Assembly (NCBI GenBank): GCA_030627905.1 | Contig: DAOVRZ010000016.1 | Span: 1,897-65,896, forward strand | Reading direction: 5' to 3' | Source: Halanaerobiales bacterium | GTDB lineage: Bacteria > Bacillota > Halanaerobiia > DY22613 | Length of the DNA stretch: 64,000 nucleotides | In this document: in pieces, positions 1 to 64,000 of the stretch | Numbering within the stretch: position 1 is the first letter of the stretch | Layout: each line of letters begins with the position of its first letter | Made by a program: the position numbers and the translations under genes | The notes under the pieces: model-generated | What the model was told of the DNA's origin: nothing | The model's input: only the letters and a program-made list of their open reading frames with translations | The model's database searches: none

Positions 1-1160
1 ATCTGTAAACCTTCAAGAATATGAGCTCTTGCTTCAGCTTTATCTAAATCAAATTGAGTTCTTCGAGTCACTACTTCTTTTTGATGGAGGATATATTGCT
101 GAAGTAACTCTTTTAAATTTAAAACTTTAGGTTCATTATTAACCAAAACTAAATTAATTACACCAAAAGTAACCTGTAATCGAGTATGTTTAAATAATTG
201 ATTTAAAATAACCTTAGGTACAACATCCTTTTTTAGTTCAATTACCATCCGCATACCTTCACGATCTGATTCATCTCGTAAATCAGTAATTCCATTAATC
301 TTACCTTCGCGAACCAATTCAGCAATCTTCTCAATCACTTTCGCTTTATTAACCTGATATGGGATTTCAGTAACAATAATTCTATGTTTACCGTTCCCCA
401 TTTCCTCAATATTTGTTTTAGCACGTACTTTTAATCGACCACGTCCGGTTTTGTAAGCTTGCTTAATCCGAGATCGACCCATAATCATTCCACCAGTTGG
501 AAAATCAGGTCCTGTAATCACTTGCATCAATTGACTAATGCTGGTATCAGGATTATCTATAAGCATGATCGTTCCATCTATAACTTCACCTATATTATGG
601 GGTGGAATGTTAGTTGCCATACCTACTGCTATACCTGAAGAACCATTAATCAATAAATTTGGTAATCTAGAAGGTAAAACAATTGGCTCTTCTAGAGATT
701 CATCAAAGTTAAGTCGAAAATCAACCGTATTTTTGTTGATATCTGATAGTAATTCCATTGTTATATGCGACATCCTTGCCTCTGTATAACGCATTGCAGC
801 TGCAGCATCGCCATCAATTGAACCAAAATTTCCATGTCCATCAATAAGTGGATAACGATAAGAAAAACTTTGAGCCATTCTAACCATTGTATCATATACA
901 GCAGTATCCCCATGTGGATGATACTTACCTAAAACTTCCCCGACGATTCTCGCAGATTTTTTGAATGATTTGTTAGGATACATTCCTAAGTCATACATTG
1001 CATATAAAATTCTACGATGTACAGGTTTCAAACCATCACGCACATCAGGTAACGCCCGACCAACAATTACGCTCATCGCATAATCTAAATATGCATTTTT
1101 CATCTGATCTTCTATATCCACCAGCTTAACATTGGAATCAAATAATTCTTCTTTAGCCAT
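1..1160 (-). CDS. gyrA: DNA gyrase subunit A, N-terminal ~386 codons (gene continues past the left edge)
   Basis: Reverse-strand ATG at 1160-1158 reads [55 protein letters not shown], the canonical GyrA N-terminus. The frame is open to position 1 and lies directly downstream of gyrB. Confidence 0.9.
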
Positions 1161-1260
1161 AGACTTTACCTGCCTTTCAAATTCTCTGTCACCTCCACCA
1201 ATAATATAGAGGGTTTTCCTTCTAAAAATATCTTTAAATAGCTAAGCTATTATAATTTTT

Positions 1261-3195
<1,935 letters not shown>

Positions 3196-3265
3196 TTAAA
3201 CTGATGAAACCGTGATATGATCACGGTTACTAAATAATCTGCTTCACAGCTTTTTAATAAAAAAA

Positions 3266-3520
3266 CTAAAAAATATTAACTCTTTTGGCCAGAGTACTAG
3301 AAGAGATTAATGATAGATAAATTGTTTCATTAGTAATTATAAAAGATTTTGGTGATCCATCTGAAATATCTCTAAAAGCATCATCTCTTATAAATCCTTC
3401 TTCATTAGCAACTTCCAAAAAATTTTTGGTGTCTTTTGATAATCTAGTAGTCGCATAATCAGCAATCATCACTACTTCTTTCGTTGGAATTAAAACACCA
3501 TTTCCGATATGTAAAAACAA
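3266..3520 (-). CDS. DUF370 / RemB-like small protein
   Basis: 84-aa ORF in the conserved recF-(DUF370)-gyrB position of Firmicutes. The N-terminus (FLHIGNGVLIP...VVMI) is typical of the family. Confidence 0.75.
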   Translation of the reverse strand: MFLHIGNGVLIPTKEVVMIADYATTRLSKDTKNFLEVANEEGFIRDDAFRDISDGSPKSFIITNETIYLSLISSSTLAKRVNIF

Positions 3521-3522
3521 AA

Positions 3523-4647
3523 TTATTCACTCTCCTTTTTTTCTATAACCTGACCATTTTGAATATAAAACAAATTATATTTACCCTGAATCTCCTGTAT
3601 AACATCTAAGTCTGTACTTGTAATAAAAGTTTGAATTCTATCACGTATAACTCCTAAAAGATGTTTCTTTCGGGATAAATCTAATTCTGAAAAAACATCA
3701 TCCAACAATAAAATAGGGTATTCACCCATCTCTGATTTCATAAACTCTAACTCCGCAATCTTTAAAGCTAGCGCAGTTGTTCTTTGTTGCCCCTGTGAAC
3801 CAAATTTTCGTATATTAATATTATTTACTAATAAATCAAGATCATCTCGTTGAGGGCCAACTAATGTAACCCCACGAAGAATTTCGTTTTCTTGTTCTTT
3901 GATTAACCTTGTTTCAAACATCTCCTGAATCTCTTCATGGGTCATTTCATTGGTAACCTTACCCAAAGTAGAATCATAACCAATAATTAAATTTTCTCTT
4001 CCACCTGTTATTTTACGATGTATTAACCTAGCCAAAATATCAAGTTTTCCAATCACTTCAAGTCGTTTTTTTATCAATCGACTTCCTAGGTCAACTAATT
4101 GCTGATTCCAAATAAAAAGTAAATCACGCTTGCTTTTATTTTTTCGAATTTCTTTCAGAAGAAGATTACGCTGTTGAAGAACTTGATTATATTTTTGTAA
4201 ATTATGATAATAATAAGGATTAACTTGTGAAATTTCCAAATTTAAAAAATGACGACGAAAAGATGGACTACCTTTTACCATCTGTAAATCTTCTGGTGAA
4301 AAGATTACAACATTGACATACCCCATCAAGTCACTAATTCGCTGAATGGGGTTATTATCAATTTTGATATCTTTTTTAGAACCATTAAAACCATAGCTAA
4401 TGCTCATTTCACGCTGTCGTTTTTTAATACTAGATTTAATAAAAAAATAATCTTTTTCCCAACTGATAATATCTTGACTTCTATTTGTACGATGAGAAGA
4501 ACCTGTTCCTAAAAGATAAATTGACTCTAAAATATTTGTTTTCCCCTGAGCATTAGAACCAATCATTAAGTTCAACGACGGGTTAAAAGACAAATCTACT
4601 TCAGCGATATTACGATAATTTTTTAAATATAATCTTTCTACATACAA
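3523..4647 (-). CDS. recF: DNA replication/repair protein RecF
   Basis: 374-aa ORF with Walker A GSNAQGKTNILE, an SMC-like signature (FGSQGQQRT) and Walker B LLLDDVFSELD. Synteny is dnaN-yaaA-recF. Confidence 0.95.
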   Translation of the reverse strand: MYVERLYLKNYRNIAEVDLSFNPSLNLMIGSNAQGKTNILESIYLLGTGSSHRTNRSQDIISWEKDYFFIKSSIKKRQREMSISYGFNGSKKDIKIDNNPIQRISDLMGYVNVVIFSPEDLQMVKGSPSFRRHFLNLEISQVNPYYYHNLQKYNQVLQQRNLLLKEIRKNKSKRDLLFIWNQQLVDLGSRLIKKRLEVIGKLDILARLIHRKITGGRENLIIGYDSTLGKVTNEMTHEEIQEMFETRLIKEQENEILRGVTLVGPQRDDLDLLVNNINIRKFGSQGQQRTTALALKIAELEFMKSEMGEYPILLLDDVFSELDLSRKKHLLGVIRDRIQTFITSTDLDVIQEIQGKYNLFYIQNGQVIEKKESE

Positions 4648-4662
4648 AATTAATCACCAACT

Positions 4663-4878
4663 TTAGTCCTGAGTAATTTTAAACTTCCCTTGCCCTTCTA
4701 CTTCTATTACGTCTCCAGGAACTAAATTTCGACCTCTTCTTATTTCTAATTCGCCATTAACCATAACAATTCCTTCACGAATTATTAGTTTTGCTTCTCC
4801 TCCAGATTGAACAATGTTAGCCCATTTCAAAAATTGATCTAATTTGATATTTTTAGTTGAAATACGAATTATATTCAT
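4663..4878 (-). CDS. yaaA: S4-domain RNA-binding protein YaaA
   Basis: Small ORF MNIIRISTKNIKLDQFLKW...GGEAK..I..G.V.VNGE, an S4-like fold, between dnaN and recF. The ORF-track start at 4893 is probably upstream of the real ATG at 4878. Confidence 0.85.
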   Translation of the reverse strand: MNIIRISTKNIKLDQFLKWANIVQSGGEAKLIIREGIVMVNGELEIRRGRNLVPGDVIEVEGQGKFKITQD

Positions 4879-4899
4879 AAAAAAATCCCTCACTTTTTT

Positions 4900-5014
4900 A
4901 TCTTTTGAGTTAAGACCCCCACTTATAGAAGTGGGGGGAATTGTTTTTAATCTTCAGTGGGGGTAGAATCCCCTACTGAAGCCCCGATGTTCAGCTTTAG
5001 CTGGACGAGTTCAC
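4900..5014 (-). repeat. Family-1 intergenic repeat (115 bp, triple hairpin), copy 1
   Basis: Near-identical by eye to 11761-11875, 14647-14761, 26235-26349 and 35359-35460. Starts 6 nt after the dnaN stop. Confidence 0.9.
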
Positions 5015-5020
5015 TTTTAC

Positions 5021-6127
5021 TTATGAACGAATTGGGCTAATTACATAGGTATATTTAACATCACTCATTGGACGTAAAATAAATGGGCTAAGTTTACCTC
5101 CAAAACATAGTTCTACTTCGTCACTATCAATTACTTTTAAACCATCCATAAGATAAGTTGCATTAAAAGAAACTTCTACATCAGGACCCTCCATTTGAAT
5201 TGGTAATTCTTCATGTGCATGACCAATTTCGGAGTTTGTTGATTCTAAAATCATTACTCCATTATTAATATTAGCTTTAATAATATTTGAATTAGATATA
5301 GCAATAAGAGAAACTCTTTTTCCAGCTTGAAGTAATTCTTTTCTATTTACTTTCGCAAATGTATTAGAGTTTTTTGGAATAACTGGTTCATAATTTGGGA
5401 ATTTACCCTCGATTAAACGAGAAATTATTATTATATTTTCCATTTCAAAAAGTATTTGATTCATACTCATTTGAATTTGAACTCTACTTTCAGGATCATC
5501 ATCTAAAAGTCTCGTCAATTCATCTAAGGTCTTATTTGGAAGAATAACTTCAATCAATTCAACGACTTCATTCTCTAGTTTAGCCATTCTATGTGCTAAA
5601 CGATATGTGTTGGTCGATACTACATTTAATTCATCTCCAATAATTTTTAATAAAGCTCCATTTAAAAATGGCTGAGTCTCGTCATTTGAAGTAGCAATCT
5701 TTACTTGTTCAAATGTTTTCTTCAACAACATTTGATTAACTGAAAGTTGCATTCCTTCTTCTATCTTAGGTAATAAAGGAAAATCATCTGCAAGGTATCC
5801 ATTAATATTATATCTCGATTTTCCACAAATTATTTCTGCAGACTTTGTACTTAAATTACAATTTACCTCTATATCTATAGATGGTAGCTCACGAATAATG
5901 CTAGAAAGATGATTAGCAGGTAAAACAATTTCTCCTTTGGTAATAATTTCTGCATTAATATAACATTCTATACCTATTTCTAAATCTGTTGCTACTAATT
6001 TTAATTGATTATTTTCAGTCTTAATTAAAATTCCAGACAAAATCGGTAAGGTATTTTTGTTAGAAACAGCTCTTTGTACAATTTGAATTCCTTGGAGAAA
6101 TGTTTTTTGTGATACATTAAATTTCAC
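5021..6127 (-). CDS. dnaN: DNA polymerase III beta sliding clamp
   Basis: ORF 5021-6157. The likely start is GTG at 6127 (VKFNVSQKTFL...), preceded by AAGGAGG with a 7-nt spacer. Three-domain clamp length; downstream of dnaA. Confidence 0.95.
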   Translation of the reverse strand: MKFNVSQKTFLQGIQIVQRAVSNKNTLPILSGILIKTENNQLKLVATDLEIGIECYINAEIITKGEIVLPANHLSSIIRELPSIDIEVNCNLSTKSAEIICGKSRYNINGYLADDFPLLPKIEEGMQLSVNQMLLKKTFEQVKIATSNDETQPFLNGALLKIIGDELNVVSTNTYRLAHRMAKLENEVVELIEVILPNKTLDELTRLLDDDPESRVQIQMSMNQILFEMENIIIISRLIEGKFPNYEPVIPKNSNTFAKVNRKELLQAGKRVSLIAISNSNIIKANINNGVMILESTNSEIGHAHEELPIQMEGPDVEVSFNATYLMDGLKVIDSDEVELCFGGKLSPFILRPMSDVKYTYVISPIRS

Positions 6128-6157
6128 TTTGATAACCTCCTTAAATATTTTTTCCAC

Positions 6158-6391
6158 AAGTAACTGTACAGGTCATATATAATTATTTTATTTAGTATAA
6201 TTAGTTGTAATAGCAGTAGAGGGTGTGAAAGATGGGGAAAAGTCTATAAGCTTATGTCAGTTATTGATTTGTAGGTGTGTATAATGTGTGAAAGAAGGGC
6301 ATGTACTTATCCACATATTCAGAACTTATAAAATGAACGAATTTTATACACAAACTGTACACAAGTTATGCCCCTTTTATTCACGTATAGT
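6158..6391. other. oriC, dnaA-dnaN spacer part (DnaA boxes plus AT-rich putative unwinding region)
   Basis: Perfect TTATCCACA at 6307-6315. One-mismatch boxes at 6276-6284 (TGTGTATAA) and 6344-6352 (TTATACACA). AT-rich stretch atataattattttatttagtataattag at about 6176-6205. Confidence 0.7.
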
Positions 6392-7753
6392 TTATCCATT
6401 TTGTATTTTTTCAATGATCTTATCTATAATATTTTTAAATGATCTGTCTTGTTCTAGTTTACCACTAATTTTATTATAAGCATGGATTACAGTAGTATGG
6501 TCTCGACCACCAAATTTTTCTCCAATCTGTGGTAAAGAAGAATCAGTTAATTCTCTGGAAATATACATTGCAATTTGACGTGGAAAAGCTATAGATTGAG
6601 TACGGGCTTTAGAAGTCATATCTTTAAGTTTGAGACCATAATACTCTGTGATAACTTCCTGGATTAACTTGATAGAGATTTCTCTTGGTTTTGCATTCGG
6701 AAGAATATCTTTAAGAGCTTCTCTAGCTAGTTCTTCAGTAATTTTTTTATTAATTAAGGAAGAATAAGCTACAACCCGAATCAAGGCACCTTCTAATTCA
6801 CGAATGTTTGATTTAATATGATGAGCAATATAAACAATAGCTTCATTTGGCACTTGTAAGTTTTCTATACTGGCTTTTTTCCGCAATATTGCAATTCTTG
6901 TTTCGAAATCAGGTTTTTGAATATCAGTGATTAATCCCCACTCAAATCGTGAACGCAATCTAGCCTCTAAAGTAGGGATTTCTTTAGGGGTCCGGTCACT
7001 TGACAGGATAATTTGCTTGTTTGCTTCATGTAGAGTGTTAAAGGTATGGAAGAATTCTTCTTGAGTTCGCTCTTTGCCAGCAACAAATTGAATATCATCC
7101 ACTAACAAGACATCAATACTACGATATTTATTCCTAAACTCTGCTGTTTTATCATCACGAATAGAATTGATTAATTCATTTGTGAAAGTTTCTGATGAAA
7201 TATAAACAACCTTGGTATTTGGTGAATGTTTTAATATATAATGCCCAATAGCCTGCATTATATGTGTTTTTCCTAAGCCAACATCACCGTAAATAAATAG
7301 CGGGTTATAAGCTTTGGCTGGAGCTTCTGAGACAGCTAAAGATGCAGCATGTGCAAATCTATTGTTATTTCCTACTACAAAAGTATCAAAAGTGTATTTA
7401 GGATTTAGAGAAGTAATTGGATTAGAAATTATTTGCTCTTCAGGTCTTTTTTTTGTAGAATTTTGCTTAAATTGTTCATTATCAGTAAGGTTTTCTTTAG
7501 AATTAGGTGTAACAAAAGAAATTTTAAAGTCTTCTTTTGTGATCTGATATAAAGTATCTTTGATTAATTCGACGTATCGAGATTCCAGCCATTCTCGGGA
7601 AAATTCATTTGGTACTTGAATGATAATTTGATTTTGGTCAATAGACACTATTTCAGTTAATTTGAACCAGGTATCAAAACTAGGTTTACTTAATTTAGAT
7701 TTGATAATTTTTAAGGCTTCATCCCAGATGAATGAATTTTTCTTCTTAGTCAT
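6392..7753 (-). CDS. dnaA: Chromosomal replication initiator DnaA
   Basis: ORF 6392-7792. The likely start is ATG at 7753 ([14 protein letters not shown]), preceded by GGGAGG. AAA+ Walker [10 protein letters not shown] and C-terminal box-binding domain ([12 protein letters not shown]). Confidence 0.97.
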
Positions 7754-7792
7754 AAATAATCCTCCCATATGGCTAATAAAATTTCTTTCCAC

Positions 7793-8210
7793 AATTTATT
7801 CACATTGTGTGGATAAATGAGTGTGTATAAGAACTATGCATCCCTTTTTAAATAGCAGAGGGGCTTGAATAGGAATTTTCATTAGTCAATTTACAAGATA
7901 TAAAGATAGACTACACATAATATCCACAAAAATAGAGTTGGAACAGATTTATTCACACCCTATTGATAAAATAAAGGCTTTTTGTGGATAAAGAAAAATT
8001 ATACACAAAAAACCCCTTCACCTATGAGTTATTCACACTTTATGCACATTATGTGGATAAAGTGTGAATTAGCGTTTGCTGAACCTTGTCGCTTCTAAAG
8101 ACAAATCACTTTAATCATATCAAACTATTCACAGATTATCAACAATTAATTTTAACTCGTCAACATTTTTTTCACAAAATAGACTAGCAATTATATCTGT
8201 TGATAACTTT
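7793..8210. other. oriC, dnaA-upstream DnaA-box cluster
   Basis: Perfect TGTGGATAA at 7808-7816, 7983-7991 and 8052-8060. One-mismatch boxes at 7796-7804, 7822-7830, 7920-7928, 7949-7957, 7999-8007, 8029-8037, 8040-8048, 8136-8144 and 8198-8206. Confidence 0.85.
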
Positions 8211-8230
8211 AAACTCCTTGAAGCTATGAC

Positions 8231-8260
8231 TTGACATAGTGTGTGAGTCTGCCATATAAT
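8231..8260 (+). promoter_or_regulatory. Sigma-A-type promoter upstream of rnpA
   Basis: TTGACA (8231-8236), 18-nt spacer, TATAAT (8255-8260). Confidence 0.55.
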
Positions 8261-8348
8261 TCTGATTAGACTCGAAAATGGTATATATTCGCTTGAAAGG
8301 AGGAAAGCTTAAGTTATTAACAGGTAAAATAAGGAGGATTCATTTTTT

Positions 8349-8699
8349 GTGAAGATTAAGAGCGCAAAGTTGAGGAAGAATCGTGAGTTTCAGCGAGTAT
8401 ATAAATTTGGGAAATCCTTTGCGAATAAAATACTTGTTGTTTATGTTTTTTATCATCCACAAAATTCTGAAAGAAGAGTTGGGTTTACAGTTAGTAAAAA
8501 GTTTGGTAATGCAGTGAAGAGAAACAGACTAAAACGATTAATGAAAGAGGCTTATCGACTGAATCAATATCAGATTCAGGATGGAATAGATTTAATTTTT
8601 CTTCCTAGACAAAGAATTATTGGAGCAAAATTCAAAGAGATTGAAAAAGGTATGACAAAGTTGTTTTCAAAAGCAGGAATTTTAAAGAAAGATAAATAA
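8349..8699 (+). CDS. rnpA: Ribonuclease P protein component
   Basis: 116-aa basic ORF with GTG start after AAGGAGGA. Contains the RNase P protein RNR motif (KKFGNAVKRNRLKRLMKEAYR). Followed by yidD-yidC. Confidence 0.93.
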   Translation: MKIKSAKLRKNREFQRVYKFGKSFANKILVVYVFYHPQNSERRVGFTVSKKFGNAVKRNRLKRLMKEAYRLNQYQIQDGIDLIFLPRQRIIGAKFKEIEKGMTKLFSKAGILKKDK

Positions 8700-8720
8700 C
8701 TATATCAAGAGGGAATTGTT

Positions 8721-8933
8721 ATGATTAAAAAGTTAATCATCTTAGTAATCAAATTTTATCAAAAATTTATATCTCCAATTAAACCAGGTAAATGTCGATT
8801 TTATCCAACTTGTTCTCAATATATGCTCCAGGCCGTTGAAAAATATGGTGCTTTTAAAGGTTTTGTTTTAGGAATGAAAAGAATATTGAAATGTCATCCT
8901 TTTCACCCAGGAGGATATGACCCATTAAAATAA
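8721..8933 (+). CDS. yidD: Membrane protein insertion efficiency factor YidD
   Basis: 70-aa ORF with the YidD signature (YQKFISP...[10 protein letters not shown]...HPGGYDP). Confidence 0.93.
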
Positions 8934-8955
8934 ACAATGTTGAGGAGGTTATATT

Positions 8956-9627
8956 TTGTTACAGTACTTTATTGTTGGTGTTAACCTAAACCCCGTAAGT
9001 TGGTTAGGTGGTTTAATGGCTGAGGCTTTAAAGATTTTATTTACCTTGACAAGTAATTGGGGTGTAGCAATTATTCTTTTTACTTTAATAGTGAAGTTGG
9101 CTCTTCATCCATTGAACAAAAAACAGATGAATTCTATGAAAGTTATGCAAGAACTTCAACCAGAGATTGAGAATTTAAAAAAGAAATATAAAGGTGATAA
9201 ACAGCAAGTTCAGGTTAAGATGATGGAACTTTATAAGGAGAAAGGTTATAATCCTGCAGCAGGTTGTTTACCTCTTTTAGTTCAATTACCTATTCTTTGG
9301 GCTTTATTTGGATCTATTCGAGGATTGGCAGAGTTGGAGCACGCTAAGTTTTTATGGTTAGATAGTCTTTCCAAAACAGGTGATCTGACTTTGATTATTT
9401 TAACAGCTATTGTTACCTTTGGACAATCATATTTACAGCAAAAACTTACTCCTAATTCTTCAAACCAAAATGCGATGATGTTATATATGATGCCTATTAT
9501 GATTATCTTTATTGGGAGGACACTCCCAGCAGGTCTTCTCCTTTATTGGTTTACCTCAACTTTGGTTATGACAGTTCAACAGTTTTTAATGTATAGAGAA
9601 CCAGGTTTAAAGGGGGATGCGAAATAA
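8956..9627 (+). CDS. yidC: Membrane protein insertase YidC/SpoIIIJ family
   Basis: 223-aa polytopic ORF with 60-kDa inner membrane insertase core motifs (NWGVAIILFTLIVKL, YKEKGYNPAAGCLPLLVQLPI). Confidence 0.9.
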   Translation: MLQYFIVGVNLNPVSWLGGLMAEALKILFTLTSNWGVAIILFTLIVKLALHPLNKKQMNSMKVMQELQPEIENLKKKYKGDKQQVQVKMMELYKEKGYNPAAGCLPLLVQLPILWALFGSIRGLAELEHAKFLWLDSLSKTGDLTLIILTAIVTFGQSYLQQKLTPNSSNQNAMMLYMMPIMIIFIGRTLPAGLLLYWFTSTLVMTVQQFLMYREPGLKGDAK

Positions 9628-10258
9628 AATGGCAAGTTCTCTGAGACAAAAAGGTAAGACCGTTGATTTTGCGATTGAAGAAGCTTTACGTATACTGGGT
9701 GTGACTAAAGATAAAGTTGATGTTACTGTTATTGATGAAGGAAAATCAGGATTTTTCGGTTTTTTTGGTTCTCGTGATGCTCTTGTGGAAGTGACAATTA
9801 AAGAGACAAAAGTTGATCGAGCTATTCAGTTTTTAGAAAATGTTATGAAGAAAATGGGAATGGAAGTTAAAGTAGAACTCGTTGGGGATTCAGAAGCGCA
9901 AGATCAGATAAAGTTAAATTTAGTGGGAGAAAATTTAGGAATTCTTATAGGTCATCGTGGGAATACTCTGGATTCTCTTCAATACCTTGCTTCATTGGTT
10001 GCTAATAAAGATGGTGAAAAATATGTCAGAATTGTTTTAGATGCTGAAGGATATCGTCAACGTAGAAAAGATACCTTATTTCAATTGGCACAAAGATTGG
10101 CTGAAAAAGCTAGAGCTACTAGAAGAAAAGTTGTATTGGAACCTATGCCTCCGCATGAAAGAAGAATTATTCATCTAGCTTTACAGGAAGAAAAAAATAT
10201 TAAGACATATAGTGAAGGGCGTGAGCCTTATCGTAAAGTAATTATTGTAGCTAACTAA
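9617..10258 (+). CDS. jag: Jag (SpoIIIJ-associated) KH/R3H RNA-binding protein
   Basis: N-terminal Jag_N (KGKTVDFAIEEALRILGV), KH and C-terminal R3H (EPMPPHERRIIHLAL). The start may be ATG at 9629. Confidence 0.9.
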   Translation: MRNKMASSLRQKGKTVDFAIEEALRILGVTKDKVDVTVIDEGKSGFFGFFGSRDALVEVTIKETKVDRAIQFLENVMKKMGMEVKVELVGDSEAQDQIKLNLVGENLGILIGHRGNTLDSLQYLASLVANKDGEKYVRIVLDAEGYRQRRKDTLFQLAQRLAEKARATRRKVVLEPMPPHERRIIHLALQEEKNIKTYSEGREPYRKVIIVAN

Positions 10259-10273
10259 ATAAAGATGTGCAGT

Positions 10274-10303
10274 AAACCCAGTAGGGCTAATCTCTGCTGG
10301 GTT
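10274..10303 (+). terminator. Hairpin downstream of jag
   Basis: aaacccag...ctgggttt stem. The T-tract is weak. Confidence 0.4.
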
Positions 10304-10384
10304 TCACTACTTTATATTACAAATTAATTATTTTCATAAATATTTTTAGGGATGGTTATCTTATAAAGTAAGGAGGGGAGAGAA

Positions 10385-11764
10385 ATGTACGTACGCGATA
10401 CTATTACTGCCATTTCCACTCCCATTGGAGAAGCTGGATTAGGCATTATTAGAGTTAGTGGAGATCAGGCAGTCGAGATTGTTGATAAGATTTTTAGAGG
10501 AAAAAAGAAACTCTCAGAGACTGGTACTTATCAAGCCAGATATGGAAATATTTTAGATTTAAAGACTGATAAAAAAATTGATGAAGTTGTTTGCCTTTTA
10601 ATGCGTTCTCCTCGTTCGTTTACAGGTGAAAATGTTGTTGAAGTAGGTTGTCATGGAGGAATTATACCTATAAGACGAATTACGAATGCAATTTTAGATG
10701 CTGGAGCTAGGCTTGCTGAGCCTGGCGAGTTTTCAAAAAGAGCTTTTTTGAATGGGCGAATTGACTTAACACAGGCTGAGGCGATTATTGAAATCATTAC
10801 TTCACACACTGAAACTGCGATGGATGTTGCTGTGAAACAATTAGAAGGTGGTCTTTCGAATAAAATCAGCAATCTTCGACAAAAATTAATCGGAGTTATG
10901 GCTCATTTGGAGGCCGCTTTGGATTTTCCTGAGGATGAGATTGAAGGTTTTTCAGAAATTGAGATCAGAAATCATTTGTCTGAAGTAATTGTTGAAGTTG
11001 AAAAGCTTTTAAAGACAGGGAAAACTGGGAAGATTTATCGTGAAGGGATCAAAACTATTATTGCAGGTAGACCAAATGTAGGTAAATCAAGTCTGTTGAA
11101 TGCTTTGTTACAAGAACAGCGGGCAATTGTTACAGATATTCCAGGTACAACTCGGGATGTCATTGAAGAAATGATTAATCTTGGAGGAGTTCCTTTAAAA
11201 CTAGTAGACACAGCTGGAATTCGTGAGACAGAAGATTTAATTGAACAAATGGGTGTGGAAAAAAGCAAAGAATTTTTGAATCGCGCAGATCTGGTATTAT
11301 TAGTTCTTGATGCTAGTAGTGGGTTAGATTCAGAAGATCGTCAGATTATTGAAATGGCACGGAATAAAAAAATGATTGTCGTTATTAATAAAACGGATTT
11401 AGAAACTCAATTTGACGAATCTGAATTGAGAGATTTATTACCTGCTAAAAGAATTGTAAAAACATCTATGGTTGAAGATATTGGTTTAGATCAATTGACT
11501 AATGCTATTATTGAGATGATTTTTGATGGTGAAGTTGTCTCTACTGATCAGACAATTATCACCAATCTTAGACACCAACGTGCTATTGAAGAATCATTAA
11601 CAAATCTTATGAGAGCAAAAGAAAGTTTAGAAGCGAATATGCCTTATGATTTTGTAACAATTGATCTAAAAACTGGTCTTGATTATCTTGGTCGGGTTAC
11701 AGGTGAGTCCCTCACAGAAGATATTATTGATCAAATTTTTGCTGAATTTTGTCTAGGTAAGTGA
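10385..11764 (+). CDS. mnmE: tRNA modification GTPase MnmE
   Basis: 459-aa ORF with G domain GRPNVGKSSLLN, DTAG, NKTD and the C-terminal FCLGK motif. Confidence 0.96.
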   Translation: MYVRDTITAISTPIGEAGLGIIRVSGDQAVEIVDKIFRGKKKLSETGTYQARYGNILDLKTDKKIDEVVCLLMRSPRSFTGENVVEVGCHGGIIPIRRITNAILDAGARLAEPGEFSKRAFLNGRIDLTQAEAIIEIITSHTETAMDVAVKQLEGGLSNKISNLRQKLIGVMAHLEAALDFPEDEIEGFSEIEIRNHLSEVIVEVEKLLKTGKTGKIYREGIKTIIAGRPNVGKSSLLNALLQEQRAIVTDIPGTTRDVIEEMINLGGVPLKLVDTAGIRETEDLIEQMGVEKSKEFLNRADLVLLVLDASSGLDSEDRQIIEMARNKKMIVVINKTDLETQFDESELRDLLPAKRIVKTSMVEDIGLDQLTNAIIEMIFDGEVVSTDQTIITNLRHQRAIEESLTNLMRAKESLEANMPYDFVTIDLKTGLDYLGRVTGESLTEDIIDQIFAEFCLGK

Positions 11765-11875
11765 ACTCGTTCAGCTAAAGCTGAACATCAGGGCTTCAGT
11801 GGAGGATTCTACCCCTACTGAAGATTAAAAACAATTTCTCCCACTTATAGAAGTGGGGGTCTTATCTAAAAAGAT
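11761..11875 (+). repeat. Family-1 intergenic repeat, copy 2
   Basis: Begins GTGAACTCG, so its first 4 nt overlap the last base of the Lys codon plus the mnmE TGA stop. See copy 1. Confidence 0.9.
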
Positions 11876-11921
11876 AAAAATTTATACAAGTGTGAATATA
11901 TCGGGGAAAGGATGTCTGAAA

Positions 11922-13814
11922 TTGGAGAAGTCAATCTTTACATATCCAACTTCTTATGATGTGATTATTATTGGGGCTGGACATGCTGGATGCGAAGCAG
12001 GCCTTGCATCCGCAAGAATGGGGATGAAAACGTTAGTTTTAACAATCAGTCTTGATCATGTGGCTTTTATGCCATGTAATCCTTCTATTGGTGGTCCTGC
12101 AAAAGCTCATATTGTTCGTGAGATTGATGCTTTGGGTGGTGAGATGGGTAAAAATATTGATGCTACCTCTATTCAAATCCGAATGCTAAATACTCGAAAA
12201 GGGCCAGCCGTTCATTCATTGCGAGCTCAAGCAGATAAAATAGAATATCATCGTCGAATGAAACAGGTATTAGAGAATACTCAAAATTTAGATTTGAAAC
12301 AAGCGGTTGTTGAAGATCTAGTCATAGAGAATGAGGAAGTGAAAGGTGTTATAACCAGGACTGGAGTTTATTTCCCAGGAAATAAAGTAATTTTAACCTC
12401 AGGTACTTTTTTAAGAGGGAAGATTATTATTGGTGAAGCTACTTTTGTATCTGGTCCAAACTTACAATATCCAGCTAATGAACTATCTCATTCTTTAAAA
12501 GAGTATGGAATTCGTCTTAGAAGATTTAAAACGGGAACCCCTCCAAGAGTGGATGGAAAAACTTTAGATTTTGATAAAATGGAGATTCAAGAGGGAGACC
12601 TAGATTTAAAGTTTTCGTTTAATTCACCAGAACTAGAAATGCAATCAATTCCTTGTTGGTTGACTTATACAAATAATTATACTCATGATGTTATTCATGG
12701 GAATATGGATCGTGCCCCTTTATTTTGTGGAGATATTGAAGGGACTGGGCCAAGGTATTGTCCTTCTATTGAGGATAAAGTAACACGTTTTCCTGACAAA
12801 GAGAGACATCAGGTTTTTTTAGAACCCGAAAGTTTATCGACAAATGAATATTATGTTGCAGGTCTTTCTACGAGTTTACCCTATGATGTTCAATTGGGCT
12901 ATCTTAGAACAATTCCAGGGATGGAAAATGTAGAAATAGCAAGACCTGGCTATGCAATTGAGTACGATTGTCTGGATCCTACTCAATTGAAACCGACGTT
13001 GGAAACTAAAGTTCTTAAAGGGCTATACACTGCTGGACAGGTTAATGGAACTTCTGGATATGAAGAAGCTGCTGGGCAGGGATTAATGGCTGGCATTAAC
13101 GCTGTTTTGGCTATTTGCGGTGATGAACCTCTAGTATTGAAACGTTCAGAAGCTTACTTGGGAGTATTAATCGATGATTTAGTGACAAAAGGAACCAATG
13201 AACCATATCGAATGCTCACTTCACGTGCAGAATATCGATTGATATTACGCCAAGATAATGCAGATCTTCGTTTGTCTGAGATTGGATTCCAAATTGGACT
13301 GCTAAAAGAAGAAGAATACCAAAAATACCTCACTAAACGAGAAGAGATTCAAAAAGGTCTAGAATATCTAAGTCAGGTTAGAATTAATCCAACGAATGAA
13401 GTAAAAGCAATTTTAGCTGAAATGGAAAGTGGTAAGCTACAAAAACCTGTTTCATTGGTTGATATTTTCCGCCGACCTGAACTTAGCTATGATGATTTAC
13501 GCAAACTAGATCCCAATTTATTAGATTTACCAAAAGTTGTGAAGGAACAATTAGAAATTGAGATAAAATATGAGGGATATATAAATAGGCAAATGAGTCA
13601 AATTCAAGCTTTTAAAAAGATGGAAGATAAAATATTACCAGTGGATACGGATTATGTGAATATGGTGAATATGAGAAAAGAGGCAAGAGAGAAGCTAGAT
13701 AATATTAAACCTCACTCATTAGGTCAAGCTTCTCGAATCTCTGGTGTATCTCCTGCAGATATTTCAGTATTAATGATTTATCTTGAAAAAATCGAAAAAG
13801 AAAAAACAAAATAA
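11922..13814 (+). CDS. mnmG: tRNA uridine 5-carboxymethylaminomethyl modification enzyme MnmG (GidA)
   Basis: FAD motif [15 protein letters not shown]. The ORF-track start (GTG 11853) lies inside the repeat element. A TTG at 11922 (after GAAAGGA) or GTG at 11892 is more plausible. The end is firm. Confidence 0.93.
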
Positions 13815-13827
13815 TTTCCCGGGAAAT
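13814..13827. other. Noc-binding site (NBS) palindrome
   Basis: ATTTCCCGGGAAAT matches the B. subtilis NBS consensus exactly. It fills the mnmG-rsmG spacer. Confidence 0.7.
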
Positions 13828-13829
13828 AG

Positions 13830-14564
13830 GTGATGGAAGTGAATGATAATAGAGAAATTTTAATTTCTGGAATTAATGAACTTGGAGTACAAATTGATTC
13901 GAATCAATTGGATAGTTTTGATAAATTTATGTTTTTAATGCTAGAATGGAATGAAAAAATAAACTTAACAGCCATCACTGATTCAAAGAGTATTTTAGTA
14001 AAACATTTTATGGATTCTATTACGCCATTACTTTTCATCAACAAATATAATCTTGATTTTAGTTCTATTCTTGATATGGGGACAGGTGCTGGTTTCCCTG
14101 GCATACCTTTAAAAATAATATTGCCAGATACTTCGTTAGTATTAGTTGATTCTCTAAAAAAACGAATTAATTATTTAGAAGTTATTATTGATGAGTTGAA
14201 TCTTGAAAATGTCAGTACTGTGCACGGTCGTGCAGAAGAAGTTGGCCAAGATCAAACTTTACGCCAAAATTCTACAATTGTATTGTCTAGAGCAGTCGCT
14301 TCTATGAAGGTTCTTGCTGAGTATTGTTTACCTTTGGTAAAAGTTGGTGGATATTTTTTAGCCTTTAAGGGACCTGGAGTAAAAGAAGAACTAAATGATG
14401 CTAAAAATGCTTTTAAAATTTTGGGTGGGGAAATAATTGGTGTTGAAAATTTACAACTTCCACTTATTAATGACCCAAGGACTTTAGTTTTTGTAAAGAA
14501 AATCAAAGCCACTCCAAATAAATATCCACGTCGCCCTGGAATACCTAAAAAGGCTCCTCTTTAA
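13830..14564 (+). CDS. rsmG: 16S rRNA (guanine527-N7)-methyltransferase RsmG (GidB)
   Basis: 244-aa ORF with SAM motif ILDMGTGAGFPGIPLKI. Synteny mnmE-mnmG-rsmG. Confidence 0.95.
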   Translation: MMEVNDNREILISGINELGVQIDSNQLDSFDKFMFLMLEWNEKINLTAITDSKSILVKHFMDSITPLLFINKYNLDFSSILDMGTGAGFPGIPLKIILPDTSLVLVDSLKKRINYLEVIIDELNLENVSTVHGRAEEVGQDQTLRQNSTIVLSRAVASMKVLAEYCLPLVKVGGYFLAFKGPGVKEELNDAKNAFKILGGEIIGVENLQLPLINDPRTLVFVKKIKATPNKYPRRPGIPKKAPL

Positions 14565-14571
14565 AATAACC

Positions 14572-14640
14572 AAAAAAGGATGGCAAATAACGTTCCTCGG
14601 AAACATCCGTGATGCGACTTATATCTGCTATCCTTTTTTT
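14572..14640 (+). terminator. Long-loop hairpin with T-tract downstream of rsmG
   Basis: aaaaaaggatggca ... tgctatccttttttt. Resembles the hairpin at 24245-24320. Confidence 0.5.
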
Positions 14641-14646
14641 AGTTTT

Positions 14647-14761
14647 GTCTTTTGAGATAAGACCCCCACTTCTATAAGTGGGGGGAATTGTTTTTAATCT
14701 TCAGTAGGGGTAGAATCCCCTACTGAAGCCCCAATGTTCAGCTTTAGCTGGACGAGTTCAC
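14647..14761 (-). repeat. Family-1 intergenic repeat, copy 3
   Basis: Same 115-bp element, inverted relative to copies 2, 4 and 5. Confidence 0.9.
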
Positions 14762-14868
14762 TAGAGAATTCGGTATATTTGAAAATTCCATTTTAAAAGA
14801 AGAAGGAACTGAATCAATTTTGACGAAATTATTTCTTTGAAGAAGAAAAAAGGGGGTTAACCTTTTAT

Positions 14869-15669
14869 ATGTTATCACCATTTATGAAAAAAGAAGATCG
14901 AATTAAATATGTCGATATTGAAAAGATTCTCCCTAATCGTTATCAACCACGAATAGTCTTTAATGAGACCGACTTAGAAGAGCTAGCTCAATCTATACGA
15001 GAACATGGAATTATTCAGCCATTAACTGTTCGCAAGTTTGAAGATGGGTTTGAATTGATAGTTGGTGAAAGACGATTACGAGCTAGTAAAATTGTTGGTT
15101 TGGAACAGGTACCTGTCATTATCAAAGATTTTGATGATGAAGAGAGTGCTGCGATAGCGTTAGTAGAGAATCTTCAGAGAAAAGATCTTGATTTTATTGA
15201 AGAAGCTTTCGGATTTTCTAAATTAATTGACCAATTTGGGATGACCCAACAAGAACTTGCACAAAAAGTGGGAAAAAGCCAATCTACTGTCGCCAATAAA
15301 CTTCGCCTTCTAAAATTACCTAAAGATATTCACAAAACTTTGCTTGAAAATAAGTTGACAGAAAGACACGCTAGAGCTCTACTTAAGTTGGAAAATGAAG
15401 AAGAACAGCGATTTGTGTTGAAAAATATCATAGAAAGAGATATGAATGTTCGAGATACCGAAATTCTTATCGAAAGTATAAAAAATGGTCCGAAGGATGA
15501 AAAGAAAAAGTCAGTTATTCGAGTGTTTAAAGATTTACGTCTTTATACTAACACTTTATGGGCTACTATAAAACAGTTAAAGCAAGGAGGTTTAGATATC
15601 AAAGTACAGGAGATTGAGAATGATGAGTTTATCGAATTTAAGATTAGATTACCAAAAAATAAAGAATGA
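14869..15669 (+). CDS. noc: Nucleoid occlusion protein Noc (ParB paralogue)
   Basis: ParB-like N-terminal domain (GIIQPLTVRK...VGERRLRASK). The HTH reads GKSQSTVANKLRLLKLP, the Noc-type signature. Sits upstream of soj-spo0J. Confidence 0.85.
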   Translation: MLSPFMKKEDRIKYVDIEKILPNRYQPRIVFNETDLEELAQSIREHGIIQPLTVRKFEDGFELIVGERRLRASKIVGLEQVPVIIKDFDDEESAAIALVENLQRKDLDFIEEAFGFSKLIDQFGMTQQELAQKVGKSQSTVANKLRLLKLPKDIHKTLLENKLTERHARALLKLENEEEQRFVLKNIIERDMNVRDTEILIESIKNGPKDEKKKSVIRVFKDLRLYTNTLWATIKQLKQGGLDIKVQEIENDEFIEFKIRLPKNKE

Positions 15670-15682
15670 AGGGGTGAAGTAA

Positions 15683-16444
15683 ATGGCAAAGACTTTATCG
15701 ATTGTGAATCAGAAAGGTGGGGTTGGAAAAAGTACAACTGCTGTGAATTTGGGTGCTTGTCTTGCTAAGCTCAATCATAAGGTTCTTTTAGTAGACATCG
15801 ATCCTCAAGGTAATGCTAGCAGTGGAGTGGGAATAGATAAATCTTCTTTAGAATTTTGTATCTATGATGTTTTGGTTCATGACATTGATGTGACTGATGT
15901 CATTACTAAATCCAGTACAGAAAATTTAAGTATTATTCCTGCTACGATAGATCTAGCCGGTGCAGAGATTGAACTTGTTTCTATTTTTTCTCGGGAGTCT
16001 AGACTAAAGATGGCTTTGAGTAAAGTAAAAGATAATTTTGATTATATTCTAATAGATTGTCCTCCTTCATTAGGTTTACTTACTTTAAATGCATTGACTG
16101 CTTCAGATTTTGTACTTGTTCCTATACAGTGTGAATATTACGCCCTTGAAGGGCTAGGACAATTAATGCGTACTATTCAGCTTGTTCAAAAACATTTAAA
16201 TCCAACATTAGAGATTGATGGTGTTGTTCTCACTATGTTTGATGCCAGAACTAACTTAGCTCAACAAGTTATTGATGAAGTGAAAAATCACTTTCAAGAT
16301 TCTGTATATCAAACAATTATTCCTCGCAATGTACGTTTGAGTGAAGCCCCTAGTTTTGGTGAACCTATTATCTCGTATGATCCAAACTCACGAGGTGCTA
16401 AAGCTTATATGAGTCTTGCTAAGGAAGTGATTGGTAATGAGTAA
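15683..16444 (+). CDS. soj: ParA family chromosome partitioning ATPase Soj
   Basis: Deviant Walker A NQKGGVGKSTTAVNL. 253 aa. Confidence 0.95.
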   Translation: MAKTLSIVNQKGGVGKSTTAVNLGACLAKLNHKVLLVDIDPQGNASSGVGIDKSSLEFCIYDVLVHDIDVTDVITKSSTENLSIIPATIDLAGAEIELVSIFSRESRLKMALSKVKDNFDYILIDCPPSLGLLTLNALTASDFVLVPIQCEYYALEGLGQLMRTIQLVQKHLNPTLEIDGVVLTMFDARTNLAQQVIDEVKNHFQDSVYQTIIPRNVRLSEAPSFGEPIISYDPNSRGAKAYMSLAKEVIGNE

Positions 16445-17306
16445 AAAAAGATTGGGGAAAGGATTGGGTGCCTTACTCCCCAATGATGATGCAACAGTTG
16501 CTCCACAGGATTCACAGTCTAGAGTTATTGAAATAAATATTGATCAAATTGAAGCAAATCCTTATCAACCCAGAAAACAATTTGATTCAGAGTTATTAAA
16601 AGAACTTAGTGAGTCAATAAAAAAACATGGGTTAATTCAACCTATTAGTGTTAGGAAAATTGAAAAAGGTTTTCAGTTAATTACAGGTGAAAGACGTTTA
16701 CGAGCTTCTAAAATTGCTGGGCTTTCTACTATCTCTGCAATTGAAATGGATTTAAATGATAAGCAGATGATGGAATATGCTTTGATTGAAAATATTCAAA
16801 GGGATGACTTAAATCCAATTGAAGAAGCTATTGCTTATAAAAAGTTGATGAAACTGTTTGGATTAACACAAGAAGAGGTTTCAAATTGTGTTAGTAAGAG
16901 CAGGTCTTCAATAGCTAACACTATTCGCTTGTTAAATCTTCCAAACGAAATTCAAGATAGTGTTTCACGTGAAACAATTTCGATGGGACATGCTCGAGCT
17001 TTACTTGGACTAATCGATAAAGATGAGATGCTGAAAGTTTGGCAAAAATGCATCAATGAAGAATTAACTGTTCGACAACTAGAAGGATATATTAAAATAT
17101 TAAAGTTAGACAAGCAATCGAAAAACAAAATAAAGGAGACTGAAGAAGAACCAAACGAAGAGGTGTTAGTAATTGAAAAAAAATTAAAGGAAAGATTGGG
17201 ATCGAAAGTAACAATAAGTACGAATAGAAAAAATAGTAGTATTACAATTGAATGTTTTGATAAAAATAGATTAAAGAAGTTAATTCAGATATTAGAGAAA
17301 ATTTGA
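16431..17306 (+). CDS. spo0J: Chromosome partitioning protein ParB/Spo0J
   Basis: ParB box GLIQPISVRK...TGERRLRASK. The HTH reads SKSRSSIANTIRLLNLP (ParB-type). Contains an internal parS site. Confidence 0.95.
   Translation: MVMSKKRLGKGLGALLPNDDATVAPQDSQSRVIEINIDQIEANPYQPRKQFDSELLKELSESIKKHGLIQPISVRKIEKGFQLITGERRLRASKIAGLSTISAIEMDLNDKQMMEYALIENIQRDDLNPIEEAIAYKKLMKLFGLTQEEVSNCVSKSRSSIANTIRLLNLPNEIQDSVSRETISMGHARALLGLIDKDEMLKVWQKCINEELTVRQLEGYIKILKLDKQSKNKIKETEEEPNEEVLVIEKKLKERLGSKVTISTNRKNSSITIECFDKNRLKKLIQILEKI
16961..16976. other. parS site (inside spo0J)
   Basis: TGTTTCACGTGAAACA, a perfect 16-bp parS palindrome. Confidence 0.85.
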
Positions 17307-17311
17307 ATGAA

Positions 17312-17327
17312 TGTTCCACGTGAAACA
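17312..17327. other. parS site (immediately after the spo0J stop, overlapping its terminator hairpin)
   Basis: TGTTCCACGTGAAACA matches the parS consensus. Followed by ...acgtggattcttttttt. Confidence 0.85.
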
Positions 17328-17495
17328 CTGAAACGTGGATTCTTTTTTTGCAAAAAAAGTACATAATATTTAAAATTCCGAGAGTAAAAGGTTGATGGAG
17401 GAAAAAGATTATTTTTGGGAGAATAAATAAATATAGATAAAGTGAAAAAAGCAAAATCAAAAGTTGAGTATAAGATAAAAAAAGGAGGTAGTTCA

Positions 17496-18644
17496 ATGAT
17501 TTATTTAGATAATGCTGCTACATCTTGGCCAAAACCTGAAGAAGTTTATAAAACGATGGATCGCTTTTTTCGTGAATATGGGGCAAATCCAGGAAGAGCG
17601 GGGCATCAGATGGCAGCACATGCTGGAAAAAAAGTTTACGAAGTGAGAGAAAAACTTGCAGAGTTTTTTGGAGTTGCCGATTCTTCAGAAATAGTTTTTA
17701 CTTCAAATGCGACTCATGCATTAAATTTAGGTATTTTAGGAATAATAGAAAAAGGTGATCATGTTATTTCTTCAACACTTGAACATAATTCGGTAAGTCG
17801 TCCATTAAAAGAATTAGAGCGTTCTGGAGTTATAGAACTTGATTGGATTGGGCTTACTGAGGAAGGAAATTTTGATTATAATGCTTTAGAAAAAAGAATT
17901 AAGGATAACACCAAATTAGTTGTGATTACTCATGGGTCAAATGTAACAGGACATTTGATTGACTTAAATAAAGTAAGTACCTTGTTAAAGAAAAAAGGAG
18001 TATTATTTATGGTTGATGCTGCACAGACAGCGGGAGTTTTTCCAATCAATGTGTCAAAATTAAATATAGATTTGATGGCATTTCCAGGACATAAGTCTCT
18101 TTATGGACCTCCGGGAACTGGTGGATTATATATTCGAAAAGATTTAAATATAAAATCGATCTTCGCTGGGGGAACAGGAAGCAAATCAGAAGAACTTTAT
18201 CAACCAGAAGTATGGCCAGACAAATTTGAAAGTGGTACTGTGAACAGTGTAGGAATAGTGGGACTAGGTGAGGGAGTGGAATTTGTAAAAGAAAAAGGAA
18301 TAGATCAGATTCGAGAACATGAGTTGAAGTTAACTAGCAACTTTATGGAAGGATTATTGTCAATAAAGAATGTTAAACTCTATGGCCCGAAAATTGATAA
18401 AGTAAGGACTCCTGTAGTGTCGTTTAATATTGGTGAAGAAAGTTCATCTGAAATTGGATACATTCTAGATCAAGCATTCGATATCGCCGTAAGAAGTGGT
18501 CTTCATTGTTCACCATTAGCTCATCATACAATTGGAACACTTGAACAAGGGACTATAAGAGCAAGTTTTGGATATTTTAATACGTTCGAGCATGTAGAAA
18601 TTGCATTGGATGTAATTCATAAAATAGCAAAGGAAGCCGATTAA
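17496..18644 (+). CDS. Class V aminotransferase / cysteine desulfurase family protein
   Basis: MIYLDNAATSWPKP start after AAAGGAGG. The PLP-lysine region reads AFPGHKSLYGPPGTGGL. The ORF-track start at 17442 is probably too early. Confidence 0.85.
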   Translation: MIYLDNAATSWPKPEEVYKTMDRFFREYGANPGRAGHQMAAHAGKKVYEVREKLAEFFGVADSSEIVFTSNATHALNLGILGIIEKGDHVISSTLEHNSVSRPLKELERSGVIELDWIGLTEEGNFDYNALEKRIKDNTKLVVITHGSNVTGHLIDLNKVSTLLKKKGVLFMVDAAQTAGVFPINVSKLNIDLMAFPGHKSLYGPPGTGGLYIRKDLNIKSIFAGGTGSKSEELYQPEVWPDKFESGTVNSVGIVGLGEGVEFVKEKGIDQIREHELKLTSNFMEGLLSIKNVKLYGPKIDKVRTPVVSFNIGEESSSEIGYILDQAFDIAVRSGLHCSPLAHHTIGTLEQGTIRASFGYFNTFEHVEIALDVIHKIAKEAD

Positions 18645-18764
18645 TCACTTTAAACCTCATTGTAATAGTTTTTTCTAGAACCTTGGAATTGACACAGATA
18701 ACTTTTTCTAATACAATAAAAATGGAAGTTAATATAAATTTGTATTATATGAGGAGGACAGGCG

Positions 18765-18950
18765 GTGAGGAAAAAAGATAGAGAAAAACTGAAAGGGGAA
18801 ATTGAACAACTTCGTTTTGAACTTTGCCAAATGGCAGAGGAATCAGAAGATGAGATATTACTAATTAGTCAAAAATTAGATCAACTTATCTTACAGTGGA
18901 TGCAATTACAAAAAGAAGAATGTGTAAGAAAAAAAGCATGCAATTTGTGA
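18765..18950 (+). CDS. Spo0E-like aspartyl-phosphate phosphatase family protein
   Basis: 61-aa helical ORF with LISQKLDQLILQ, resembling the Spo0E SQELDxLI signature. Confidence 0.6.
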   Translation: MRKKDREKLKGEIEQLRFELCQMAEESEDEILLISQKLDQLILQWMQLQKEECVRKKACNL

Positions 18951-19012
18951 GGACAGTGTGTGCTTGACATGGAGGAAAAAAAAATATAAACTAAAAGAGG
19001 GAAATTATATGG

Positions 19013-19040
19013 AAACCGTTGAACGGTTTCTTTTTCTTTG
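19013..19040 (+). terminator. Rho-independent terminator
   Basis: gaaaccgt tga acggtttc followed by a T-tract. Confidence 0.7.
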
Positions 19041-19076
19041 AAAATTTGAATCAATAGGATAGAGAGGAAGATTTTC

Positions 19077-19754
19077 ATGCAAATTTTAATTGTTGGGGGA
19101 GGTAAAGCAGGTCGCTTTTTAATTAAGGAGTTTCTTCAAAAAGGTTATACTGTAACACTAGTGGAGCAAGATATAAATAAATGCTTAATGATCGAAGAAA
19201 AATATGGAATTCATATAGTAAATGGCGACGGTTCAGAACCTAAAATTCTAGAAAAAGCTGGAATTGAAGATGCTAATGTAGTTTTAGCGGTAACTGAAGA
19301 TGATCAGGATAACTTGGTAATCTGTCAATTAGCAGAGAGACAATTTAATGTATCTCGTACTTTTGCCACTGTAAATACACCTGGGAATGAAAATTTATTT
19401 GAATGGTTAGGAGTAAATGTGGCAGTTAGTAGTACATCTATTTTAGCAGCTCTTGTAGATCAGAAAGTAACTATGAAAGATATTACAGGAATGTTTAAAT
19501 TGCCAAAACATGATTTAATGATTGTAGAAGTAACAATCAACTCAAATTCTCCAGTGATATCTAAGATGGTAAAAGATATTAATCTTCCTAGTGAAACGAT
19601 TTTAGTGACTATTTTGCGAGGTAATACAGCCTTAGTTCCACGTGGAAAAACCATTATTGAAGAAAATGATAAGATTTTAGCTTTAACCCATCCTCATGAA
19701 GAAGCCGAATTGAGGAAATGCTTAAATGAGCGTTGCCTGGAAGGAATTGATTAA
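19077..19754 (+). CDS. trkA: TrkA-type potassium transporter NAD-binding subunit
   Basis: TrkA-N Rossmann motif (ILIVGGGKAGRFL) plus a TrkA-C domain. 225 aa. Confidence 0.85.
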   Translation: MQILIVGGGKAGRFLIKEFLQKGYTVTLVEQDINKCLMIEEKYGIHIVNGDGSEPKILEKAGIEDANVVLAVTEDDQDNLVICQLAERQFNVSRTFATVNTPGNENLFEWLGVNVAVSSTSILAALVDQKVTMKDITGMFKLPKHDLMIVEVTINSNSPVISKMVKDINLPSETILVTILRGNTALVPRGKTIIEENDKILALTHPHEEAELRKCLNERCLEGID

Positions 19755-19955
19755 TAATTTAGATAAAAAAAGTCCAATTAGATTATTTATTCGGATAATT
19801 TTTATCCAATTATTTTTTTGTATATGAGAGAAGGATAAAAGGGATTATGGTTATAACCTCTTTTATCTTTCTTTTTTTGTATATTGATGATATAATTAGT
19901 TAGTGTTTAAGTGGATGGATTTACCTTTATGATAATATCAAAACAGGAGAGGTAT

Positions 19956-20642
19956 ATGATTGGAACTATAATAAATGCAGTTGCTATAATTTTAGGTGGG
20001 TTATTAGGAACAATTTTAGGTGATCGTTTTCCTGAAAAAGTTAAAGTTACTGTGGTTCAAGGTTTAGGATTAACCGTTCTTTTGATAGGAATGCAGATGG
20101 CAATTAAATCTGAAAAGATTATAATTGTTATTATCAGCATTGCTGTTGGAGGAATTTTAGGTGAGTGGATTGATATTGAGAAATATCTTATGAAATTAGG
20201 TAATTGGATTGAAAAAAAAGTTAAAACTGTAGGACAAAAAAGAGGAAATGTTGCTGTAGCATTTGTTAGAACGAGTTTGATATATTGTGTTGGAGCTATG
20301 GCAATTATGGGAGCTATCCAAGATGGAATCAATAATGATCCATCTACTTTATTTGCAAAAGCCGTAATTGATGGTGTCACTGCTATAGCTTTTGCTGCGA
20401 CAATGGGCTTTGGAGTTATCTTATCTGCAATTCCAGTGTTTATTTATCAAGGAATTTTGACTATTACAGCAAGTTGGGTTGAGGTTATAATGACTCCTAC
20501 AATTATAACTGAGATGACCGCAACAGGTGGTTTGCTAATTATGGCAATAGGTTTAAATGTAATGGAAGTTATTCAGATCAAAGTTGGAAATCTATTACCA
20601 TCTATTTATATAACGATATTGTTGGTATATTTTTTTGGATAA
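19956..20642 (+). CDS. DUF554 family membrane protein
   Basis: MIGTIINAVAIILGGLLG... polytopic ORF. The ATG at 19956 follows GGAGAGG. Confidence 0.7.
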   Translation: MIGTIINAVAIILGGLLGTILGDRFPEKVKVTVVQGLGLTVLLIGMQMAIKSEKIIIVIISIAVGGILGEWIDIEKYLMKLGNWIEKKVKTVGQKRGNVAVAFVRTSLIYCVGAMAIMGAIQDGINNDPSTLFAKAVIDGVTAIAFAATMGFGVILSAIPVFIYQGILTITASWVEVIMTPTIITEMTATGGLLIMAIGLNVMEVIQIKVGNLLPSIYITILLVYFFG

Positions 20643-20678
20643 TAAAAAAAGGTAATATTTGAGAGGAGGACTTTGTTG

Positions 20679-21008
20679 ATGTGTAAGATTAGTTTTAGTG
20701 AAATAGAAGATGTTCGAAATTTATTAAAAGAGGATTATCTTTGCGAGAACAAAGGTGATCATTGGGTACTCACTTTGGGACGAGGAGAATGCCGAAGTGG
20801 TGGTTATGATATTTTATTAAAAGATATTTCTTTTGAAAATGGAATATTGAAAGCAATTGTAAGTAAAAAGGATCCGAAACCAGGCGCTTTTGTGACCATG
20901 GCTCTTACCTATCCAACTAGACAATATAGTTTTGAAATAACTGAAGTGTTGGTTCAAGTGATTTTTGAGAGTGAATTAGGTAATATTTTAAAAACAATTA
21001 ACATATAA
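20679..21008 (+). CDS. PrcB-C-like (protease complex subunit PrcB family) protein
   Basis: GECRSGGYDILLKDISFENGILKA resembles the PrcB C-terminal domain. Assigned from recall only. Confidence 0.45.
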   Translation: MCKISFSEIEDVRNLLKEDYLCENKGDHWVLTLGRGECRSGGYDILLKDISFENGILKAIVSKKDPKPGAFVTMALTYPTRQYSFEITEVLVQVIFESELGNILKTINI

Positions 21009-21045
21009 TTTACAGTGTATGCAAAATTAGAACACATATTCGAAG

Positions 21046-21110
21046 TTATCCACAACTACATGTGGATACTGTGGATTAATAGGCCACAATATATTGTGGC
21101 GTAAGTGGAT
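21046..21110. other. Origin-distal DnaA-box cluster
   Basis: TTATCCACA at 21046-21054 (perfect). TGTGGATAC at 21061-21069 and TGTGGATTA at 21070-21078 (one mismatch each). Three weaker boxes lie within the next 35 bp. Confidence 0.65.
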
Positions 21111-21155
21111 TATGAAAGAATATTTGGTGCGAAATAGTTTAAGGAGGAAGTATAG

Positions 21156-21650
21156 ATGAAATTAGATTTTATACCAGTGGATCAAACTCTCCCTTTTCTT
21201 ATTCAAACATTACTGATAGTAGTTCTTGCTATAGTGATAATTGTAACTTTCCTTAGAACTTCTAAATTAACAAAAATTATAAAAAAAGTTACACACAATC
21301 AAGATGGAATGAGTATAGAAGCGATTATTCATCAATATTACAGTAAAATTGATTCTATTCAAAAAAATCAACAGGAAATAATGAAAGAGCAAGCTCAAAT
21401 TGTTGAAATTCTAAAAAATTGTTTTTCAAAATCAGGAATAGTTCGATTTAACCCCTTTGATCAAGTGGGTGGAGATCAAAGTTTTGTCATAGCTCTTCTA
21501 GATCAAGAAGGTAATGGAATTGTCATGAGTAGTTTGTATGGTCGGAATCAATCACGTTTTTATGGAAAACCAATTGTGAATGGGAAATCCAGTTACACTC
21601 TTTCAGATGAAGAAAAGAAAGCAATTCAACAAGCACTTAAGAGTAATTGA
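21156..21650 (+). CDS. DUF4446 family protein
   Basis: N-terminal TM helix, then GIVRFNPFDQVGGDQSFVIALLDQEGNGIVMSSLYGR, typical of the DUF4446 proteins found near parB in Firmicutes. Confidence 0.7.
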   Translation: MKLDFIPVDQTLPFLIQTLLIVVLAIVIIVTFLRTSKLTKIIKKVTHNQDGMSIEAIIHQYYSKIDSIQKNQQEIMKEQAQIVEILKNCFSKSGIVRFNPFDQVGGDQSFVIALLDQEGNGIVMSSLYGRNQSRFYGKPIVNGKSSYTLSDEEKKAIQQALKSN

Positions 21651-21764
21651 CGCGCGCGTAGGACTTTTTAACTCAATTATTTAATACTTAAAATTATGTG
21701 GAAAAGAATGCAGGAAATCTTTGTCTTAATATCGAATTCACTACAAATCAACTAATTAAGTGAG

Positions 21765-22775
21765 GTGGAAGTAGTGCGATGGAGTAAATTTAGAAAATAC
21801 GTAAAGAAATATCTAGCTGAAAGATTAACCCTCACTATAATTCCTCATTCTAAAGGCACTATGCATCAAATTCATCTTCCGCGAGTAGTGTATATAGTGT
21901 TACTTCTGTTTTTAACGAGTTATCTTGTTGGTGTTACATATCAATATAAAAGAACTGCCTTTAAGTATGAAGTGGCTAAGACTATTATAGTTGATCTGCA
22001 GAGTCTGAAAGTAGAAAATATGAGTTTAAAAACAGGTTTAGTGCAAGTAGTAAAAGAGACAGAAAGAATGAGAGAAATCTTGCAAAACTTAGAGGAAAAA
22101 GGGGAACAAATTGAGGAATTGATTTCAGATAATGATGAAATGGATAATTATGATGATGTTAAAAACCTTGTTTTCTTTAATTACACTTTGTTAGCTGAGG
22201 ATTATGACCAACCATTAGGCGGAGGAGACGATTTGTTAAGAGAAGATGCCTTTGAAATGTTGACTCAAATTCGAGAAGATTTGAGGATGCTTAGAGTTGA
22301 CATTCCATTTCAGCAAGAAGTTATGGAAGATTTAGAGGTTAATATTGAAGATTATAATGCTCTAATGGCAGCTACTCCAATGGGGTGGCCTTTAAAGGAT
22401 GATGGGAAAGGTTATATTTCTTCCCAATTTGGTTTTAGAAAAGATCCAATTACAAACAAGCAGGCTTTTCATGAAGGTTTAGATATTGGAGTTTGGTATG
22501 GAACACCAGTAATAGCTACAGCAGCAGGAAAAGTGGTTTATGCTGATTGGAGAGGCGGTTATGGGCGAATGGTTATGATTGACCATGGTTACGGATATCA
22601 GACATATTATGCTCATAACAACAAATTAGTGGTAAAATCAGGACAAACAGTAAAGCGTGGAGATATAGTAGCTTACTCAGGAAATTCAGGTAAAAGTACA
22701 GGACCACATTTACATTATGAAGTTCGGGTTAATGGCGTTCCAAAAAATCCCAGGGATTTTCTGAAAACAAAATGA
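21765..22775 (+). CDS. M23 family metallopeptidase (LytM-like)
   Basis: C-terminal motifs HEGLDIG, YAHNNKL and GNSGKSTGPHLHYEV. N-terminal TM helix and coiled coil. The exact start is uncertain. Confidence 0.9.
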   Translation: MEVVRWSKFRKYVKKYLAERLTLTIIPHSKGTMHQIHLPRVVYIVLLLFLTSYLVGVTYQYKRTAFKYEVAKTIIVDLQSLKVENMSLKTGLVQVVKETERMREILQNLEEKGEQIEELISDNDEMDNYDDVKNLVFFNYTLLAEDYDQPLGGGDDLLREDAFEMLTQIREDLRMLRVDIPFQQEVMEDLEVNIEDYNALMAATPMGWPLKDDGKGYISSQFGFRKDPITNKQAFHEGLDIGVWYGTPVIATAAGKVVYADWRGGYGRMVMIDHGYGYQTYYAHNNKLVVKSGQTVKRGDIVAYSGNSGKSTGPHLHYEVRVNGVPKNPRDFLKTK

Positions 22776-22790
22776 TAGGAGGAAGATGAA

Positions 22791-23225
22791 ATGTTCAGTA
22801 AACAGAAGAAAAAGGCTGATAGTCCAATTCGTGTCGAAACTATTATTGGAGATGGAACTAGTATAAGTGGAAATTTATACTGTAAAGGATCAATACGTAT
22901 TGAAGGAAAAATAGAAGGTGGAGAAGTTGTAGTCGCGGGCGATGTTTTTGTTGGTAAAGAGGGAAAGATTTTAGCTAATGTAAAAGGACGGAATATTGTG
23001 ATAGCTGGTGAAGTTCGTGGTGAAGTTGATGCTAAAGAGAAATTAGAAATTGTTCCAACTGGAGTTTTAATTGGTGATATTAAAATGTCTACACTTGTAA
23101 TTGAAGATGGAGCTACTTTTAAAGGTAAAAGTGAATCTCGGAAGAGCTTAAATACTGTTACATCAACCACTAACGTTCAAAAACTAGAAAATATTAGTGA
23201 TAAAAATAAAGAAAAAAAAGCATAG
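22791..23225 (+). CDS. Bactofilin (polymer-forming cytoskeletal protein)
   Basis: Beta-helical repeats (I.G.I...G.v.i.G.veG.i). Sits next to an M23 peptidase, a known pairing. Confidence 0.85.
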   Translation: MFSKQKKKADSPIRVETIIGDGTSISGNLYCKGSIRIEGKIEGGEVVVAGDVFVGKEGKILANVKGRNIVIAGEVRGEVDAKEKLEIVPTGVLIGDIKMSTLVIEDGATFKGKSESRKSLNTVTSTTNVQKLENISDKNKEKKA

Positions 23226-23236
23226 ACTGAACTTTA

Positions 23237-23268
23237 ATAATATTTTCGGAAGGAGATAGATCTCCTTC
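23237..23268. repeat. Solo end of the family-2 element
   Basis: aataatattttcggaaggagat shares ttcggaaggagat with 28394-28503. Forms the hairpin gaaggagat-ag-atctccttc. Confidence 0.5.
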
Positions 23269-23358
23269 ATAATTTATTAATGAAAGCTACGAAGTAGATT
23301 ATTTGATAGCTCAGCCTGTTGTAGGCTGAGCTATCCGTACAATTGGGGGGAGCCTGGA

Positions 23359-24243
23359 ATGAAGTATCAATTTATTATAAATCCTATCGCTGGAGGTGGG
23401 CTGGCGAAAAAAAAGTGGGAAGAGATTAAAAGGGTCGTTGAAACAGAAAATCTTAATTATGAAGTTGTTGTTACAAGTTCATCTGGTGATGCCGTCTTTA
23501 TAGCTAAAAAAGGAGTTGAAAAAGGTTTCGATGTGTTGGTTGCAGTGGGAGGAGATGGTACTGTCAACGAAGTTGTACAAGGAATCATAGAATCAGGTGG
23601 AAAAGGTAGTGTTAAATTAGGGATTATACCGGCTGGAACTGGTAATGATCTGGTGAGAACATTGAATATTCCTACTCATGCAGAAGAAGCAGTTAAGGTA
23701 TTAAAAAATGGACATGTTAAAAATATTGATTTAGGCAAAATAAATGGAGATTATTTTATTAATATTGTTGGAATCGGTTTTGATGGTGCTGTGGCGAATG
23801 AGATAAATAGAGATGTGCGTTGGTTGAAGGGGTCATCTGCTTATATCTATGCAATACTTAAAACTTTACTTACATACAAAAGTCCTAAGATGAAGATAAC
23901 GATTGATGATCTTATTTTGAAAGGAAGATATTTTTTAGTTGCTATAGGCAATGCTAGATATTATGGTGGTGGCATAAAAATTTTACCTGATGCTAACCCC
24001 TCTGATGGATTATTTGATATTTGTGTAGTAGAAGATATTCCAAGAATAGAAGTTTTGAAGATGTTACCAAAAATGTCAAAAGGCAAACATTTAGATCATT
24101 CAGCGGTAAAAATTTATCGTGGTAAAAAGATAAAAGTTGATTCAGATGAAAAAGTGTTAGTTCAAGCTGATGGAGAATTAAAGGGAGCATTACCCATGGA
24201 ATTTGAAGTAGAAGCCAACGTTATTCCGGTATTGGTTCCATAA
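23359..24243 (+). CDS. Diacylglycerol/lipid kinase (DagK/YegS family)
   Basis: Motifs VAVGGDGTVNEV and GIIPAGTGNDL. 294 aa. Confidence 0.9.
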   Translation: MKYQFIINPIAGGGLAKKKWEEIKRVVETENLNYEVVVTSSSGDAVFIAKKGVEKGFDVLVAVGGDGTVNEVVQGIIESGGKGSVKLGIIPAGTGNDLVRTLNIPTHAEEAVKVLKNGHVKNIDLGKINGDYFINIVGIGFDGAVANEINRDVRWLKGSSAYIYAILKTLLTYKSPKMKITIDDLILKGRYFLVAIGNARYYGGGIKILPDANPSDGLFDICVVEDIPRIEVLKMLPKMSKGKHLDHSAVKIYRGKKIKVDSDEKVLVQADGELKGALPMEFEVEANVIPVLVP

Positions 24244-24244
24244 T

Positions 24245-24320
24245 GTAAAGAAAAAGGATGGCAAAAATGTTGCGAGGAATTATTCCAAATGCAACTTATT
24301 CTGCCATCCTTTTTCTTTAC
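24245..24320. terminator. Bidirectional long-loop hairpin between convergent dagK and yyaC
   Basis: 19-bp perfect stem gtaaagaaaaaggatggca / tgccatcctttttctttac. Confidence 0.7.
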
Positions 24321-24916
24321 ATAATAGTTTGCTCAGCTTGAGCCTGTTCTTGAAAATATTCACGAATACTAGCATAAATGCTGTAAGAAATGATATCCGC
24401 CATTTTCATCACCAAATTTAGACGAGTGCTTTGTAGGACAAAATATTCCATGTAGCCACCGATATTAACTAAACCAGTAAGGTGCATGTCACCAACTGCT
24501 GTTAATTCCTTATTAACTCCTGTACCTGGTTTAAGGGGGCCTGCTTTGACATCTATATTCCCCACACTACTATGTTTTCCAAGGCCAGCGTCGATGGATA
24601 TGATAAACGGTGAGTGATATTTTTTATTGATCTCTGTAATGACTTCATCAAGATTAAGAGCGTGAACTGGTTCTTCTAAAGTACCAAAAACACGTATATA
24701 CGGTAAATGATATTGATTTAAGTTAGTTCCAACCAAAGGTCCTAGTGCATCGCCTGTTGAACGATCTGTACCAATACAAAGTAAGATAATTGGGTCGGTT
24801 AGTTCTATAGAGTATTTGTAAAGAAAATGGAGCATTGAGTTTTTTAGTTTTAACTTTGCTAAAGAAGTATCCATATGGATACGGGTCTCCACATTAACAT
24901 TGGGGTTGAATTTCAT
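24317..24916 (-). CDS. yyaC: Spore protease YyaC (DUF1256)
   Basis: CIGTDRSTGDALGPLVG motif. 199 aa. Confidence 0.85.
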   Translation of the reverse strand: MKFNPNVNVETRIHMDTSLAKLKLKNSMLHFLYKYSIELTDPIILLCIGTDRSTGDALGPLVGTNLNQYHLPYIRVFGTLEEPVHALNLDEVITEINKKYHSPFIISIDAGLGKHSSVGNIDVKAGPLKPGTGVNKELTAVGDMHLTGLVNIGGYMEYFVLQSTRLNLVMKMADIISYSIYASIREYFQEQAQAEQTIM

Positions 24917-24950
24917 AGACTGCCCTCCAATACCATATTTATGTATGATT

Positions 24951-25066
24951 AGTCCACAAAAAGTAGTCGCTTAAGAATTCACATACCATATATAGTACTG
25001 ATTTAGGCGATTTCAATACTATATATGGTATGTGAATTCTTGGAGGACTAAAATACTTTTTGTGGG
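24951..25066. repeat. ~116-bp composite palindrome in the yyaC / ykvI-like divergent region
   Basis: 25-bp perfect inner arms aagaattcacataccatatatagta (24973-24997 and 25018-25042). Outer arms are ccacaaaaagta / tactttttgtgg. Confidence 0.85.
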
Positions 25067-25174
25067 CGAATCATATTATAGTATATGTAAGAGTAAACTA
25101 ATTTAACATGTAAATATCTTCCTGACCTATAAAAAATTTTTTTTCATATATTTGTGATATAGGAGAAAAAGGGG

Positions 25175-26230
25175 GTGAAGGGGATGAAGAAAAATTGGTC
25201 ATCTCTTTTCATGATATTAAAAATTGCGTTGACTTATGTTGGAGCAGTGATAGGTGCTGGATTTGCATCTGGACAGGAAATATTTGAGTTTTTTGTACAG
25301 TATGGTGATAAAGGGATGATTGGCTTATTTGGAGCGGGTGTTCTCTTTATTCTAGGTGGGATTATATTTCTTAAGCTCGCACAACACTTTAATATTAATA
25401 CATATTACGAAATATTTTATCGGATTTTGGGAAAGCGCTCTGGGTTTATAGTGGATGTAATTTATATTTTGTTTATTTTAGGGAGTGTATCTGTAATGTT
25501 GGCTGGAAGTGGTACAATTTTTCAAGAAACTTTTGGAGTACGTTATAGTGTGGGGGTTTTAATTACTCTGTTAGTAGTGATTATTACGATATTTGCTGGA
25601 GTAAAGGGGATATTGATGGTAAATACTTTTTTAATTCCTATTTTAATGTTGGTGATTATTTATACATGTCTGAGTTATTTAGGATCAGACCTTATTGAAA
25701 CAATAGGGACTTTGTCGCCAATCAGAACGTTCCCCTGGTATTTGAGTGGAATGATGTATGTATCTTTTAATGTGTTCTTATCTATGGCTCTTTTAGTTAC
25801 GATTGGGTCTAAAGTTAAAGAACGAAGAAGTTTAACTTTAGGTGGATTTCTGGGTGGTTTATTATTGATGATATTATTGCTAATGATGGGTTATACGATG
25901 ATTTCTTTTTTTAGTGAGATTAGTTATGTTGAAATGCCCATGTTAATAATTGCAAGTTATTCAGGGGATGTTTTACATATTATTTATACAATCGGTCTTT
26001 GGTTTGCGATGATTACAACAGCTGTAGCTCATGTGTATGCTTTTATTCAAAGAGTGAGTCCATTATTACGATTGAGTTATTACAATAGTGCGATGCTAAC
26101 TGTTGTAATAGTTTTACCATTAACACGATTTGGATTTGCGAATCTGGTAAGATATTTGTACCCATTATATGGTTTAGTGGCCTTAGGGATATTGGTGATG
26201 ATGATAGTGAAATCTGTAAGGGGATATTAG
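25175..26230 (+). CDS. YkvI-family polytopic membrane protein (transporter-like)
   Basis: LTYVGAVIGAGFASGQEIFEFF N-terminus and about 10 TM segments. Confidence 0.65.
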   Translation: MKGMKKNWSSLFMILKIALTYVGAVIGAGFASGQEIFEFFVQYGDKGMIGLFGAGVLFILGGIIFLKLAQHFNINTYYEIFYRILGKRSGFIVDVIYILFILGSVSVMLAGSGTIFQETFGVRYSVGVLITLLVVIITIFAGVKGILMVNTFLIPILMLVIIYTCLSYLGSDLIETIGTLSPIRTFPWYLSGMMYVSFNVFLSMALLVTIGSKVKERRSLTLGGFLGGLLLMILLLMMGYTMISFFSEISYVEMPMLIIASYSGDVLHIIYTIGLWFAMITTAVAHVYAFIQRVSPLLRLSYYNSAMLTVVIVLPLTRFGFANLVRYLYPLYGLVALGILVMMIVKSVRGY

Positions 26231-26234
26231 TACA

Positions 26235-26349
26235 GTGAACTCGTCCAGCTAAAGCTGAACATCGGGGCTTCAGTAGGGGATTCTACCCCCACTGAAGATT
26301 AAAAACAATTCCCACCACTTATAGAAGTGGGGGTCTTAACTCAAAAGAT
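26235..26349 (+). repeat. Family-1 intergenic repeat, copy 4
   Basis: Starts 4 nt after the upstream stop codon. Confidence 0.9.
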
Positions 26350-26509
26350 AAAACGGTAAAATAATTATTAGCTTTTTCTTTATTTCTAAGAGAAAGCCTT
26401 CTTAAGATGTGCAGGAAAATGCTAACCTGTTAAAGAAGTTTATGATATTATACAGCTTGAATTGAAATAAATTAGGATATATTAAAGAGGTAAAAATAAG
26501 GGAGAGTGA

Positions 26510-27043
26510 ATGAAAGTGGATTTTGATAAGAAAGAAGAGCTTTATAAAAAAGGAAAAAAAGCTTTAGAGATGTATAATTTTGATGAGGCAGGAGAATATT
26601 TTTTGCAGATTTTAGAGGAAGAACCGAATGAAACTACAGTTTTGAATAAGATGGGTGTTGTATTTGTTCATCGTGATGATCGAGAAAGAGCAAGAGAATA
26701 TTTCGAACGTTGTTTAGAGTTGGATCCTAATTTTGTAGCAAGTCTTTCTAATATGGCTAGCCTTGAGTTGGAAGACGGAAAGATGAATGAGGCAGAAGTG
26801 CTATTTCGTAATGCATTACGTTTTGATCCTAACTATGGCCCAGCTCATAATAATTTAGCTTATATCTTAAAAAAGACTGGGCGTGTTTCAGAAGCTGTTA
26901 AACATATGAAGAAGGCTCAAAAAGCAGGAACTGCTTCTTTTAGTTATAATCCTCAAAAAGTAAAGAAATTTAGTAAGGGAACTTTGACACTTATTATTCT
27001 TGCTATTATAGCATTAATTCTCTGGTTTTTAACACGCGCTTAA
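26510..27043 (+). CDS. TPR-repeat protein with C-terminal TM anchor
   Basis: TPR-like repeats (A..YF...LE.DPN) and a hydrophobic C-terminus LTLIILAIIALILWFL. Confidence 0.7.
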   Translation: MKVDFDKKEELYKKGKKALEMYNFDEAGEYFLQILEEEPNETTVLNKMGVVFVHRDDRERAREYFERCLELDPNFVASLSNMASLELEDGKMNEAEVLFRNALRFDPNYGPAHNNLAYILKKTGRVSEAVKHMKKAQKAGTASFSYNPQKVKKFSKGTLTLIILAIIALILWFLTRA

Positions 27044-27055
27044 GGGGGTGTATTG

Positions 27056-27247
27056 ATGGATTTACGTTTAGGTGATATAGTTCAGTGTAAGAAAAAGCAT
27101 CCCTGTGGAAGTGATCAGTGGGAGATTATTCGTGTGGGAATGGATATTCGAATTAGGTGTCAAGGATGTGGACGGGTTGTTTTACTTCCTAGACGTAAGT
27201 TTGAAAAAACAGTAAAGAAAATTGCGAATCGTGTAGCAGAAGAATAG
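27056..27247 (+). CDS. DUF951 family protein
   Basis: GDIVQCKKKHPCGSDQWEIIRVGMDIRIRCQGCGRVVLLPRRKFEK, the characteristic DUF951 pattern, upstream of ychF. Confidence 0.8.
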   Translation: MDLRLGDIVQCKKKHPCGSDQWEIIRVGMDIRIRCQGCGRVVLLPRRKFEKTVKKIANRVAEE

Positions 27248-27260
27248 TGGGGGGAGTAAA

Positions 27261-28355
27261 ATGGGATTGCGTATTGGTTTAGTAGGGTTACCAAATGTAG
27301 GTAAATCGACTCTTTTTAATGCATTAACAAGGGCCAGTGTTAGTGCAGAAAATTACCCTTTCTGCACGATTGATCCAAATGTTGGAGTTGTCCCCATACC
27401 TGATTCACGCCTAGAACGTTTAACAGAGATTTATAAACCTAAAAAGACGACACCAACTACTATTGAGTTTGTAGATATTGCAGGTTTGGTTAAAGGAGCC
27501 AGCCGTGGAGAAGGGTTAGGTAATCAGTTTTTAGCTCATATTAGGGAAATGGATGCAATTGCTCAAGTAGTTCGCTGTTTTGAAGATACAGATATTACTC
27601 ATGTGGAATCTGGAATAAATCCTCTTCGTGACATAGAGATTATTAATACAGAGCTTTGTTTGGCAGATTTAGCTACTTTAGATAAGCGCTATGCAAAGAC
27701 AGAAAGATTATTAAAGACGGGTGATCCAATTTATAAAGAAGAACTAAAACGTCTAAATCGTTTAATGGAGGAATTAAACCAGGGTAAATTAGTTAATTTA
27801 TTAGAGTTGGACGAGGTGGAAAAAAAGTTGGTTTACGAACTGCACTTATTAACTAATAAACCGATTTTATATATTGCAAATGTGGCAGAAGGAGAAAATC
27901 CAGAAAATAATGATTATTATACGCAGGTTGTAAATCATGCTGAAAAGGAAGGGACAATAGCAGTTGCTATTAGTGCAAAAATTGAGGCAGATTTGGCTGA
28001 GTTACCTTCTGAGGAGATAGAAATATTTCAGCAAGAGTTAGGAATTGAGAAAACAGGTCTTGAACAGTTGATTCATACTGGATATCAGCTTTTAGATTTG
28101 ATCACATTTTTCACTGGCAATGAGAACGAAGTTCGAGCATGGACTGTGAAAAGGGGAGCAACAGCACCAGAAGCGGCGGGTAAAGTACATACAGATATGC
28201 AACGTGGTTTTATCCGGGCAGAAGTTATAAATTTTTCAGAATTAGATCATTTAGGCTCTGTAGTTAAAGCTAAGGAAGTAGGAAAACTTGGTGTAGAAGG
28301 TAAAGGATATCTAATTAAAGATGGCGATATTTGTTATATTAGGTTCAATGTATGA
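27261..28355 (+). CDS. ychF: Redox-regulated ribosome-binding ATPase YchF
   Basis: GLVGLPNVGKSTLFNALT, DIAGLVKGAS, TGS domain. 364 aa. Confidence 0.96.
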   Translation: MGLRIGLVGLPNVGKSTLFNALTRASVSAENYPFCTIDPNVGVVPIPDSRLERLTEIYKPKKTTPTTIEFVDIAGLVKGASRGEGLGNQFLAHIREMDAIAQVVRCFEDTDITHVESGINPLRDIEIINTELCLADLATLDKRYAKTERLLKTGDPIYKEELKRLNRLMEELNQGKLVNLLELDEVEKKLVYELHLLTNKPILYIANVAEGENPENNDYYTQVVNHAEKEGTIAVAISAKIEADLAELPSEEIEIFQQELGIEKTGLEQLIHTGYQLLDLITFFTGNENEVRAWTVKRGATAPEAAGKVHTDMQRGFIRAEVINFSELDHLGSVVKAKEVGKLGVEGKGYLIKDGDICYIRFNV

Positions 28356-28393
28356 TAAAGTCGATGTAATAACTACGTTATTACATCTTAAGT

Positions 28394-28503
28394 TTAACAA
28401 CTTTCGGAAGGAGATTTCGCCCCTTCAAAGAAGTAGACTTTCTCTGAAGTTTATCCCTACTTACAGAAGTTTGGGGATTTATACCTTCCGGAAATGTTGT
28501 TAA
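28394..28503 (-). repeat. Family-2 MITE-like element, copy A
   Basis: Terminal inverted repeats ttaacaactttcggaagg / ccttccggaaatgttgttaa. Homologous, in reverse orientation, to 31933-32037. Confidence 0.8.
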
Positions 28504-28506
28504 AGC

Positions 28507-28536
28507 TTGACAAATCAAAGCTGGAAATGATATAAT
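28507..28536 (+). promoter_or_regulatory. Sigma-A-type promoter of the rpsF operon
   Basis: TTGACA (28507-28512), 18-nt spacer, TATAAT (28531-28536). Confidence 0.6.
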
Positions 28537-28616
28537 ACGTCTGTTGTAGATTTTCTATTAATCCATGCTCTGTACATGGATACAGAGCCTTAGGCCGAGT
28601 GGAGGAGGTGAAAGTG

Positions 28617-28904
28617 ATGAGAAAGTATGAAACTATTGCTATCATTAGCCCAGAATTAGATGAAGCTGCGATCACAGCAACTATTGATAAGATTAAAGAT
28701 ATTATTACTAACAATAGTGGTGAAGTAGTAAAGGTTGATAACTGGGGAACTAAGAGATTGGCATATGATGTGAAAAAGCATCGTTCTGGTTACTATACTT
28801 GCATTAATTTTAATGCAGTAAATGAAACAATTGACGAGTTGAACAGAAACTATCGTATTACGGATTCTGTAATTAAGTCTATTATTGTACGTCTAGACGA
28901 TTAA
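28617..28904 (+). CDS. rpsF: 30S ribosomal protein S6
   Basis: [16 protein letters not shown]... after GGAGGAGG. The ORF-track start at 28599 is probably too early. Confidence 0.95.
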
Positions 28905-28944
28905 TTTTGGTTATTCTAAGAATTATTATAAGGAGGGGGTTTGT

Positions 28945-29190
28945 GTGTTAAATAGAATAATATTGATTGGCCGTTTAACACGAGATCCAGAGTTGCGTTA
29001 TACCACAAATGGAACTGCAGTAGCTTCGTTTGCACTTGCGGTTGAGCGTCCTTTTGTGAACCAACAAAGTGGTCAACGTGATGCGGATTTTATTGATGTG
29101 GTTGTTTGGCGTAAAATGGCTGAGACTTGCGCAAATCATTTAGGCAAAGGACGTTTAGTTGCTGTTGAAGGCCGTTTACAAATCCGTTCT
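28945..29190 (+). CDS. ssb: Single-stranded DNA-binding protein, exon 1 (82 codons)
   Basis: [33 protein letters not shown]...[11 protein letters not shown] is an OB fold. The sequence diverges exactly where GTGCG begins. Confidence 0.9.
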
Positions 29191-31764
29191 GTGCGTCCGT
29201 ACGGGCGTTTAGTGAATCTACCTTTAGCAGGGTAGCAGGTTAGGTCGCATACTTGAAAATCTGTCATCAGCCGACTTATCCGTAAGGGAAACCAAGCGGG
29301 GAGTGTAGCATGTCGGTAAAGTCATAAGTTGGTTAGTCACTAAGCCACGACTGAATGGCGAGATGAAAAGTTACGAATGAGGATGAAAGCTAAACTGCTT
29401 GAATGATAGTCTGAGGGGGATTAGTTTGGCCTATGACGTAAAGTGGCTATAAACGTCATACAGTTCAGAATAATTTACATAAGAGCGGTGAATTATTCAA
29501 AAAGGATACAGGCCATAGGATCGAGTCTGTATCAGTGACCCTGAACTGCCCATCTTTAGTATAAAGAAAAAGGCAAAAGTCACATCCGACATCGTAATAA
29601 GCTGGTCACTAAACGTACTAAACGGAGATTACCTAAGTTGGATTGCCCAAAATGGGCTATGACTATAAGTAGTCTGAATATCTAATATGGTAACGGAGGT
29701 CTCGTAGTAGTCGGAGATAGGGAAAACCTATTACATGGCGAAGGGGAACAGTTTATCGGTTTAATACAAAATTGGGAAGGTGCGTGAGGCACTATGAGAA
29801 GTCCAAAAGTAGTATTAGACAATTTAGCTTCCAAGGCAAAGACCGTCAATTATAAATATCAACGACTATATAGAAACCTTTACAACATTGAACTCTACCT
29901 TGAAGCATATGCAAGAATATATGCTAACCAAGGCAACATGACACAAGGTACTGATGGGAACACTGTCGATGATATGAGTATTAATAGAATCCAAAGAATC
30001 ATTAATAAGTTAAAAAACCAAAGCTACCAACCTAATCCTGCAAGAAGGGTCTATATACCCAAGAAAAACGGTAGCCAAAGACCTTTAGGGATTCCATCTA
30101 TTGACGACAAACTAGTTCAGGAAATCGTTAGAAGGATTCTGGAAGCCATATATGAAAGCACGTTTTCCAATAAAACGCATGGATTCAGACCGAACAGAAG
30201 CTGTCATACAGCTTTAGAGGAAATTAGAACAACATATACGGGAATTAAATGGTGGCTGGAAGGAGATATTAAAGGCTTCTTTGACAACATTGACCATCAT
30301 ATTCTAATTAACATCCTCAGAAGGAGAATTGATGACGAAAAGTTCATTGATCTCATATGGAAGTTTCTTAAAGCTGGATACATGGAAGAATGGAAATTTC
30401 ATAACACCTATAGCGGTACACCACAAGGCGGCACCATAAGTCCAATTTTGTCGAATATCTATCTAAACGAATTGGATAAATATATGGAAGAATATAAGAA
30501 GAAATTCGATAAAGGAAAAACGAAACAGAGAAGCACAGCATATCGGACAGCCTGCCAAAGAACAGAAAGACTACGTGCGAAATATAAGAAGATATGGCAC
30601 AACTTAAGTGATGAGGAAAAACAACAAGCCATTAAAGAAGTTAAGAAGCTACAAAAGGAAGTGCAGAAACTCCCACGTACAGACCCGCAAGATGGGAGAT
30701 ACAAAAGGTTACAGTATACAAGGTATGCGGATGACTTCTTAATAGGTATTATAGGTAGTAAGGATGATGCTAGAAAGATTAAACAAGACCTTACAATCTT
30801 TCTTATGGATAATCTAAAGTTAGAGTTATCCCAAAGAAAAACCCTTATCACTAACAGTAGAAATAAAGCCAGATTCCTGGGTTACGACATACAGGTAGAT
30901 AGATCTAATAAACCGAAAGTAGCTACAGATGGAATACCAAGAAGAACTTTTAACTTAAAAGTTAGATTACTAATGCCAATGGAAAAATGGAGGGATAAGC
31001 TCCTACAACTCCAAGCAATGGAAATCGACAAGAATGATAAATGGATTCCTATGCATAGACGATATTTAGTCAACAATGATGACCTTGAAATAATCAGCAC
31101 TTATAATGCAGAAATTAGAGGGTTCTATAACTACTATAAACTAGCCCTGAATGTTAGCAATCTGAATAAATTTCATTATGTCATGAAGTTCAGTTTGCTG
31201 AAAACCTATGCCAATAAGTATAGATCAACAATCAAGAAAATGAAGAAAAAGTTTAACGTTGATGGTGAAATAGGAGTTCGATACCGAACAAAAGAAGAAG
31301 AGAAAATTCGCTTCTTTTATAATAAAGGGTATAAAATACAGAGGCTAGAGAAAAAAGCAAATGAAAATGTTGACAATTTGCCTAATATAACGATATATAG
31401 TGGCAGAACGAGTCTAATTGATAGACTACTAGCAGGTAAATGTGAATGGTGTGGTGTAGAGGATGTACCAATTCACATGCATCATGTTAGAAAGTTGAAG
31501 GACTTGCAAGGCAAAAAGCGATGGGAGCAATTAATGATTGGTAGAAAGCGTAAAACCCTTGCTTTATGTCAGTCATGTCACAAAGATTTGCATAATGGAA
31601 TGCTAGATTGATAAACGGAGAGCCGTATACGCTGAGAGGTGTACGTACGGTTCGGAGGGGAGTTCAGGAAAACCTACTTTAAGAAACCATGTTGAAACTC
31701 GTATAGAACATATGACTAGACGAGGGCGGTTGAATTAAGGAAAGGCGTCTGGTTCTTACCCTAC
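29191..31764 (+). mobile_element. Group II intron (2574 nt) with RT-maturase-HNH ORF
   Basis: 5' GTGCG. Domain V GAGCCGTATACGCTGAGAGGTGTACGTACGGTTC at 31620-31653. The 3' end is ...CCCTAC. The flanking exons join in frame. Confidence 0.9.
29794..31611 (+). CDS. ltrA: Group II intron reverse transcriptase/maturase with HNH endonuclease domain
   Basis: RT motifs (RPLGIPSIDDKLVQE, GTPQGGTISPILSNIYL, YTRYADDFLIG), X/thumb domain, and C-terminal CEWCG...HMHHV...CQSCHKDLH. Confidence 0.95.
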   Translation: MRSPKVVLDNLASKAKTVNYKYQRLYRNLYNIELYLEAYARIYANQGNMTQGTDGNTVDDMSINRIQRIINKLKNQSYQPNPARRVYIPKKNGSQRPLGIPSIDDKLVQEIVRRILEAIYESTFSNKTHGFRPNRSCHTALEEIRTTYTGIKWWLEGDIKGFFDNIDHHILINILRRRIDDEKFIDLIWKFLKAGYMEEWKFHNTYSGTPQGGTISPILSNIYLNELDKYMEEYKKKFDKGKTKQRSTAYRTACQRTERLRAKYKKIWHNLSDEEKQQAIKEVKKLQKEVQKLPRTDPQDGRYKRLQYTRYADDFLIGIIGSKDDARKIKQDLTIFLMDNLKLELSQRKTLITNSRNKARFLGYDIQVDRSNKPKVATDGIPRRTFNLKVRLLMPMEKWRDKLLQLQAMEIDKNDKWIPMHRRYLVNNDDLEIISTYNAEIRGFYNYYKLALNVSNLNKFHYVMKFSLLKTYANKYRSTIKKMKKKFNVDGEIGVRYRTKEEEKIRFFYNKGYKIQRLEKKANENVDNLPNITIYSGRTSLIDRLLAGKCEWCGVEDVPIHMHHVRKLKDLQGKKRWEQLMIGRKRKTLALCQSCHKDLHNGMLD

Positions 31765-31932
31765 TATGATGATAGCAATGGTATTCGTCGGAAAGTGGCA
31801 GAAGTTGTTGCTGATAATGTACGATTCCTAGATTGGCCAAAAGATGGTTCTTCTCAGAGTGGTAATAAGTCTAACAATCAGAATAATGATGATTTAGGTA
31901 GTTTCGGTGACGATATAGATGTTCCATTTTAA
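31765..31932 (+). CDS. ssb: Single-stranded DNA-binding protein, exon 2 (55 codons plus stop)
   Basis: YDDSNGIRRKVAEVVADNVRFLDWP...DDLGSFGDDIDVPF* has the acidic SSB C-terminal tip. Confidence 0.88.
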   Translation, partial: YDDSNGIRRKVAEVVADNVRFLDWPKDGSSQSGNKSNNQNNDDLGSFGDDIDVPF

Positions 31933-32037
31933 TAACATTTTCGGAAGGCATAAATCTCCCCAACTTTCGTAAGTGGGGGTAAACTATCTTTCTAGAATTA
32001 TATTTAGGTAGGAATTAAAATTCCTTCCGAAATGTTA
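31933..32037 (+). repeat. Family-2 MITE-like element, copy B
   Basis: TIRs taacattttcggaagg / ccttccgaaatgtta. Starts at the nucleotide after the ssb stop codon. Confidence 0.8.
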
Positions 32038-32102
32038 TTTAATCTTCTATGAAGATTTTAAAGCTGCTTGCAGATTATTAATATTAGAGGGAGGGAATAA
32101 TT

Positions 32103-32333
32103 ATGGCACCTCGTGGTGGAAGAAAAGGTCGTAGAAAAGCTTGTGCTTTTTGTGTAGATAAAGTAAAAGATATTGACTATAAAGAGATTGGCCGTTTAAG
32201 AAGATATGTTACTGAACGTGGTAAAATTTTACCTCGTCGTATTTCTGGAAACTGTGCGAGTCATCAGCGTCAGTTGACTAGAGCGATTAAAAGAGCTCGT
32301 AATATTGCTTTGTTACCTTTTACAACTGAATAA
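32103..32333 (+). CDS. rpsR: 30S ribosomal protein S18
   Basis: 76-aa ORF with [42 protein letters not shown]. Confidence 0.96.
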
Positions 32334-32342
32334 TAAGAATTT

Positions 32343-32370
32343 AGGGGGCTAACTTTTTAGCCTCCTTTTT
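32343..32370 (+). terminator. Rho-independent terminator after rpsR
   Basis: agggggct aacttttt agcctcct followed by tttt. Confidence 0.7.
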
Positions 32371-32468
32371 GTGTTTATGCCCTTAGTTTTTCTAAATTAT
32401 TGCAGGACTTTCGGAATATTTAACGAAATGTATAATGGCTTACAATAATGTATTGAAAGGGTGAGAGA

Positions 32469-32798
32469 ATGAATCCAGTTCGAAATGGAAAACTTAAGTT
32501 AAATATAACTAGAAATATAAAGACGATTGAATGGTTAAAAGCTGAGTTGGTTGATGGGGTTTCATCTCTCTTTAAAGCAATGATTCCGAATAGAGAAAAT
32601 ATAATAATTAATTCACTGGTTCGGTTGATAATTGCAGCTTACGTTTTAGGAAGAAGGTTGGGTTTTACATATGAACGAATTGAGGGAGAACTTGAGTGTC
32701 AGATTGATGAACTTATTGAAGATAAACATGAAATTGACCAATGGTTTGGAGATTTGAGTGGATTAAAGAGGCATTTGCAAGAGAGAAATAAATTTTAA
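32469..32798 (+). CDS. Hypothetical 109-aa helical protein (possibly MazG-like family)
   Basis: ORF with a GGGTGAG RBS-like sequence upstream. The family assignment is from weak recall only. Confidence 0.35.
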   Translation: MNPVRNGKLKLNITRNIKTIEWLKAELVDGVSSLFKAMIPNRENIIINSLVRLIIAAYVLGRRLGFTYERIEGELECQIDELIEDKHEIDQWFGDLSGLKRHLQERNKF

Positions 32799-32881
32799 TT
32801 TAGCTGGAATGAATTGTTAGTCAAATATGATTGTCAACAAGTCAAAGTTGAGATATAATTTTTATATGGGGGGATATAGTC

Positions 32882-33325
32882 ATGAAAGTTATACTGTTAA
32901 AAAATGTAAAAAATGTTGGTAAAGAAGGTCAAGTACTGAACGTAACTGATGGATATGGTCGCAATTATTTAATTCCTCGTGGCTTAGCAAAAGAAGCTAC
33001 TGAAGGTAGTTTGGCTGATTTGAAACATATACAAAAGATAACTGAGAAGAAGAAAGAGAAAGAGTTAAAAGAAGCTCAAAAACTTAAAAAACAATTAGAA
33101 GAAACAGTCCTAGAAATCAAAGTGAAGGCTGGCAGTGGCGGTCGTTTATTCGGGTCTGTTACAAATTCTGATATTGCGGGGGTTTTGAAGAAAAAGGGTT
33201 ATAAAGTAGACAAAAGGAAAATTCAATTAAAAGAAAATATCAAAGAATTAGGTGAACACACTGTGATTATTAAATTACACAGTGATGTCATCGCATCCAT
33301 CGAAGTGAAAGTGATGGAGATATAG
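32882..33325 (+). CDS. rplI: 50S ribosomal protein L9
   Basis: MKVILLKNVKNVGKEGQVLNVTDGYGRNYLIPRGLA, the canonical L9 N-terminus. Confidence 0.96.
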   Translation: MKVILLKNVKNVGKEGQVLNVTDGYGRNYLIPRGLAKEATEGSLADLKHIQKITEKKKEKELKEAQKLKKQLEETVLEIKVKAGSGGRLFGSVTNSDIAGVLKKKGYKVDKRKIQLKENIKELGEHTVIIKLHSDVIASIEVKVMEI

Positions 33326-33338
33326 AAAGGGGCAAAAG

Positions 33339-35291
33339 ATGAAGGATTTAATTCGACGGATCTTCAATAAAGATGGTCTGGATGAGCATGAGTTAGAGCT
33401 AAATCAGTTACGTCGACAGATTACTGCAATTTATAGTTTAATTTCGAATTTATATGGTGCAGATAAATTAGTCTTAAAAGCAGGTAAGTTGGAAGCGTTG
33501 AATTTGATGCGTTCGACAAAAATTGCTGACCGTGTTTTAGCATTACAAAGAATTGTGTTTGAAGATCCTACTATCGATGGAATTCTAGAAGAAAAGGAAA
33601 TTCCACGGATTATTGATGAGATTAATGAAGAAATTGCCGATATTATTGCACGTAAAACTGTTGAAGATAAAATTGAACGTCAGATTTCAGAGAAAATGCA
33701 AGAAAAACATAATGAATATATTCAAGAGATTAAAAGACAAATAATTCGCGAATCTGAAGGAGGAACGGAAAGTCCTCAAACTCTTAAGAAATACGCTGAG
33801 CTAGAGAAGTTAGAGGCTAAAGGTCTTTCACGGTCAGCAATGGAGTTACTTCGTCCAGTTTCTTTAGAAGAAATTGTTGGTCAAGAAAGAGCCATTAAAG
33901 CATTAATGTCTAAAATTGCTTCTCCTTTTCCACAGCATGTTATTTTATATGGGCCTCCTGGAGTTGGGAAAACTACGGCTGCTCGCTTAGCATTAGAGGC
34001 TGCAAAAAAAATGTCTCGACCCCCTTTTGATGAAGATGCGAAATTTATAGAAATAGATGGTACAACCATTAGGTGGGATCCAAGGGAAGTAACAAATCCT
34101 TTGCTTGGATCTGTTCATGATCCAATCTATCAGGGTGCAAAAAGGAGTTTTGCTGATACAGGTATCCCAGAACCTAAACCAGGTTTAGTTACCGAAGCAC
34201 ATGGTGGAGTTCTCTTTATTGATGAGTTGGGTGAGATGGATCCAATGCTCCAAAACAAACTTTTGAAAGTATTAGAGGATAAACGAGCTTATTTTGAGTC
34301 ATCATATTATGACCCTACAGATAAGAATGTGCCTCAGTATATTAAAAAGCTATTTGATGAAGGAGCACCAGCAGATTTTATTTTGATTGGTGCAACTACA
34401 CGTGATCCAGGTGAGATTAGTCCTGCGTTTAGATCTCGATCTGCTGAGGTGTTTTTTGAACCTTTGACATCAGAGGATATTACAAAAATTGTTCATAACG
34501 CTGGTGAAAAGTTGAATGTAGAGTTGGAGCCTGGTGTAGCTGAAGTTGTGAGTCTTTATACTATTGAAGGACGTAAAGCGGTTAATATTTTAGCTGATGC
34601 TTATAGTCTAGCATTATATGATTTAGGTAATACAATAGATAAAGAGGAAAAACCTAAAATACGAATAACTAAAGATTTAATTTATGAAGTGGCTCAGATC
34701 AGTCGTTTGACTCCTTATGTTAGTGTTAAGGCTTCTGATACGTTGGAAGTTGGTAAAATTTTTGGTCTGGGTGTAAGTGGTTATTTGGGATCAGTGATTG
34801 AAATTGAAGCGATTGCTTTTCCATCAACAGAAAAGGGAAAAGGTCGTCTACGTTTTAATGAAACTGCTGGTAGTATGGCGAAAGATTCTGTTTTTAATGC
34901 AGCATCAGTTGTTAGAAAACTGACAGGTAAAGATATTGCCGATTATGATATTCATGTAAATATAGTTGGTGGAGGTCGGATTGATGGTCCTTCTGCTGGT
35001 ACAGCGATTCTTTTAGCAATTATAAGTGCTATCGAAAAACGTCCAATCCGTCAAGATATTGCAATTACAGGTGAAATTTCTATTCAAGGACAAGTTAAGC
35101 CAGTTGGTGGAGTTTTTGAAAAAATTTATGGTGCACGTCAAGCGGGAATTAGACAGGTTTTTGTTCCAAAAGATAATGCAAAGGATGTACCAAGTGATTG
35201 TGATGATTTAGAAGTTATGATAGCAGATCGTGTGGAGGATATTATTGATATTGTAATGCCTCCAGTAAAAGAAAATATAAAGGTAAGTTAA
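33339..35291 (+). CDS. Lon-family ATP-dependent protease (LonC-type, sporulation-associated)
   Basis: AAA+ Walker A GPPGVGKTT, Walker B VLFIDELGEMD, and C-terminal Lon protease domain with DGPSAGTAILLAI. Confidence 0.85.
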   Translation: MKDLIRRIFNKDGLDEHELELNQLRRQITAIYSLISNLYGADKLVLKAGKLEALNLMRSTKIADRVLALQRIVFEDPTIDGILEEKEIPRIIDEINEEIADIIARKTVEDKIERQISEKMQEKHNEYIQEIKRQIIRESEGGTESPQTLKKYAELEKLEAKGLSRSAMELLRPVSLEEIVGQERAIKALMSKIASPFPQHVILYGPPGVGKTTAARLALEAAKKMSRPPFDEDAKFIEIDGTTIRWDPREVTNPLLGSVHDPIYQGAKRSFADTGIPEPKPGLVTEAHGGVLFIDELGEMDPMLQNKLLKVLEDKRAYFESSYYDPTDKNVPQYIKKLFDEGAPADFILIGATTRDPGEISPAFRSRSAEVFFEPLTSEDITKIVHNAGEKLNVELEPGVAEVVSLYTIEGRKAVNILADAYSLALYDLGNTIDKEEKPKIRITKDLIYEVAQISRLTPYVSVKASDTLEVGKIFGLGVSGYLGSVIEIEAIAFPSTEKGKGRLRFNETAGSMAKDSVFNAASVVRKLTGKDIADYDIHVNIVGGGRIDGPSAGTAILLAIISAIEKRPIRQDIAITGEISIQGQVKPVGGVFEKIYGARQAGIRQVFVPKDNAKDVPSDCDDLEVMIADRVEDIIDIVMPPVKENIKVS

Positions 35292-35322
35292 AGTCGAGAT
35301 ATAACTACGTGAAAATGTTTTT

Positions 35323-35351
35323 AAAGCCAGTGCAAAAGCACTGGCTTTTTT
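35323..35351 (+). terminator. Rho-independent terminator after the lon-family gene
   Basis: aaagccagtgc aaaa gcactggcttt followed by ttt. Confidence 0.8.
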
Positions 35352-35358
35352 CATGAAA

Positions 35359-35460
35359 GTGAACTCGTCCAGCTAAAGCTGAACATCGGGGCTTCAGTAG
35401 GGGATTCTATTAAAAACAATTCCCACCACTTATAGAAGTGGGGGTCTTAACTCAAAAGAT
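35359..35460 (+). repeat. Family-1 intergenic repeat, copy 5 (13-nt internal deletion)
   Basis: Lacks the 3' arm of hairpin 2 (cccccactgaaga). Otherwise almost identical to copy 4. Confidence 0.85.
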
Positions 35461-35539
35461 TAATTTTAGTATTGGAACATCCTTTAGACTAGAGGTATAT
35501 AATAAATTAATATAAAAATTTCTAAAGGAATGATTCAAT

Positions 35540-36280
35540 ATGAATATACTAGAACAATTATATGAAGCTGCCCTATATAGAAGTAAAAACCTTGATGAGG
35601 ATAAGTTTATTATCCGTGGAATATGGAATATAGATTTATTATTTAAGCCAAATGTTTATGACAGAACATTTAGTTATGAATTACTTGTAATACAGACGTT
35701 GAATCAAGGTGCTTGTTATTGTTATAATGGCAAACCTAAGATTGATCATGAGTTGATTGGGAAAGATGCAAGATGTGTGAAGGTAGATAATTGTAATATT
35801 AAAATTGCTCTATTAGATTCTGTTTATTCTCTTTTTGAATCTAGTCCTACAAAAGAATTTGTGTTGGATGGTTATTCAAAAGAGAAATCGGAACAAAGGG
35901 CAGAAATAATAGTTTCAGAGATTTTATTTCAGTTAAAAGATATAACAAATAGAAAACCCAGTGTAGTTAATATTGGAGTGGTGGGGAATATAATTAAGAA
36001 ACTTAAAAGTTCAAACATCGAAGTATATGCAACAGACTTAGATAAAAATATTATTAATAAAGATATAAATGGTGCAATGGTTAAAAACGGGATACAAAAC
36101 AATATGGAAATGATTCAAAAATGTGATTTAGCACTTGTAACAGGAATGACTTTATCATCTGGAGCATGGTTTGCAGAAGAGTATTGCAATTCTTTTGATA
36201 TTGATGCTGTAATTAGTGAGCCTTTTCCTTTTTATATTTTTGGAGGAAAAAGTATTATAAGAGTGTTTAGGCCACAATAG
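35540..36280 (+). CDS. DUF4213/DUF364-like Rossmann-domain protein
   Basis: NIGVVGNIIKKLK...VYATDL...CDLALVTGMTL pattern. The C-terminal 40 aa look atypical. Confidence 0.4.
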   Translation: MNILEQLYEAALYRSKNLDEDKFIIRGIWNIDLLFKPNVYDRTFSYELLVIQTLNQGACYCYNGKPKIDHELIGKDARCVKVDNCNIKIALLDSVYSLFESSPTKEFVLDGYSKEKSEQRAEIIVSEILFQLKDITNRKPSVVNIGVVGNIIKKLKSSNIEVYATDLDKNIINKDINGAMVKNGIQNNMEMIQKCDLALVTGMTLSSGAWFAEEYCNSFDIDAVISEPFPFYIFGGKSIIRVFRPQ

Positions 36281-36658
36281 ACCTGCAGAAGTATTAGTAA
36301 TTGATGATAACGCATATTTAATAAGAGAACGTAGCTCATTCAAAGACTATATATACAAGCAATTCATTTCAGAGTCTTTGAATGAGTAGTTTAAAAGTGT
36401 CCAGTCGTCTGGATGCTGTTTAATTATTTATTTTTTTGATTTGCATTTAGTAATCAAATAAAAAAATATCTGTTTTTTTGTTTATAAATTAAAAAATAGC
36501 AACTGTTTACTTTTTTAAATGATATGATACAATGGGACAATCATATATAAAGTATAAATTTCAAAAACACATAAAATATGAAAAAAGAAGTGTGAAAGGA
36601 ATGTAGTCTTTGAAATGAAAAAACTATTGATAAACTATATTTGAAAGGAGATATTTAA

Positions 36659-37387
36659 ATGAAGTATAATTTTTTAAGTGTAGTAATAACAATGTCAATT
36701 TTAGTTTTGTTTGTATCAATTTTTACTATAGGAGATTTATGCGCTGCTGAAAAGGATAGAGAAATAATAATTTCAGTAAAACAAGGTGATCATTATTATC
36801 ACACTATGAAGTGGTTAAATTTAATACCAATAAAAAATTCACCTCAAATGGCTTTCTGGCTTGAGGACACTTCAGGAAAGTATATAAGCACAATATATGT
36901 AACTTCCCGTAGTGCTTTATCAAAATGGAGGGGTGGCAAAAACATTCGTAGACCATCAGCATTACCTATCTGGTCACATAAGCGTGGTGTAAAATCCAGT
37001 GATGGTTATTATATGCCAGCTAAAGATAATCAACTTCCAGATGCAGTAACTGGTGCTACTCCAAACGAATCTTTTAGTAAAGTATGGAAAATGCCTGAAG
37101 ATGTTAAATCTGGTACATATGTTTTACGAGCAGAGTTTAATCATTCATATGACTATAATGACAATTATGCGAAAGATGACATTGAAGGAGATGTATCTGG
37201 GGAACCTTCAATTCTCTGGGAAGTAGAGATCGAGTTTGGGGATGAGGAATCAAAAGTGTTGATGCAGCCAGTAGGGCATGGACATAGAACTGGTGAGAAT
37301 GGTGAAATTTATAGAGAGTTAGATAGTTTAAGTACAGCTATAAGTATTATTGAATCAATAGAAGTTTGGTATACATCAGGAAAATAA
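36659..37387 (+). CDS. Secreted/membrane-anchored protein, DUF2271-like
   Basis: N-terminal signal or TM segment (FLSVVITMSILVLFVSIF). FWLEDTSGKYISTIYV...PDAVTGATP resembles DUF2271 from recall. Confidence 0.4.
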   Translation: MKYNFLSVVITMSILVLFVSIFTIGDLCAAEKDREIIISVKQGDHYYHTMKWLNLIPIKNSPQMAFWLEDTSGKYISTIYVTSRSALSKWRGGKNIRRPSALPIWSHKRGVKSSDGYYMPAKDNQLPDAVTGATPNESFSKVWKMPEDVKSGTYVLRAEFNHSYDYNDNYAKDDIEGDVSGEPSILWEVEIEFGDEESKVLMQPVGHGHRTGENGEIYRELDSLSTAISIIESIEVWYTSGK

Positions 37388-37480
37388 ATATAGAGCACTT
37401 TCAACCTTATATCGTATTTTTACATTATTACAAAATATGATATAAGGTAATTTTTAAGATTTAAAAGGATGTTTTAATAC

Positions 37481-38272
37481 ATGATAGTAAGAACAGGTTT
37501 TGAGCAGGTTAAAGTAAATAAACTTTTTTATAGTTGTTATGATAGCGGTAAATTTATTAACTATGGAGGAATGGATATTTTTATTGTTACTAAACGAACA
37601 GATGATTTGATTGAGAAATACCTTAATCCAGAAGAAAATAAACGTTATAATTCTCTTTCATCAACTAAATTACGTTATCAGTTTTTGGCTGGTAGGATTG
37701 TAGTTAAAAGAATGGTGAATATTTTTTTTAAAAAAAGTAAACAAATTAATACAGATGTAAGGGATATAATTGTTCGTAATGTTGAGAAAGGAAATGAAAA
37801 AGGAAGACCTTATATTTATATTCCTTCACAATCCGATCATGGATTAAATATATCTATAACCCATTCTAAAGATTATGTTGCCAGTGTAATTGGAGAATCT
37901 TTTATTGTGGGAATTGATTGTGAAGAATGCTATAAGCGTGATCATTCATTTATTTCCCTGGTATTTACTAATAATGAATGGGAGTTGTGTAATACAATAT
38001 TTGCAGATTTAGAAGAGCATAATCGAATAACTTTGTTATGGATACTTAAAGAATGTTTGGTCAAAGCGATTGGTATTGGATTTCTCCTGGGATTTAAAGC
38101 TTTTGAATTATATTTAGATGAACTTAATAAAAATATATATGTTAAGTTCCATGAAAAAATGATACCATATGTACCAATAAAGTTATCATTTATACAATTT
38201 TATTATGGCTTTTTAAATAAATCATGTTTTTCTATTGCTGTATTAAAAATTTGCGATAAATATAAATTATAA
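37481..38272 (+). CDS. 4'-phosphopantetheinyl transferase (Sfp type)
   Basis: ISITHSKDYV, GIDCE and WILKECLVKAIGIG (W..KE...K motif). Confidence 0.75.
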   Translation: MIVRTGFEQVKVNKLFYSCYDSGKFINYGGMDIFIVTKRTDDLIEKYLNPEENKRYNSLSSTKLRYQFLAGRIVVKRMVNIFFKKSKQINTDVRDIIVRNVEKGNEKGRPYIYIPSQSDHGLNISITHSKDYVASVIGESFIVGIDCEECYKRDHSFISLVFTNNEWELCNTIFADLEEHNRITLLWILKECLVKAIGIGFLLGFKAFELYLDELNKNIYVKFHEKMIPYVPIKLSFIQFYYGFLNKSCFSIAVLKICDKYKL

Positions 38273-38292
38273 AAACATTAGGAGGTTTTAAT

Positions 38293-39150
38293 GTGATTAT
38301 AAGTTTTAGCAAAGATATGTGTATTGGGTGTGGGATTTGTGTAGAAGGTTGTGTTGAAGGTGTATTGGTTAATAGAGGAAAGAAAAATACTCCAGAGGCT
38401 GTGAAACCTGAAAAATGTATTAAATGCGGTCATTGTGTAGCTCTTTGTCCTTCTGATGCAATTGTTCATCATAAGATGGATATGGAACAATTTATACCTA
38501 TTAAAAAAGCTGTAGAGATTACAGATGATGCAATGGAGAATTTTCTTGGTGCGAAACGTTCGATCAGACGTTTTTCGGACAAAGTTGTAGAAAAAGAGAA
38601 GATTGAACGGTTATTAAAGGTTGGTAGGATGGCTCCTAGTGATAATAACTCTCAGGAAAGAGATTTTATTGTTCTTTCTGATCAGAATTTAATTCAACAT
38701 TTGGAAAATAAAATTGTAGAAAGTTATAAAAATTTATTATTTTGGATGAATCCAGTGATGAGAAAAATTTGTTCTCTCTTTACACCAAATTTAATGAGAG
38801 AATTAGAAAAAGTTGTGCTAGATTTCAAGGGATTAATTGAACTCGCTGAAAAAGGAGAAAAGCCAGTTTTTAGGGGTGCACCTCATGTTATCTTTATTTA
38901 TGCTCCAAAGGGAAATATCATGGCTAAAGATAACTGTCTTGCATCTCAGGATTATATGATGATACAAGCACAGACTATGGGATTGGGTACCTGTATCATT
39001 GGGTATGCAACTGGAGTACCTAAAGTTTTAGCGAAATTTTTAAAAATACCTAAAAATCATAAAGTATTTGGGGCTATAACTGTTGGTTATCCAAAATTAA
39101 CTTTTAAGAAGACAGTTGCGCGTGAAAGGGGAGAAGTTGTTTGGTTATAA
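38293..39150 (+). CDS. 2x[4Fe-4S] ferredoxin-domain / nitroreductase-family fusion protein
   Basis: CIGCGICVEGC and CIKCGHCVALCP clusters, followed by a nitroreductase fold (KRSIRRFSDK...APSDNNSQ). Confidence 0.8.
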   Translation: MIISFSKDMCIGCGICVEGCVEGVLVNRGKKNTPEAVKPEKCIKCGHCVALCPSDAIVHHKMDMEQFIPIKKAVEITDDAMENFLGAKRSIRRFSDKVVEKEKIERLLKVGRMAPSDNNSQERDFIVLSDQNLIQHLENKIVESYKNLLFWMNPVMRKICSLFTPNLMRELEKVVLDFKGLIELAEKGEKPVFRGAPHVIFIYAPKGNIMAKDNCLASQDYMMIQAQTMGLGTCIIGYATGVPKVLAKFLKIPKNHKVFGAITVGYPKLTFKKTVARERGEVVWL

Positions 39151-39202
39151 TTTATGAATTAGTAAATAAAACTTAATAACACTAAGATGTATCGGAGGTT
39201 AA

Positions 39203-40663
39203 ATGATGAATAAAAAATGTGAATTTTATCCAATTACAATTATAGGACATGGATGTGTTTATCCACCAGATGGATATGATAGTGAGAAATTTTAGAAAAA
39301 TGTTTTGTCGGGAAAATCAGGAATCAGTGAAATACCAAAAGAAATTTGGAATTGGGAATATTATTACGATGAAGATCGTAGTGCTTTAGATAAAACATAT
39401 TGTAAACTAAGTGGAATTATTGACAATTATCAGTTTCCATATGATAAATTTAATATTAAAGCTGAAGACATTGAATATTTCAATAGATGTAATTTAATGG
39501 TTTTAGATACAGTTTTACAGGCTTTTGCTTCTTCTGATATAGATCCAAAAGAAATTAACCTTGAAACGACAGCCTTCGCATTAGGAAATATGTTGGGAGA
39601 CGATTTTTTCCCTGAAACATCATTGAACTATCGGGCTAAAGAAGCATTTTATTATCTTCAACAAAGTGATGACTTTCAAAAGCTTGATAGTGAAGTTAAA
39701 AAAGAGATAGAGAAAAAGTTTTTTGAAGAGGTCGAAACTAAATTTGCAAAATTAGATGCTTCTAATTTTAAAACTGCTTCTAATAGTGCATTAGCTAAAA
39801 ATGTAACTGATTTTTTGGGAATTAAAGGTGAAGTTCAAATAATTGACGGAGCTTGTTCAGCGGGTGCTCTAGTAATAAATGAAATGATTAAGGTTTTACA
39901 TGATAAAACCTGTGATGTTGTCATAGCTTCAGCAGTTTTAGGTAGTTTGAATGTAACTGGTAATTTGAGTTTTGCTAAGATTGGTGGTATTTCTGGTACT
40001 CACAGTGCACCATTAGATATTTCAGCAAATGGTTTAATTCCAGGAGAAGGTGTTGGAACAATAATTTTGAAGCGTCTTGATGATGCTATTAGAGATAATG
40101 ATAGAATTTTTGGTGTTATTTGTGGAAGTGGAGTTTCTAGTGATGGTAAAGGAAAGGCTATCTATGCTCCAAGTTCTGAGGGACAAGCCAGATGTATTAA
40201 AGAGTCTTTAAATAGAGTTGGATTGAAACCAGTAGATATTGATTACTTTGAAGCTCATGCTACTGCAACACCTGTAGGAGATGCGGTAGAACTCAATACA
40301 TTAAAAAGCATATTTGAAGGTGAAGATTTTCGTAAAAATTCTGTAGCTATCAGTTCTGTTAAATCACAAATTGGGCATACATTTTCAGCTGCAGGTATGG
40401 CTAATTTGATAAAAGTTCTAAAAGCCTTTGAGAATGATCTGATGCCACCTATTCATAATTTTACAGAACCAAATCCTAAAATGAATCTTGAAAACTCACC
40501 ATTTTATGTGAACAAAGAAGCTAAAAAATGGGATAAAAAACCAAATAATACACCAAGAAGATGTAGTGTTAATGCGTTTGGCTTTGGTGGTGTAAATGCT
40601 AATATTGTTGTAGAAGAGTATTTAGAAGAATATCATAAAGAATTGGTAGAAAAACTGGAATAA
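39203..40663 (+). pseudogene. Type I PKS ketosynthase domain gene with in-frame TAG at 39293-39295
   Basis: MMNKKCEFYPITIIGHGCVYPPDGYDSEKF*KNVLSGKSGISEIP: the stop replaces the conserved Trp of the KS FW..l..G motif. The rest is intact: DGACSAG (Cys), EAHATATPVGD, KSQIGH. Confidence 0.75.
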
Positions 40664-41299
40664 TTATCAAGTGATGTTAAACAGGAAGATACTGAGATTG
40701 CAATTGTAGGTGTGGGTTGTATTAACGGTAGAGCAAATAATGTAGAAGAATATTGGAATACAATTAATCAATCTAACAAACTTTTTAGTACTTTTCCCGA
40801 GGGACGCTGGAATGAAGATGTAAATAAAATATTCTCGGATGCATTTAATGAAAAAGAAGTTTTGGGAAGTTTTATTGAGAATTTTGAATTTCCCTGGATG
40901 AAGTTTAGGATTCCGCCTAATGTTTTGGGACAGATTGACAATGGACAATTAATGGCAGCTGATGAAGCTATTGATGATTATGGTAAAGATAAATTGGTAC
41001 CTGCTAGAACGGCTGTATATGTTGGTGGTATGCAAGGTATGGAATCTAGTATTTTGGCTAATCTACGTATTCGTCAAGAAGAGTATGTTCAAATTTTGAA
41101 GAATATGCCTGAATTTAAGAATTTAGATTCTAAGACACAGGAGTCAATAATCTCAGATCTACAGAGTCAAATTCGTCAGTATATACCTAAGATAGAAGAA
41201 GATACATTGCCTGGTTTTATGGATAATATTGTTGCTGGAAGAATTGCTAATTATTTTAATGTGCATGGAGTAAATATGTTTATAGATTCTTCTTTGTGA
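40664..41299 (+). pseudogene. Second KS-like (CLF-like) domain, N-terminal ~210 codons only
   Basis: In the same frame as the upstream KS, separated only by TAA (40661-40663). EIAIVGVGCINGRANNVEEYW is a KS N-terminal motif. Ends FIDSSL* at the active-site position. Confidence 0.7.
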
Positions 41300-44108
41300 G
41301 AGTATAGGAATTAAAGCTGATCTTTATTTAGGTCATAGTCTTGGTGAAATTCCAGCTTTAGCAGCTAGTGGAGTGTTATCATTTGAAGACGGATTTCGGA
41401 CTACATATTATCGTGCCATGGCATTGAACCAAATTGAAGGAAAAAAACGTGGTGGTATGATTAGTATTTCTACTACTCAGGATGATCCTGTTCTGCGAAA
41501 AGTATTTGCTGGTGTATCTGATTATTATACAATTAGTCTGGTAAATGCTCCAGATCAAATAGTTGTTTCTGGTGATTTAAAAGCTATTAGAGAAATTGAA
41601 AAGCATTGCGAGGAAGAAAAAATTGGAGGTCGTGTTTTACCTGTGTCTCATGCTTTTCATTCTGAATTGTTAAGACCAGCACTTGCATATTTTGAAGAGA
41701 AGCTTAAATTAAATACTTGGAATGCTCCTAAAGTTTCAGTATTATCAACTATAAATGGTCAGATTTATGATAAGGACTTTATCCTTTCTGGTAAGATGCC
41801 AGCTTTTCTAGCCAGTCAATTAGTTACGCCATTTAGTTTTATGGATACTATAAAAAAGATCTTTAAAGATTTTAAGATCCGTATTTATATTGAAGTGGGT
41901 CCAAGAGATATCCTGACCAAATTGGTTAAGAAAATTTTAGATGATGAAGAGATTATTAGTATTTGTTCAAATAAGCCTTCTTTAGGAGATTTGGTTTCCT
42001 TTGATAGATTAAAAGCATATTTAAAGGTTCATAAAGTTATTATGAAAGGGAGAGAAGATATGAGCAGTATTATTTCAGTTAAAACAGATGCAGATCTTTT
42101 GAAAGATGAACTATTACGTATCGCCAATAGATATACTGGTTATCCTCATTCAGTTATTGATTTTGATAAAACCTTGCATATGGGTTTGGCAATTAATAGT
42201 TTTACATTGTCAGATATTGTTTCACATATTCGAAAAGAATATGAATTATCAGAAGATGAATTAAGCAATGTAAAAGAGATTACTTTAAGGGAAATTTTTG
42301 AAATAATTACAGAGAAAAAAGGTATTTCTATTGAAGTAGCTCCTGCATTAGAATCTAAAAAAGTAGAGGCAAATATAAGCCATGATGAAGTATCAGAAAC
42401 AGTATATGAGATAATTCAGGCAAAGACAGGCTATCCAGCAGATATGTTGGAAGGAGATTTTGATTTAGAAGCAGATTTAGGGATAGACTCAGTAAAACAA
42501 GCAGAAATTATTGGTCAGGTACGTGAAAAGTATGTATTTGAACAGCGTGAAGATATCAATATTAAAGATTTAAATACAATTAACAAGATTATAGAATTTA
42601 CCATGGGACAGGTTAATAACAATGTTGAGAGGGAGACTTCTTTTATTGAGAAGGAAAAACTTGATCCCAAAAAAGTGATAGAAGAGCTTTATACTGGTGA
42701 GGATAAAACTTTAAGGTATGTATCAGTAACCATGGAGAAAGTTTATGACGAAACTAAAGGGAAACCATTTAAGTTAGAAGGTAAAAACTTTGTCATTGTA
42801 GAAGACCAGCTAGATGGTAATTTAACTAAAGAATTAGTAAAACTTTTACAAGAGAAAAATGTTAAGGTATGCGTTGTTGCCGATAGTTCTAATACTTATG
42901 AAGTACCTACAGTTCAGATTAACTGGTCAGATGATGGCGAAATTGGTTCTGGTTTATTGAGAACATTCCAGGAAGCTAAGAATATCTTGAATGTGGTTCA
43001 TGGTATGATTAACTTATATTCTTTAAAAGAAATCTCTATGAGTAAACTTACACCAGAGGAATGGAGTATTGAAACGGAAAAGAATTTCCGGGTTCAATTC
43101 TTTGCAAGTAAGGTATTTTATTCTGATTGGGAAAAATCAGAACTTGAGTGTGGATGTTTTGGAGCAACCAATATTGGTGGAGTTTTTGGACTTGAAAGTT
43201 CTACAAGTGATAACCCTATGGGTGCTTTGCTGGCTGGATTTTTTAAGAGCCTTCAAAAAGAACTAGATGTAACTGCAAAAATTGTTGATTTTACGATATT
43301 GGATTCTCCAGCAGATGTTGCAAAAATACTGATAAAAGAGTTTAGTTTGAATGAGAATTTAATTGAGATTGGATACACAGAAAGAAGAAGAAAGACGATT
43401 CAGGTAATCCCTAAGAAATTAGATATTAAGGAACAATCTAAGGCTCTTGATATTGATGATAACAGTGTAATCATCGTATCGGGTGGGGGTAGGGGTATTA
43501 TTTATGAATGTGTTAAAGGATTAGCAAAATTGCATAATCCACATATTATTATAACAGGTCGTACTTCTATCCCTACTTGGGATGAAGATTGGATTAAGAT
43601 GAGTGAAGAGGAATTTGTTCAGTACAGAATTGAATTTCTTAAGAAAATGAAAAGAGAAAATCCAAAGGCAACACCGATTTTAATTGAAAGAGAATATGTT
43701 AAACTAGCTCGTGCAAGAAAACTGTATTCTAACTTATATGACTTGCAACAGCAAAATTATAAAGTTTCTTATGTTGCGTGTGATGTTGCAGATAGAGAAG
43801 CAGTAAAAATATTGATTAAGGATATCAAGAAAAAGTACGGAAAAATAGATGGTATTGTTCATGGAGCAGGTTTAGAATCTTTTGGATCTATACCTAAAAA
43901 ACCAGTTCAACACACTTTAAATGTTGTTAGAGTGAAAGTTAACGGAATGTATAACTTATATAATGAGATTAAAGATGACTCTATCAAATTTTTTATAAAC
44001 TTTGGTTCTATATCAGGACGTTTTGGAATGGATGGACTGCATGGGGAGAAGTTGGAATGGCTGCAATTGAAGATGTCCGCCGTGTTCAGGAAGGGCAACG
44101 TGGTCTAA
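41286..44108 (+). pseudogene. PKS fragment: AT (C-terminal part from GHSLGE)-ACP-like-ACP-KR
   Basis: GIKADLYLGHSLGE, VSHAFHS (AT). HMGLAINSF (degenerate ACP). DLEADLGIDSVKQAEI (ACP). VSGGGRGIIYE...CDVADRE...IVHGAGL...GSISGRFG (KR). The frame is lost after GRFGMDG. Confidence 0.75.
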
Positions 44109-44719
44109 CTTATTTGAGTGTAGCTGAAGGTGTTCAGAAATTTATGAGAGAACTAATTTTTGATGCTGGATGTCCAGAAGTATTAATTTTCGGTAGTTTA
44201 GGTACAAATAGTCCACTAGGCCAACTTGATTTTTTAGATCAAGAGAGAAAAGAAGTTGTTGCAATCTATAAGGAAGATGGAATGATCAGTGATCGTACGA
44301 GAAATAATTTGCTTGAAAGGGTAACCAAATTCGAAGAAGGTAAATCTATGATAGTAACGAATGAAATTCATTTAGATGAGGATCTTTTCTTGTTAGATCA
44401 TAGGGTAGATGGAGACTATGTATATCCTGGAGTATTACATGTGGAAACTTTCCTACAACTTGCTAGAACTATGGTGGAAAAAATAGGGAATAAATTACCT
44501 TTAACAAAACTATATGACGTTAATTTCATGAAATTTATTAAACATTTTGAAAAAAATCCACTAATTCTTAGAGCGATTGGTACTTATGAGAAGATAACTC
44601 CTACAGAAATTGAAATTAGCACAAAATTAAAGTCAGATTTCACTAACTCAAAAGGTGTAGTTTTAGAAAAGATAGAGTACACTCAAATGGTAGAGTTCTT
44701 TTCAGTACAGAGAAAGTAG
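44039..44719 (+). pseudogene. PKS fragment: KR C-terminal end plus first half of the DH hot-dog
   Basis: AWGEVGMAAIE (KR tail), then LLDHRVDGDYVYPGV (DH HxxxGxxxxP motif). Different frame from the upstream KR. Confidence 0.7.
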
Positions 44720-45225
44720 ATGTTCCTAAACCTTCTATTCAGTTGAATGGGGTATTAGAAAAATCAATACCAATGGATCTTGATAAATTCTATACTCAAG
44801 CAGAAAAGTTCATTTACTTTGGACCAGCTTTCTTACACATTACTTATGCAGGTTATGTTGGTAAAAATGAGGCTATTATTGAAGCGATTGTTCCAGATAA
44901 CCATGGTATTTTTGCCCATACTTTATTCCCTGAAACTATTATTTCACCAATACTTTTGGATAATGCATGCCGAAATACAATTTTATTAGATTATCATCAG
45001 GACGGATATATTTGTGTTCCAAGAAAAATTACCGAAAGTATTCTATACCGTCCTTTTGTGAAACACGAGAAAGTATATGCATATACAAAGTTGCTGGAGC
45101 AAGAGGGTGATCTTGTACACTTTGATATTGAAATTATTGATGCAAATAATCTTTTATGTATGGTTATCCGTGATTTAGTTATGGTTAGGATTGACAAAGA
45201 TAATGATGATTTCGAGCTGTTATAG
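44660..45225 (+). pseudogene. PKS fragment: second half of the DH domain (frameshifted)
   Basis: The frame continues ...RVHSNGRVLFSTEKVDVPKP..., then ISPILLDNACRN (DxxxQ/H-like). The shift lies in the A-run near 44668. Confidence 0.65.
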
Positions 45226-45281
45226 GAATACAAGGTAAAATGCACTCTATCATTGAAGAATGAAATACGTAATTATAAATG

Positions 45282-45316
45282 AAACCCCTATAAATAATAT
45301 TATTTATAGGGGTTTT
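45282..45316. terminator. Bidirectional terminator between the PKS island and the replication operon
   Basis: aaacccctataaataa ta ttatttataggggttt, flanked by A/T tracts. Confidence 0.8.
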
Positions 45317-45319
45317 ATT

Positions 45320-45493
45320 CTACTTAAATATTTTCATAAGCCTTTCTTCAAAAAGTTCTGGTGGATAATCATTTAACCGATCAATTAAGTTAATCACTTT
45401 TTCAAGTTGTTCTTCTGTTATTAATCCATGTTCATAAAGGGCTAAATAAGCTTCAGTAAAGTGTATGCAAAATTTCAATTCATTTTCATTCAC
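45320..45493 (-). CDS. Small 57-aa ORF, translationally coupled to the helicase gene
   Basis: The GTG at 45493-45491 overlaps the helicase stop (GGTGAATGA). Reads VNENELKFCIHFTEAYLALYEHGLITEEQLEKVINLIDRLNDYPPELFEERLMKIFK*. Ends just before the terminator. Below the ORF-track length cut-off. Confidence 0.4.
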   Translation of the reverse strand: MNENELKFCIHFTEAYLALYEHGLITEEQLEKVINLIDRLNDYPPELFEERLMKIFK

Positions 45494-46886
45494 CTGGCAT
45501 CATTCCTTCATAAGAGAGATTTTCTGGATCCAGGAAACGAGTATATTCGCCTTCAAAGAGGAGGGTAGCAGCCCCTGTAGAGCCAGTCCTTGATTTTGCT
45601 ATAATTACTTCAGCATGGTTCTCAGTTCCTTCTTCTCGGGCTTTTTCTCGAGCACCAATACTAGTGTGTGCATGACGATAAAGGAACATTACACTATCTG
45701 CAACCTCCTCGATATTTCCTGAATCACGAAGGTCAGATAGAACAGGACGTTTATCTTGTCTAGAAGCAAAGCTACGGCTAATTTGAGAAAGAAGGATGAT
45801 GGGACATTCTAATTCAGAAGCTAAGTTACGCAATTGTACGACCAATTGACCAACTTGTCTGGCTGTAGATTCGTTCTTATTGGCTTCTGATAGTGAGATT
45901 AATTGTAAATAGTCTATGATTACAAGAGATAATTTATCCATCTCTGATTTGAATTTACGCAGACGGGCGCGAATTTGAGAAAAATTTATGCCCCTTTCGT
46001 CAGAGATTAGCAGTGGTAAACTATGAAGTCGATCAAGGGCTTGAGAGATACGTTGATCTTCTTCATCGTTAGTTTCGCCTTGAGCGAATTTCCAACCATG
46101 TACCGAAGCTTCACTGATTATCATCCGATCGATAATCTCAACTGCATCCATCTCCAGACTGATTATGCCAACAGATTCTTTACGTTTTAAAATATTTTGA
46201 GCAATATTTAGAGCAAAAGTAGTTTTTCCCATAGAAGTACCAGCAGCAACGATGTTTAAATGTCCTTTTTTAAAGCCTCCAATTAGCTTATCAAGGGTCA
46301 TAAAACCTGTTCTAAGGCCAGCATCAACTTCGCCATGTTTTCGATTTATATAGGCCTCAAAGGCCTCTAAAAGTGCTTCGTCCATAGTGTAAACGTGTTT
46401 ATTTACATCTGCAATTTCTGTAGTTGCTTTAAAAATTACTTCTTGAGCCTTAGTCTGGTATTGATCTATTGTTAAATTTTCTTCCTGAACCGTTTTTTCA
46501 ATTATTTGAGCTGCTTTGATTAATTGATTTTTATGATAATGGGTTTTGATCAATTCAACAGTAGGTTCTAATTCAGAAAGGGAAGCATAACCACTGGTTA
46601 ATTCTTCAATCAGCTCATCAGGATCATTGAAGATCCCTTCTTTTTTTAGCTGAATGTAGAGTTTGGTTCTTGAAAGGCGACCATTAGCTCGATATTGTTC
46701 TAATAACATCTCATATATTATTTTGGTGCGAGAGTTGGTGAAATGCTCAGGTTTTAGAGAGTCTGCAAGTTCATCAAATTTTTCAGGGTGTTGAAGGAGA
46801 ATTCCAAGGATCTGGAATTCTTGACGATGGATATCCAACTTTAATTGTAAATTATTTTTTGGTAGTTGAGATTTTTCAATCGCCAT
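45486..46886 (-). CDS. dnaB: Replicative DNA helicase (DnaB family; divergent)
   Basis: RecA-like core: AAGTSMGKTTFALNIAQN (Walker A), VIIDYLQLI (Walker B), LSQISRS...DKRPVLSDLRDSGNIEEVADSVMFL. The N-terminal domain is less canonical. Confidence 0.85.
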   Translation of the reverse strand: MAIEKSQLPKNNLQLKLDIHRQEFQILGILLQHPEKFDELADSLKPEHFTNSRTKIIYEMLLEQYRANGRLSRTKLYIQLKKEGIFNDPDELIEELTSGYASLSELEPTVELIKTHYHKNQLIKAAQIIEKTVQEENLTIDQYQTKAQEVIFKATTEIADVNKHVYTMDEALLEAFEAYINRKHGEVDAGLRTGFMTLDKLIGGFKKGHLNIVAAGTSMGKTTFALNIAQNILKRKESVGIISLEMDAVEIIDRMIISEASVHGWKFAQGETNDEEDQRISQALDRLHSLPLLISDERGINFSQIRARLRKFKSEMDKLSLVIIDYLQLISLSEANKNESTARQVGQLVVQLRNLASELECPIILLSQISRSFASRQDKRPVLSDLRDSGNIEEVADSVMFLYRHAHTSIGAREKAREEGTENHAEVIIAKSRTGSTGAATLLFEGEYTRFLDPENLSYEGMMPGE

Positions 46887-47926
46887 TATTGATCAGCTCC
46901 TCGTCTTGAAAAGACAATTTTATCACGTACATTTCCAACTAATTGAAAATAGCGGCAGGTTTCAATAATTCTATCAAAAATTCGTTCTCCCATAATGCTC
47001 ATACGATGAGATAGTTCATTAGAGCTAAAATTTGAAGTAATGATAAATGGGCGTTCTTCACGGTATCGTTTATCTATAATTTGATAGAGTATGGAACTAG
47101 TGAAATCGGTAATATATTCTGTTCCTAGATCATCAATTAAAAGGACAGGAACGTTTTGTAATTCCTTTAAAATTTCATCTGAATTAATCTGACTGTTAGA
47201 ATTGAAACTAGATTTAATGGTTTGAATTAAATCGCCATAGACTACATATTGAACTTCAATATCACGGTCAATTAGATAGTTGGTTATACATCCCAAGAGA
47301 TATGATTTACCGCTACCAACATGCCCATCAATAAAAAGACCACGCATGTTGGTATTTTCCTCGAAATTATAAGCAAATTTTTTTGCAGCATCAAAAACTA
47401 ACTCTGCGTTTTTTCGAATAGATCGTTTAGGTGAATTTTCCATTGGTTCTGTGGTGTAAAGGTTTAAATCTAAATTTTGAAAACTAGACATTTCTAACTT
47501 TTTGGATAATCCAGATCTATTTAGGAGAAATTCACGGCGATGTTTAAAAGTACAAGTACAAGGAAAACTTACTCCATTTTTGAGGATACGTCCTGTATCC
47601 ATGCATTGAGGACAATCCCATTTTGGCTCTTTAAAGTTAGTTGGAATAGTATAGTTTTCTAAAAGGCATTGGTATTTTTGCTCAAGAGCCTTAATTTCTT
47701 CTGCTAGATTATCTAGAGAATGGGTGGCGTTTTTGGTAGAATCAGATTTACTTAAGAGCTGTTGAACCTGTAATAAACGGTATTCTTTTTTTAGTTTCTG
47801 ACGATATTGATCTACCTCTTTTATATCAGGATATTTCTGGTAGATTGAATCTCGCGCTCTTTCTGCTTCAAGATATTTTTGTCTAACATTATCGTCATAT
47901 AGGTTTTTATTGAATTGAAAACCCAT
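46886..47926 (-). CDS. dnaI: DnaI/DnaC-type helicase loader (IstB-like AAA+ ATPase with N-terminal Zn-finger)
   Basis: CPQCMDTGRILKNGVSFPCTC, Walker A GHVGSGKSYL, Walker B VLLIDDLG. Confidence 0.8.
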   Translation of the reverse strand: MGFQFNKNLYDDNVRQKYLEAERARDSIYQKYPDIKEVDQYRQKLKKEYRLLQVQQLLSKSDSTKNATHSLDNLAEEIKALEQKYQCLLENYTIPTNFKEPKWDCPQCMDTGRILKNGVSFPCTCTFKHRREFLLNRSGLSKKLEMSSFQNLDLNLYTTEPMENSPKRSIRKNAELVFDAAKKFAYNFEENTNMRGLFIDGHVGSGKSYLLGCITNYLIDRDIEVQYVVYGDLIQTIKSSFNSNSQINSDEILKELQNVPVLLIDDLGTEYITDFTSSILYQIIDKRYREERPFIITSNFSSNELSHRMSIMGERIFDRIIETCRYFQLVGNVRDKIVFSRRGADQ

Positions 47927-47952
47927 TCAGATTTCCTCCATTCTTTGAGATA

Positions 47953-49110
47953 CTAATTTTCCCGAAAACGTGTATAATCTTTTCCAAGTTGCCATTTACT
48001 CTGGTCTGATTGATTATTTTTTTTAAGTTTGCTGTTTTTTGAAGGGGTTATTCCCCCTGATCGTTGTGTAAACTTCTTAGCTTCTTCCACTGATTTGGCC
48101 TTTAATTTTTTTAAAGGTTTAATATAATTATCTTCAATATATTTTAAAGAGGGGCGCCCATCACTTTTGCGCCTGATAGCTTCTTGAATAGCAAATCTTG
48201 CTACACTAGCGCTGAGGGCAAAATCATCTTTTGACTCAGCATTAATCCAATTATATATAGTTTTCCAGTGAGTACGTGTCATCTGTTTTTTGTGTTCAAT
48301 TCCAAACTCTTCAATGAGAGCGCGAGTTTCCCGATATAGCTTGTCTGACTCTTTTAGACTTTCGATAGTAAAGATTTGTTCAGCAATCCAGTCATTGGCG
48401 ATTTTTCGCATATAAGCCTGGCAATTTAATTCTGAATCTTTCTGCCTTGCTTCATCTGTGCGTCGGACTAATTCTTTAACGACTTCCTTCTCAAAGGTTT
48501 TAAACCAATAGTCGACTTCTTGACGGAATCCATAATTTAGATTCTGTGCTGGAATCATTTGAGAGATAGCTCTGACTAGATCTTCTTCAGAGAAGACTTT
48601 TTGTTGTAAAATATAAGAAATAGCTTCATTTTCTCTATTTGAAACTTGTTTAGGCGCTGATTCGATAGGTTGAGATATTTGACTTAGGTTCGATGTTGAG
48701 GACTCGGTTTTTTCTGAAATTTTTGGAGGTCTAGCTAAAATTATGCTATAATTATTTTGATCTTCTGTAATTTCTATAAGTTGAATATAGCCACGATTAT
48801 CTAACATTTTTAATGTGAGTTCTATATCAATCGGAGTCCGAGGAACAAATTCTGCAATCTTTTCTGGAGTTATCGTTAGTGAAAAATCTGCACCAACATG
48901 GGTTAGAATATAAAGATAAACAGAAAGTAGACTATCAGGAAGTTCTTTCAAAAGTCCTGCATCTATGGCCTCTTTGGTTAGCATTACAGATTGATTAATT
49001 TGGGTAGAATGATTGCCATTTTCATCTAAAATCAACTCTTGAGTACGATAGATTTTAAGTTGTTTATACGAATTCATTTTTATCACCACTTCATAAATGT
49101 TCTGATTCAT
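47953..49110 (-). CDS. DnaD/DnaB(Bsu)-family replication initiation and membrane attachment protein
   Basis: DDBH2-type motif YMRKIANDW (YxxxIxxxW). First gene of the operon with the loader and helicase. Confidence 0.7.
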   Translation of the reverse strand: MNQNIYEVVIKMNSYKQLKIYRTQELILDENGNHSTQINQSVMLTKEAIDAGLLKELPDSLLSVYLYILTHVGADFSLTITPEKIAEFVPRTPIDIELTLKMLDNRGYIQLIEITEDQNNYSIILARPPKISEKTESSTSNLSQISQPIESAPKQVSNRENEAISYILQQKVFSEEDLVRAISQMIPAQNLNYGFRQEVDYWFKTFEKEVVKELVRRTDEARQKDSELNCQAYMRKIANDWIAEQIFTIESLKESDKLYRETRALIEEFGIEHKKQMTRTHWKTIYNWINAESKDDFALSASVARFAIQEAIRRKSDGRPSLKYIEDNYIKPLKKLKAKSVEEAKKFTQRSGGITPSKNSKLKKNNQSDQSKWQLGKDYTRFREN

Positions 49111-49254
49111 ATAAAGTTCTGTTTTTCTTCTTAGATTCCTTCATTCAAAAAATGCTAAAAAGAAAGAGATGTTGATTGAATTATAAGTCAAATAATGGTA
49201 CACTAAGTATAGGACGGCATTAAAGGTATTTTAATGATTAAAAGGAGGAAGATT

Positions 49255-50331
49255 ATGACTTTTCAAGAGATACAAAAACTGCGCGAAGAGTTAGATGTAA
49301 TAAATAAACAGCTATTAAAGTTGTTAAATCGACGGGCTGAAGTTGTACAAAAAGTTGGGCAAATTAAAAAGGAAAATAATCTACCGATCTATGATCCAGA
49401 ACGAGAACAAGTTATGTATGCAAAGATTGTGGCTAACAATACAGGTCCATTTTCTGACGAAACGATTGAGCATCTCTTTAAAGAGATTGCAAAAGCTTCT
49501 ACTAAACTTCAAGAGAAGCAAAAAGAAAAACAACTCTTAGTTAGTCGTGAAATGCGTAAAGAAGATACAAAGGTGATTGTTGGAGATTTAGTGATCGGTG
49601 GAGAAAAGCCAGTTATTATGGCTGGCCCGTGTGCAGTAGAAAGTATGGAACAGATGATGCAAACTGCTGAAAAATTGAGTGATATGGGCGTAGGAATCTT
49701 ACGAGGAGGAGCTTTTAAACCCAGAACATCACCTTATAGTTTTCAAGGTTTAGGTCAAGAAGGTTTAAGAATCATGCGTGTGGTGGCAGATAATTTTGGA
49801 TTAAAAGTTATCTCTGAGGTTATGAGTGCTAAACAATTAGAATTAGCAGAAGAATTTATTGATATTATTCAGGTTGGAGCTCGTAATATGCAGAATTTTG
49901 AACTGCTAAAAGAGGTAGGTTTATCAAAAAAACCTGTCTTTTTAAAGCGCGGTTTGATGTCCACTTTAGAAGAATTTGTTCTTGCTGCTGAATATATATA
50001 TGCTCGAGGTAATACACAGATTATTCTTTGTGAACGGGGAATTAGAACCTTTGAACAATGGACAAGAAATACTCTTGATCTATCAGCAGTTCCTATTTTA
50101 AAACTTAAAACTCACTTACCAGTGGTAGTTGATGTGAGTCATTCAACGGGTCGAAAAGATATTATTGTACCAATCTCGAAAGCAGCTTTAGCAGTGGGGG
50201 CAGATGGATTGATGGTTGAGGTGCATAATAATCCACAGCGGGCTCGTTCGGATGCACATCAACAGTTGTGTTTGGAAGAGTTTGAAATGCTGATGGAGAG
50301 TTTGGGTTTGATGGAGAAAGCTAAAATATAA
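49255..50331 (+). CDS. Bifunctional chorismate mutase / 3-deoxy-7-phosphoheptulonate (DAHP) synthase, AroA(G) type
   Basis: N-terminal CM (LREELDVINKQLLKLLNRRAEV) plus a KDSA-like DAHP synthase (AGPCAVES, GAFKPRTSPYSFQGLG). The ATG at 49255 follows AAGGAGG. Confidence 0.9.
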   Translation: MTFQEIQKLREELDVINKQLLKLLNRRAEVVQKVGQIKKENNLPIYDPEREQVMYAKIVANNTGPFSDETIEHLFKEIAKASTKLQEKQKEKQLLVSREMRKEDTKVIVGDLVIGGEKPVIMAGPCAVESMEQMMQTAEKLSDMGVGILRGGAFKPRTSPYSFQGLGQEGLRIMRVVADNFGLKVISEVMSAKQLELAEEFIDIIQVGARNMQNFELLKEVGLSKKPVFLKRGLMSTLEEFVLAAEYIYARGNTQIILCERGIRTFEQWTRNTLDLSAVPILKLKTHLPVVVDVSHSTGRKDIIVPISKAALAVGADGLMVEVHNNPQRARSDAHQQLCLEEFEMLMESLGLMEKAKI

Positions 50332-50380
50332 TTAAGATGTAAGTTTTGTTTAAGGTGAAATTAAAATGCAAATATTACGT

Positions 50381-50456
50381 ACACACGAACATTGAACACA
50401 AAATTTCATTGATTATTCGAATTTTCCTTGACAATGTTTAATATTTTTAATATAAT
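50381..50456 (+). promoter_or_regulatory. PurR-type PurBox pair plus sigma-A promoter upstream of purB
   Basis: acacaCGAACatt (50381-50393) and inverted attaTTCGaatttt (50412-50425). Then TTGACA (50428-50433), 17 nt, TATAAT (50451-50456). Confidence 0.55.
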
Positions 50457-50616
50457 ACAAATTGGTTTTACAGGAATAGTTATTATACAAATTAATAAAA
50501 TCATCATAGTACAGTATGTAGTTTATTTGTAGCCTAAATAGAAACAAAACCTATTTGGGTTAATTTTACGTTTATAGGGTATCCTTTTTATAGTAAGAAA
50601 GACTGGAGGGATTGAG

Positions 50617-51915
50617 ATGCTTGAACGTTACAGTTTTCCCGAGATGGCTCAAATTTGGAGTGAGGAGAACGTCTATCAGAAATGGTTGGACATAGAGATT
50701 GCTACAGCAGAAGTAATGGCTGAATTGGGTGATATACCTAAAGAGGCTGCTAGTGAAATTAAAAAGAATGCTAAGTTTTCTGTAGAACGGATTCTTGAGA
50801 TTGAAAAACGAACTCGTCATGATATGCTGGCTTTTTTAGAAGCAGTTAACGAAAATTTAGGCGATGAATCAAAATATGTTCATAAAGGTTTAACCTCCAG
50901 TGATGTGAAAGATACTGCTACTGCTTTGTTATTAAAAGAGGCTGGAGAGTTAATTTTAAAAGAATTGAAATGTTTATGTGATGCTATTGGTAAAAAAGCA
51001 TTAGAACATAAAGATACTCTGATGGTTGGGCGAACTCATGGAATTCATGGGGAGCCGATTACTTTTGGTCTGAAATTAGCTGTTTGGTATGAAGAATTGA
51101 AACGCCAGATTAAGAGGATGAAAGATGCTGTTTCTGATATAGCGGTTGGGCAACTTTCAGGAGCAGTAGGTACTTATGCAAATATAGATCCTGTAGTTGA
51201 AGAGAATGTCTGTGAATTGCTTAAACTACAACCTGCTTTAGTTAGTAACCAGATTTTGCAACGTGATCGTCATGCATATTATTTAAGCGTGTTAGCTAAT
51301 ATTGCTTCTTCATTAGATAAATTTGCAACTGAGATTCGAAATATGCAGCGAACAGATCTTTTAGAAGTAGAAGAAGCCTTTAAAAAAGGTCAGAAGGGTT
51401 CATCTGCTATGCCACATAAGAAAAATCCAATTACAAGTGAACGGATTTCTGGTCTTTCAAGGATTGTTCGTGCAAATGCTATGGTTGGTTTTGAAAATGT
51501 ACCTCTCTGGCATGAACGCGATTTGACTCATTCTTCAGCAGAAAGGGTTATACTTCCAGATAGTACAATTTTAATTCATTATATGATTAAGAAATTTACT
51601 ACTGTTATTGATGAGTTAGGGATTCATGAAGATCGGATGATGGAAAATTTAGATCGAACATTGGGCTTAGTGTTCTCGCAGAAGGTGATGCTGACGCTGG
51701 TAGATAAAGGACTTTTAAGAGAAGAAGCTTATTCTTATGTTCAGTCAAATGCTCTTAAGGCCTGGAAAGATAGAGTAGAATTTAAAAAACTATTATTAGA
51801 AGATGAGCGCGTGATGGAGCATTTAACTCCTGAAGCGTTAGACAAAATATTTAATTATGAAGATTATATTATTCATGTAGATGCTATTTTTACGAGAATT
51901 GGCCTTCTATCTTAG
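50617..51915 (+). CDS. purB: Adenylosuccinate lyase
   Basis: 432-aa ORF with the fumarate-lyase signature GSSAMPHKKNP. Confidence 0.96.
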   Translation: MLERYSFPEMAQIWSEENVYQKWLDIEIATAEVMAELGDIPKEAASEIKKNAKFSVERILEIEKRTRHDMLAFLEAVNENLGDESKYVHKGLTSSDVKDTATALLLKEAGELILKELKCLCDAIGKKALEHKDTLMVGRTHGIHGEPITFGLKLAVWYEELKRQIKRMKDAVSDIAVGQLSGAVGTYANIDPVVEENVCELLKLQPALVSNQILQRDRHAYYLSVLANIASSLDKFATEIRNMQRTDLLEVEEAFKKGQKGSSAMPHKKNPITSERISGLSRIVRANAMVGFENVPLWHERDLTHSSAERVILPDSTILIHYMIKKFTTVIDELGIHEDRMMENLDRTLGLVFSQKVMLTLVDKGLLREEAYSYVQSNALKAWKDRVEFKKLLLEDERVMEHLTPEALDKIFNYEDYIIHVDAIFTRIGLLS

Positions 51916-51935
51916 AGAAAGGTGGGGGAATTGAG

Positions 51936-53213
51936 ATGAAAAACATGATTGTTGTAGGTGCACAATGGGGAGATGAAGGTAAGGGTAGAATTACAGATAT
52001 GTTGGCGGAAACTGCTGATGTGGTGGCTAGATTTAGTGGTGGAAACAATGCTGGTCATACAGTTATTGTTGGTACTGAACGTTTTGAATTACACTTAATC
52101 CCTTCAGGTATTTTGTATCCTGAAAAAAGAAATGTGATTGGTAATGGTGTTGTTATAAACCCTATTGCTTTAGTGAAAGAGATGGAAGGGTTAGAAGAGC
52201 GCGGTATCAGCACTGATAATCTTTTTCTTAGCGAAAATGCTCATGTGGTTATGCCTTATCATCTGTTGTTAGATGAATTAGAAGAAAAGCGAAAAGGTAA
52301 GAACCAGATTGGTACTACTAAAAAAGGGATTGGTCCAGCTTATACTGATAAAGCTGCACGTCGTGGAATAAGGATGGCAGATTTATTGAATGAAGAAATT
52401 TTGCTTAAAAAGTTAGAGCGTAATTTAGAGTTTAATAACTTATTGATTACCAAAGTTTATGATGCTGAACCTGTTAATGTAGATCAGATTATTGAAAGCT
52501 TACGGCCTTATATTGAAAAACTGCGGAAACATATCACTAATACTTCACTTTTGATTGATGAATGTCATAAGGCAGGCAAAGGTGTATTCTTTGAAGGTGC
52601 TCAAGGTACTCTTTTAGATATAGATCATGGAACATACCCATTTGTAACTTCTTCAAATCCAACTTCTGGTGGAGTTTGTCCAGGTAGTGGGATTGGTCCT
52701 ACTTTTATTCATGAGGTTATTGGTGTTACTAAAGCTTATGTGACCAGAGTAGGTGCTGGCCCATTCCCAACAGAATTGGAAAATGAGTTGGGTGAACTGT
52801 TACGGAAGAAGGGACATGAGTTTGGGGTAACTACAGGTCGTCCTCGGCGTTGTGGTTGGTTTGATCTTCCGATACATCGCCACGCAGTTAGAATAAATGG
52901 TTTAACTCAGGTTGCTTTAACTAAATTGGATGTATTAAGTGGATTTGAAAGTTTAAAAGTTTGCACAGGTTATAAATATGGTGACCAAATTCTAAAAGAT
53001 TTCCCAATGGATCAAAATATCGTTGGAGATTTGGAACCAATTTATGTAGAGTTACCAGGTTGGACAGAAGATATATCAAATATTCGGGAATATGATCAAC
53101 TTCCTGAAAATGCAAAGAAATATATAGAGTTTATCGAAGAGCAAAGTGGTGTCAAGATCACCATCATTGGTATTGGACCAGAAAGAGATCAAGCTATCCG
53201 ACGTGATAAGTAG
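51936..53213 (+). CDS. purA: Adenylosuccinate synthetase
   Basis: VVGAQWGDEGKGRITD P-loop, GNNAGHT and GTTKKGIGPAY. Confidence 0.97.
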   Translation: MKNMIVVGAQWGDEGKGRITDMLAETADVVARFSGGNNAGHTVIVGTERFELHLIPSGILYPEKRNVIGNGVVINPIALVKEMEGLEERGISTDNLFLSENAHVVMPYHLLLDELEEKRKGKNQIGTTKKGIGPAYTDKAARRGIRMADLLNEEILLKKLERNLEFNNLLITKVYDAEPVNVDQIIESLRPYIEKLRKHITNTSLLIDECHKAGKGVFFEGAQGTLLDIDHGTYPFVTSSNPTSGGVCPGSGIGPTFIHEVIGVTKAYVTRVGAGPFPTELENELGELLRKKGHEFGVTTGRPRRCGWFDLPIHRHAVRINGLTQVALTKLDVLSGFESLKVCTGYKYGDQILKDFPMDQNIVGDLEPIYVELPGWTEDISNIREYDQLPENAKKYIEFIEEQSGVKITIIGIGPERDQAIRRDK

Positions 53214-53301
53214 TTATCAATTCTGGCCGCAGACGTATTTTGTTCTGTTTGTCCAGTGTAGTAATATGTTGTTGTATTACAAAAAATTGATATGAGCCAA
53301 A

Positions 53302-53335
53302 AAGAAACTCACCCTAGGGTGGGTTTCTTTTTTTT
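53302..53335 (+). terminator. Rho-independent terminator after purA
   Basis: aagaaactcaccc tag ggtgggtttctt followed by tttttt. Confidence 0.8.
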
Positions 53336-53581
53336 ATAAAATAATTAATAAGATGCAGAATATGTGATTAATTCTTATTTAGTAGTTTATTTATTTAAAA
53401 TTTAAAAAAATTATTCTAAATAGAAGAAAAAAATGTGCTATACTTATTGACATTAGTGGTGATTAGTGCAATAATAATGAGTGTAAATAGCTAAATGTGC
53501 TATACTTTTTAATCTATCTGATAACAGTAATTTGGTGTAGTTTAGGAATCTACAGCAAAACCTGTATAAGGGGGAAGTAAA

Positions 53582-55264
53582 ATGGCAACAAAGAGAAGTT
53601 TTGAATGGGATAAAATTGGATCCAACAACCCTATATTTTCTCGGATTAGAACAACAGTTGAGACCGCTTTTTATGGAAATAACGTCGTAGATGTGAATAA
53701 TTTAAAAGAGGCATACAACTTAGCTTTTGCTTCACCTGGAACAATTGTTACAGATATGCCTGTCTATAAGGCAGAAGAAATTGGATTAGATAGAGATTCA
53801 AAGATTCTTGTTTTTAATGATGGAGCTGTAAAAGGTAGATGTGCTGCTGCAAGAAAAATCTTAGGAGAATCAGGGATGGATCAAGAAGAATATGCAGGTA
53901 AAATTCGAGAAGCAATCTATCATACGCGAAGAAAAAAATTATATCATGCACAGGTTTGTATAGGTCTTCATCCTGATTTTATGGTTAAAGCACACCTATT
54001 AATACCTGAAGGCGAAGAAAATATTTTGTATTCATGGATGCTAAACTTTCAATATATGAATGAAGAGTATTGTAGTATGTATAAAGATTCAAAAGTCCTT
54101 GAAAGCGAAGGAGATATATACATATTTTCTGATCCAACTTGGTCACATCCAGTTCATCCAATGGGGTTAACTTTTTTTGATCCAGAACATAATTGCGCGG
54201 CATTATTAGGGATGCGTTATTTTGGAGAACATAAAAAAGGTACTTTAACTCTTGCTTGGGGAATTGCTAATAGAAATGGATATGCTTCCTGTCATGGTGG
54301 GCAGAAAAGATATAATTTACCCGATGGACGTAAGTTTGTAGCTGGTGTATTTGGTCTATCTGGATCAGGTAAATCAACGATAACTCATGCTAAACATAAT
54401 AACAAGTATGATATTACTGTCTTACATGATGATGCTTTTATTATTTCCGCTGAAGACGGTTCTTCGATTGCATTAGAGCCATCATACTTTGATAAAACTC
54501 AGGATTATCCACTAAGTTCTGATGATAATAAGTATTTGGTGACAGTACAAAATAATGGAGTAACGATAGATGAGGAAGGCAAGATTGTTCTTGTAACTGA
54601 AGATTTAAGAAACGGAAATGGTCGGGCAGTAAAATCAAAACTTTGGTCACCAAATCGAGTGGACAAGTTTGATGAGCCAATCAATGCAGTTTTTTGGTTA
54701 ATGAAAGATTCGACACTTCCTCCAGTTCTAAAATTAGAGGGTGCTATATTAGCTTCTGTAATGGGGGCAACTTTAGCTACTAAACGGACATCAGCAGAAA
54801 GACTTGCACCAGGTGTTGATCCAGAAGCTCTGATTGTAGAACCATATGCTAATCCTTTTAGAACGTATCCTCTAGCTGATGATTATAAAAAGTTTAAGTC
54901 TTTGTTTTCAGAAAATAAAGTAGATTGCTACATTTTAAATACAGGTTATTTTATGGATAAAAAAGTTACCCCACAGGTGACATTAGGTGTGCTAGAAGAA
55001 ATTATTGAAGAACGGGCTGAATTTAGTCAGTGGGGGAGTTTTTCAGATATTGAAATTATGGAAATCGAAGGATTCATTCCAAATATGGATGATAGAAAAT
55101 ATAAACAAAAATTACTAGAGAGAATGAAAGATAGAGTAAGATTTGTGGAGTCTAGAGAAGTTAAAAATGGTGGGTTTGATAGATTACCTGAAGAGGCTTT
55201 AGAAGTATTACAAAAGATCGTTAATGAGATTGAATCATTTAACATAGAGAGACTCATAATATAG
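53582..55264 (+). CDS. Phosphoenolpyruvate carboxykinase (ATP)-like protein
   Basis: 560-aa ORF with kinase-1a loop FGLSGSGKSTITH and PckA-like length. Divergent from the E. coli or Bacillus PckA I can recall. Confidence 0.6.
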   Translation: MATKRSFEWDKIGSNNPIFSRIRTTVETAFYGNNVVDVNNLKEAYNLAFASPGTIVTDMPVYKAEEIGLDRDSKILVFNDGAVKGRCAAARKILGESGMDQEEYAGKIREAIYHTRRKKLYHAQVCIGLHPDFMVKAHLLIPEGEENILYSWMLNFQYMNEEYCSMYKDSKVLESEGDIYIFSDPTWSHPVHPMGLTFFDPEHNCAALLGMRYFGEHKKGTLTLAWGIANRNGYASCHGGQKRYNLPDGRKFVAGVFGLSGSGKSTITHAKHNNKYDITVLHDDAFIISAEDGSSIALEPSYFDKTQDYPLSSDDNKYLVTVQNNGVTIDEEGKIVLVTEDLRNGNGRAVKSKLWSPNRVDKFDEPINAVFWLMKDSTLPPVLKLEGAILASVMGATLATKRTSAERLAPGVDPEALIVEPYANPFRTYPLADDYKKFKSLFSENKVDCYILNTGYFMDKKVTPQVTLGVLEEIIEERAEFSQWGSFSDIEIMEIEGFIPNMDDRKYKQKLLERMKDRVRFVESREVKNGGFDRLPEEALEVLQKIVNEIESFNIERLII

Positions 55265-55286
55265 AGAGTCTCTTTTTTTTGTTAAA

Positions 55287-55362
55287 ATATACGAACGTTA
55301 TTAATGTATTTATATTAATCATTCGTAAATACATTGACAATACCAATGAAGTTTGATAATAT
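55287..55362 (+). promoter_or_regulatory. PurR-type PurBox pair plus promoter upstream of purD
   Basis: atataCGAACgtt (55287-55299) and inverted aatcaTTCGtaaat (55317-55330). TTGACA at 55334-55339, then TAATAT after 17 nt. Confidence 0.5.
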
Positions 55363-55434
55363 TGTTAGTGAAATGCGATTATGAGTTTACTTTTGTGTAT
55401 TAAAAATAAACTTCAAGGTAAGGGAGGAATACAG

Positions 55435-56706
55435 ATGAGAATTCTGGTAATTGGCAGTGGTGGACGTGAACATGCACTGGTTTGGAAGTTAGCTCAGAGT
55501 TCAAAAGTAGTTGAGATATATTGTGCACCTGGAAGTGATGGAATTGGTAAGATGGCTAAATTAGTGCCACTGGCTGTCGATGATTTAGATGGGTTGGTGA
55601 ATTGGGCCAGCGCTGAAAAGATTGATCTGACGATAGTTGGCCCGGAAGTACCGCTGACTATGGGTATTGTTGATCGATTTGAGGAAGCTGGCTTATCTAT
55701 CTTTGGCCCTTCAAAAGATGCAGCATGCCTAGAAGGAAGTAAAAAGTTTTCAAAGGATCTGATGCAAAAATACGGTATTCCTACAGCAGCTTATCGCATC
55801 TTTACAGATCCAAAAGAAGCGAAAAAATATATTGAAGAACAAGGCGTGCCTTTGGTAGTTAAAGCAGATGGTTTAGCTGCTGGGAAAGGTGTTATAGTGG
55901 CTCATGATATAGAGACTGCAATAAATGCCGTGGAAGATATAATGGAAGATGAAAAGTTCGGAGAAGCGGGTAGTCAGATTGTTGTCGAGGAATTTTTGGT
56001 AGGTAGAGAGCTTTCTTTGCTTGCTCTAACAGATGGAAATACAGTTATACCAATGACACCTGCACATGATCACAAAGCGGCTTACGATGGAGATAAAGGC
56101 CCAAATACTGGAGGAATGGGAGCATATTCCCCTTCTAATCTAGTAGATGAAAAGATGATTGAAGAGATTAATCGCGAGATATTGGAAGTGACTGTTTCTG
56201 CGTTAGCTAAAGAAGGAATTAAGTATAAGGGTGTATTGTATGCAGGTTTGATGTTGACAGAAGCTGGCCCAAAAGTTCTAGAATATAACGCCCGTTTTGG
56301 TGATCCTGAAACTCAGATTATTTTACCAAGGTTGGAAAATGATCTAGTAGAACTAATGGAGGCAGTAATTGAAGAGAGACTAGCTGATGCTAAGCTTACC
56401 TGGAAAGAGGAAAAAGCTCTTTGTGTAATCATGGCCTCTGGAGGCTACCCAGCATCTTATGAAAAAGGAAAAGAGATTCACGGATTAAATGAGAATGGTC
56501 AGGTTGTAGATGAAAATATTATTATTTTTCATGCTGGAACACGCTTCGAGGATGGAAAATGGTTGACCAATGGAGGAAGAGTAATTGCAGTAACAGCTTT
56601 AGGTGAAGGTTTTGCTGATGCTCAGAAAAAAGCATATGATGCTGCTGATAAAATTAAATTTGATGGTCAACATTATCGGAAAGATATAGGAAATAAAGCT
56701 TTATAG
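55435..56706 (+). CDS. purD: Phosphoribosylamine-glycine ligase
   Basis: MRILVIGSGGREHALVWKL after GGGAGG. ATP-grasp motifs. The ORF-track start at 55381 is too early. Confidence 0.96.
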   Translation: MRILVIGSGGREHALVWKLAQSSKVVEIYCAPGSDGIGKMAKLVPLAVDDLDGLVNWASAEKIDLTIVGPEVPLTMGIVDRFEEAGLSIFGPSKDAACLEGSKKFSKDLMQKYGIPTAAYRIFTDPKEAKKYIEEQGVPLVVKADGLAAGKGVIVAHDIETAINAVEDIMEDEKFGEAGSQIVVEEFLVGRELSLLALTDGNTVIPMTPAHDHKAAYDGDKGPNTGGMGAYSPSNLVDEKMIEEINREILEVTVSALAKEGIKYKGVLYAGLMLTEAGPKVLEYNARFGDPETQIILPRLENDLVELMEAVIEERLADAKLTWKEEKALCVIMASGGYPASYEKGKEIHGLNENGQVVDENIIIFHAGTRFEDGKWLTNGGRVIAVTALGEGFADAQKKAYDAADKIKFDGQHYRKDIGNKAL

Positions 56707-56757
56707 ATCGGTTTTGTTAACATAAATTTTTAATGATTAAAAAGGGGGAACTCAAAG

Positions 56758-57276
56758 ATGGACAAACCTTTAGTAGGAATTATGATGGGTAGTGACTCAG
56801 ATTTAAAAGTAATGAAGGATGTAGCTATTGTTTTAGAAAAACTAGATGTTTCTTATGAAATGACAATCATCTCAGCACATCGTACTCCAGAACGTGCAGA
56901 AAAATATGCTCGAACTGCTCATGAAAGAGGGTTAAAAGTAATAATTGCTGGTGCAGGTAAAGCTGCACACTTGGCTGGTGTAATTGCCGCTTTTACTCCT
57001 CTACCTGTTATTGGGCTTCCAATACTTACTTCTTCATTAGGTGGAGCAGATTCTCTTTACTCTATGGTTCAGATGCCATCTGGTGTACCGGTTGCTGTAG
57101 TGGCTTTAAATGGAGGGACGAATGCAGGAATTCTTGCAGCTCAAATGATTGGTACTGGTGATCTGAAAGTCAGAGAAACAATTGTTAAATATAAAGAAGA
57201 GATGAAAGTTAAAGTGAATGAGAAGGCTGAGAGACTTGAGAAGATTGGATATGAAGCTTATTTAGCAGAGATGTAA
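56758..57276 (+). CDS. purE: 5-(carboxyamino)imidazole ribonucleotide mutase
   Basis: VGIMMGSDSDLKVM, SAHRTP and AGAGKAAHLAGV. Confidence 0.96.
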   Translation: MDKPLVGIMMGSDSDLKVMKDVAIVLEKLDVSYEMTIISAHRTPERAEKYARTAHERGLKVIIAGAGKAAHLAGVIAAFTPLPVIGLPILTSSLGGADSLYSMVQMPSGVPVAVVALNGGTNAGILAAQMIGTGDLKVRETIVKYKEEMKVKVNEKAERLEKIGYEAYLAEM

Positions 57277-57457
57277 TATGTGATAACTCTCGGCCACTAA
57301 GCAAGAAGCGAACCTATTCTTTCAGTGGCATCTAAATTTTACTGATCATTACCTCGAATAAAGGCTTTGGCTAATGGGCTGAACTTTAATGGTATATTTA
57401 AAAGTAGGTAAAGAGATTTCTAAATTGAACGATTTAAATTAATTAAGTTGTATAAGG

Positions 57458-57619
57458 TTGACATGGAGATGTTTTTCGTGCATAATAAAGGCAAGCAATG
57501 AAATAGATTAAGTCCCACAGCTTTAAAGGTGGGTATAATAAATACTTTTAAAAGAAGCCGTAGACCGTGTAAGGTATAGCTTCTGGGAACCCTCAGCATA
57601 TCCTATGCTGAGGGTTTTT
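57458..57619 (+). ncRNA. Orphan promoter-to-terminator unit (candidate ~130-nt sRNA)
   Basis: TTGACA (57458-57463), 17 nt, CATAAT (57481-57486). Three hairpins follow (cccac/gtggg, gaagc/gcttc, ccctcagcata/tatgctgaggg plus ttttt ending at 57619). No ORF; I recognise no known family. Confidence 0.3.
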
Positions 57620-57999
57620 CCTATATGATCATTTAACAAATTACAAGTGTACCTATCATCTTCCATACTAGTCTATCAAGGGTGGTTGAATAGACTGAAA
57701 GACCTGTAATCACAAAGAGCATGGGTAGTCCGACTAAAACCGCTCGATTCGAAATATCAAATATAAGGGAAAAGTAGCATTGAAAGATTATCCATTTAGA
57801 TCGCCACGGTGAAGCGTATCATTATTGGTAGGTAAATATAAAGTGTGTTGGGTTACTTTCAAAATTTGCGGTTATAATAAAATAAGGGTATTGTTGTTTT
57901 CATAAAACTATTTTTTTGAAAATAGTTGCTATTATTTATGTTTTTGATTATACTAAAGTAAGAATATGAAAATAAGCAACCATTTTGGGGGGTGACACT

Positions 58000-59085
58000 A
58001 TGAAACCTTTTTCACCTTATAAATTACCTTTAAAAGAAAAAATTGATCCTCTATATTTTTATGATGATTTAATTCAGGCAAGTACGAATATTGGTAAATA
58101 CCAGATTATGTTAGAAAAAACTAAGATTGATGCTGAAATTTTAATGAATCCTTTATTATTAAATGAAGCAGTTCAGTCCACAAAAATTGAGGGAACACAA
58201 GTGACACTAGATGAAGTCCTGGAATCTGAAGTTGAAGAAAAAGAAAAAAATAATGATGTTAAAGAAGTTCTAAATTACCATAAAGCAATAAAGTACGGAA
58301 AGAGATTATTAACGCAAATACCTATATCAACAAGAATGTTTAAGGAACTACATAAAATTCTATTAAGTGATGGTGTTAGAGGAGCAAATCGAGCTCCTGG
58401 CGAATTTAGAATGATTCAAAATTTTATCGGACCAAAAGGATGTACTATTGAAACAGCAAGCTTTGTACCGTCTCCTCCACAAAGAGTAGATGAATATATG
58501 TCGAATTTAGATAATTATATAAATGAACCTACTGATAGTCTGTATCCTCTGGTAAGAATCGCAATTATTCATGCTCAGTTTGAAACGATTCATCCATTTT
58601 TAGACGGGAACGGTAGAATAGGAAGAATATTAATTCCACTATATCTATTTGATCAAAAAGTATCAGATAGCCCAAATTTATTTATAAGTGAAACTTTAGA
58701 AAAAGATAAACATAAATATTATAGGTTATTAAATGAGACTAGATCAAAAGAAAATTGGAATCAGTGGATAAAGTTTTTTTTAGAAAGTATTAATAAGCAA
58801 ATGGATAAAAGTTTTAATCTGATAAAAAATATAGATTCTCTTTATGAGCGGGATTTAAAATTAGCAATGGATGTTGTATCTAATAATAACATTGTAAAAA
58901 TTATGAATGTTATGTTTGGCAGTCCAATATTTACTATAAATAAAATGAGTGAACTTACAGGAATACCTTACGGAACATGCAGAAGATATATTTCTCAGTT
59001 AGAGGATAAAAATTTACTCTATTCTGATGATAGATCTAGAGGGAGAAAGTACTATTATTATAATCTGTTAGATTTATTTAGGTAA
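58000..59085 (+). CDS. Fic/DOC family protein (class II, with internal inhibitory helix and C-terminal wHTH)
   Basis: Active site HPFLDGNGRIGR. Inhibitory motif STKIEG ((S/T)xxxE(G/N)) upstream. The ATG at 58000 follows GGGGGG. Confidence 0.9.
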   Translation: MKPFSPYKLPLKEKIDPLYFYDDLIQASTNIGKYQIMLEKTKIDAEILMNPLLLNEAVQSTKIEGTQVTLDEVLESEVEEKEKNNDVKEVLNYHKAIKYGKRLLTQIPISTRMFKELHKILLSDGVRGANRAPGEFRMIQNFIGPKGCTIETASFVPSPPQRVDEYMSNLDNYINEPTDSLYPLVRIAIIHAQFETIHPFLDGNGRIGRILIPLYLFDQKVSDSPNLFISETLEKDKHKYYRLLNETRSKENWNQWIKFFLESINKQMDKSFNLIKNIDSLYERDLKLAMDVVSNNNIVKIMNVMFGSPIFTINKMSELTGIPYGTCRRYISQLEDKNLLYSDDRSRGRKYYYYNLLDLFR

Positions 59086-59247
59086 TATTTTGTAATTTAG
59101 CAAATAATTTAAATACATATTATAACATTGTAAATTTTATGAATGATAGCTCTAAGTGGGAGATGTTAAATACTGTCCCTTATTGTATTAGAGATGTAGT
59201 GAAAATTTATCAGAAATTTAAGTATTAAAAGATGGCAAATTGTAAAA

Positions 59248-59457
59248 ATGAATCTAAAAACCGCTAAGGCTTATAACTTGAAGCTTACTCTCAAAGAGTT
59301 TTGGGAAATAAAAGATATAACAGCTGCAGCAAAGTATCTAAAAATGTCAATGGATCCCATAGAGCTACCCACACAATATAGCGAAGAGCCAAAAACAAAT
59401 TATAGGAATAAGCAGTTGAAAGGTGAGATCGTTGCTAGATTAGGGTTTAGAATATGA
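59248..59457 (+). pseudogene. Transposase remnant (ISL3-like C-terminal fragment)
   Basis: KTAKAYNLKLTLKEFWE...LGFRI resembles the ISL3-family transposase C-terminus. Far too short to be functional. Confidence 0.45.
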
Positions 59458-59533
59458 AATGTAGGGATATGTTGACATGGATTTAATTATGAATTTGCTG
59501 ATGAATAAAAATCAAAAAACATATGAATAGCAA

Positions 59534-59606
59534 AATCAAAAATGTCTACATTTAATTATTAATGTAGACATTTTTGATTGACTGGACAAGTGATTTCATT
59601 TATAAT
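59534..59606 (+). promoter_or_regulatory. 19-bp perfect inverted repeat overlapping the abiE promoter
   Basis: aatcaaaaatgtctacatt (59534-59552) / aatgtagacatttttgatt (59561-59579). TTGACT at 59578-59583, 17 nt, TATAAT at 59601-59606. Confidence 0.55.
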
Positions 59607-59653
59607 TAATTCGTAAGTATACACTAAAAAATGAAAAAGGAGATAGTTTTGCA

Positions 59654-60253
59654 ATGAGTAAGTATGAAGAATACAAAAAAATATTTGATGAGCATAATGG
59701 TGTTATAAGGACGTCAGAATTTCAGGCAGCAGGCTATCATCATAAAATACTTAAAGAGCTTGTAGATCAAGGTATCATTGTGAAGATAAAAAGAGGTTAT
59801 TATGAGTGGCAGAATGAAGAATTTGTTTCAGATGCTACAATAATAACCAGACTTTTTCCGGATGCTGTAATATATTTAATTTCTTCGTTATTCATATATG
59901 GATATATAGACAGAACGCCAAATGAATGGCATCTTGCAGTTGTCAGAGGAAGTGCAAGACCAAGATTTAATATAGATTATCCTAAGGTTAAACCCTATTA
60001 CATTGATGAAAAATTTATGAGTATTGGTAAGACTAAAGATACTTATGAGGGTCAGGAGATTAATATTTTTGATAGAGATAGAACAATCTGCGATGTTATT
60101 AGGAATTCAAATAAAATTGATAAAGAATTAGTAAATCAAGCTGTAATGAATTATGTAAATGATCCGAAAAAAAACACTTCAAATCTTATGAAATATGCTA
60201 AAAAAATGAGAGCTGAGAAGAAAGTAAAAACAATAGTTGGGATGTGGTTATAG
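59654..60253 (+). CDS. abiEi: Type IV toxin-antitoxin / abortive infection antitoxin AbiEi
   Basis: N-terminal wHTH (GVIRTSEFQAAGYHHKILKELVDQGIIVKIKRGYYEW). 199 aa. Overlaps the downstream toxin gene. Confidence 0.85.
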   Translation: MSKYEEYKKIFDEHNGVIRTSEFQAAGYHHKILKELVDQGIIVKIKRGYYEWQNEEFVSDATIITRLFPDAVIYLISSLFIYGYIDRTPNEWHLAVVRGSARPRFNIDYPKVKPYYIDEKFMSIGKTKDTYEGQEINIFDRDRTICDVIRNSNKIDKELVNQAVMNYVNDPKKNTSNLMKYAKKMRAEKKVKTIVGMWL

Positions 60254-61146
60254 TGGATGTTGCTAAATCAGTATTACAGAAACTAAAAAACAAATCAAAA
60301 AAATCAGGTTTATCATTTCAATTGATATTACAGTTGTTTTGCCAAGAAGAATTTTTAAGAAGATTAAGTCATTCAGAATACCAGGAAAATCTAGTGTTAA
60401 AAGGTGGACTTTTTCTTTTTGCACTGACTAATTTTGAAAGTAGACCTACTATGGATATAGATTTTCTAATGAGAAATCAATCAAATGAAAACGATAAAGT
60501 AGTAAATATGGTTCAAAGAATTATAAACATTAAGACAGAGAATGAATTTATATGCTTTGAGATTAAAGGTATCAGTTCTATAACTCAGCATAAACAATAT
60601 CATGGTGCTAGGGTTAAAATGAGAGGGATAATTGGAAATACCAATACACCATTCGACATTGATTTTGGTGTTGGAGATATTGTTATTCCAAAACCTGTTA
60701 TAAGAGAATTAGCAGTGCAGCTAGAAGATTATGAAAAACCAGAAGTATTAACCTACTCACTGGAATCAACAATTGCTGAAAAGTGGGATGCAATAATAGA
60801 TAGGATGGAATTTAATAGTAGAATGAAAGATTTTTATGATATCTATTATTTAGCCAATCATTATGGCTTTGAAGGACGAAAATTGCAAGAAGCGCTTTTA
60901 GAAACGCTTAATAATCGTGGAAGACTTTATGAGAAAGATACTCTAGAACAAGTTGGATTGTTATCTGAAGAAGATCAGCTCATGACTAGGTGGAAAGTAT
61001 TCGCAAAAAATATAATCCAGGTAAATTTAGATTTTGATATAGTCCTAAAGATGTTAATTGAATTCATTAGAGAACCATTTATGGCTGTAGTTTATGAGAG
61101 TGAATTCTTTGGAGCTTGGGATAGCACAAATGGAAAATGGACTTAA
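60244..61146 (+). CDS. abiEii: Nucleotidyltransferase toxin AbiEii/AbiGii
   Basis: LKGGLFL...RPTMDIDF nucleotidyltransferase motif and C-terminal MKDFYDIYYL. The GTG start overlaps the abiEi stop. Confidence 0.85.
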   Translation: MVIVDVAKSVLQKLKNKSKKSGLSFQLILQLFCQEEFLRRLSHSEYQENLVLKGGLFLFALTNFESRPTMDIDFLMRNQSNENDKVVNMVQRIINIKTENEFICFEIKGISSITQHKQYHGARVKMRGIIGNTNTPFDIDFGVGDIVIPKPVIRELAVQLEDYEKPEVLTYSLESTIAEKWDAIIDRMEFNSRMKDFYDIYYLANHYGFEGRKLQEALLETLNNRGRLYEKDTLEQVGLLSEEDQLMTRWKVFAKNIIQVNLDFDIVLKMLIEFIREPFMAVVYESEFFGAWDSTNGKWT

Positions 61147-61159
61147 CATATTAATGGAA

Positions 61160-61907
61160 TAAGAAAAGAATAACGATGTAAAGGAAGTTCTTAATTATCA
61201 TAAAGGCAATCCAATATGGAGAAAGATTGTTAAATCAAATACCTATATTTACAAGAATGTTCGAAGAATTACATAAGATACTTTTAGGTGATGGGGTTAG
61301 AGGGGCAAATCGAGCTCTTGGCGAATTTAGAATGATTCAAAATTTTATCGGACCAAAAGGATGTACTATTGAAACAGCAAGCTTTGTACCGCCTCCTCCA
61401 CAAAGAGTAGATGAATATATGTCAAATTTAGATAATTATATAAATGAACCTACTGATAGTCTGCATCCTCTGGTAAGAATCGCAATTATTCATGCTCAGT
61501 GTGAAACGATTCATCCATTTTTAGACGGGAACGGTAGAATAGGAAGAATATTAATTTCACTATATCTATTTGATCAAAAAGTATCAGATAGCCCAAATTT
61601 ATTTATAAGTGAAACTTTAGAAAAAGATAAACATAAATATTATAGGTTATTAAATGAGACTAGATCAAAAGAAAATTTGAATCAGTGGATAAAGTTTTTT
61701 TTAGAAAGTATTAATAAGCAAATGGATAAAAGTTTTAATCTGATAAAAAATATCGATTCTCTTTATGAGCGAGATTTAAAATTAGCAATGGATGTTGTAC
61801 CTAATAATAACATTGTAAACTCTATGGATGATAGCTCTAAGTGGGAGATGTTAAATACTGTCCCTTATTGTATTAGAGATGTAGTGAAAATTTATCAGAA
61901 TATCTAA
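61160..61907 (+). pseudogene. Truncated second fic copy (5' truncated, frameshifted near 61210, ~0.24-kb 3' deletion)
   Basis: Near-identical to 58236-59214. Retains HPFLDGNGRIGR but lacks the STKIEG helix and the C-terminal domain. The longest ORF is 61227-61907 from a TTG. Confidence 0.8.
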
Positions 61908-61942
61908 AATCGTTTTAATACTACTAGAAATGAGGTGAGAAA

Positions 61943-63895
61943 ATGAATAAAACCATAGGTGTGTTAGCTCATGTAGATGCTGGCAAAACAACATTTTCAG
62001 AACAGCTACTTTATCACACTAAAAGTATCAGACAAAGAGGGCGAGTTGATCATCAGGATACTTTCTTAGATACTCATGAGATAGAAAAGCAAAGAGGAAT
62101 TACTATTTTTACTGATCAAGCGGTGATGTCATATAAAGGTTCAAGTTATTATTTATTAGATACTCCAGGTCATGTTGATTTCTCACCTGAAATGGAAAGA
62201 GCAATCAAAGTAATGGACTATGCTATAATTATTATCAGCGCAGTCGAAGGGATTGAAGCTCATACTGAGACAGTGTGGCAACTACTTAGAAAACATAATG
62301 TTCCAACATTTTTCTTTATAAACAAATCAGATAGAATTGGTGCAGATATGAGCAGTGTTATAGAAGAAATTAAAATGAATTTCACAAAGAATGTTTGTGA
62401 TATTACAGAAAACTTTACTGAAGGTAAGATGAAAGAGCCTTTAATAGAATTTATCGCAGAAAGAGATGAAGTGTTATTAGAAAAATACTTGGAAGAGAAC
62501 TATGATTTTGAGCTGTGGCTAGATATTATGAAAGCAATGATAAAAGAAAATCTGATCTTTCCATGCGCAAGTGGCTCAGCTTTACAAGATATAGGGATAA
62601 TGAGTTTTCTAGAGAGTTTTGATAGCCTTACCGTTACAAATTACTCAGAAAAGGGATCATTTGCAGGTAGGGTCTATAAAATACGTTATGATGAAAATGG
62701 CGTAAGAACAACCTTTATTAAAGTGCTAAGCGGAATATTAAATATACGAGAAGAAGTGTGTTATAACGATGGTGAAAATGATATTCATGAAAAAATCACT
62801 CAACTGAGAATATATAATGGCAGTAAATTTACAACTGTAAATCAAGTAAAAGCAGGAGAAGTTGTAGCAGTAAATGGTTTATCAAAAGCATCAGCAGGAG
62901 ATGGTATAGGAGCTTTAAAAGAAAAAGCAATTTATGAAATGGTGACAACTTTAAAATCAAAAGTAATATTTGATTCAAGTTTAAATAAAAAAGATGTTTT
63001 AAAAAGGTTTAAAATTCTAGAGGCAGAAGATCCATCTTTGAATGTTAAATGGGATGAAACCTTACAGGAAATACATATTCATGTTATGGGAATTATTCAG
63101 TTAGAAGTATTGGAGCAACTAGTAAAAGATCGTTTTGGTTTCATAGTAACATTTGGAACCCCAGAAATTATCTATAAAGAAACCATTGATACTACTGTAA
63201 ACGGATATGGACATTTTGAGCCTTTAGGTCATTATGCAGAGGTACATCTTAAATTAGAGCCTGGAGAAAGAAATAGTGGCATTATCTTTGATAATAAATG
63301 TCATACTGATTGGCTAACAAAAGGACATCAGAACTTAGTACGTCATCATATATTTGAGAGAGAGCATCATGGATTATTGACAGGCTCGTCGATTACAGAC
63401 ATAAGAGTGACATTGTTAAAAGGTAAAGCCCATAATAAACATACAAGTGGTGGTGATTTTAGAGAAGCTACCTATAGAGCATTAAGACAAGGACTAGAAA
63501 AAGCAAACAATGTCTTACTTGAACCGTATTATGAATTTAAAATCAAAGTGGAGTTAGACCATGTTAGCAGAGTGTTATCAGATTTACAGTATTGCTATGG
63601 AAGTTTTAACTCACCAAAAGTTGTTGGTGAAAAGGCAATAATAACGGGAAAAGTTCCAGTAGCCACTTTTATGAATTATAGTACAAAGTTAGCCTCTTTT
63701 ACAAAGGGTAAAGGTAGACTAAGCTTATTATTTGGTGGATATGATATTTGTCATAACACAGAAGAAGTGGTTGAAAGAAAGGGCTATAACAAATCTGCTG
63801 ATCCTGAATATACTTCATCTTCCATCTTTTGTTCTAAAGGACAAGGCTATACAGTAATATGGGATGAAGCGGAAAGTAAAATGCATTGTTTGTAG
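61943..63895 (+). CDS. Tet(M)/Tet(O)-like ribosomal protection GTPase (EF-G paralogue)
   Basis: 650 aa. IGVLAHVDAGKTT, DTPGHVDF, NKSD. Colinear by eye with Tet(M), including LEPYYEFKI and the C-terminal region. A resistance function is not proven. Confidence 0.7.
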   Translation: MNKTIGVLAHVDAGKTTFSEQLLYHTKSIRQRGRVDHQDTFLDTHEIEKQRGITIFTDQAVMSYKGSSYYLLDTPGHVDFSPEMERAIKVMDYAIIIISAVEGIEAHTETVWQLLRKHNVPTFFFINKSDRIGADMSSVIEEIKMNFTKNVCDITENFTEGKMKEPLIEFIAERDEVLLEKYLEENYDFELWLDIMKAMIKENLIFPCASGSALQDIGIMSFLESFDSLTVTNYSEKGSFAGRVYKIRYDENGVRTTFIKVLSGILNIREEVCYNDGENDIHEKITQLRIYNGSKFTTVNQVKAGEVVAVNGLSKASAGDGIGALKEKAIYEMVTTLKSKVIFDSSLNKKDVLKRFKILEAEDPSLNVKWDETLQEIHIHVMGIIQLEVLEQLVKDRFGFIVTFGTPEIIYKETIDTTVNGYGHFEPLGHYAEVHLKLEPGERNSGIIFDNKCHTDWLTKGHQNLVRHHIFEREHHGLLTGSSITDIRVTLLKGKAHNKHTSGGDFREATYRALRQGLEKANNVLLEPYYEFKIKVELDHVSRVLSDLQYCYGSFNSPKVVGEKAIITGKVPVATFMNYSTKLASFTKGKGRLSLLFGGYDICHNTEEVVERKGYNKSADPEYTSSSIFCSKGQGYTVIWDEAESKMHCL

Positions 63896-64000
63896 TAAAA
63901 GATGATTTAGGATTAGGTAAGGTGAATCATTATTGATGGGTAATTCTCAAGTAAGATGATAATAAGATGAATTTTTAGAGTTTCATGATTCCCCTTATAA

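Follow-up and report, generated by a model that had tools for sequence, protein, structure and literature searches.

What is a short non-coding repeat that occurs five times, once with a 13-nt deletion, in a stretch of Halanaerobiales DNA where chance predicts no copy at all, and why do some of its copies begin on the stop codon of a gene? We address both questions for the window, by which we mean the whole 64-kb stretch analysed, and for related copies in other Bacillota.

Copies of the repeat in the window

Three consensus sub-patterns match solely at the five copy sites (4-5 matches each versus 0.00 expected; 100 shuffles), and a repeat search of the window recovered the same five copies. 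The exact limits of the insert were set by empty sites and by alignments of the family. The first-pass annotation had described elements of 115 bp; the five positions that it gave stand, but its 3' ends take in 2 nt of flank, and the true insert is 113 nt. The copies and their flanking motifs are listed below, where TAM denotes a motif of the flanking DNA, TTTAT, with the variants TTGAT and TTAAT.

4897-4901, + strand: TAM TTTAT at the left end of copy 1, abutting the element
4902-5014, - strand (consensus strand; the IS605 top strand is + here): copy 1, 113 nt, between dnaN and an S4-like yaaA gene
11761-11873, + strand: copy 2, 113 nt, between mnmE and mnmG
11874-11878, - strand: TAM at the left end of copy 2 (TTTAT on -, ATAAA on +)
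14644-14648, + strand: left-flank motif of copy 3, TTTGT
14649-14761, - strand: copy 3, 113 nt, between rsmG and a noc/parB-like gene
26235-26347, + strand: copy 4, 113 nt, downstream of a ykvI-like membrane protein gene
26348-26352: flank of copy 4, ATAAA, directly 3' of the copy
35359-35458, + strand: copy 5, 100 nt, 67 nt 3' of a Lon-like protease gene
35459-35463: flank of copy 5, ATTAA

Copy 1 starts 6 nt past the dnaN stop and copy 4 starts 4 nt 3' of the stop of its upstream gene, and bases 2-4 of copy 2 (TGA, 11762-11764) are the present mnmE stop codon. Four of the five copies are in sense orientation, with the same end towards the upstream gene, and copy 3 is antisense to both of its flanking genes. 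The deletion in copy 5 is internal and takes out the 3' arm of the middle hairpin. The 13-nt deletion, the orientation of four of the copies and the distances to the stop codons had been described correctly from the sequence, as had the lack of terminal inverted repeats, target duplication and coding capacity. The density that the first-pass annotation called striking for the origin region is that of the window alone. The termini (GTGAAC... and ...TTG/AAG) are non-complementary, so that no terminal inverted repeats were identified in the copies, and no ORF was found within the element, which has stops in all frames over its 113 nt.

Insertion sites and target motif

Copies are missing from orthologous sites of a sister MAG, L108, whose MnmE is 83% identical to that of the window. 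At the copy 2 site L108 reads GGTAA^ATAGA and the window GGTAA[GTGAAC...AAAAAG]ATAAA; at the copy 1 site the two read ...GAAAA^ATAAAC and ...GTAAAA[GTGAAC...CAAAAG]ATAAAA. The insertion point in the sister genome lies between A and ATAAA/ATAGA, and the TAM is already present at the empty sites. Neither of these exact empty/filled pairs has a target-site duplication, so insertion was scarless. The empty site of copy 2, in L109 as well as in L108, is a Lys-AAA codon followed by a TAG stop. Copy 4 is missing from the orthologous site of L113.

These junctions bear directly on one alternative, a classical MITE mobilised by a DDE transposase. Such an element would also be small, non-coding, dispersed and structured; however, terminal inverted repeats are absent, and with no target-site duplication at the two exact pairs the junctions already contradict this reading, which we find scarcely credible.

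Among 67 distinct copies the 3' flank is ATAAA in 41, ATCAA in 10 and ATTAA in 7 (TTTAT, TTGAT and TTAAT on the top strand), against a background in which ATAAA occurs at 0.26% of positions. On the other side, 109 of 114 distinct copies have an A directly 5' of GTGAAC, with no other upstream conservation. The TAM adjoins the left end and is confined to one strand, and the other flank conserves just one base. Target choice tracks a base in the linker of the left end (LE): ATTAA flanks 5 of 13 copies of the GTCTC type versus 2 of 54 of the GTCTT type. A lineage-specific target preference linked to this base is what guide-target pairing in the IS200/IS605 family would predict.

Anatomy on the informative strand

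The informative strand is the reverse of the consensus in the first-pass annotation. It reads, directly after TTTAT, 5'-LE hairpin ... RE hairpin-GAG-TTCAC-3', where RE is the right end. The first-pass annotation had missed this strand. The closing ATAAA that it had counted as element or flank is the insertion target, and GTGAA is the complement of TTCAC, the motif with which IS605-type elements end. On the top strand the element begins with a linker of 10-13 nt ending in AAGA and continues with the LE hairpin, a middle hairpin, the RE hairpin, GAG and TTCAC; the LE hairpin is thus 10-13 nt from the TAM and the RE hairpin 8 nt from the end of the element. The terminal motif TTCAC differs from TTTAT at positions 3 and 5, as described for ISGst2. 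Copy 4 is divided as follows.

26235-26260, - strand: RE, with hairpin GTTCAGC-TTTA-GCTGGAC (26243-26260), GAG and the terminal motif TTCAC (26235-26239)
26268-26297, - strand: middle hairpin, 12 bp
26312-26347, - strand: LE, with a 13-nt linker ending in TAAGA (26334-26347) and a hairpin (26312-26333) that reads CCCCCACTT-CTAT-AAGTGGTGGG on the top strand

The three hairpins fold on both strands (RNA z = -3.5 on + and -5.2 on -; ssDNA z = -4.9), in agreement with the three-hairpin fold first proposed. Hairpin 1, which had been given as CAGCT/AGCTG, is longer, with 7 bp (GTYCAGC/GCTGAAC) and a C.A mismatch in four of the five window copies. The loop of hairpin 3 is indeed inverted in copy 1 (CTAT versus ATAG); the suggestion of palindrome flip-flop has this one copy as its whole basis. 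No sequence relationship is seen between the LE hairpin (CCCACTT/AAGTGGG) and the RE hairpin (GTTCAGC/GCTGAAC). Likeness of the two, a criterion for IS605, is taken here as typical and not defining.

A covariation test on the alignment, as suggested in the first-pass annotation, revealed compensatory changes at six pairs (66 cells), located in the LE and middle hairpins. None of 500 shuffles reached the observed score, and the hairpins are thus maintained. The middle hairpin covaries across lineages and in Desulfosporosinus is enlarged to a multi-branch structure.

Compensatory changes that maintain hairpins, and strands that fold more stably than shuffled controls, could also be expected of a cis-acting RNA module that the host selects for in 3' UTRs, such as an mRNA stabiliser, a signal for pausing or termination, or a hairpin that stalls ribosomes at the stop. 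Copies would then be retained for the effect of the transcript and not through mobility of the DNA. A loose terminator scan picks hairpin 3. Wobble pairs, however, favour neither strand (26 A.C versus 19 G.T in the hairpins), and no copy has an Rfam match at the gathering threshold, with chance-level matches only at E <= 10. Further evidence on an RNA module comes from the position of the copies relative to genes, which is considered below.

Identity of the element

For comparison we used annotated, tnpB-bearing IS605 elements from plasmids of E. faecium (ISEfa4, with boundaries fixed from 565 records), Paenibacillus polymyxa and Bacillus cereus. In local alignments assessed with 500 shuffles, the LE half matched the LEs of these elements with z = 2.6-8.4 (12 of 12 at p <= 0.022), and the RE half matched their REs at p < 0.05 in 11 of 12. 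The middle hairpin aligns with the distal RE part of ISEfa4-like elements. The right end of ISEfa4, ...GAGTAGTTCAC, closes with the same terminal TTCAC, and the Paenibacillus and B. cereus elements begin, after TTTAT, with ...AAGA/AATA and a CTCC... hairpin.

We conclude that the copies are very probably palindrome-associated transposable elements (PATEs), that is, the fused LE and RE of an IS200/IS605-family insertion sequence, gene-less and non-autonomous. This kind of element is already known; the 113-nt family itself is new. By analogy with the family, the subterminal hairpins would be recognised on single-stranded DNA by a trans-acting TnpA, a transposase of the Y1 HUH type. The enzyme would cut after the TAM and after TTCAC, and the top strand would leave as a circle, to be pasted 3' of another TT[T/G/A]AT without target duplication ("peel and paste"). 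Against this reading, neither tnpA nor tnpB was identified beside a copy, elsewhere in the 64-kb window or in ~0.9 Mb of loci, with a provisional TnpA query and a validated TnpB query (82% identity to a Deinococcus tnpB; 3,789 records matched). A full-length insertion sequence with exactly these ends was not found in plasmids, phages or viral contigs.

Some of these features would also suit a non-autonomous derivative of another duplication-free, strand- and site-specific transposon, either rolling-circle IS91/ISCR-like or IS110-like, as these too would explain asymmetric ends, no target-site duplication and a conserved motif at one flank only. One terminus carries a GAAC/GTTC-like sequence, and such sequences resemble IS91 targets. 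We nevertheless regard an origin of this type as very unlikely: the pair of TAM and terminal motif (TEM), like the end sequences, points specifically to IS605-family elements, and no IS91 or IS110 genes were found near the copies.

REP/BIME, BOX, RUP, ERIC and Correia repeats are, like the element, short, structured, multi-copy, mostly intergenic and co-transcribed with their neighbours, and the modularity of BOX resembles the variable internal hairpins seen here. Unlike the window element, Correia, RUP and ERIC have terminal inverted repeats and target-site duplications, and REP is a single palindrome. None of these families is known to be defined by a TTTAT target and a TTCAC terminus. A REP/REPIN-type element, spread by a domesticated RAYT (REP-associated tyrosine transposase) and not derived from a true insertion sequence, seems highly improbable. 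It would account for multi-copy intergenic hairpins without terminal inverted repeats or target-site duplication, and RAYTs are relatives of IS200/IS605 TnpA (PMC8266576). The copies, however, have three different hairpins and asymmetric ends, and form neither a single GTAG-headed palindrome nor an inverted doublet; they are inserted precisely beside TTTAT, and their ends can be aligned with those of IS605 elements that carry tnpB. In the loci examined, no RAYT-like gene flanked by the repeats was found near the copies.

Distribution and forms of the family

More than 110 copies were identified in Desulfosporosinus, Desulfotruncus, Halothermothrix and other Bacillota, covering several orders. 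The scan of the collection required an RE 26-mer, so the constancy of the RE (and of the TEM) from genus to genus is in part an artefact. It is common for copies to have internal deletions or additional nested hairpins, and both termini are kept. The shortest form consists of the RE and 3 further nt; window copies keep ~37 nt of LE and ~75 nt of RE, and long Desulfosporosinus forms have ~140 nt of RE in a multi-branch fold. In other assemblies of this organism, the breaks coincide exactly with copies.

Stop codons and orientation

Where a same-strand upstream ORF is present (66 copies), this ORF ends on the element's TGA or on TA+G in 24 cases, and in none does it end in the element's other two reading frames. 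The right flank of these stop-codon copies, where the 3' end is readable, is A+TAA or A+TGA. Read as complements, the target is ATAAA and the right terminus GTGAA, and insertion converts NAA-TAA A to NAG TGA. The change in the last codon is synonymous and the element provides a new stop, which makes stop codons safe landing sites: the element can land exactly on the stop codon of a gene and leave the protein unchanged. Copies that start on stops, and the apparent sense bias, arise because the target complement holds TAA and the element starts with GTGA. With the stop-codon copies set aside, orientation is unbiased, both relative to the neighbouring gene (42 versus 39) and relative to the local majority gene direction (27 versus 35).

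This bears on the RNA module raised above. About one-fifth of copies start on a stop codon, which hairpin 1 follows at a distance of only 5 nt, and some copies are kept at orthologous sites among related Desulfosporosinus species, as selection by the host could also bring about. However, orientation to genes lacks bias without the stop-codon class, copies are missing from orthologous sites of the sister genome, a transposon target motif is present in the flanks, and deletion derivatives retain the termini and not the hairpins. Overall, we consider an RNA module improbable. From the options listed in the first-pass annotation, the non-autonomous mobile element is retained, and a 3'-UTR stabiliser or terminator as primary role is given up in view of the unbiased orientation and the empty orthologous sites. 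PATE copies may have secondary effects on neighbouring genes.

Orientation relative to replication was also considered. The GC skew of the window switches at 6-8 kb, and in four of the five copies the putative active strand is on the leading-strand template. IS608 and ISDra2 tend to have the active strand on the lagging-strand template; the opposite arrangement of the window copies counts against the PATE reading, though the tendency is not defining. Across loci, with gene direction as a proxy for replication strand, there is no bias (27:35). ISGst2 excises from either template (bioRxiv 10.1101/2023.03.14.532601).

Comparison with known systems

The element shares several details of its ends with ISEfa4 and with the Paenibacillus and B. 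cereus elements: a left flank of TTTAA or TTTAT, an RE ending in (G/T)AGTTCA(A)C, and an LE linker ending in AAG(A/T)C, after which comes a hairpin of the CCCA..TGGG type whose loop contains CTAT/CTGT. In contrast to the window element, ISEfa4 (tnpA and tnpB) and the Paenibacillus and B. cereus elements (tnpB only) are 1.3-1.9 kb long and carry genes, with a long RE that presumably encodes an omega RNA. The omega RNA of TnpB has a complete scaffold of about 100-150 nt that ends at the RE boundary and is transcribed towards the flank, with TnpB present. Overall identity to these elements is low, and only the ends are alike. In IS608 and ISEfa4 one TnpA binds both the LE and the RE hairpin, which are similar; the two hairpins of the window element are unlike, and this counts against the PATE reading.

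Within the Halanaerobiales host range, a PATE-like element has been reported together with IS605 copies in Halanaerobium hydrogeniformans (Sadler et al. 2020, PMC7290912). Compared by description only, it belongs to the same bacterial order as the window and is likewise ends-only, with 28 nt of LE including a hairpin, plus an RE. It is a single 271-nt copy that retains 58 nt of tnpB, whereas the window family is multi-copy and much shorter.

In Geobacillus stearothermophilus, PATEs are mobilised in trans, and ISGst2 has TTTAT as TAM and TTCAC as TEM (Meers et al. 2023, bioRxiv 10.1101/2023.03.14.532601). The window element resembles the ISGst1/ISGst5-related PATEs and ISGst2 in its ends-only structure, TTTAT at the LE, TTCAC closing the RE, subterminal hairpins and scarless insertion, a likeness drawn from published motifs and descriptions and not from alignment of end sequences. 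Mobilisation in trans by a single TnpA, as for the Geobacillus PATEs, is presumed. Unlike these, the family described here occurs in Halanaerobiales, Desulfosporosinus and other anaerobic Bacillota, is only 113 nt long and has an RE hairpin that is unlike its LE hairpin.

A probable transposable element family in the origin region

The five intergenic repeats near the replication origin very likely represent a previously uncatalogued family of palindrome-associated transposable elements (PATEs) in the TTTAT/TTCAC group of the IS200/IS605 superfamily. PATEs are gene-less derivatives that retain only the transposon ends and are putatively moved in trans by the Y1 transposase TnpA; gene-bearing IS605 elements can also encode TnpB. 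The first-pass annotation read the repeat from GTGAAC through hairpins 1, 2, and 3. The opposite strand is taken here as the top strand, running from a target motif (TAM) through the left end (LE, hairpin 3) to the right end (RE, hairpin 1) and its closing terminal motif (TEM).

4902-5014, minus strand: copy 1, 3' of dnaN
11761-11873, plus strand: copy 2, at the mnmE stop codon
14649-14761, minus strand: copy 3, antisense to both neighboring genes
26235-26347, plus strand: copy 4, 4 nt after a stop codon
35359-35458, plus strand: copy 5, 100 nt, 67 nt 3' of a Lon-like gene

The repeat is real. Three sub-patterns of the consensus matched only at the reported places, four to five times each versus 0.00 expected from 100 dinucleotide-preserving shuffles, and an independent repeat search recovered all five copies at 91-98% identity. 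The alignment also bears out the reported 13-nt deletion in copy 5. The gene context agrees as well: a TGA from copy 2 terminates mnmE, and the distances from stop codon to element are 4 nt for copy 4 and 6 nt for copy 1 (from the dnaN stop). All five copies fall within 31 kb, and the following 29 kb of the window has none. The gene order is that of an origin region (gyrB-recF-dnaN-dnaA, then rnpA-yidC-jag-mnmE-mnmG-rsmG-parB), with a switch in the sign of GC skew at 6-8 kb. The nearest cultured relative of the organism is Anoxybacter fermentans (MnmE 76% identical).

Insertion junctions and target motif

The element is missing from a sister MAG (GCA_942490635.1; loci L108 and L113) whose origin region is syntenic with that of the window. 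Two exact empty sites were identified in L108.

Empty and filled sites (square brackets enclose the element)
mnmE end, empty (L108): ...GGT AAA TAG AAT...
mnmE end, filled (window): ...GGT AA[G TGA AC......AAAAAG]A TAA AAA...
3' of dnaN, empty (L108): ...AAGAAAA^ATAAAC...
3' of dnaN, filled (window): ...AAGTAAAA[GTGAAC...CAAAAG]ATAAAA...

These pairs show that the insert spans GTGAAC to the last G and lies between A and ATAAA or ATAGA, without duplication. Immediately 5' of GTGAAC, 109 of 114 distinct copies have A, with no conservation further upstream. On the 3' side, 41 of 67 distinct copies are followed by ATAAA, 10 by ATCAA, and 7 by ATTAA; ATAAA has a background frequency of 0.26% per position.

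Target choice varies with the LE linker. ATTAA is the target of 5 of 13 copies whose linker ends in CGAGA (GTCTC in the GTGAAC-first orientation) versus 2 of 54 with CAAGA, and another GTCTC sub-lineage has ATGAA or ATGGA targets. Such a shift would be expected of a linker that serves as a DNA guide by pairing with the target, as happens in IS608 and ISGst elements. In IS608 the guides G_L (AAAG) and G_R (GAAT) are located 5' of the hairpin feet. In the element, CAAGA (LE) and CGATG (RE) occupy the 5 nt ahead of the hairpin feet; two A-to-G changes between them correspond to the T-to-C differences between TTTAT and TTCAC. This is suggestive, but we keep the pairing of guide and cleavage site as an inference because one lineage, with TTAAT targets and CGAGA, does not fit it.

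Relationship to IS200/IS605 ends

Read on the top strand, the element is TT[T/G/A]AT, linker, hairpin 3, hairpin 2, hairpin 1, GAG, and TTCAC, followed by T. This is the IS200/IS605 layout: a one-strand target motif abutting the left end, subterminal hairpins, a related motif closing the right end, and neither inverted repeats nor target duplication. The motifs match exactly those of ISGst2 from Geobacillus stearothermophilus, in which TAM TTTAT and TEM TTCAC differ at positions 3 and 5 (Meers et al., bioRxiv 10.1101/2023.03.14.532601). For comparison we used annotated IS605 elements from plasmids, found with a TnpB query; the boundaries of Enterococcus faecium ISEfa4, which carries tnpA and tnpB, were set from 565 records with different contexts.

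Ends of the element and of IS605 elements (TAM given before LE)
ISEfa4: LE TTTAA, CAGAATTAGGCAGAAGTCG-[CCCATCCTCTATAGGTGGG]; RE ...GCTCCCACTT...AAGTGGTGAGTAGTTCAC
Paenibacillus, tnpB only: LE TTTAT, CAATATTAAGCGAGAATA-[CTCCCATCCTCTGTAGGTGGGGG]; RE ...GTGTTCAAC
Bacillus cereus, tnpB only: LE TTTAT, CATTTTAGCCAAGAAGA-[CTCCTTCCTCAAGGAG]; RE ...GTAGTTCAAC
Element, Desulfotruncus version: LE TTTAT, CAAATTCCAAGA-[CTCCCACTTCTATAAGTGGGAG]; RE ...GCTGAACGAGTTCAC

Local alignments of four element lineages with the three IS elements, each against 500 shuffles, support the relationship. LE halves aligned to IS605 LEs with z = 2.6-8.4 (12 of 12 at p <= 0.022), RE halves aligned to IS605 REs in 11 of 12 comparisons at p < 0.05, and the alignments begin at the TAM and finish at the TEM. 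Motifs and alignments together identify the element as the fused IS605-type ends of this Bacillota group, hence a PATE; by sequence comparison it is about 37 nt of LE plus about 75 nt of RE.

In the element the RE hairpin is unlike the LE hairpin, whereas the two are alike in IS608 and ISEfa4. The RE flanks align to the ISEfa4 RE (CCCACT.AAG ... TCAG.TTTAGCT ... GAG..TTCAC), with different pairing partners, and the RE seems to have been remodeled. Copy 1 departs at the LE: as reported, the 4-nt loop of hairpin 3 is inverted in the alignment (CTAT in place of ATAG), and, the stem being perfectly palindromic, this is equivalent to turning the hairpin top around as a whole. The change is a single event in a single copy, for which a pair of substitutions or template switching within the strand could account equally well. 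The flip swaps out the top-strand CTAT-type loop common to the family, ISEfa4, and the Paenibacillus LE, so it may have inactivated this LE.

Stop codons and orientation

Why some copies start on stop codons follows from the motifs: the complement of the target, A followed by ATAAA, contains TAA, and the complement of the right end is GTGA. When NAA TAA A is hit in register it becomes NAG TGA, which leaves Lys, Gln, and Glu codons synonymous and restores the stop. Insertion into the antisense strand at the last codon of a gene thus leaves translation unaffected. A same-strand ORF lies on the GTGAAC side of 66 copies; 18 of these ORFs use the TGA of the element as their stop, 6 stop on TA+G, and no ORF terminates in either of the remaining frames. 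The conserved C-terminus of MnmE (...CLGK) is intact. Where the right flank of stop-coupled copies is readable, it carries the displaced original stop as A+TAA or, at a TTCAT-type site, as A+TGA. In a single case (L099, flank ATCAA), about seven codons were truncated.

The first-pass annotation noted that four of five copies face the upstream gene with the same end and considered RNA roles. The count holds, but the RNA role does not follow: once the stop-coupled class is set aside, orientation is unbiased relative to the adjacent gene (42:39) and to the local majority gene direction (27:35). The bias in the window thus reflects where insertion is harmless. Rfam searches at gathering and permissive thresholds, with the window copies and the long Desulfosporosinus copies, found no catalogued RNA, and a literature search with its 11-15-mers retrieved no relevant paper. 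A terminator was considered for hairpin 3, which was flagged by a loose scan only, and on both strands. A strand test based on wobble pairs gave 26 A.C versus 19 G.T, favoring neither strand.

It is conceivable, though we think it improbable, that the TTTAT/TTCAC clade including this PATE has adapted to the stop-codon niche, or, in a second version, that its longer forms still specify a functional omega RNA. In the niche version, insertion brings three stable hairpins to within 5 nt 3' of the stop codon, from where they could tune termination or mRNA decay. In the omega-RNA version, the guide would be antisense to the 3' end of the upstream gene, and TnpB acting in trans would re-install excised copies. 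The window copies, with about 75 nt of RE, are probably too short for an omega RNA; the long Desulfosporosinus forms have about 140 nt of RE with conserved extra hairpins. PATEs often bear omega RNAs (Meers et al., bioRxiv 10.1101/2023.03.14.532601).

Distribution and modular structure

The first 26 nt of the element were scanned against 185,579 species genomes, and the matches listed comprise at least 104 loci. These are from several Desulfosporosinus species, Acididesulfobacillus, Desulfotruncus, one Halothermothrix MAG, and MAGs of Clostridiaceae, Oscillospiraceae, and other Bacillota. An nhmmer profile delimited 144 segments in the listed loci, often several per 8 kb. Copy-rich genomes include Desulfosporosinus sp. 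FKB (NADJ01), D. lacus, and 'Bacillota bacterium clean791' (DAHVYW01), the last with nearly identical copies. Full-length IS elements, if present, would be more than 100 times rarer than copies.

The GTGAAC-side module is constant, the invariance of hairpin 1 being forced by the search pattern, and hairpins 2 and 3 differ between copies through changes that compensate. Covariation, suggested earlier as a check, is present: 95% of cells are paired in 38 distinct canonical copies, and six pairs carry compensatory double changes, found in 66 cells. The observed score was not reached in any of 500 column shuffles, and the signal was lost when partners were slid. In many Desulfosporosinus copies, additional hairpins nested in hairpin 2 create a multi-branch structure of about 180 nt. 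Internal deletions are frequent and retain both termini, the parts on which a transposase depends; the smallest form is the GTGAAC-side module plus three bases.

At orthologous Desulfosporosinus sites (L036/L004, L051/L103, L016/L085), the element is present across species with different internal modules (for example 102 nt versus 161 nt), so internal hairpins were gained or lost in place after insertion. Their retention at these sites means that some copies are old. In one MAG, by comparison, near-identical copies suggest recent activity. Two other assemblies of the window organism stop exactly in copies:

L107, 1-27 and 6772-6799: contig ends inside copies
L106, 9652-9685: contig end inside a copy

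The element thus fragments short-read assemblies, and many copies are probably present genome-wide in this organism. The sister MAG carries a different hairpin-rich insert in the gyrA-gyrB gap (L108, 617-739), a site where the window has none. It consists of a CCACCCCCACCTATAGAAGAGGGG hairpin inside GACTTCAGAAGG/CCTTCTGAAATGTC arms, matches the element profile weakly (E = 5e-5), and may be a distant relative or belong to a further PATE family.

Search for a mobilizing partner

No transposase was identified in the window, adjoining any copy, or in the about 0.9 Mb of DNA fetched. Queries for IS608 TnpA and ISDra2 TnpB, of which only the TnpB query was validated, gave no phmmer matches in six-frame translations of all fetched DNA. 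Clustering of ORFs from 104 loci revealed no recurrent transposase family, and Pfam searches of ORFs beside copies missing the other end found only housekeeping genes. In plasmids and phages, blastn with the element or its RE produced only chance matches, an exact-pattern scan of viral contigs gave none, and no full-length IS with these exact ends was found in any of these three sets.

The putative active strand is on the leading-strand template in four of five window copies; IS608 and ISDra2 have the opposite bias. In co-directional genes the stop-codon niche forces this orientation, and ISGst2 can be excised from either template (Meers et al., bioRxiv 10.1101/2023.03.14.532601).

Other features of the window

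28945-31932: group II intron splitting ssb of the rpsF-ssb-rpsR operon
end near 29218: ssb exon 1 (...GRLQIRS)
29794-31611: intron ORF (RT/maturase/HNH)
31618-31764: intron domains V-VI (Rfam match)
from near 31768: ssb exon 2 (YDDSNGIRRK... to the conserved DDIDVPF tail)
39305-45225: polyketide or PUFA-synthase-like cluster near the origin
45486-49110, minus strand: DnaB helicase, DnaC/IstB-like loader, and DnaD/DnaB_2-like protein
57985-61907: two Fic-domain genes flanking an AbiEi/AbiEii toxin-antitoxin pair
58282-58581 and 61203-61502: 300-nt direct repeats, 91% identity
59119-59215 and 61804-61900: 97-nt direct repeats, 96% identity

SSB is intact in the sister MAG (L113, 146 aa). The synthase-like cluster encodes ketoacyl synthases, an acyltransferase-KR multidomain protein, and dehydratases, with a phosphopantetheinyl transferase gene ahead. 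On the right replichore, the DnaB block is the only gene block of notable size on the minus strand, and GC skew dips locally there (0.07 versus about 0.26). The Fic-domain genes carry the direct repeats, and the region looks like a duplicated defense or addiction island.

Comparison with known elements

Identification as a PATE moves an unexplained regular repeat into a recognizable class and gives an annotation rule for such repeats in anaerobic Bacillota: look on the other strand for TTTAT, hairpins, and TTCAC. It also explains why a single-strand transposon can seem to start on stop codons, which could otherwise be mistaken for recoding or a 3'-UTR signal. Silent insertion at NAA-TAA stop sites is possibly a general by-product. 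For work on TnpA and TnpB, the family is a resource of numerous natural variants of the ends, whose target preferences differ between lineages, and its minimal substrates of 113 nt and deletion series could serve to define TnpA requirements. It reveals no new mechanism. Gene-less PATEs sharing the ends of an IS, presumably moved in trans by the genome's single TnpA, have been described (Meers et al., bioRxiv 10.1101/2023.03.14.532601), and a PATE-like element is known in Halanaerobium, of the same order as the window organism (PMC7290912). The family is new, and the kind of element is already known.

Follow-up and report, generated by a model that had tools for sequence, protein, structure and literature searches.

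We find that the ssb gene of a Halanaerobiales bacterium is split, within its rpsF-ssb-rpsR unit, by a complete group II intron. The interrupted gene lies in a 64-kb window (64,000 nucleotides of a MAG contig, the whole stretch of DNA that was analyzed), and all positions given below refer to that window. The 2574 nt at 29191-31764 are very probably an intact ML/IIA intron, likely competent for splicing and for mobility, that resides at the ssb homing site natural to its lineage. The locus is organized as follows:

28507 to 28536, plus strand: sigma-70-type promoter-like site (TTGACA, 18-nt spacer with TG, TATAAT), upstream of rpsF
28617 to 28904, plus strand: rpsF, ribosomal protein S6 (Pfam Ribosomal_S6, E 2e-32, profile positions 1-90 of 90)
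28945 to 29190, plus strand: ssb exon 1, 82 codons, with IBS2 CAAAT at 29179-29183 and IBS1 CCGTTCT at 29184-29190
29191 to 31764, plus strand: group II intron, ML/IIA type (GUGCG...CCCUAC), 2574 nt
29779 to 29793, plus strand: DIVa-like hairpin directly 5' of the start codon of the intron-encoded protein (conserved helix, alignment columns 663-677)
29794 to 31611, plus strand: intron-encoded protein (IEP), 605 aa, with reverse transcriptase, maturase X, D region and HNH endonuclease
31620 to 31653, plus strand: domain V, from RF00029 match and fold
31656 to 31762, plus strand: domain VI with a long distal extension, from RF00029 match and fold
31765 to 31932, plus strand: ssb exon 2, 55 codons and stop, with delta' TATG at 31765-31768
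31939 to 32032, no strand assigned: MITE-like element bounded by terminal inverted repeats, between ssb and rpsR
32103 to 32333, plus strand: rpsR, ribosomal protein S18 (Pfam), with its own Shine-Dalgarno GGAGGG 9 nt before the ATG
32343 to 32366, plus strand: intrinsic-terminator-like hairpin followed by a T run, 3' of rpsR

The ssb frame is open to 29190 and then reads through GTGCG, the start of the intron, into 14 extra, degenerate codons, so that the unspliced product would be a tail-less 96-aa fragment. Exon 2 takes up the same frame directly after ...CCCTAC and supplies the final strand of the OB fold, then the linker and the acidic DDIDVPF tail. When the intron is removed in silico, the joined exons give a 137-aa SSB that matches Pfam SSB (PF00436) in one stretch (positions 1-104 of 104, E 2e-34). 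The protein aligns gap-free with 12 uninterrupted orthologues; there is no indel at the junction, and the residues on its two sides, S82 and Y83, are invariant. A full OB-fold together with an acidic C-terminal tail is found only in this joined form. The sequence-only reading had located both exon ends, the shared frame and the 137-aa product exactly here, and had proposed a comparison with intron-less ssb alleles, which bears out the insertion site. Every residue that is invariant in the orthologues is kept in both exons, and by comparison with the closest intron-less allele both are under purifying selection (dN/dS 0.034 for exon 1 and 0.098 for exon 2, pairwise values that include the time before insertion). 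Because the intron lies inside the coding region, this gene can yield no SSB without splicing. Neither a second ssb nor a second copy of the intron was found within the 64-kb window, and the cell presumably relies on this copy of ssb.

The ends of the intron, GUGCG at 29191-29195 and ...CCCUAC at 31764, fit the group II pattern of GUGYG at the 5' end and AY at the 3' end. The Rfam model RF00029 matches at 31618-31764 over its full length (model positions 1-77 of 77) with 62.6 bits against a gathering score of 40, and the match stops exactly at the proposed 3' splice site. Both this match and the fold contain the domain V hairpin, with its catalytic AGC and 2-nt bulge, at the position first assigned to it by eye, and the fold bulges the domain VI branch-point A at 31758, 7 nt from the 3' splice site. 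Domain VI is unusually long in this group: the DV-DVI span is 140-159 nt in introns of the ssb clade versus 68-99 nt in the other relatives scanned, with L007 (154 nt) as the exception among the latter. An RNAalifold consensus computed over the first 600 nt of nine related introns contains 138 pairs, of which 78 show compensatory changes; the closing helix of domain I, DII, DIII and DIVa can all be made out in it. The Rfam D1-D4 families gave no match to the intron even at E <= 1, so the fold of domains I-III rests on the comparative alignment of closely related introns. A covariance-model scan, which the sequence-only reading had suggested for the whole ribozyme, recovered DV-DVI, while domains I-IV come from the comparative fold.

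The 605-aa open reading frame within the insert proved to be the RT/maturase/HNH protein it had been taken for, with the Pfam domains RVT_1 and Intron_maturas2 and an AI2M-like HNH. It is colinear with LtrA over residues 6-599 (E 2e-155), and both the YADD of the RT active site and the Cys/His motifs of the HNH are intact and aligned with those of LtrA. Other solved group II RTs in the PDB, class C and CL included, match the IEP in the RT part only, at about 1e-44. Judged by the LtrA match and the RT/X/D/En domain content, the IEP is assigned to the ML (mitochondrial-like) class. The RNA fits type IIA in having delta-delta' beside EBS1, rather than the separate EBS3 of IIB and IIC. As in mobile introns, the RT and HNH motifs are intact, the site is shared by independent genomes and intron-less alleles exist. 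By likeness to Ll.LtrB, the DIVa-like hairpin may be a site of IEP binding or autoregulation.

The three genes of the operon are adjacent on one strand and are bracketed by one promoter-like and one terminator-like site; no other plus-strand terminator-like site was found between the promoter-like site and the hairpin at 32343. The promoter-like site agrees with the consensus at 12 of 12 positions and is predicted from that match by itself. The same rpsF-ssb-rpsR synteny is present in the MAGs L045 and L051, both of which carry intron-less ssb alleles. The ssb-rpsR spacer measures only ~20 nt in relatives, and the MITE-like element here is part of the anatomy of the operon, not of the intron. 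Expression of rpsR had been thought likely to depend on splicing as well. This part of the sequence-only reading does not stand: rpsR has its own Shine-Dalgarno and is on the transcript whether or not it is spliced, and so would need transcription through the intron but not splicing.

What had been described as a rare insertion into a housekeeping gene is instead an insertion at the conserved homing site of an entire clade. All seven tested relatives with an IEP identity of at least 63% interrupt ssb at the same codon junction, R-(S/N)↓Y (the arrow marks the insertion). These are L049/50 (P0001), L058/59 (P0003), L144-148 (P0009), L204 (P0004), isolates of Aneurinibacillus aneurinilyticus (L053-55), B. 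alkalicellulosilyticus (L143) and a complete B. cereus chromosome (L061), in which the host gene is a tail-less ssb paralogue outside the rpsF operon. The introns at this site, site A, are monophyletic (bootstrap 96/100), and relatives at or below 61% identity interrupt genes for relaxases, coupling-protein-like proteins, cell-wall hydrolases or phage uvrX. Since the closest relatives all occupy the same spot of ssb in distant Bacillota, the lineage appears to specialize in ssb, dedicated to one conserved codon junction in at least two Bacillota orders. Intron-less alleles are common among close relatives, and besides the two syntenic MAGs they include the phage-like contig L044, which has the same junction sequence.

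A scan of metagenomes with the clade alignment returned only relatives at or below 59% identity. One of these, L072, lies in ssb at a different site, and in relatives from Proteus and Providencia the intron directly follows the ssb stop codon. In some assemblies, intron-sized contigs suggest several copies per genome. We considered phages and plasmids as vehicles of the ssb clade and rejected both, as the best-matching phage IEP shares 58% identity and its intron splits uvrX, and the best-matching plasmid IEP shares 60.5%. An ssb flank was present in none of 54 viral-contig relatives.

Recognition of the ssb exons can be assigned to three elements of domain I:

29424 to 29428, plus strand: EBS2 (GUUUG), pairing with exon positions -12 to -8 (CAAAT, one G-U)
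29478 to 29488, plus strand: loop of hairpin 1 (hp1), with delta CAUA at 29478-29481 and EBS1-like AGAGCGG at 29482-29488, confirmed by folding
29514 to 29523, plus strand: loop of hairpin 2 (hp2), adjacent to hp1, with delta CAUA and GGAUCG (29518-29523)

Of the recognition elements, only the pairing of AGAGCGG with CCGTTCT, including one G-U, had been noticed before; it holds, and the account was incomplete in that hp2, EBS2 and delta had been missed. With the delta bases included, hp1 forms 11 contiguous pairs with CCGUUCU↓UAUG. A simple complement search left the placement of EBS2 ambiguous, and the comparative alignment settled it: at the aligned position, relatives have ACUUG:CAAGU, AUUUG:CAAAU, GUUUG:CAGAC and GUUUG:CAAAC, co-varying with the exon. 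In both loops the delta CAUA immediately precedes the EBS1-like sequence and pairs with UAUG of exon 2, and delta forms two to four pairs with exon 2 in all site-A relatives. EBS2, EBS1 and delta thus each co-vary with the exons of the respective host. A generic scan for two exon-complementary 6-mers in 97 introns did not discriminate (64 of 97 with their own exon versus 985 of 1913 controls) and was discarded.

The two EBS1-like hairpins differ in how they fit the exon. In this window hp2 makes five of six pairs, with U opposite U at -4; six of six would be expected with the CGATCT allele, which is found in L045. In a fixed-window permutation test of exon covariation, the observed value was reached in 0 of 5000 permutations for hp2 and in 46 of 5000 for hp1. 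By these comparisons, hp1 is the better match to the exon here, and hp2 is the consistent EBS1 across the lineage. From IIA structure, we also considered that hp1 might be an alpha' element with an internal partner. Exon position -4 is a synonymous third base of an Arg, Ser or Gly codon, and six of the seven ssb introns have different bases opposite it in the two loops. The facing base is G in one loop, which pairs with C or U, and U in the other, which pairs with A or G. A speculative and rather unlikely reading is that the target-recognition hairpin is duplicated in the ssb lineage and its sister clades, the two adjacent delta+EBS1 loops both co-evolving with the target, and that the pair acts as a dual guide built into the intron, which could cover every synonymous codon variant.

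Taken as a mobile element at its home site, the intron would work as follows. Transcription of the operon would begin at the promoter 5' of rpsF, run on through the intron and end at the terminator that follows rpsR. The IEP would have a translation start of its own, located in domain IV, and would bind the intron and promote lariat splicing from the branch point A31758. The 5' exon would dock by pairing with EBS2 (29424-28) and with an EBS1 loop (hp1 29482-88 and/or hp2 29518-23), and the first bases of exon 2 by pairing with the delta bases beside EBS1; exon ligation would restore the 137-aa SSB. The excised intron-protein particle could then reverse-splice into intron-less ssb alleles. The DNA it would recognize encodes a conserved OB-fold motif, (L/I)Q-x-R-(S/N)↓Y-(D/E), and its conservation may explain the occupation of one and the same site across distant Bacillota. 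We infer from these sequence features that both splicing and retrohoming occur.

The same observations bear on other explanations. The insertion could be decaying and splice inefficiently, in an ssb copy that is dispensable or nearly a pseudogene, with another ssb supplying the protein. Many Bacillota have at least two ssb genes, and two SSB proteins are recorded for the named relative Anoxybacter fermentans; our search for a second ssb covered the 64-kb window of one MAG contig. In B. cereus the interrupted gene is the tail-less paralogue, away from the rpsF operon, and hp2, the loop consistent across the lineage, is mismatched with the exon here. We nevertheless regard decay as improbable. 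The invariant residues are kept in both exons at dN/dS 0.03-0.10, the IEP frame and its catalytic motifs are intact, compensatory changes maintain the ribozyme helices and hp1 pairs perfectly with this exon. The operon copy of ssb is, moreover, interrupted in at least four other lineages, cultured isolates included. As the source is a MAG, a mis-assembly of metagenomic reads could have joined an intron to ssb, and the three assemblies with this arrangement all derive from one source sample. They were made with three different assemblers and have identical junctions, however, and joining the exons there keeps the frame to the nucleotide and gives back a conserved protein. The arrangement recurs in the genomes of isolates and on a complete chromosome, and the EBS sequences match these particular exons. 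An artefact is accordingly extremely improbable.

The intron might also have been co-opted by its host, with splicing efficiency, set by stress or by the level of IEP, determining SSB dosage, and be retained for that benefit. Stable retention at one site of the operon copy across several genera and the clade-specific extension of domain VI would suit such a role, and a similar idea has been raised for the recA intron of Geobacillus (PMC2504315). All mobility domains (RT, D and En) are conserved, as expected of an active retroelement, though, and intron-less alleles are common in close relatives; together with the signs of several copies per genome in some assemblies, this leaves us with little credence in regulation. 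We therefore favor the intact intron at its natural homing site.

Among known systems, the closest parallel is Ll.LtrB of Lactococcus lactis, the ML, IIA intron that encodes LtrA. The two share an IEP that is colinear over its full length, the GUGCG 5' end, the domain V sequence type, a hairpin at the IEP start and the layout of exon contacts, with EBS2 at -12 to -8, EBS1 at -6/-7 to -1 and delta directly 5' of EBS1, where it contacts the first bases of exon 2. More distant relatives of the ssb intron even lie in relaxase genes, as Ll.LtrB does. The target of Ll.LtrB itself is a plasmid relaxase gene, whereas here it is the chromosomal housekeeping gene ssb, and domain VI of the ssb intron is ~50-60 nt longer. 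Ll.LtrB has one EBS1 hairpin at the place corresponding to the two adjacent EBS1-like hairpins of the ssb intron. A different parallel comes from Azotobacter vinelandii, in which a group II intron reportedly lies at the groEL stop codon. That intron is likewise in a housekeeping operon and resembles the relatives in Proteus and Providencia, but the ssb intron lies inside the coding region. According to the reviews that cite them, a group II intron is present in the groEL operon of A. vinelandii (Adamidi et al. 2003, cited in PMC4424553), and recA of Geobacillus kaustophilus is interrupted by one with an RT ORF (Chee & Takami 2005, cited in PMC2504315 and PMC4424553). The recA intron is similar to ours in occupying a conserved DNA-metabolism housekeeping gene of a Bacillota host, and being an interruption it must splice for the gene to work. 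It differs in its host gene, and the ssb site is occupied across Bacillales genera (Bacillus, Aneurinibacillus) and in Halanaerobiales.

Group I introns, inteins and homing endonucleases are found at conserved sites of DNA-metabolism genes. Like theirs, the target sequence of the ssb intron is kept constant by selection on an essential protein, and for that reason many hosts would offer an intron-less target, and losing the element imprecisely would be lethal. Group I introns and inteins depend on a protein endonuclease and DNA repair, whereas the ssb intron would use RNA base pairing and reverse transcription; a contrast of group II introns with these elements has been drawn (PMC2504315).

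Reviews hold that bacterial group II introns avoid housekeeping genes, and cite few exceptions, namely recA, the groEL operon and some cyanobacterial genes (PMC4424553, PMC6003770, PMC2504315). An ML/IIA intron in a housekeeping gene is of a known kind, and what is new here is a lineage dedicated to ssb. We found no description of a group II intron in ssb in the searchable literature, a search that lay outside the curated intron databases. IEPs of this lineage are already annotated in public genomes. The lineage usually occupies the rpsF-ssb-rpsR copy of ssb, which places it in a ribosomal-protein operon, and its cultured carriers, Aneurinibacillus aneurinilyticus and the B. cereus strain with the paralogue insertion, provide a tractable natural system. 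A dual guide, if it is real, would make it easier to home into ssb alleles as far apart as those of Bacillales and Halanaerobiales hosts, and twin EBS1 loops, if functional, would also bear on targetron design. The ssb introns raise the questions of what splicing efficiency is required of a bacterial group II intron in a normally essential gene, what the intron costs the host operon, and how RNA-guided targeting of a protein-constrained sequence lets an intron spread across hosts.

The sequence-only reading held that ssb is split at 29190/31765 and that the two parts join into a 137-aa protein, and this was confirmed by ORF reading, Pfam and an orthologue alignment. The genes flanking ssb are rpsF and rpsR by Pfam.

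Features around the interrupted ssb gene
28402-28493: MITE-like element, copy of ~92 nt
28507-36: promoter-like site with a perfect consensus
28945-29190: ssb exon 1, an in-frame ORF of 246 nt, a multiple of three
31939-32032: MITE-like element, copy of ~92 nt in the opposite orientation to the first
32343-66: terminator-like hairpin

After 29190 the DNA continues with GTGCG and the ssb frame closes 14 codons further; 2574 nt later, past ...CCCTAC (31764), the frame resumes as YDDSNGIRRKVAEVVADNVRFLDWP...DDIDVPF and a stop codon. The joined product covers positions 1-104 of 104 of the Pfam SSB model in one stretch (E 2e-34). Aligned with twelve uninterrupted orthologues, it is gapless at the junction, where the flanking S82 and Y83 are invariant, and all residues invariant among the orthologues are kept in both exons. 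Measured against the nearest allele lacking the intron, dN/dS comes to 0.034 in exon 1 and 0.098 in exon 2 (dS 0.7). Neither a second ssb nor a second intron copy was found within the 64-kb window.

Comparison with intron-less alleles, proposed earlier as a check, bears out the insertion point. Related MAGs carry an uninterrupted ssb in the same neighborhood (DUF951-ychF-rpsF-ssb-rpsR-MazG-like...rplI-lon-like), with SSBs 79% identical to the window's (L045-L048) or 84% identical over an aligned 80% (L051), and their DNA, ...CAAA(T/C)(C/T)CG(T/A)TCT^TATGATGATAG..., runs unbroken across the insertion point (^). The closest SSB, at 92%, is encoded on a short contig (L044, 1-5327) next to a DUF6011 gene and small ORFs that have no annotation, a setting that is not an rpsF operon and looks like phage or other mobile DNA. 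It has an intron-less homing site that equals the window's from -12 to +12, a perfect target for the window's intron. The sequence of the intron-encoded protein (IEP) is present in a MAG contig (GCA_023128035.1), an ENA assembly and a Logan assembly, apparently all from one sample, with identical gene order in all three.

The 605-aa ORF, previously read as an RT/maturase/HNH protein, indeed has Pfam reverse transcriptase, type II maturase and AI2M-like HNH domains. Among solved structures, the LtrA protein of Ll.LtrB matches it best by far (E 2e-155); the two are colinear over residues 6-599, with the YADD motif and C-terminal Cys/His endonuclease motifs aligned, and class C and chloroplast-like group II RTs in the PDB match the RT part only (~1e-44). 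The IEP is intact, with dN to its relatives of ~0.2 and saturated dS. ML proteins accompany IIA ribozymes (PMC4424553), and the RNA features agree with an ML/IIA assignment. A covariance-model scan, suggested in the sequence-only reading, succeeded for the 3' end of the ribozyme: the Rfam model for group II introns, which comprises domains V and VI, aligns in full to 31618-31764 with 62.6 bits (gathering score 40), and the match stops at precisely the proposed 3' splice site. In the fold, domain V shows its bulge, and the bulged A of domain VI is predicted at 31758, seven nt from the 3' end. No Rfam domain I-IV family matched the intron, even at a relaxed threshold, so the domain I-III fold rests on comparative analysis of related introns. 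A consensus fold of the 5' 600 nt of nine of them has 138 pairs, 78 with compensatory changes, and resolves the helix that closes domain I, domains II and III, and, directly before the IEP start codon, a small hairpin. The ssb-clade introns also carry a distal domain VI extension of ~50-60 nt (31664-31745 in the window; likewise in L049, L053, L058, L061, L143 and L144), which is shared by L007; with it the Rfam domain V-VI span is 140-159 nt, versus 68-99 nt for the remaining relatives in the scan. By every sequence-level criterion tested, the window's intron is an ML/IIA mobile group II intron, the same type as Ll.LtrB.

The nearest IEP relatives are only 63-69% identical to the window's, and all seven whose genomic context was looked up interrupt ssb at one codon junction, R-(S/N)^Y (site A), as computed, together with the spliced products, from their sequences.

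Genomic contexts of seven of the nearest IEP relatives
P0001, L049/L050: rpsF-ssb-rpsR
P0003, L058/L059: ychF-rpsF-ssb-rpsR
P0005, several Aneurinibacillus aneurinilyticus isolates, including GCA_000466385.1: rpsF-ssb-rpsR
P0009, 19 metagenome contigs: rpsF-ssb-rpsR
P0008, Bacillus alkalicellulosilyticus: ssb outside the rpsF operon
P0007, a complete B. cereus chromosome: tail-less ssb paralogue, away from rpsF
P0004, L204: ssb, at site A

An IEP phylogeny, also proposed earlier and run as a neighbor-joining tree of 21 IEPs, places the seven site-A IEPs in the tree in one clade with the window's nested within (bootstrap 96/100). The boundary of this clade is sharp. At 61% identity the host gene is a cell-wall hydrolase (P0012), and relatives at 42-59% sit in the customary ML habitat: relaxase, coupling-protein-like and lytic-transglycosylase-like genes. 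In the SPbeta-like Bacillus phage BUCT083 (ON107264.1, ~85.3-87.8 kb), a 58%-identical LtrA-like intron splits uvrX, a Y-family polymerase gene whose halves are labeled 'UV damage repair protein' and 'DNA polymerase' in the record. The site is lineage-specific, not accidental, a point on which the sequence-only reading was incomplete; ssb is the homing site of the intron's lineage, with site fidelity across orders of Bacillota.

L204 has two LtrA-like introns in tandem (123-2050 and 2411-~4960), one within ssb at site A and the other ending ~90 nt before the ssb start; the 3' exon of the upstream intron starts TATGAAGA, as the site-A 3' exon does, and its target may be a duplicated target fragment. 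Contigs of almost exactly intron length occur in Aneurinibacillus assemblies (L056 and L057, 2.6 kb) and in Paenibacillus zanthoxyli (P0002, 2568 nt). Their recurrence in several isolate assemblies suggests a multi-copy, assembly-breaking repeat, for example in more than one ssb paralogue.

Other introns have reached ssb as well. In Metaplanococcus flavidus (L007, intron 4419-6975) the insertion lies ten codons downstream of site A, at GKRV^YTTEV, and in a metagenome contig (L072, 889-~3405) at CANY^LKKG. Both introns are LtrA-like and fall on separate branches of the IEP tree; the separate branches and different codons indicate that ssb was colonized several times independently. Introns in Proteus alimentorum (L030, 4338-4345) and Providencia stuartii (L031, 4336-4343) sit directly past the ssb stop, ...DDDIPF TGA^GTGCG, a further ssb-associated target in conserved tail-coding DNA. 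Their LtrA-like IEPs are distant (41-42% identical).

The EBS1-IBS1 pairing proposed earlier stands in that its loop does pair with the exon; EBS2, delta and a second EBS1 loop had been overlooked. GUUUG (29424-28) base-pairs with the exon from -12 to -8, and the aligned position co-varies in relatives (ACUUG:CAAGU, AUUUG:CAAAU, GUUUG:CAGAC, GUUUG:CAAAC). The loop originally read as EBS1 (hp1, 29478-88) forms eleven contiguous pairs with CCGUUCU^UAUG, including a four-pair IIA-type delta-delta'. Unexpectedly, 35 nt downstream lies a very similar loop, hp2 (CAUA-GGAUCG at 29514-23). Over nine introns, hp2 matches its own exon at a mean of 5.7 of 6 positions versus 2.8 for the exons of other introns, and hp1 at 4.6 versus 2.75; in a permutation test with fixed windows, twelve introns and four kinds of target, 0/5000 permutations reached the observed value for hp2 and 46/5000 for hp1. 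Own-exon pairing and permutations together point to hp2 as the lineage's main EBS1, with hp1 tracking the target too. In the window's intron and in L049, hp1 is the better-matching loop. In six of the seven site-A introns one loop has a G and the other a U at the base facing exon position -4, which is the last base of an Arg, Ser or Gly codon; which loop has which differs between sister introns. With the CGATCT allele of L045, the window's hp2 would have no mismatch. The twin loops may be a dual-specificity device or merely a duplicated hairpin; the BUCT083 intron likewise has two exon-matching loops.

No plus-strand terminator-like site lies between the promoter-like site and the terminator-like hairpin. 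The earlier claim that rpsR expression depends on splicing was too strong: a GGAGGG ribosome-binding site of its own precedes rpsR, so its translation is independent of splicing, although it does require that the transcript extends through the 2.6-kb intron and survives. In cultured Aneurinibacillus the interrupted ssb is the operon copy, which argues for splicing in vivo in the lineage. The ssb-rpsR spacer is ~170 nt in the window versus ~20 nt in relatives because it is filled by one of the MITE-like copies, whose terminal inverted repeats read TTTCGGAAGG...CCTTCCGRAA; the other copy lies directly upstream of the rpsF promoter, and a half-site occurs at 23244-23253. The paired-repeat pattern was seen three times with none expected. 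Downstream of the operon, 39305-44719 holds genes with ketoacyl-synthase, acyltransferase/ketoreductase and phosphopantetheinyl-transferase-like Pfam labels, reminiscent of a synthase cluster for polyketides or polyunsaturated fatty acids.

Bacterial group II introns are described as rare in housekeeping genes, the cited exceptions being Geobacillus recA and the Azotobacter groEL operon (PMC4424553, PMC2504315, PMC6003770). We found no description of a group II intron in ssb in the searchable literature, curated intron databases aside; in public records the IEPs already carry RT/maturase annotation. The core of the original interpretation holds, and it was incomplete on site specificity, exon-recognition elements and rpsR. 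Judged from sequence, it is highly likely that this is an intact, probably splicing- and mobility-competent ML/IIA intron at its lineage's homing site in ssb. Beyond the known type, its interest lies in how faithfully the whole lineage keeps to a single ssb site across orders of Bacillota, and in the twin EBS1-like loops.

Follow-up and report, generated by a model that had tools for sequence, protein, structure and literature searches.

A probable deletion-eroded member of a split PfaA-like synthase family in the lon-dnaB gap of a Halanaerobiales bacterium

Between a lon-family gene and the replicative helicase gene of a Halanaerobiales bacterium lies a block of DNA carrying the pieces of a large multidomain synthase, which raises the question of what this synthase was, how it came to be there and whether any of it is still of use. 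The window, that is the whole stretch of DNA analysed, comprises 64,000 nucleotides of contig DAOVRZ010000016.1. The first-pass annotation had placed the block between these two genes, and domain calls agree with this. On the left, outside the island, is a gene for a Lon-like AAA protease (33339-35291, + strand) with Pfam Lon_C and AAA domains, which is 80-86% identical to its orthologues in G001, G002 and L101, while the right flank is formed by a gene for a DnaB-type helicase (45486-46886, - strand). Coupled to the helicase gene is a 57-codon ORF (45320-45493, - strand) that is 77% identical to a 63-aa ORF in L101, and equivalents of it also follow dnaB in G001 and G002.

The lon-like gene is followed by a terminator hairpin (35325-35352, + strand) of the form AAAGCCAGTGC-AAAA-GCACTGGCTTT and then a T-run, which was read directly from the sequence and is missing from the pattern-scan list. 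Next to it is a copy of a dispersed intergenic repeat of approximately 110-120 nt (35358-35465). BLASTN against the organism's own genome showed this repeat to be genome-wide and not island-specific, with the first 60 of 148 rows (the total for three queries together) all being the repeat, mostly at 80-89% identity. A hairpin scan placed a palindromic bidirectional terminator with a 15-bp stem (45282-45315) at the insert's right end. The lon terminator, the repeat and the right hairpin were thus correctly described in the first-pass annotation, but its left limit has to be moved, as comparison with L101 identifies 35540-36380 as old local content.

This older content consists of a DUF364-family gene and the remnant of a decarboxylase gene. 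The former (35540-36280, + strand) has an in-frame internal deletion of 23 codons, seen as a gap of 23 residues when its product is aligned with the 271-aa PF04016 protein P0211 (68% identity); its DUF364 profile score of 18.5 bits is under the Pfam cut-off, and its full-length homologues carry that Pfam domain or name. A PDB sequence search with the protein gave no characterised close relative. Of the latter, an Orn/DAP/Arg-type PLP decarboxylase gene, deletion has spared the final 40 codons (36261-36380, + strand); this remnant was detected by TBLASTN against the C-terminal ORF of the L101 decarboxylase (60% identity, residues 128-167, E = 3e-11) and is also matched by BLASTN to positions 3078-3188 of L101. 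The order in L101 is lon-DUF364-decarboxylase-dnaB, with the DUF364 orthologue sitting between lon and dnaB in the lack of any synthase. The DUF364-like gene had been assigned to the synthase cassette; going by L101, it is ancestral to the locus and lies outside the cassette. A terminator-like hairpin (36396-36417, + strand; terminator scan) closes the old unit at the position equivalent to the terminator after the L101 decarboxylase gene, and the insert starts just past it. On these comparisons the true insert is approximately 36.44-45.28 kb, some 8.8 kb, within a variable lon-like/dnaB-like gap. With an internal deletion in the DUF364 gene and the decarboxylase cut to 40 codons, the whole lon-dnaB gap is eroding by deletion.

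Only three intact ORFs are left in the insert. The first encodes a DUF2271-like protein with an N-terminal signal or anchor (36659-37387, + strand), whose PF10029 score of 20.9 bits is under the Pfam cut-off; it is 49% identical to an Orenia marismortui protein named DUF2271, and its full-length homologues carry that Pfam domain or name. The second encodes an Sfp-type 4'-phosphopantetheinyl transferase (PPTase) of 263 aa (37481-38272, + strand; ACPS, 51 bits), 26-32% identical to the PPTases linked to intact synthase clusters in L001, L002, L021, L022, L103 and L104. The third encodes a fusion of a 2x[4Fe-4S] ferredoxin with a nitroreductase-fold flavoenzyme, of 285 aa (38293-39150, + strand; Pfam Nitroreductase, 92 bits, and Fer4 families), to which the cluster-linked fusions of L002, L021, L103 and L104 are 47-54% identical along the full length. 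PDB sequence searches with the nitroreductase and the DUF2271-like protein gave no characterised close relative. A partnership of all three genes with the synthase had been proposed. For the PPTase and the Fe-S nitroreductase this is well founded, both accompanying the synthase in other genomes. For the DUF2271-like gene it had to be abandoned, as this gene lies beside the synthase in 0 of 11 intact clusters, and no PKS was found near its homologues in three other contexts (L102, L109/L110 and L111).

The remainder of the insert is taken up by the synthase, for which the domain order KS, CLF, AT, ACP-like, ACP, KR and DH given earlier is borne out by alignments A1 and A2. Pfam searches of the insert likewise returned the genes and domains previously called, namely ACPS, two Fer4 motifs with Nitroreductase, the N- and C-terminal ketoacyl-synt domains, the N-terminal half of a second KS, the C-terminal part of an AT, PP-binding, KR and PKS_DH_N/PS-DH. 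The KS domain (39203-40663, + strand) has its Cys/His/His, is interrupted by an in-frame TAG (39293-39295) at a Trp that is invariant in an alignment of six homologues, and is closed by a second in-frame stop, the TAA at 40661-40663, in the KS-CLF linker, where the protein is fused in all six homologues (alignment A2). In frame with the KS, and without a start codon of its own, is the N-terminal half of a second KS (40664-41296, + strand; ketoacyl-synt profile positions 9-172), cut at the active-site position with approximately 280 C-terminal residues gone (alignment A2). This second KS is regarded as a CLF because its active-site Cys is absent in all homologues. At a deletion junction seen in the alignments (41286-41297) the CLF codons run into the AT with a change of frame, the AT resuming approximately 12 residues ahead of its GHSLGE motif (41331-41348). 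The AT domain (41298-41960, + strand) has lost some 115-125 N-terminal residues (Acyl_transf_1 profile positions 104-284; alignment A1). It is followed by an ACP-like domain (42087-42317, + strand) that has no Ser for phosphopantetheine attachment; LALN-type residues stand in place of the Ser in all homologues (alignment A1), and the Ser-less domain is, judged from that alignment, a feature of the cluster family and not a lesion. A single true ACP (42381-42614, + strand; PP-binding, 39 bits; alignment A1) carries DLGIDSVKQAEI at 42474-42509, as against the two to four tandem ACPs of intact relatives. The KR domain, identified by domain search and alignment (43464-44036, + strand), runs up to GRFGMDG, where a deletion with GGATGG microhomology (~44033) has removed approximately 31 codons including the catalytic Tyr (QVDYAAGAD...) and changed the frame. 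The C-terminal end of the KR (WTAWGEVGMA...) and a PKS-type DH follow (44033-45225, + strand; PKS_DH_N and PS-DH matches), the latter with a frameshift in an A-run (~44665-44680) at which the homologues are continuous (...VLEKDRLHS.G...).

Two stops, the CLF-AT deletion, the KR deletion and the DH frameshift account for the breakage in at least five places that had been reported, and with catalytic segments missing the synthase is dead here, in keeping with the earlier view of a decaying system. Recoding (TAG as Trp) or programmed frameshifting was ruled out, as the KR Tyr stretch, the C-terminal half of the CLF and the N-terminus of the AT are physically missing.

It might be asked whether the surviving pieces, namely the PPTase and the Fer4-nitroreductase and perhaps the KS, still work, having been recruited to other PKS/NRPS systems or to general redox metabolism. 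The three intact ORFs have kept their full length and every Cys motif, the genome encodes many megasynthases, and the KS keeps its catalytic residues downstream of the TAG. However, the genome has another PPTase of Sfp size as well as an AcpS, the only start candidate for the KS after the TAG is a weak internal TTG, and a recent inactivation would likewise leave long open fragments; we consider such recruitment unlikely.

What the synthase once was can be judged from 11 intact clusters (L001, L002, L021-L024, L035 and L103-L106), from which a cluster family was defined; L001 is Clostridium sp. FP2, L002 Desulfotomaculum arcticum, L023 and L024 Streptomyces and L103 Paenibacillus macerans. The contig scan used a generic PfaA ACP motif and the matches listed are mostly ordinary PfaA-like loci, the spread of the family being at least that of the clusters found. 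A fused KS-CLF, an AT-ACPn-KR-DH protein and an alpha-oxoamine synthase (AOS) are present in all 11, and a PPTase in 10, with none seen on the short L106 contig; an ER, TE or FabA-type DH is listed in none of the 11. With the Kbl, BioF and SPT models the cluster-linked aminotransferase reaches 390-408 bits. Most intact clusters also have a nitroreductase-fold or flavodoxin/Fe-S partner, the type of which varies: a Fer4-nitroreductase in four of them (L002, L021, L103 and L104), a TM1586-type nitroreductase in L022 and L035, and a flavodoxin-Fer4 or FMN_red protein in L001, L035, L104 and L105. For the Streptomyces loci, the core genes only are annotated.

The KS of the window is 44-55% and the N-terminal half of its CLF 35-53% identical to the fused KS-CLF of the family, with which alignment A2 agrees, and the AT-ACP-KR-DH remains are 41-43% identical to proteins P0001-P0005 over their whole remaining length. 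The family's AT-(pseudo-ACP)-ACPn-KR-PS-DH protein is approximately 1550-1690 aa long, the copy in the window being truncated with deletions. The order PPTase-NTR-KS-CLF-...-AT of the window matches no single intact cluster exactly. There is no AOS gene in the window, and the genome's only homologues, on other contigs, are 46% and 40% identical, compared with 53-62% among the cluster-linked proteins. This absence is read as a loss because the expected position of the AOS gene coincides with the deletion junction at 41286-41297, which is where it sits in intact clusters. From the order KS-CLF/AOS/AT in six clusters (L001, L035 and L103-L106) we infer that the AOS gene was removed here, and one deletion of approximately 2.4 kb would have taken it together with the C-terminal half of the CLF and the N-terminus of the AT. 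In the literature searched, no published product or paper was found for the split KS-CLF/AOS/AT-ACPn-KR-DH arrangement, and the cluster family is apparently distinct and uncharacterised.

With regard to known systems, the synthase had been likened to PUFA-type iterative synthases rather than to modular PKS, and TIGR02813 (PfaA) is indeed the best model for its KS, CLF and ACP-KR parts. The scores of this model on the window fragments are 268, 58 and 220 bits against a cut-off of 1010, and the KS in this family lies on a separate KS-CLF protein. The Pfa (PfaA-E) or secondary lipid synthases (Shulse and Allen, 2011; PMC3098273) are likewise an iterative type I system, sharing with the family tandem ACPs with the LGIDS motif, a KS-CLF didomain and a dedicated Sfp-type PPTase, the PfaE-like component, which in the window is the gene at 37481-38272. 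Unlike Pfa, the family has its KS-CLF on a protein separate from AT-ACPn-KR-DH, an invariant AOS and, frequently, a nitroreductase-fold partner, and the system in the window is a pseudogene array. The FabA-type DH/isomerase didomain of PfaC was found neither in the window nor in the 11 intact clusters, where there is only a PKS-type PS-DH, and a PfaD-type enoyl reductase (PF03060) was found neither in the window nor in the gene tables of L001, L002 and L103-L106. The "Type T" of Shulse and Allen, from Clostridium thermocellum, might be related to the family.

A precedent for sphingolipids from a PKS and an AOS is SgaAB of Pseudomonas fluorescens MYb115 (PMC12134224), in which the AOS condenses an amino acid with the chain that the PKS has built. 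The pairing of a PKS with a stand-alone PLP-dependent AOS is common to SgaAB and the family. Compared by description only, SgaA is a monomodular PKS, in contrast to the family's split PfaA-like KS-CLF and AT-ACPn-KR-DH, and a nitroreductase partner is not mentioned in the excerpted text (PMC12134224). PigJ (double-KS) and PigH (ACP-ACP-oxoamine synthase) of prodigiosin synthesis likewise have two fused KS domains, tandem carriers and oxoamine-synthase-type release. The NCBIfam PigJ model matches the KS at 124-172 bits, far under its cut-off of 900 bits, and PigJ, unlike the family, extends a pyrrolyl starter just once and without AT-KR-DH processing. The HglE/HglD/HglC proteins of cyanobacterial heterocyst glycolipid synthesis, to which the first-pass annotation had also pointed, are, by description only, also PfaA-like and iterative with KS, CLF-like, AT, tandem ACP and KR domains; the family differs from these in its AOS and PKS-type DH and in its occurrence in anaerobic Bacillota and Streptomyces.

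As for the origin of the insert, the block had been described as an AT-rich island and as horizontally acquired. Its GC content is 31.5% compared with 33.6% for the genome, which places it at the 12th percentile among 9.7-kb windows of the genome, and its tetranucleotide distance lies at the 39th percentile, so that the composition is native-like and the first of these descriptions falls. Acquisition itself remains the favoured explanation, as neither 40 relatives nor, at the same locus, L101 has the block. The alternative, that this lineage had the cluster from its ancestors and its relatives lost it, with no horizontal gain, would suit this typical composition, a locus clearly prone to deletion and the lack of mobility features: the insert is marked by neither an integrase nor a transposase, and looking for direct repeats on its two sides gave only a 9-mer. 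Against this, no synthase orthologue occurs among the 40 relatives, two of which are of the same family, nor does the cluster occur at the locus in the closer L101, and the three relatives compared each have different cargo in the gap (1.5-2.2 kb in G001 and G002; DUF364 and decarboxylase in L101). Clostridia, Peptococcaceae and Paenibacillus provide the nearest synthase and nitroreductase homologues, with 42-55% identity, whereas the best nitroreductase match within the class, among the 40 relatives, is at only 30-33%. An ancestral cluster is on balance improbable, more so than the recruitment of surviving pieces; we infer that the cluster was gained horizontally, and infer the direction of transfer likewise.

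The island DNA is 100% identical across three assemblies, namely that of the window, the ENA reassembly ERZ23498719 and the Logan assembly of SRR13892592, and the latter two show the same fragmented ORFs; the proteins of the window are singleton 90% clusters. It is accordingly very hard to credit that metagenome assembly, binning or sequencing created the breaks and that the organism's synthase is intact, for although the source genome is a metagenome bin of 208 contigs and tandem ACP repeats are prone to collapse in short-read assemblies, the three assemblies agree base for base over the island, four distinct types of lesion are present, the in-gene junctions of two deletions have no repeat that could lead an assembler astray, and the adjacent housekeeping genes are intact.

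It is highly probable, then, that the insert is a dead, deletion-eroded member of the split PfaA-like family, the intact members of which would be expected to make AOS-released amino-lipids. In the intact clusters the PPTase would arm the tandem ACPs, the AT would load malonyl units and the fused KS-CLF would elongate iteratively, with the KR and the PKS-type DH processing every round. There is no thioesterase, and the chain would be released by the stand-alone PLP-dependent AOS (BioF/Kbl/SPT family) through decarboxylative condensation with an amino acid, giving a 2-amino-3-keto (sphingoid-base-like) lipid. The AOS, which had escaped the first-pass annotation because its gene is deleted here, makes an amino-ketone lipid the predicted product in place of a fatty acid or polyene, and judged from gene content alone the product of the family is probably a PKS-derived amino-ketone (sphingoid-like) lipid. 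The nitroreductase-fold flavoenzyme would supply a reduction beyond the synthase's own means; as the family is without an ER domain, trans-acting enoyl reduction is its most likely role, which is a guess, the fold also supporting dehydrogenation or other chemistry.

Fe-S nitroreductase fusions are common in anaerobes, mostly without an assigned role. The fuller proposal, that a split PUFA-synthase-like PKS and an AOS make sphingoid-like lipids in anaerobic Bacillota, Paenibacillus and Streptomyces with a ferredoxin-fused nitroreductase as trans-acting enoyl reductase, is put forward tentatively, and the odds are against its holding in every part; if true, it would give the nitroreductase fold a new job in lipid assembly and would be the second way known for a PKS to lead to sphingolipid-like molecules. 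The window itself holds an ordinary dead cluster, a tidy case of acquired DNA decaying by deletion in a variable chromosomal gap, and the main value of the wreck is that it points to a coherent and widely scattered cluster family. Should the product of that family be a PKS-derived amino lipid, this would extend the recent finding that such lipids are made by PKS and AOS in bacteria other than the classical sphingolipid producers, and would provide a testable role for Fe-S nitroreductase fusions.

The window belongs to a metagenome bin of 5.57 Mb in 208 contigs with 33.6% GC, where it corresponds to C57:1897-65896. At 5.6 Mb the genome is unusually large beside 38 class-level relatives, most of which have 2-3 Mb. 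Its contigs C8, C66, C80, C91, C103 and C180 possess numerous very long open frames (1300-5600 aa) that match KR/AT, so that it is rich in PKS/NRPS; the family-level relative G001 (5.1 Mb) is similar. The block lies between a Lon_C/AAA protease gene (33339-35291, +) and a DnaB-type helicase gene (45486-46886, -), the latter followed by DnaI-like and DnaB_2-like genes. All sizeable ORFs in between run on the + strand. These include a DUF364 gene (35540-36280, +; PF04016, 18.5 bits) and a DUF2271-like gene with an N-terminal hydrophobic signal or anchor (36659-37387, +; PF10029, 20.9 bits), both scoring below cut-off, with their first-pass identities upheld by homologues carrying those Pfam domains or names. 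There follow a PPTase (37481-38272, +; ACPS, 51 bits), a Fer4-nitroreductase with two CxxCxxCxxxC motifs (38293-39150, +; Nitroreductase, 92 bits) and the synthase (39203-45225, +). Pfam and NCBIfam profiles give the synthase the domains and order first read from it, namely KS, the N-half of a second KS, the C-part of an AT, PP-binding, KR and PKS_DH_N/PS-DH. For the KS, the second KS and the ACP-KR part alike, the best NCBIfam model is TIGR02813 (PfaA), in agreement with the PUFA-like type proposed.

The lon-dnaB gap measures 2.2 kb in the family-level relative G002 and 1.5 kb in G001, with unrelated cargo in each. A closer relative, GCA_942492535.1 (locus L101; Lon and DnaB 86% identical), has the order lon, DUF364 (271 aa), Orn/DAP decarboxylase (two ORFs), 63-aa ORF and dnaB. 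The DUF364 gene and the Orn/DAP/Arg-type PLP decarboxylase pair adjoin dnaB there (L101 1076-3212), the decarboxylase being itself broken into ORFs of 260 and 168 aa. Relative to L101, the DUF364 gene of the window lacks 23 codons in frame, and of the decarboxylase only the last 40 codons remain (36261-36380; 60% identity, E = 3e-11), followed by a terminator-like hairpin (36396-36417) matching the position of that after the L101 decarboxylase. 35540-36420 is thus old local content. Absent from L101 is about 36440-45280, comprising the DUF2271-like gene, PPTase, nitroreductase and synthase. This insert showed neither an integrase or transposase gene nor direct repeats on its flanks. Its description as AT-rich is a poor one, as the GC content of the block (31.5%) and its tetranucleotide distance lie at the 12th and 39th percentiles, respectively, of 472 genome windows, within the ordinary range of the genome.

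With the boundaries that had been proposed for the island, the terminator of lon (35325-35352) is visible by eye in the sequence and a 15-bp palindromic hairpin (45282-45315) closes the right end. The repeat after the lon terminator (35358-35465) is dispersed genome-wide, each of the first 60 BLAST rows (of 148) against its own genome being a copy, and is no marker of an island. It is intergenic, ~110-120 nt long, present at many sites with mostly 80-89% identity, including several in the window (e.g., about 26240-26350 and 4900-5000), and the Logan contig of the island terminates inside it. A 57-codon ORF (45320-45493, -) overlaps the helicase stop codon, with 77% identity in L101; G001 and G002 have equivalent ORFs of 61-67 aa after dnaB.

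No synthase orthologue was found in 40 relatives, the best being a 2745-aa PfaA-like frame, 30% identical, in the relative G020. All of the island proteins that were looked up form singleton 90% clusters in a 15-billion-protein collection, and thus no close intact copy is known. A read-through composite of the synthase best matches proteins of ~1550-1690 aa with AT-ACPn-KR-DH order (41-43% identity) from Clostridium sp. FP2, Paenibacillus macerans, P. oralis, Desulfotomaculum arcticum and metagenomes. The neighborhoods of such relatives are strikingly uniform. Eleven intact loci were compared (Clostridium sp. FP2, L001; D. arcticum, L002; Streptomyces, L023/L024; P. macerans, L103; and L021, L022, L035 and L104-L106), all of which have a fused KS-CLF, an Aminotran_1_2 protein (about 400 aa) and the AT-ACPn-KR-DH protein. 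The first-pass pairing of PPTase and nitroreductase with the synthase is well supported, as a PPTase occurs in 10 of the 11 (none on the short L106 contig) and a 2x[4Fe-4S]-nitroreductase fusion of 285-287 aa, 47-54% identical to that of the window, in four (L002, L021, L103, L104). The best Fer4-nitroreductase in the 40 relatives is 30-33% identical, indicating that the window's enzyme belongs with the cluster rather than the host lineage. Among the 11 there are also a TM1586-type nitroreductase (L022, L035), a Flavodoxin_5-Fer4 protein (L035, L105; distal in L001) and a Flavodoxin_2/FMN_red protein (L001, L104), and acetyl-CoA carboxylase subunits occur in L001 and L105. None of the 11 has an ER (PF03060), thioesterase or FabA-type DH.

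Neither DUF364 nor DUF2271-like homologs were found in the 11 intact loci, and their proposed membership of the cassette is not sustained. The former is an old local gene, present in L101. In three other contexts, homologs of the latter have TetR regulators or unrelated genes as neighbors and in no case a PKS. On two unrelated metagenomic contigs (L109 6346-7720, L111 6389-7693) such a homolog follows a TetR-family regulator gene to which it is translationally coupled, and longer homologs are fused to DUF4405 or cytochrome-b-like membrane domains.

The first-pass annotation considered the synthase to be decaying, and five lesions (two stops, two deletions and a frameshift) were identified from stop-to-stop frames and translations aligned to seven AT-ACP-KR-DH and six KS-CLF homologs. 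A TAG (39293-39295) replaces a Trp invariant in all six KS-CLF homologs. A TAA (40661-40663) lies in the KS-CLF linker, after which the frame runs on with no start codon for the second KS domain; KS and CLF form a single protein (835-981 aa) in 6/6 homologs. At about 41286-41297 the second KS domain breaks off at its active-site position, where homologs have D-x-D/S-x-x-S-F and no Cys, which identifies it as a CLF; another frame resumes about 12 residues upstream of the AT motif GHSLGE, with about 280 CLF and 115-125 AT residues lost. About 31 codons, including QVDYAAGAD with the KR Tyr, are missing after GRFGMDG (44016-44036), the frame switching at a GGATGG microhomology and restarting at WTAWGEVGMA. 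Finally, a frameshift in an A-run (about 44665-44680) splits the DH. The ACP-like domain without serine is no lesion but a trait of the family. One true ACP is present in the window, in contrast to two to four in every intact homolog, possibly a sixth lesion, either through real tandem-repeat collapse or assembly collapse. The latter would lend something to the view that the lesions are artefacts, which is nevertheless unlikely: across the island, an ENA reassembly (66.8-kb scaffold) and a Logan assembly of run SRR13892592 (9.9-kb contig) both match the window at 100% identity and break the ORFs in the same way, and the exact fragment proteins are present in several source collections. The element is a pseudogene cluster.

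The first-pass observation is essentially right, but its interpretation missed an oxoamine synthase gene that was probably deleted here. The Aminotran_1_2 protein of intact clusters reaches about 390-408 bits with the Kbl, BioF and serine-palmitoyltransferase models, under each equivalog cut-off, and is therefore assigned as an alpha-oxoamine synthase (AOS) without further specificity; the cluster-linked proteins share 53-62% mutual identity. Six intact clusters (L001, L035, L103-L106) have the order KS-CLF, AOS, AT-ACPn-KR-DH, whereas in the window the KS-CLF fragment joins the AT fragment directly. On the scale of L001, one deletion starting at the CLF active-site position and ending at AT residue ~115 would span about 2.45 kb and include the entire AOS gene. 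Only two other AOS homologs (46% and 40% identical) exist in the genome, on other contigs, and these are probably housekeeping BioF/Kbl-type genes.

The family has this domain set with no ER or TE and an invariant AOS. In the pathway proposed, the PPTase would activate the ACPs, the AT would load malonyl units, KS-CLF would elongate the chain iteratively and KR with DH would give enoyl intermediates. PLP-dependent decarboxylative condensation with an amino acid, catalyzed by the AOS, would then free the ACP-bound chain, yielding a 2-amino-3-ketone, a sphingoid-base-like lipid. Most plausibly the nitroreductase-fold or flavodoxin/Fe-S partner would supply a reduction; trans enoyl reduction is a first guess and the weakest step, a part in modifying the amino-ketone product being about as likely. 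The pathway cannot operate in the window. Zinc-dependent phospholipase C-like genes (about 250 aa) occur in two unrelated loci (L022 115-864, L104 15619-16377), adjoined in L022 by a GT4 glycosyltransferase, and their presence near the clusters hints at a further decorated membrane lipid. In P. macerans a 715-aa FAD amine-oxidase-like gene (L103 13619-15766) lies between PPTase and Fer4-nitroreductase, which fits a nitrogen-containing product.

The family is PfaA-like but, lacking a FabA-type DH didomain and PfaD, it does not qualify as a true PUFA (Pfa) synthase. It would work in the manner of PKS-plus-AOS amino-lipid pathways, from which it differs by its split, tandem-ACP architecture; the proposed release follows the logic demonstrated for the PKS/AOS pair SgaAB (PMC12134224). 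Shulse and Allen reported uncharacterised secondary-lipid types, one in Clostridium thermocellum (PMC3098273), and a literature search for the cluster family found no paper. The element of the window is of modest interest, and the cluster family is worth pursuing in natural-product research.
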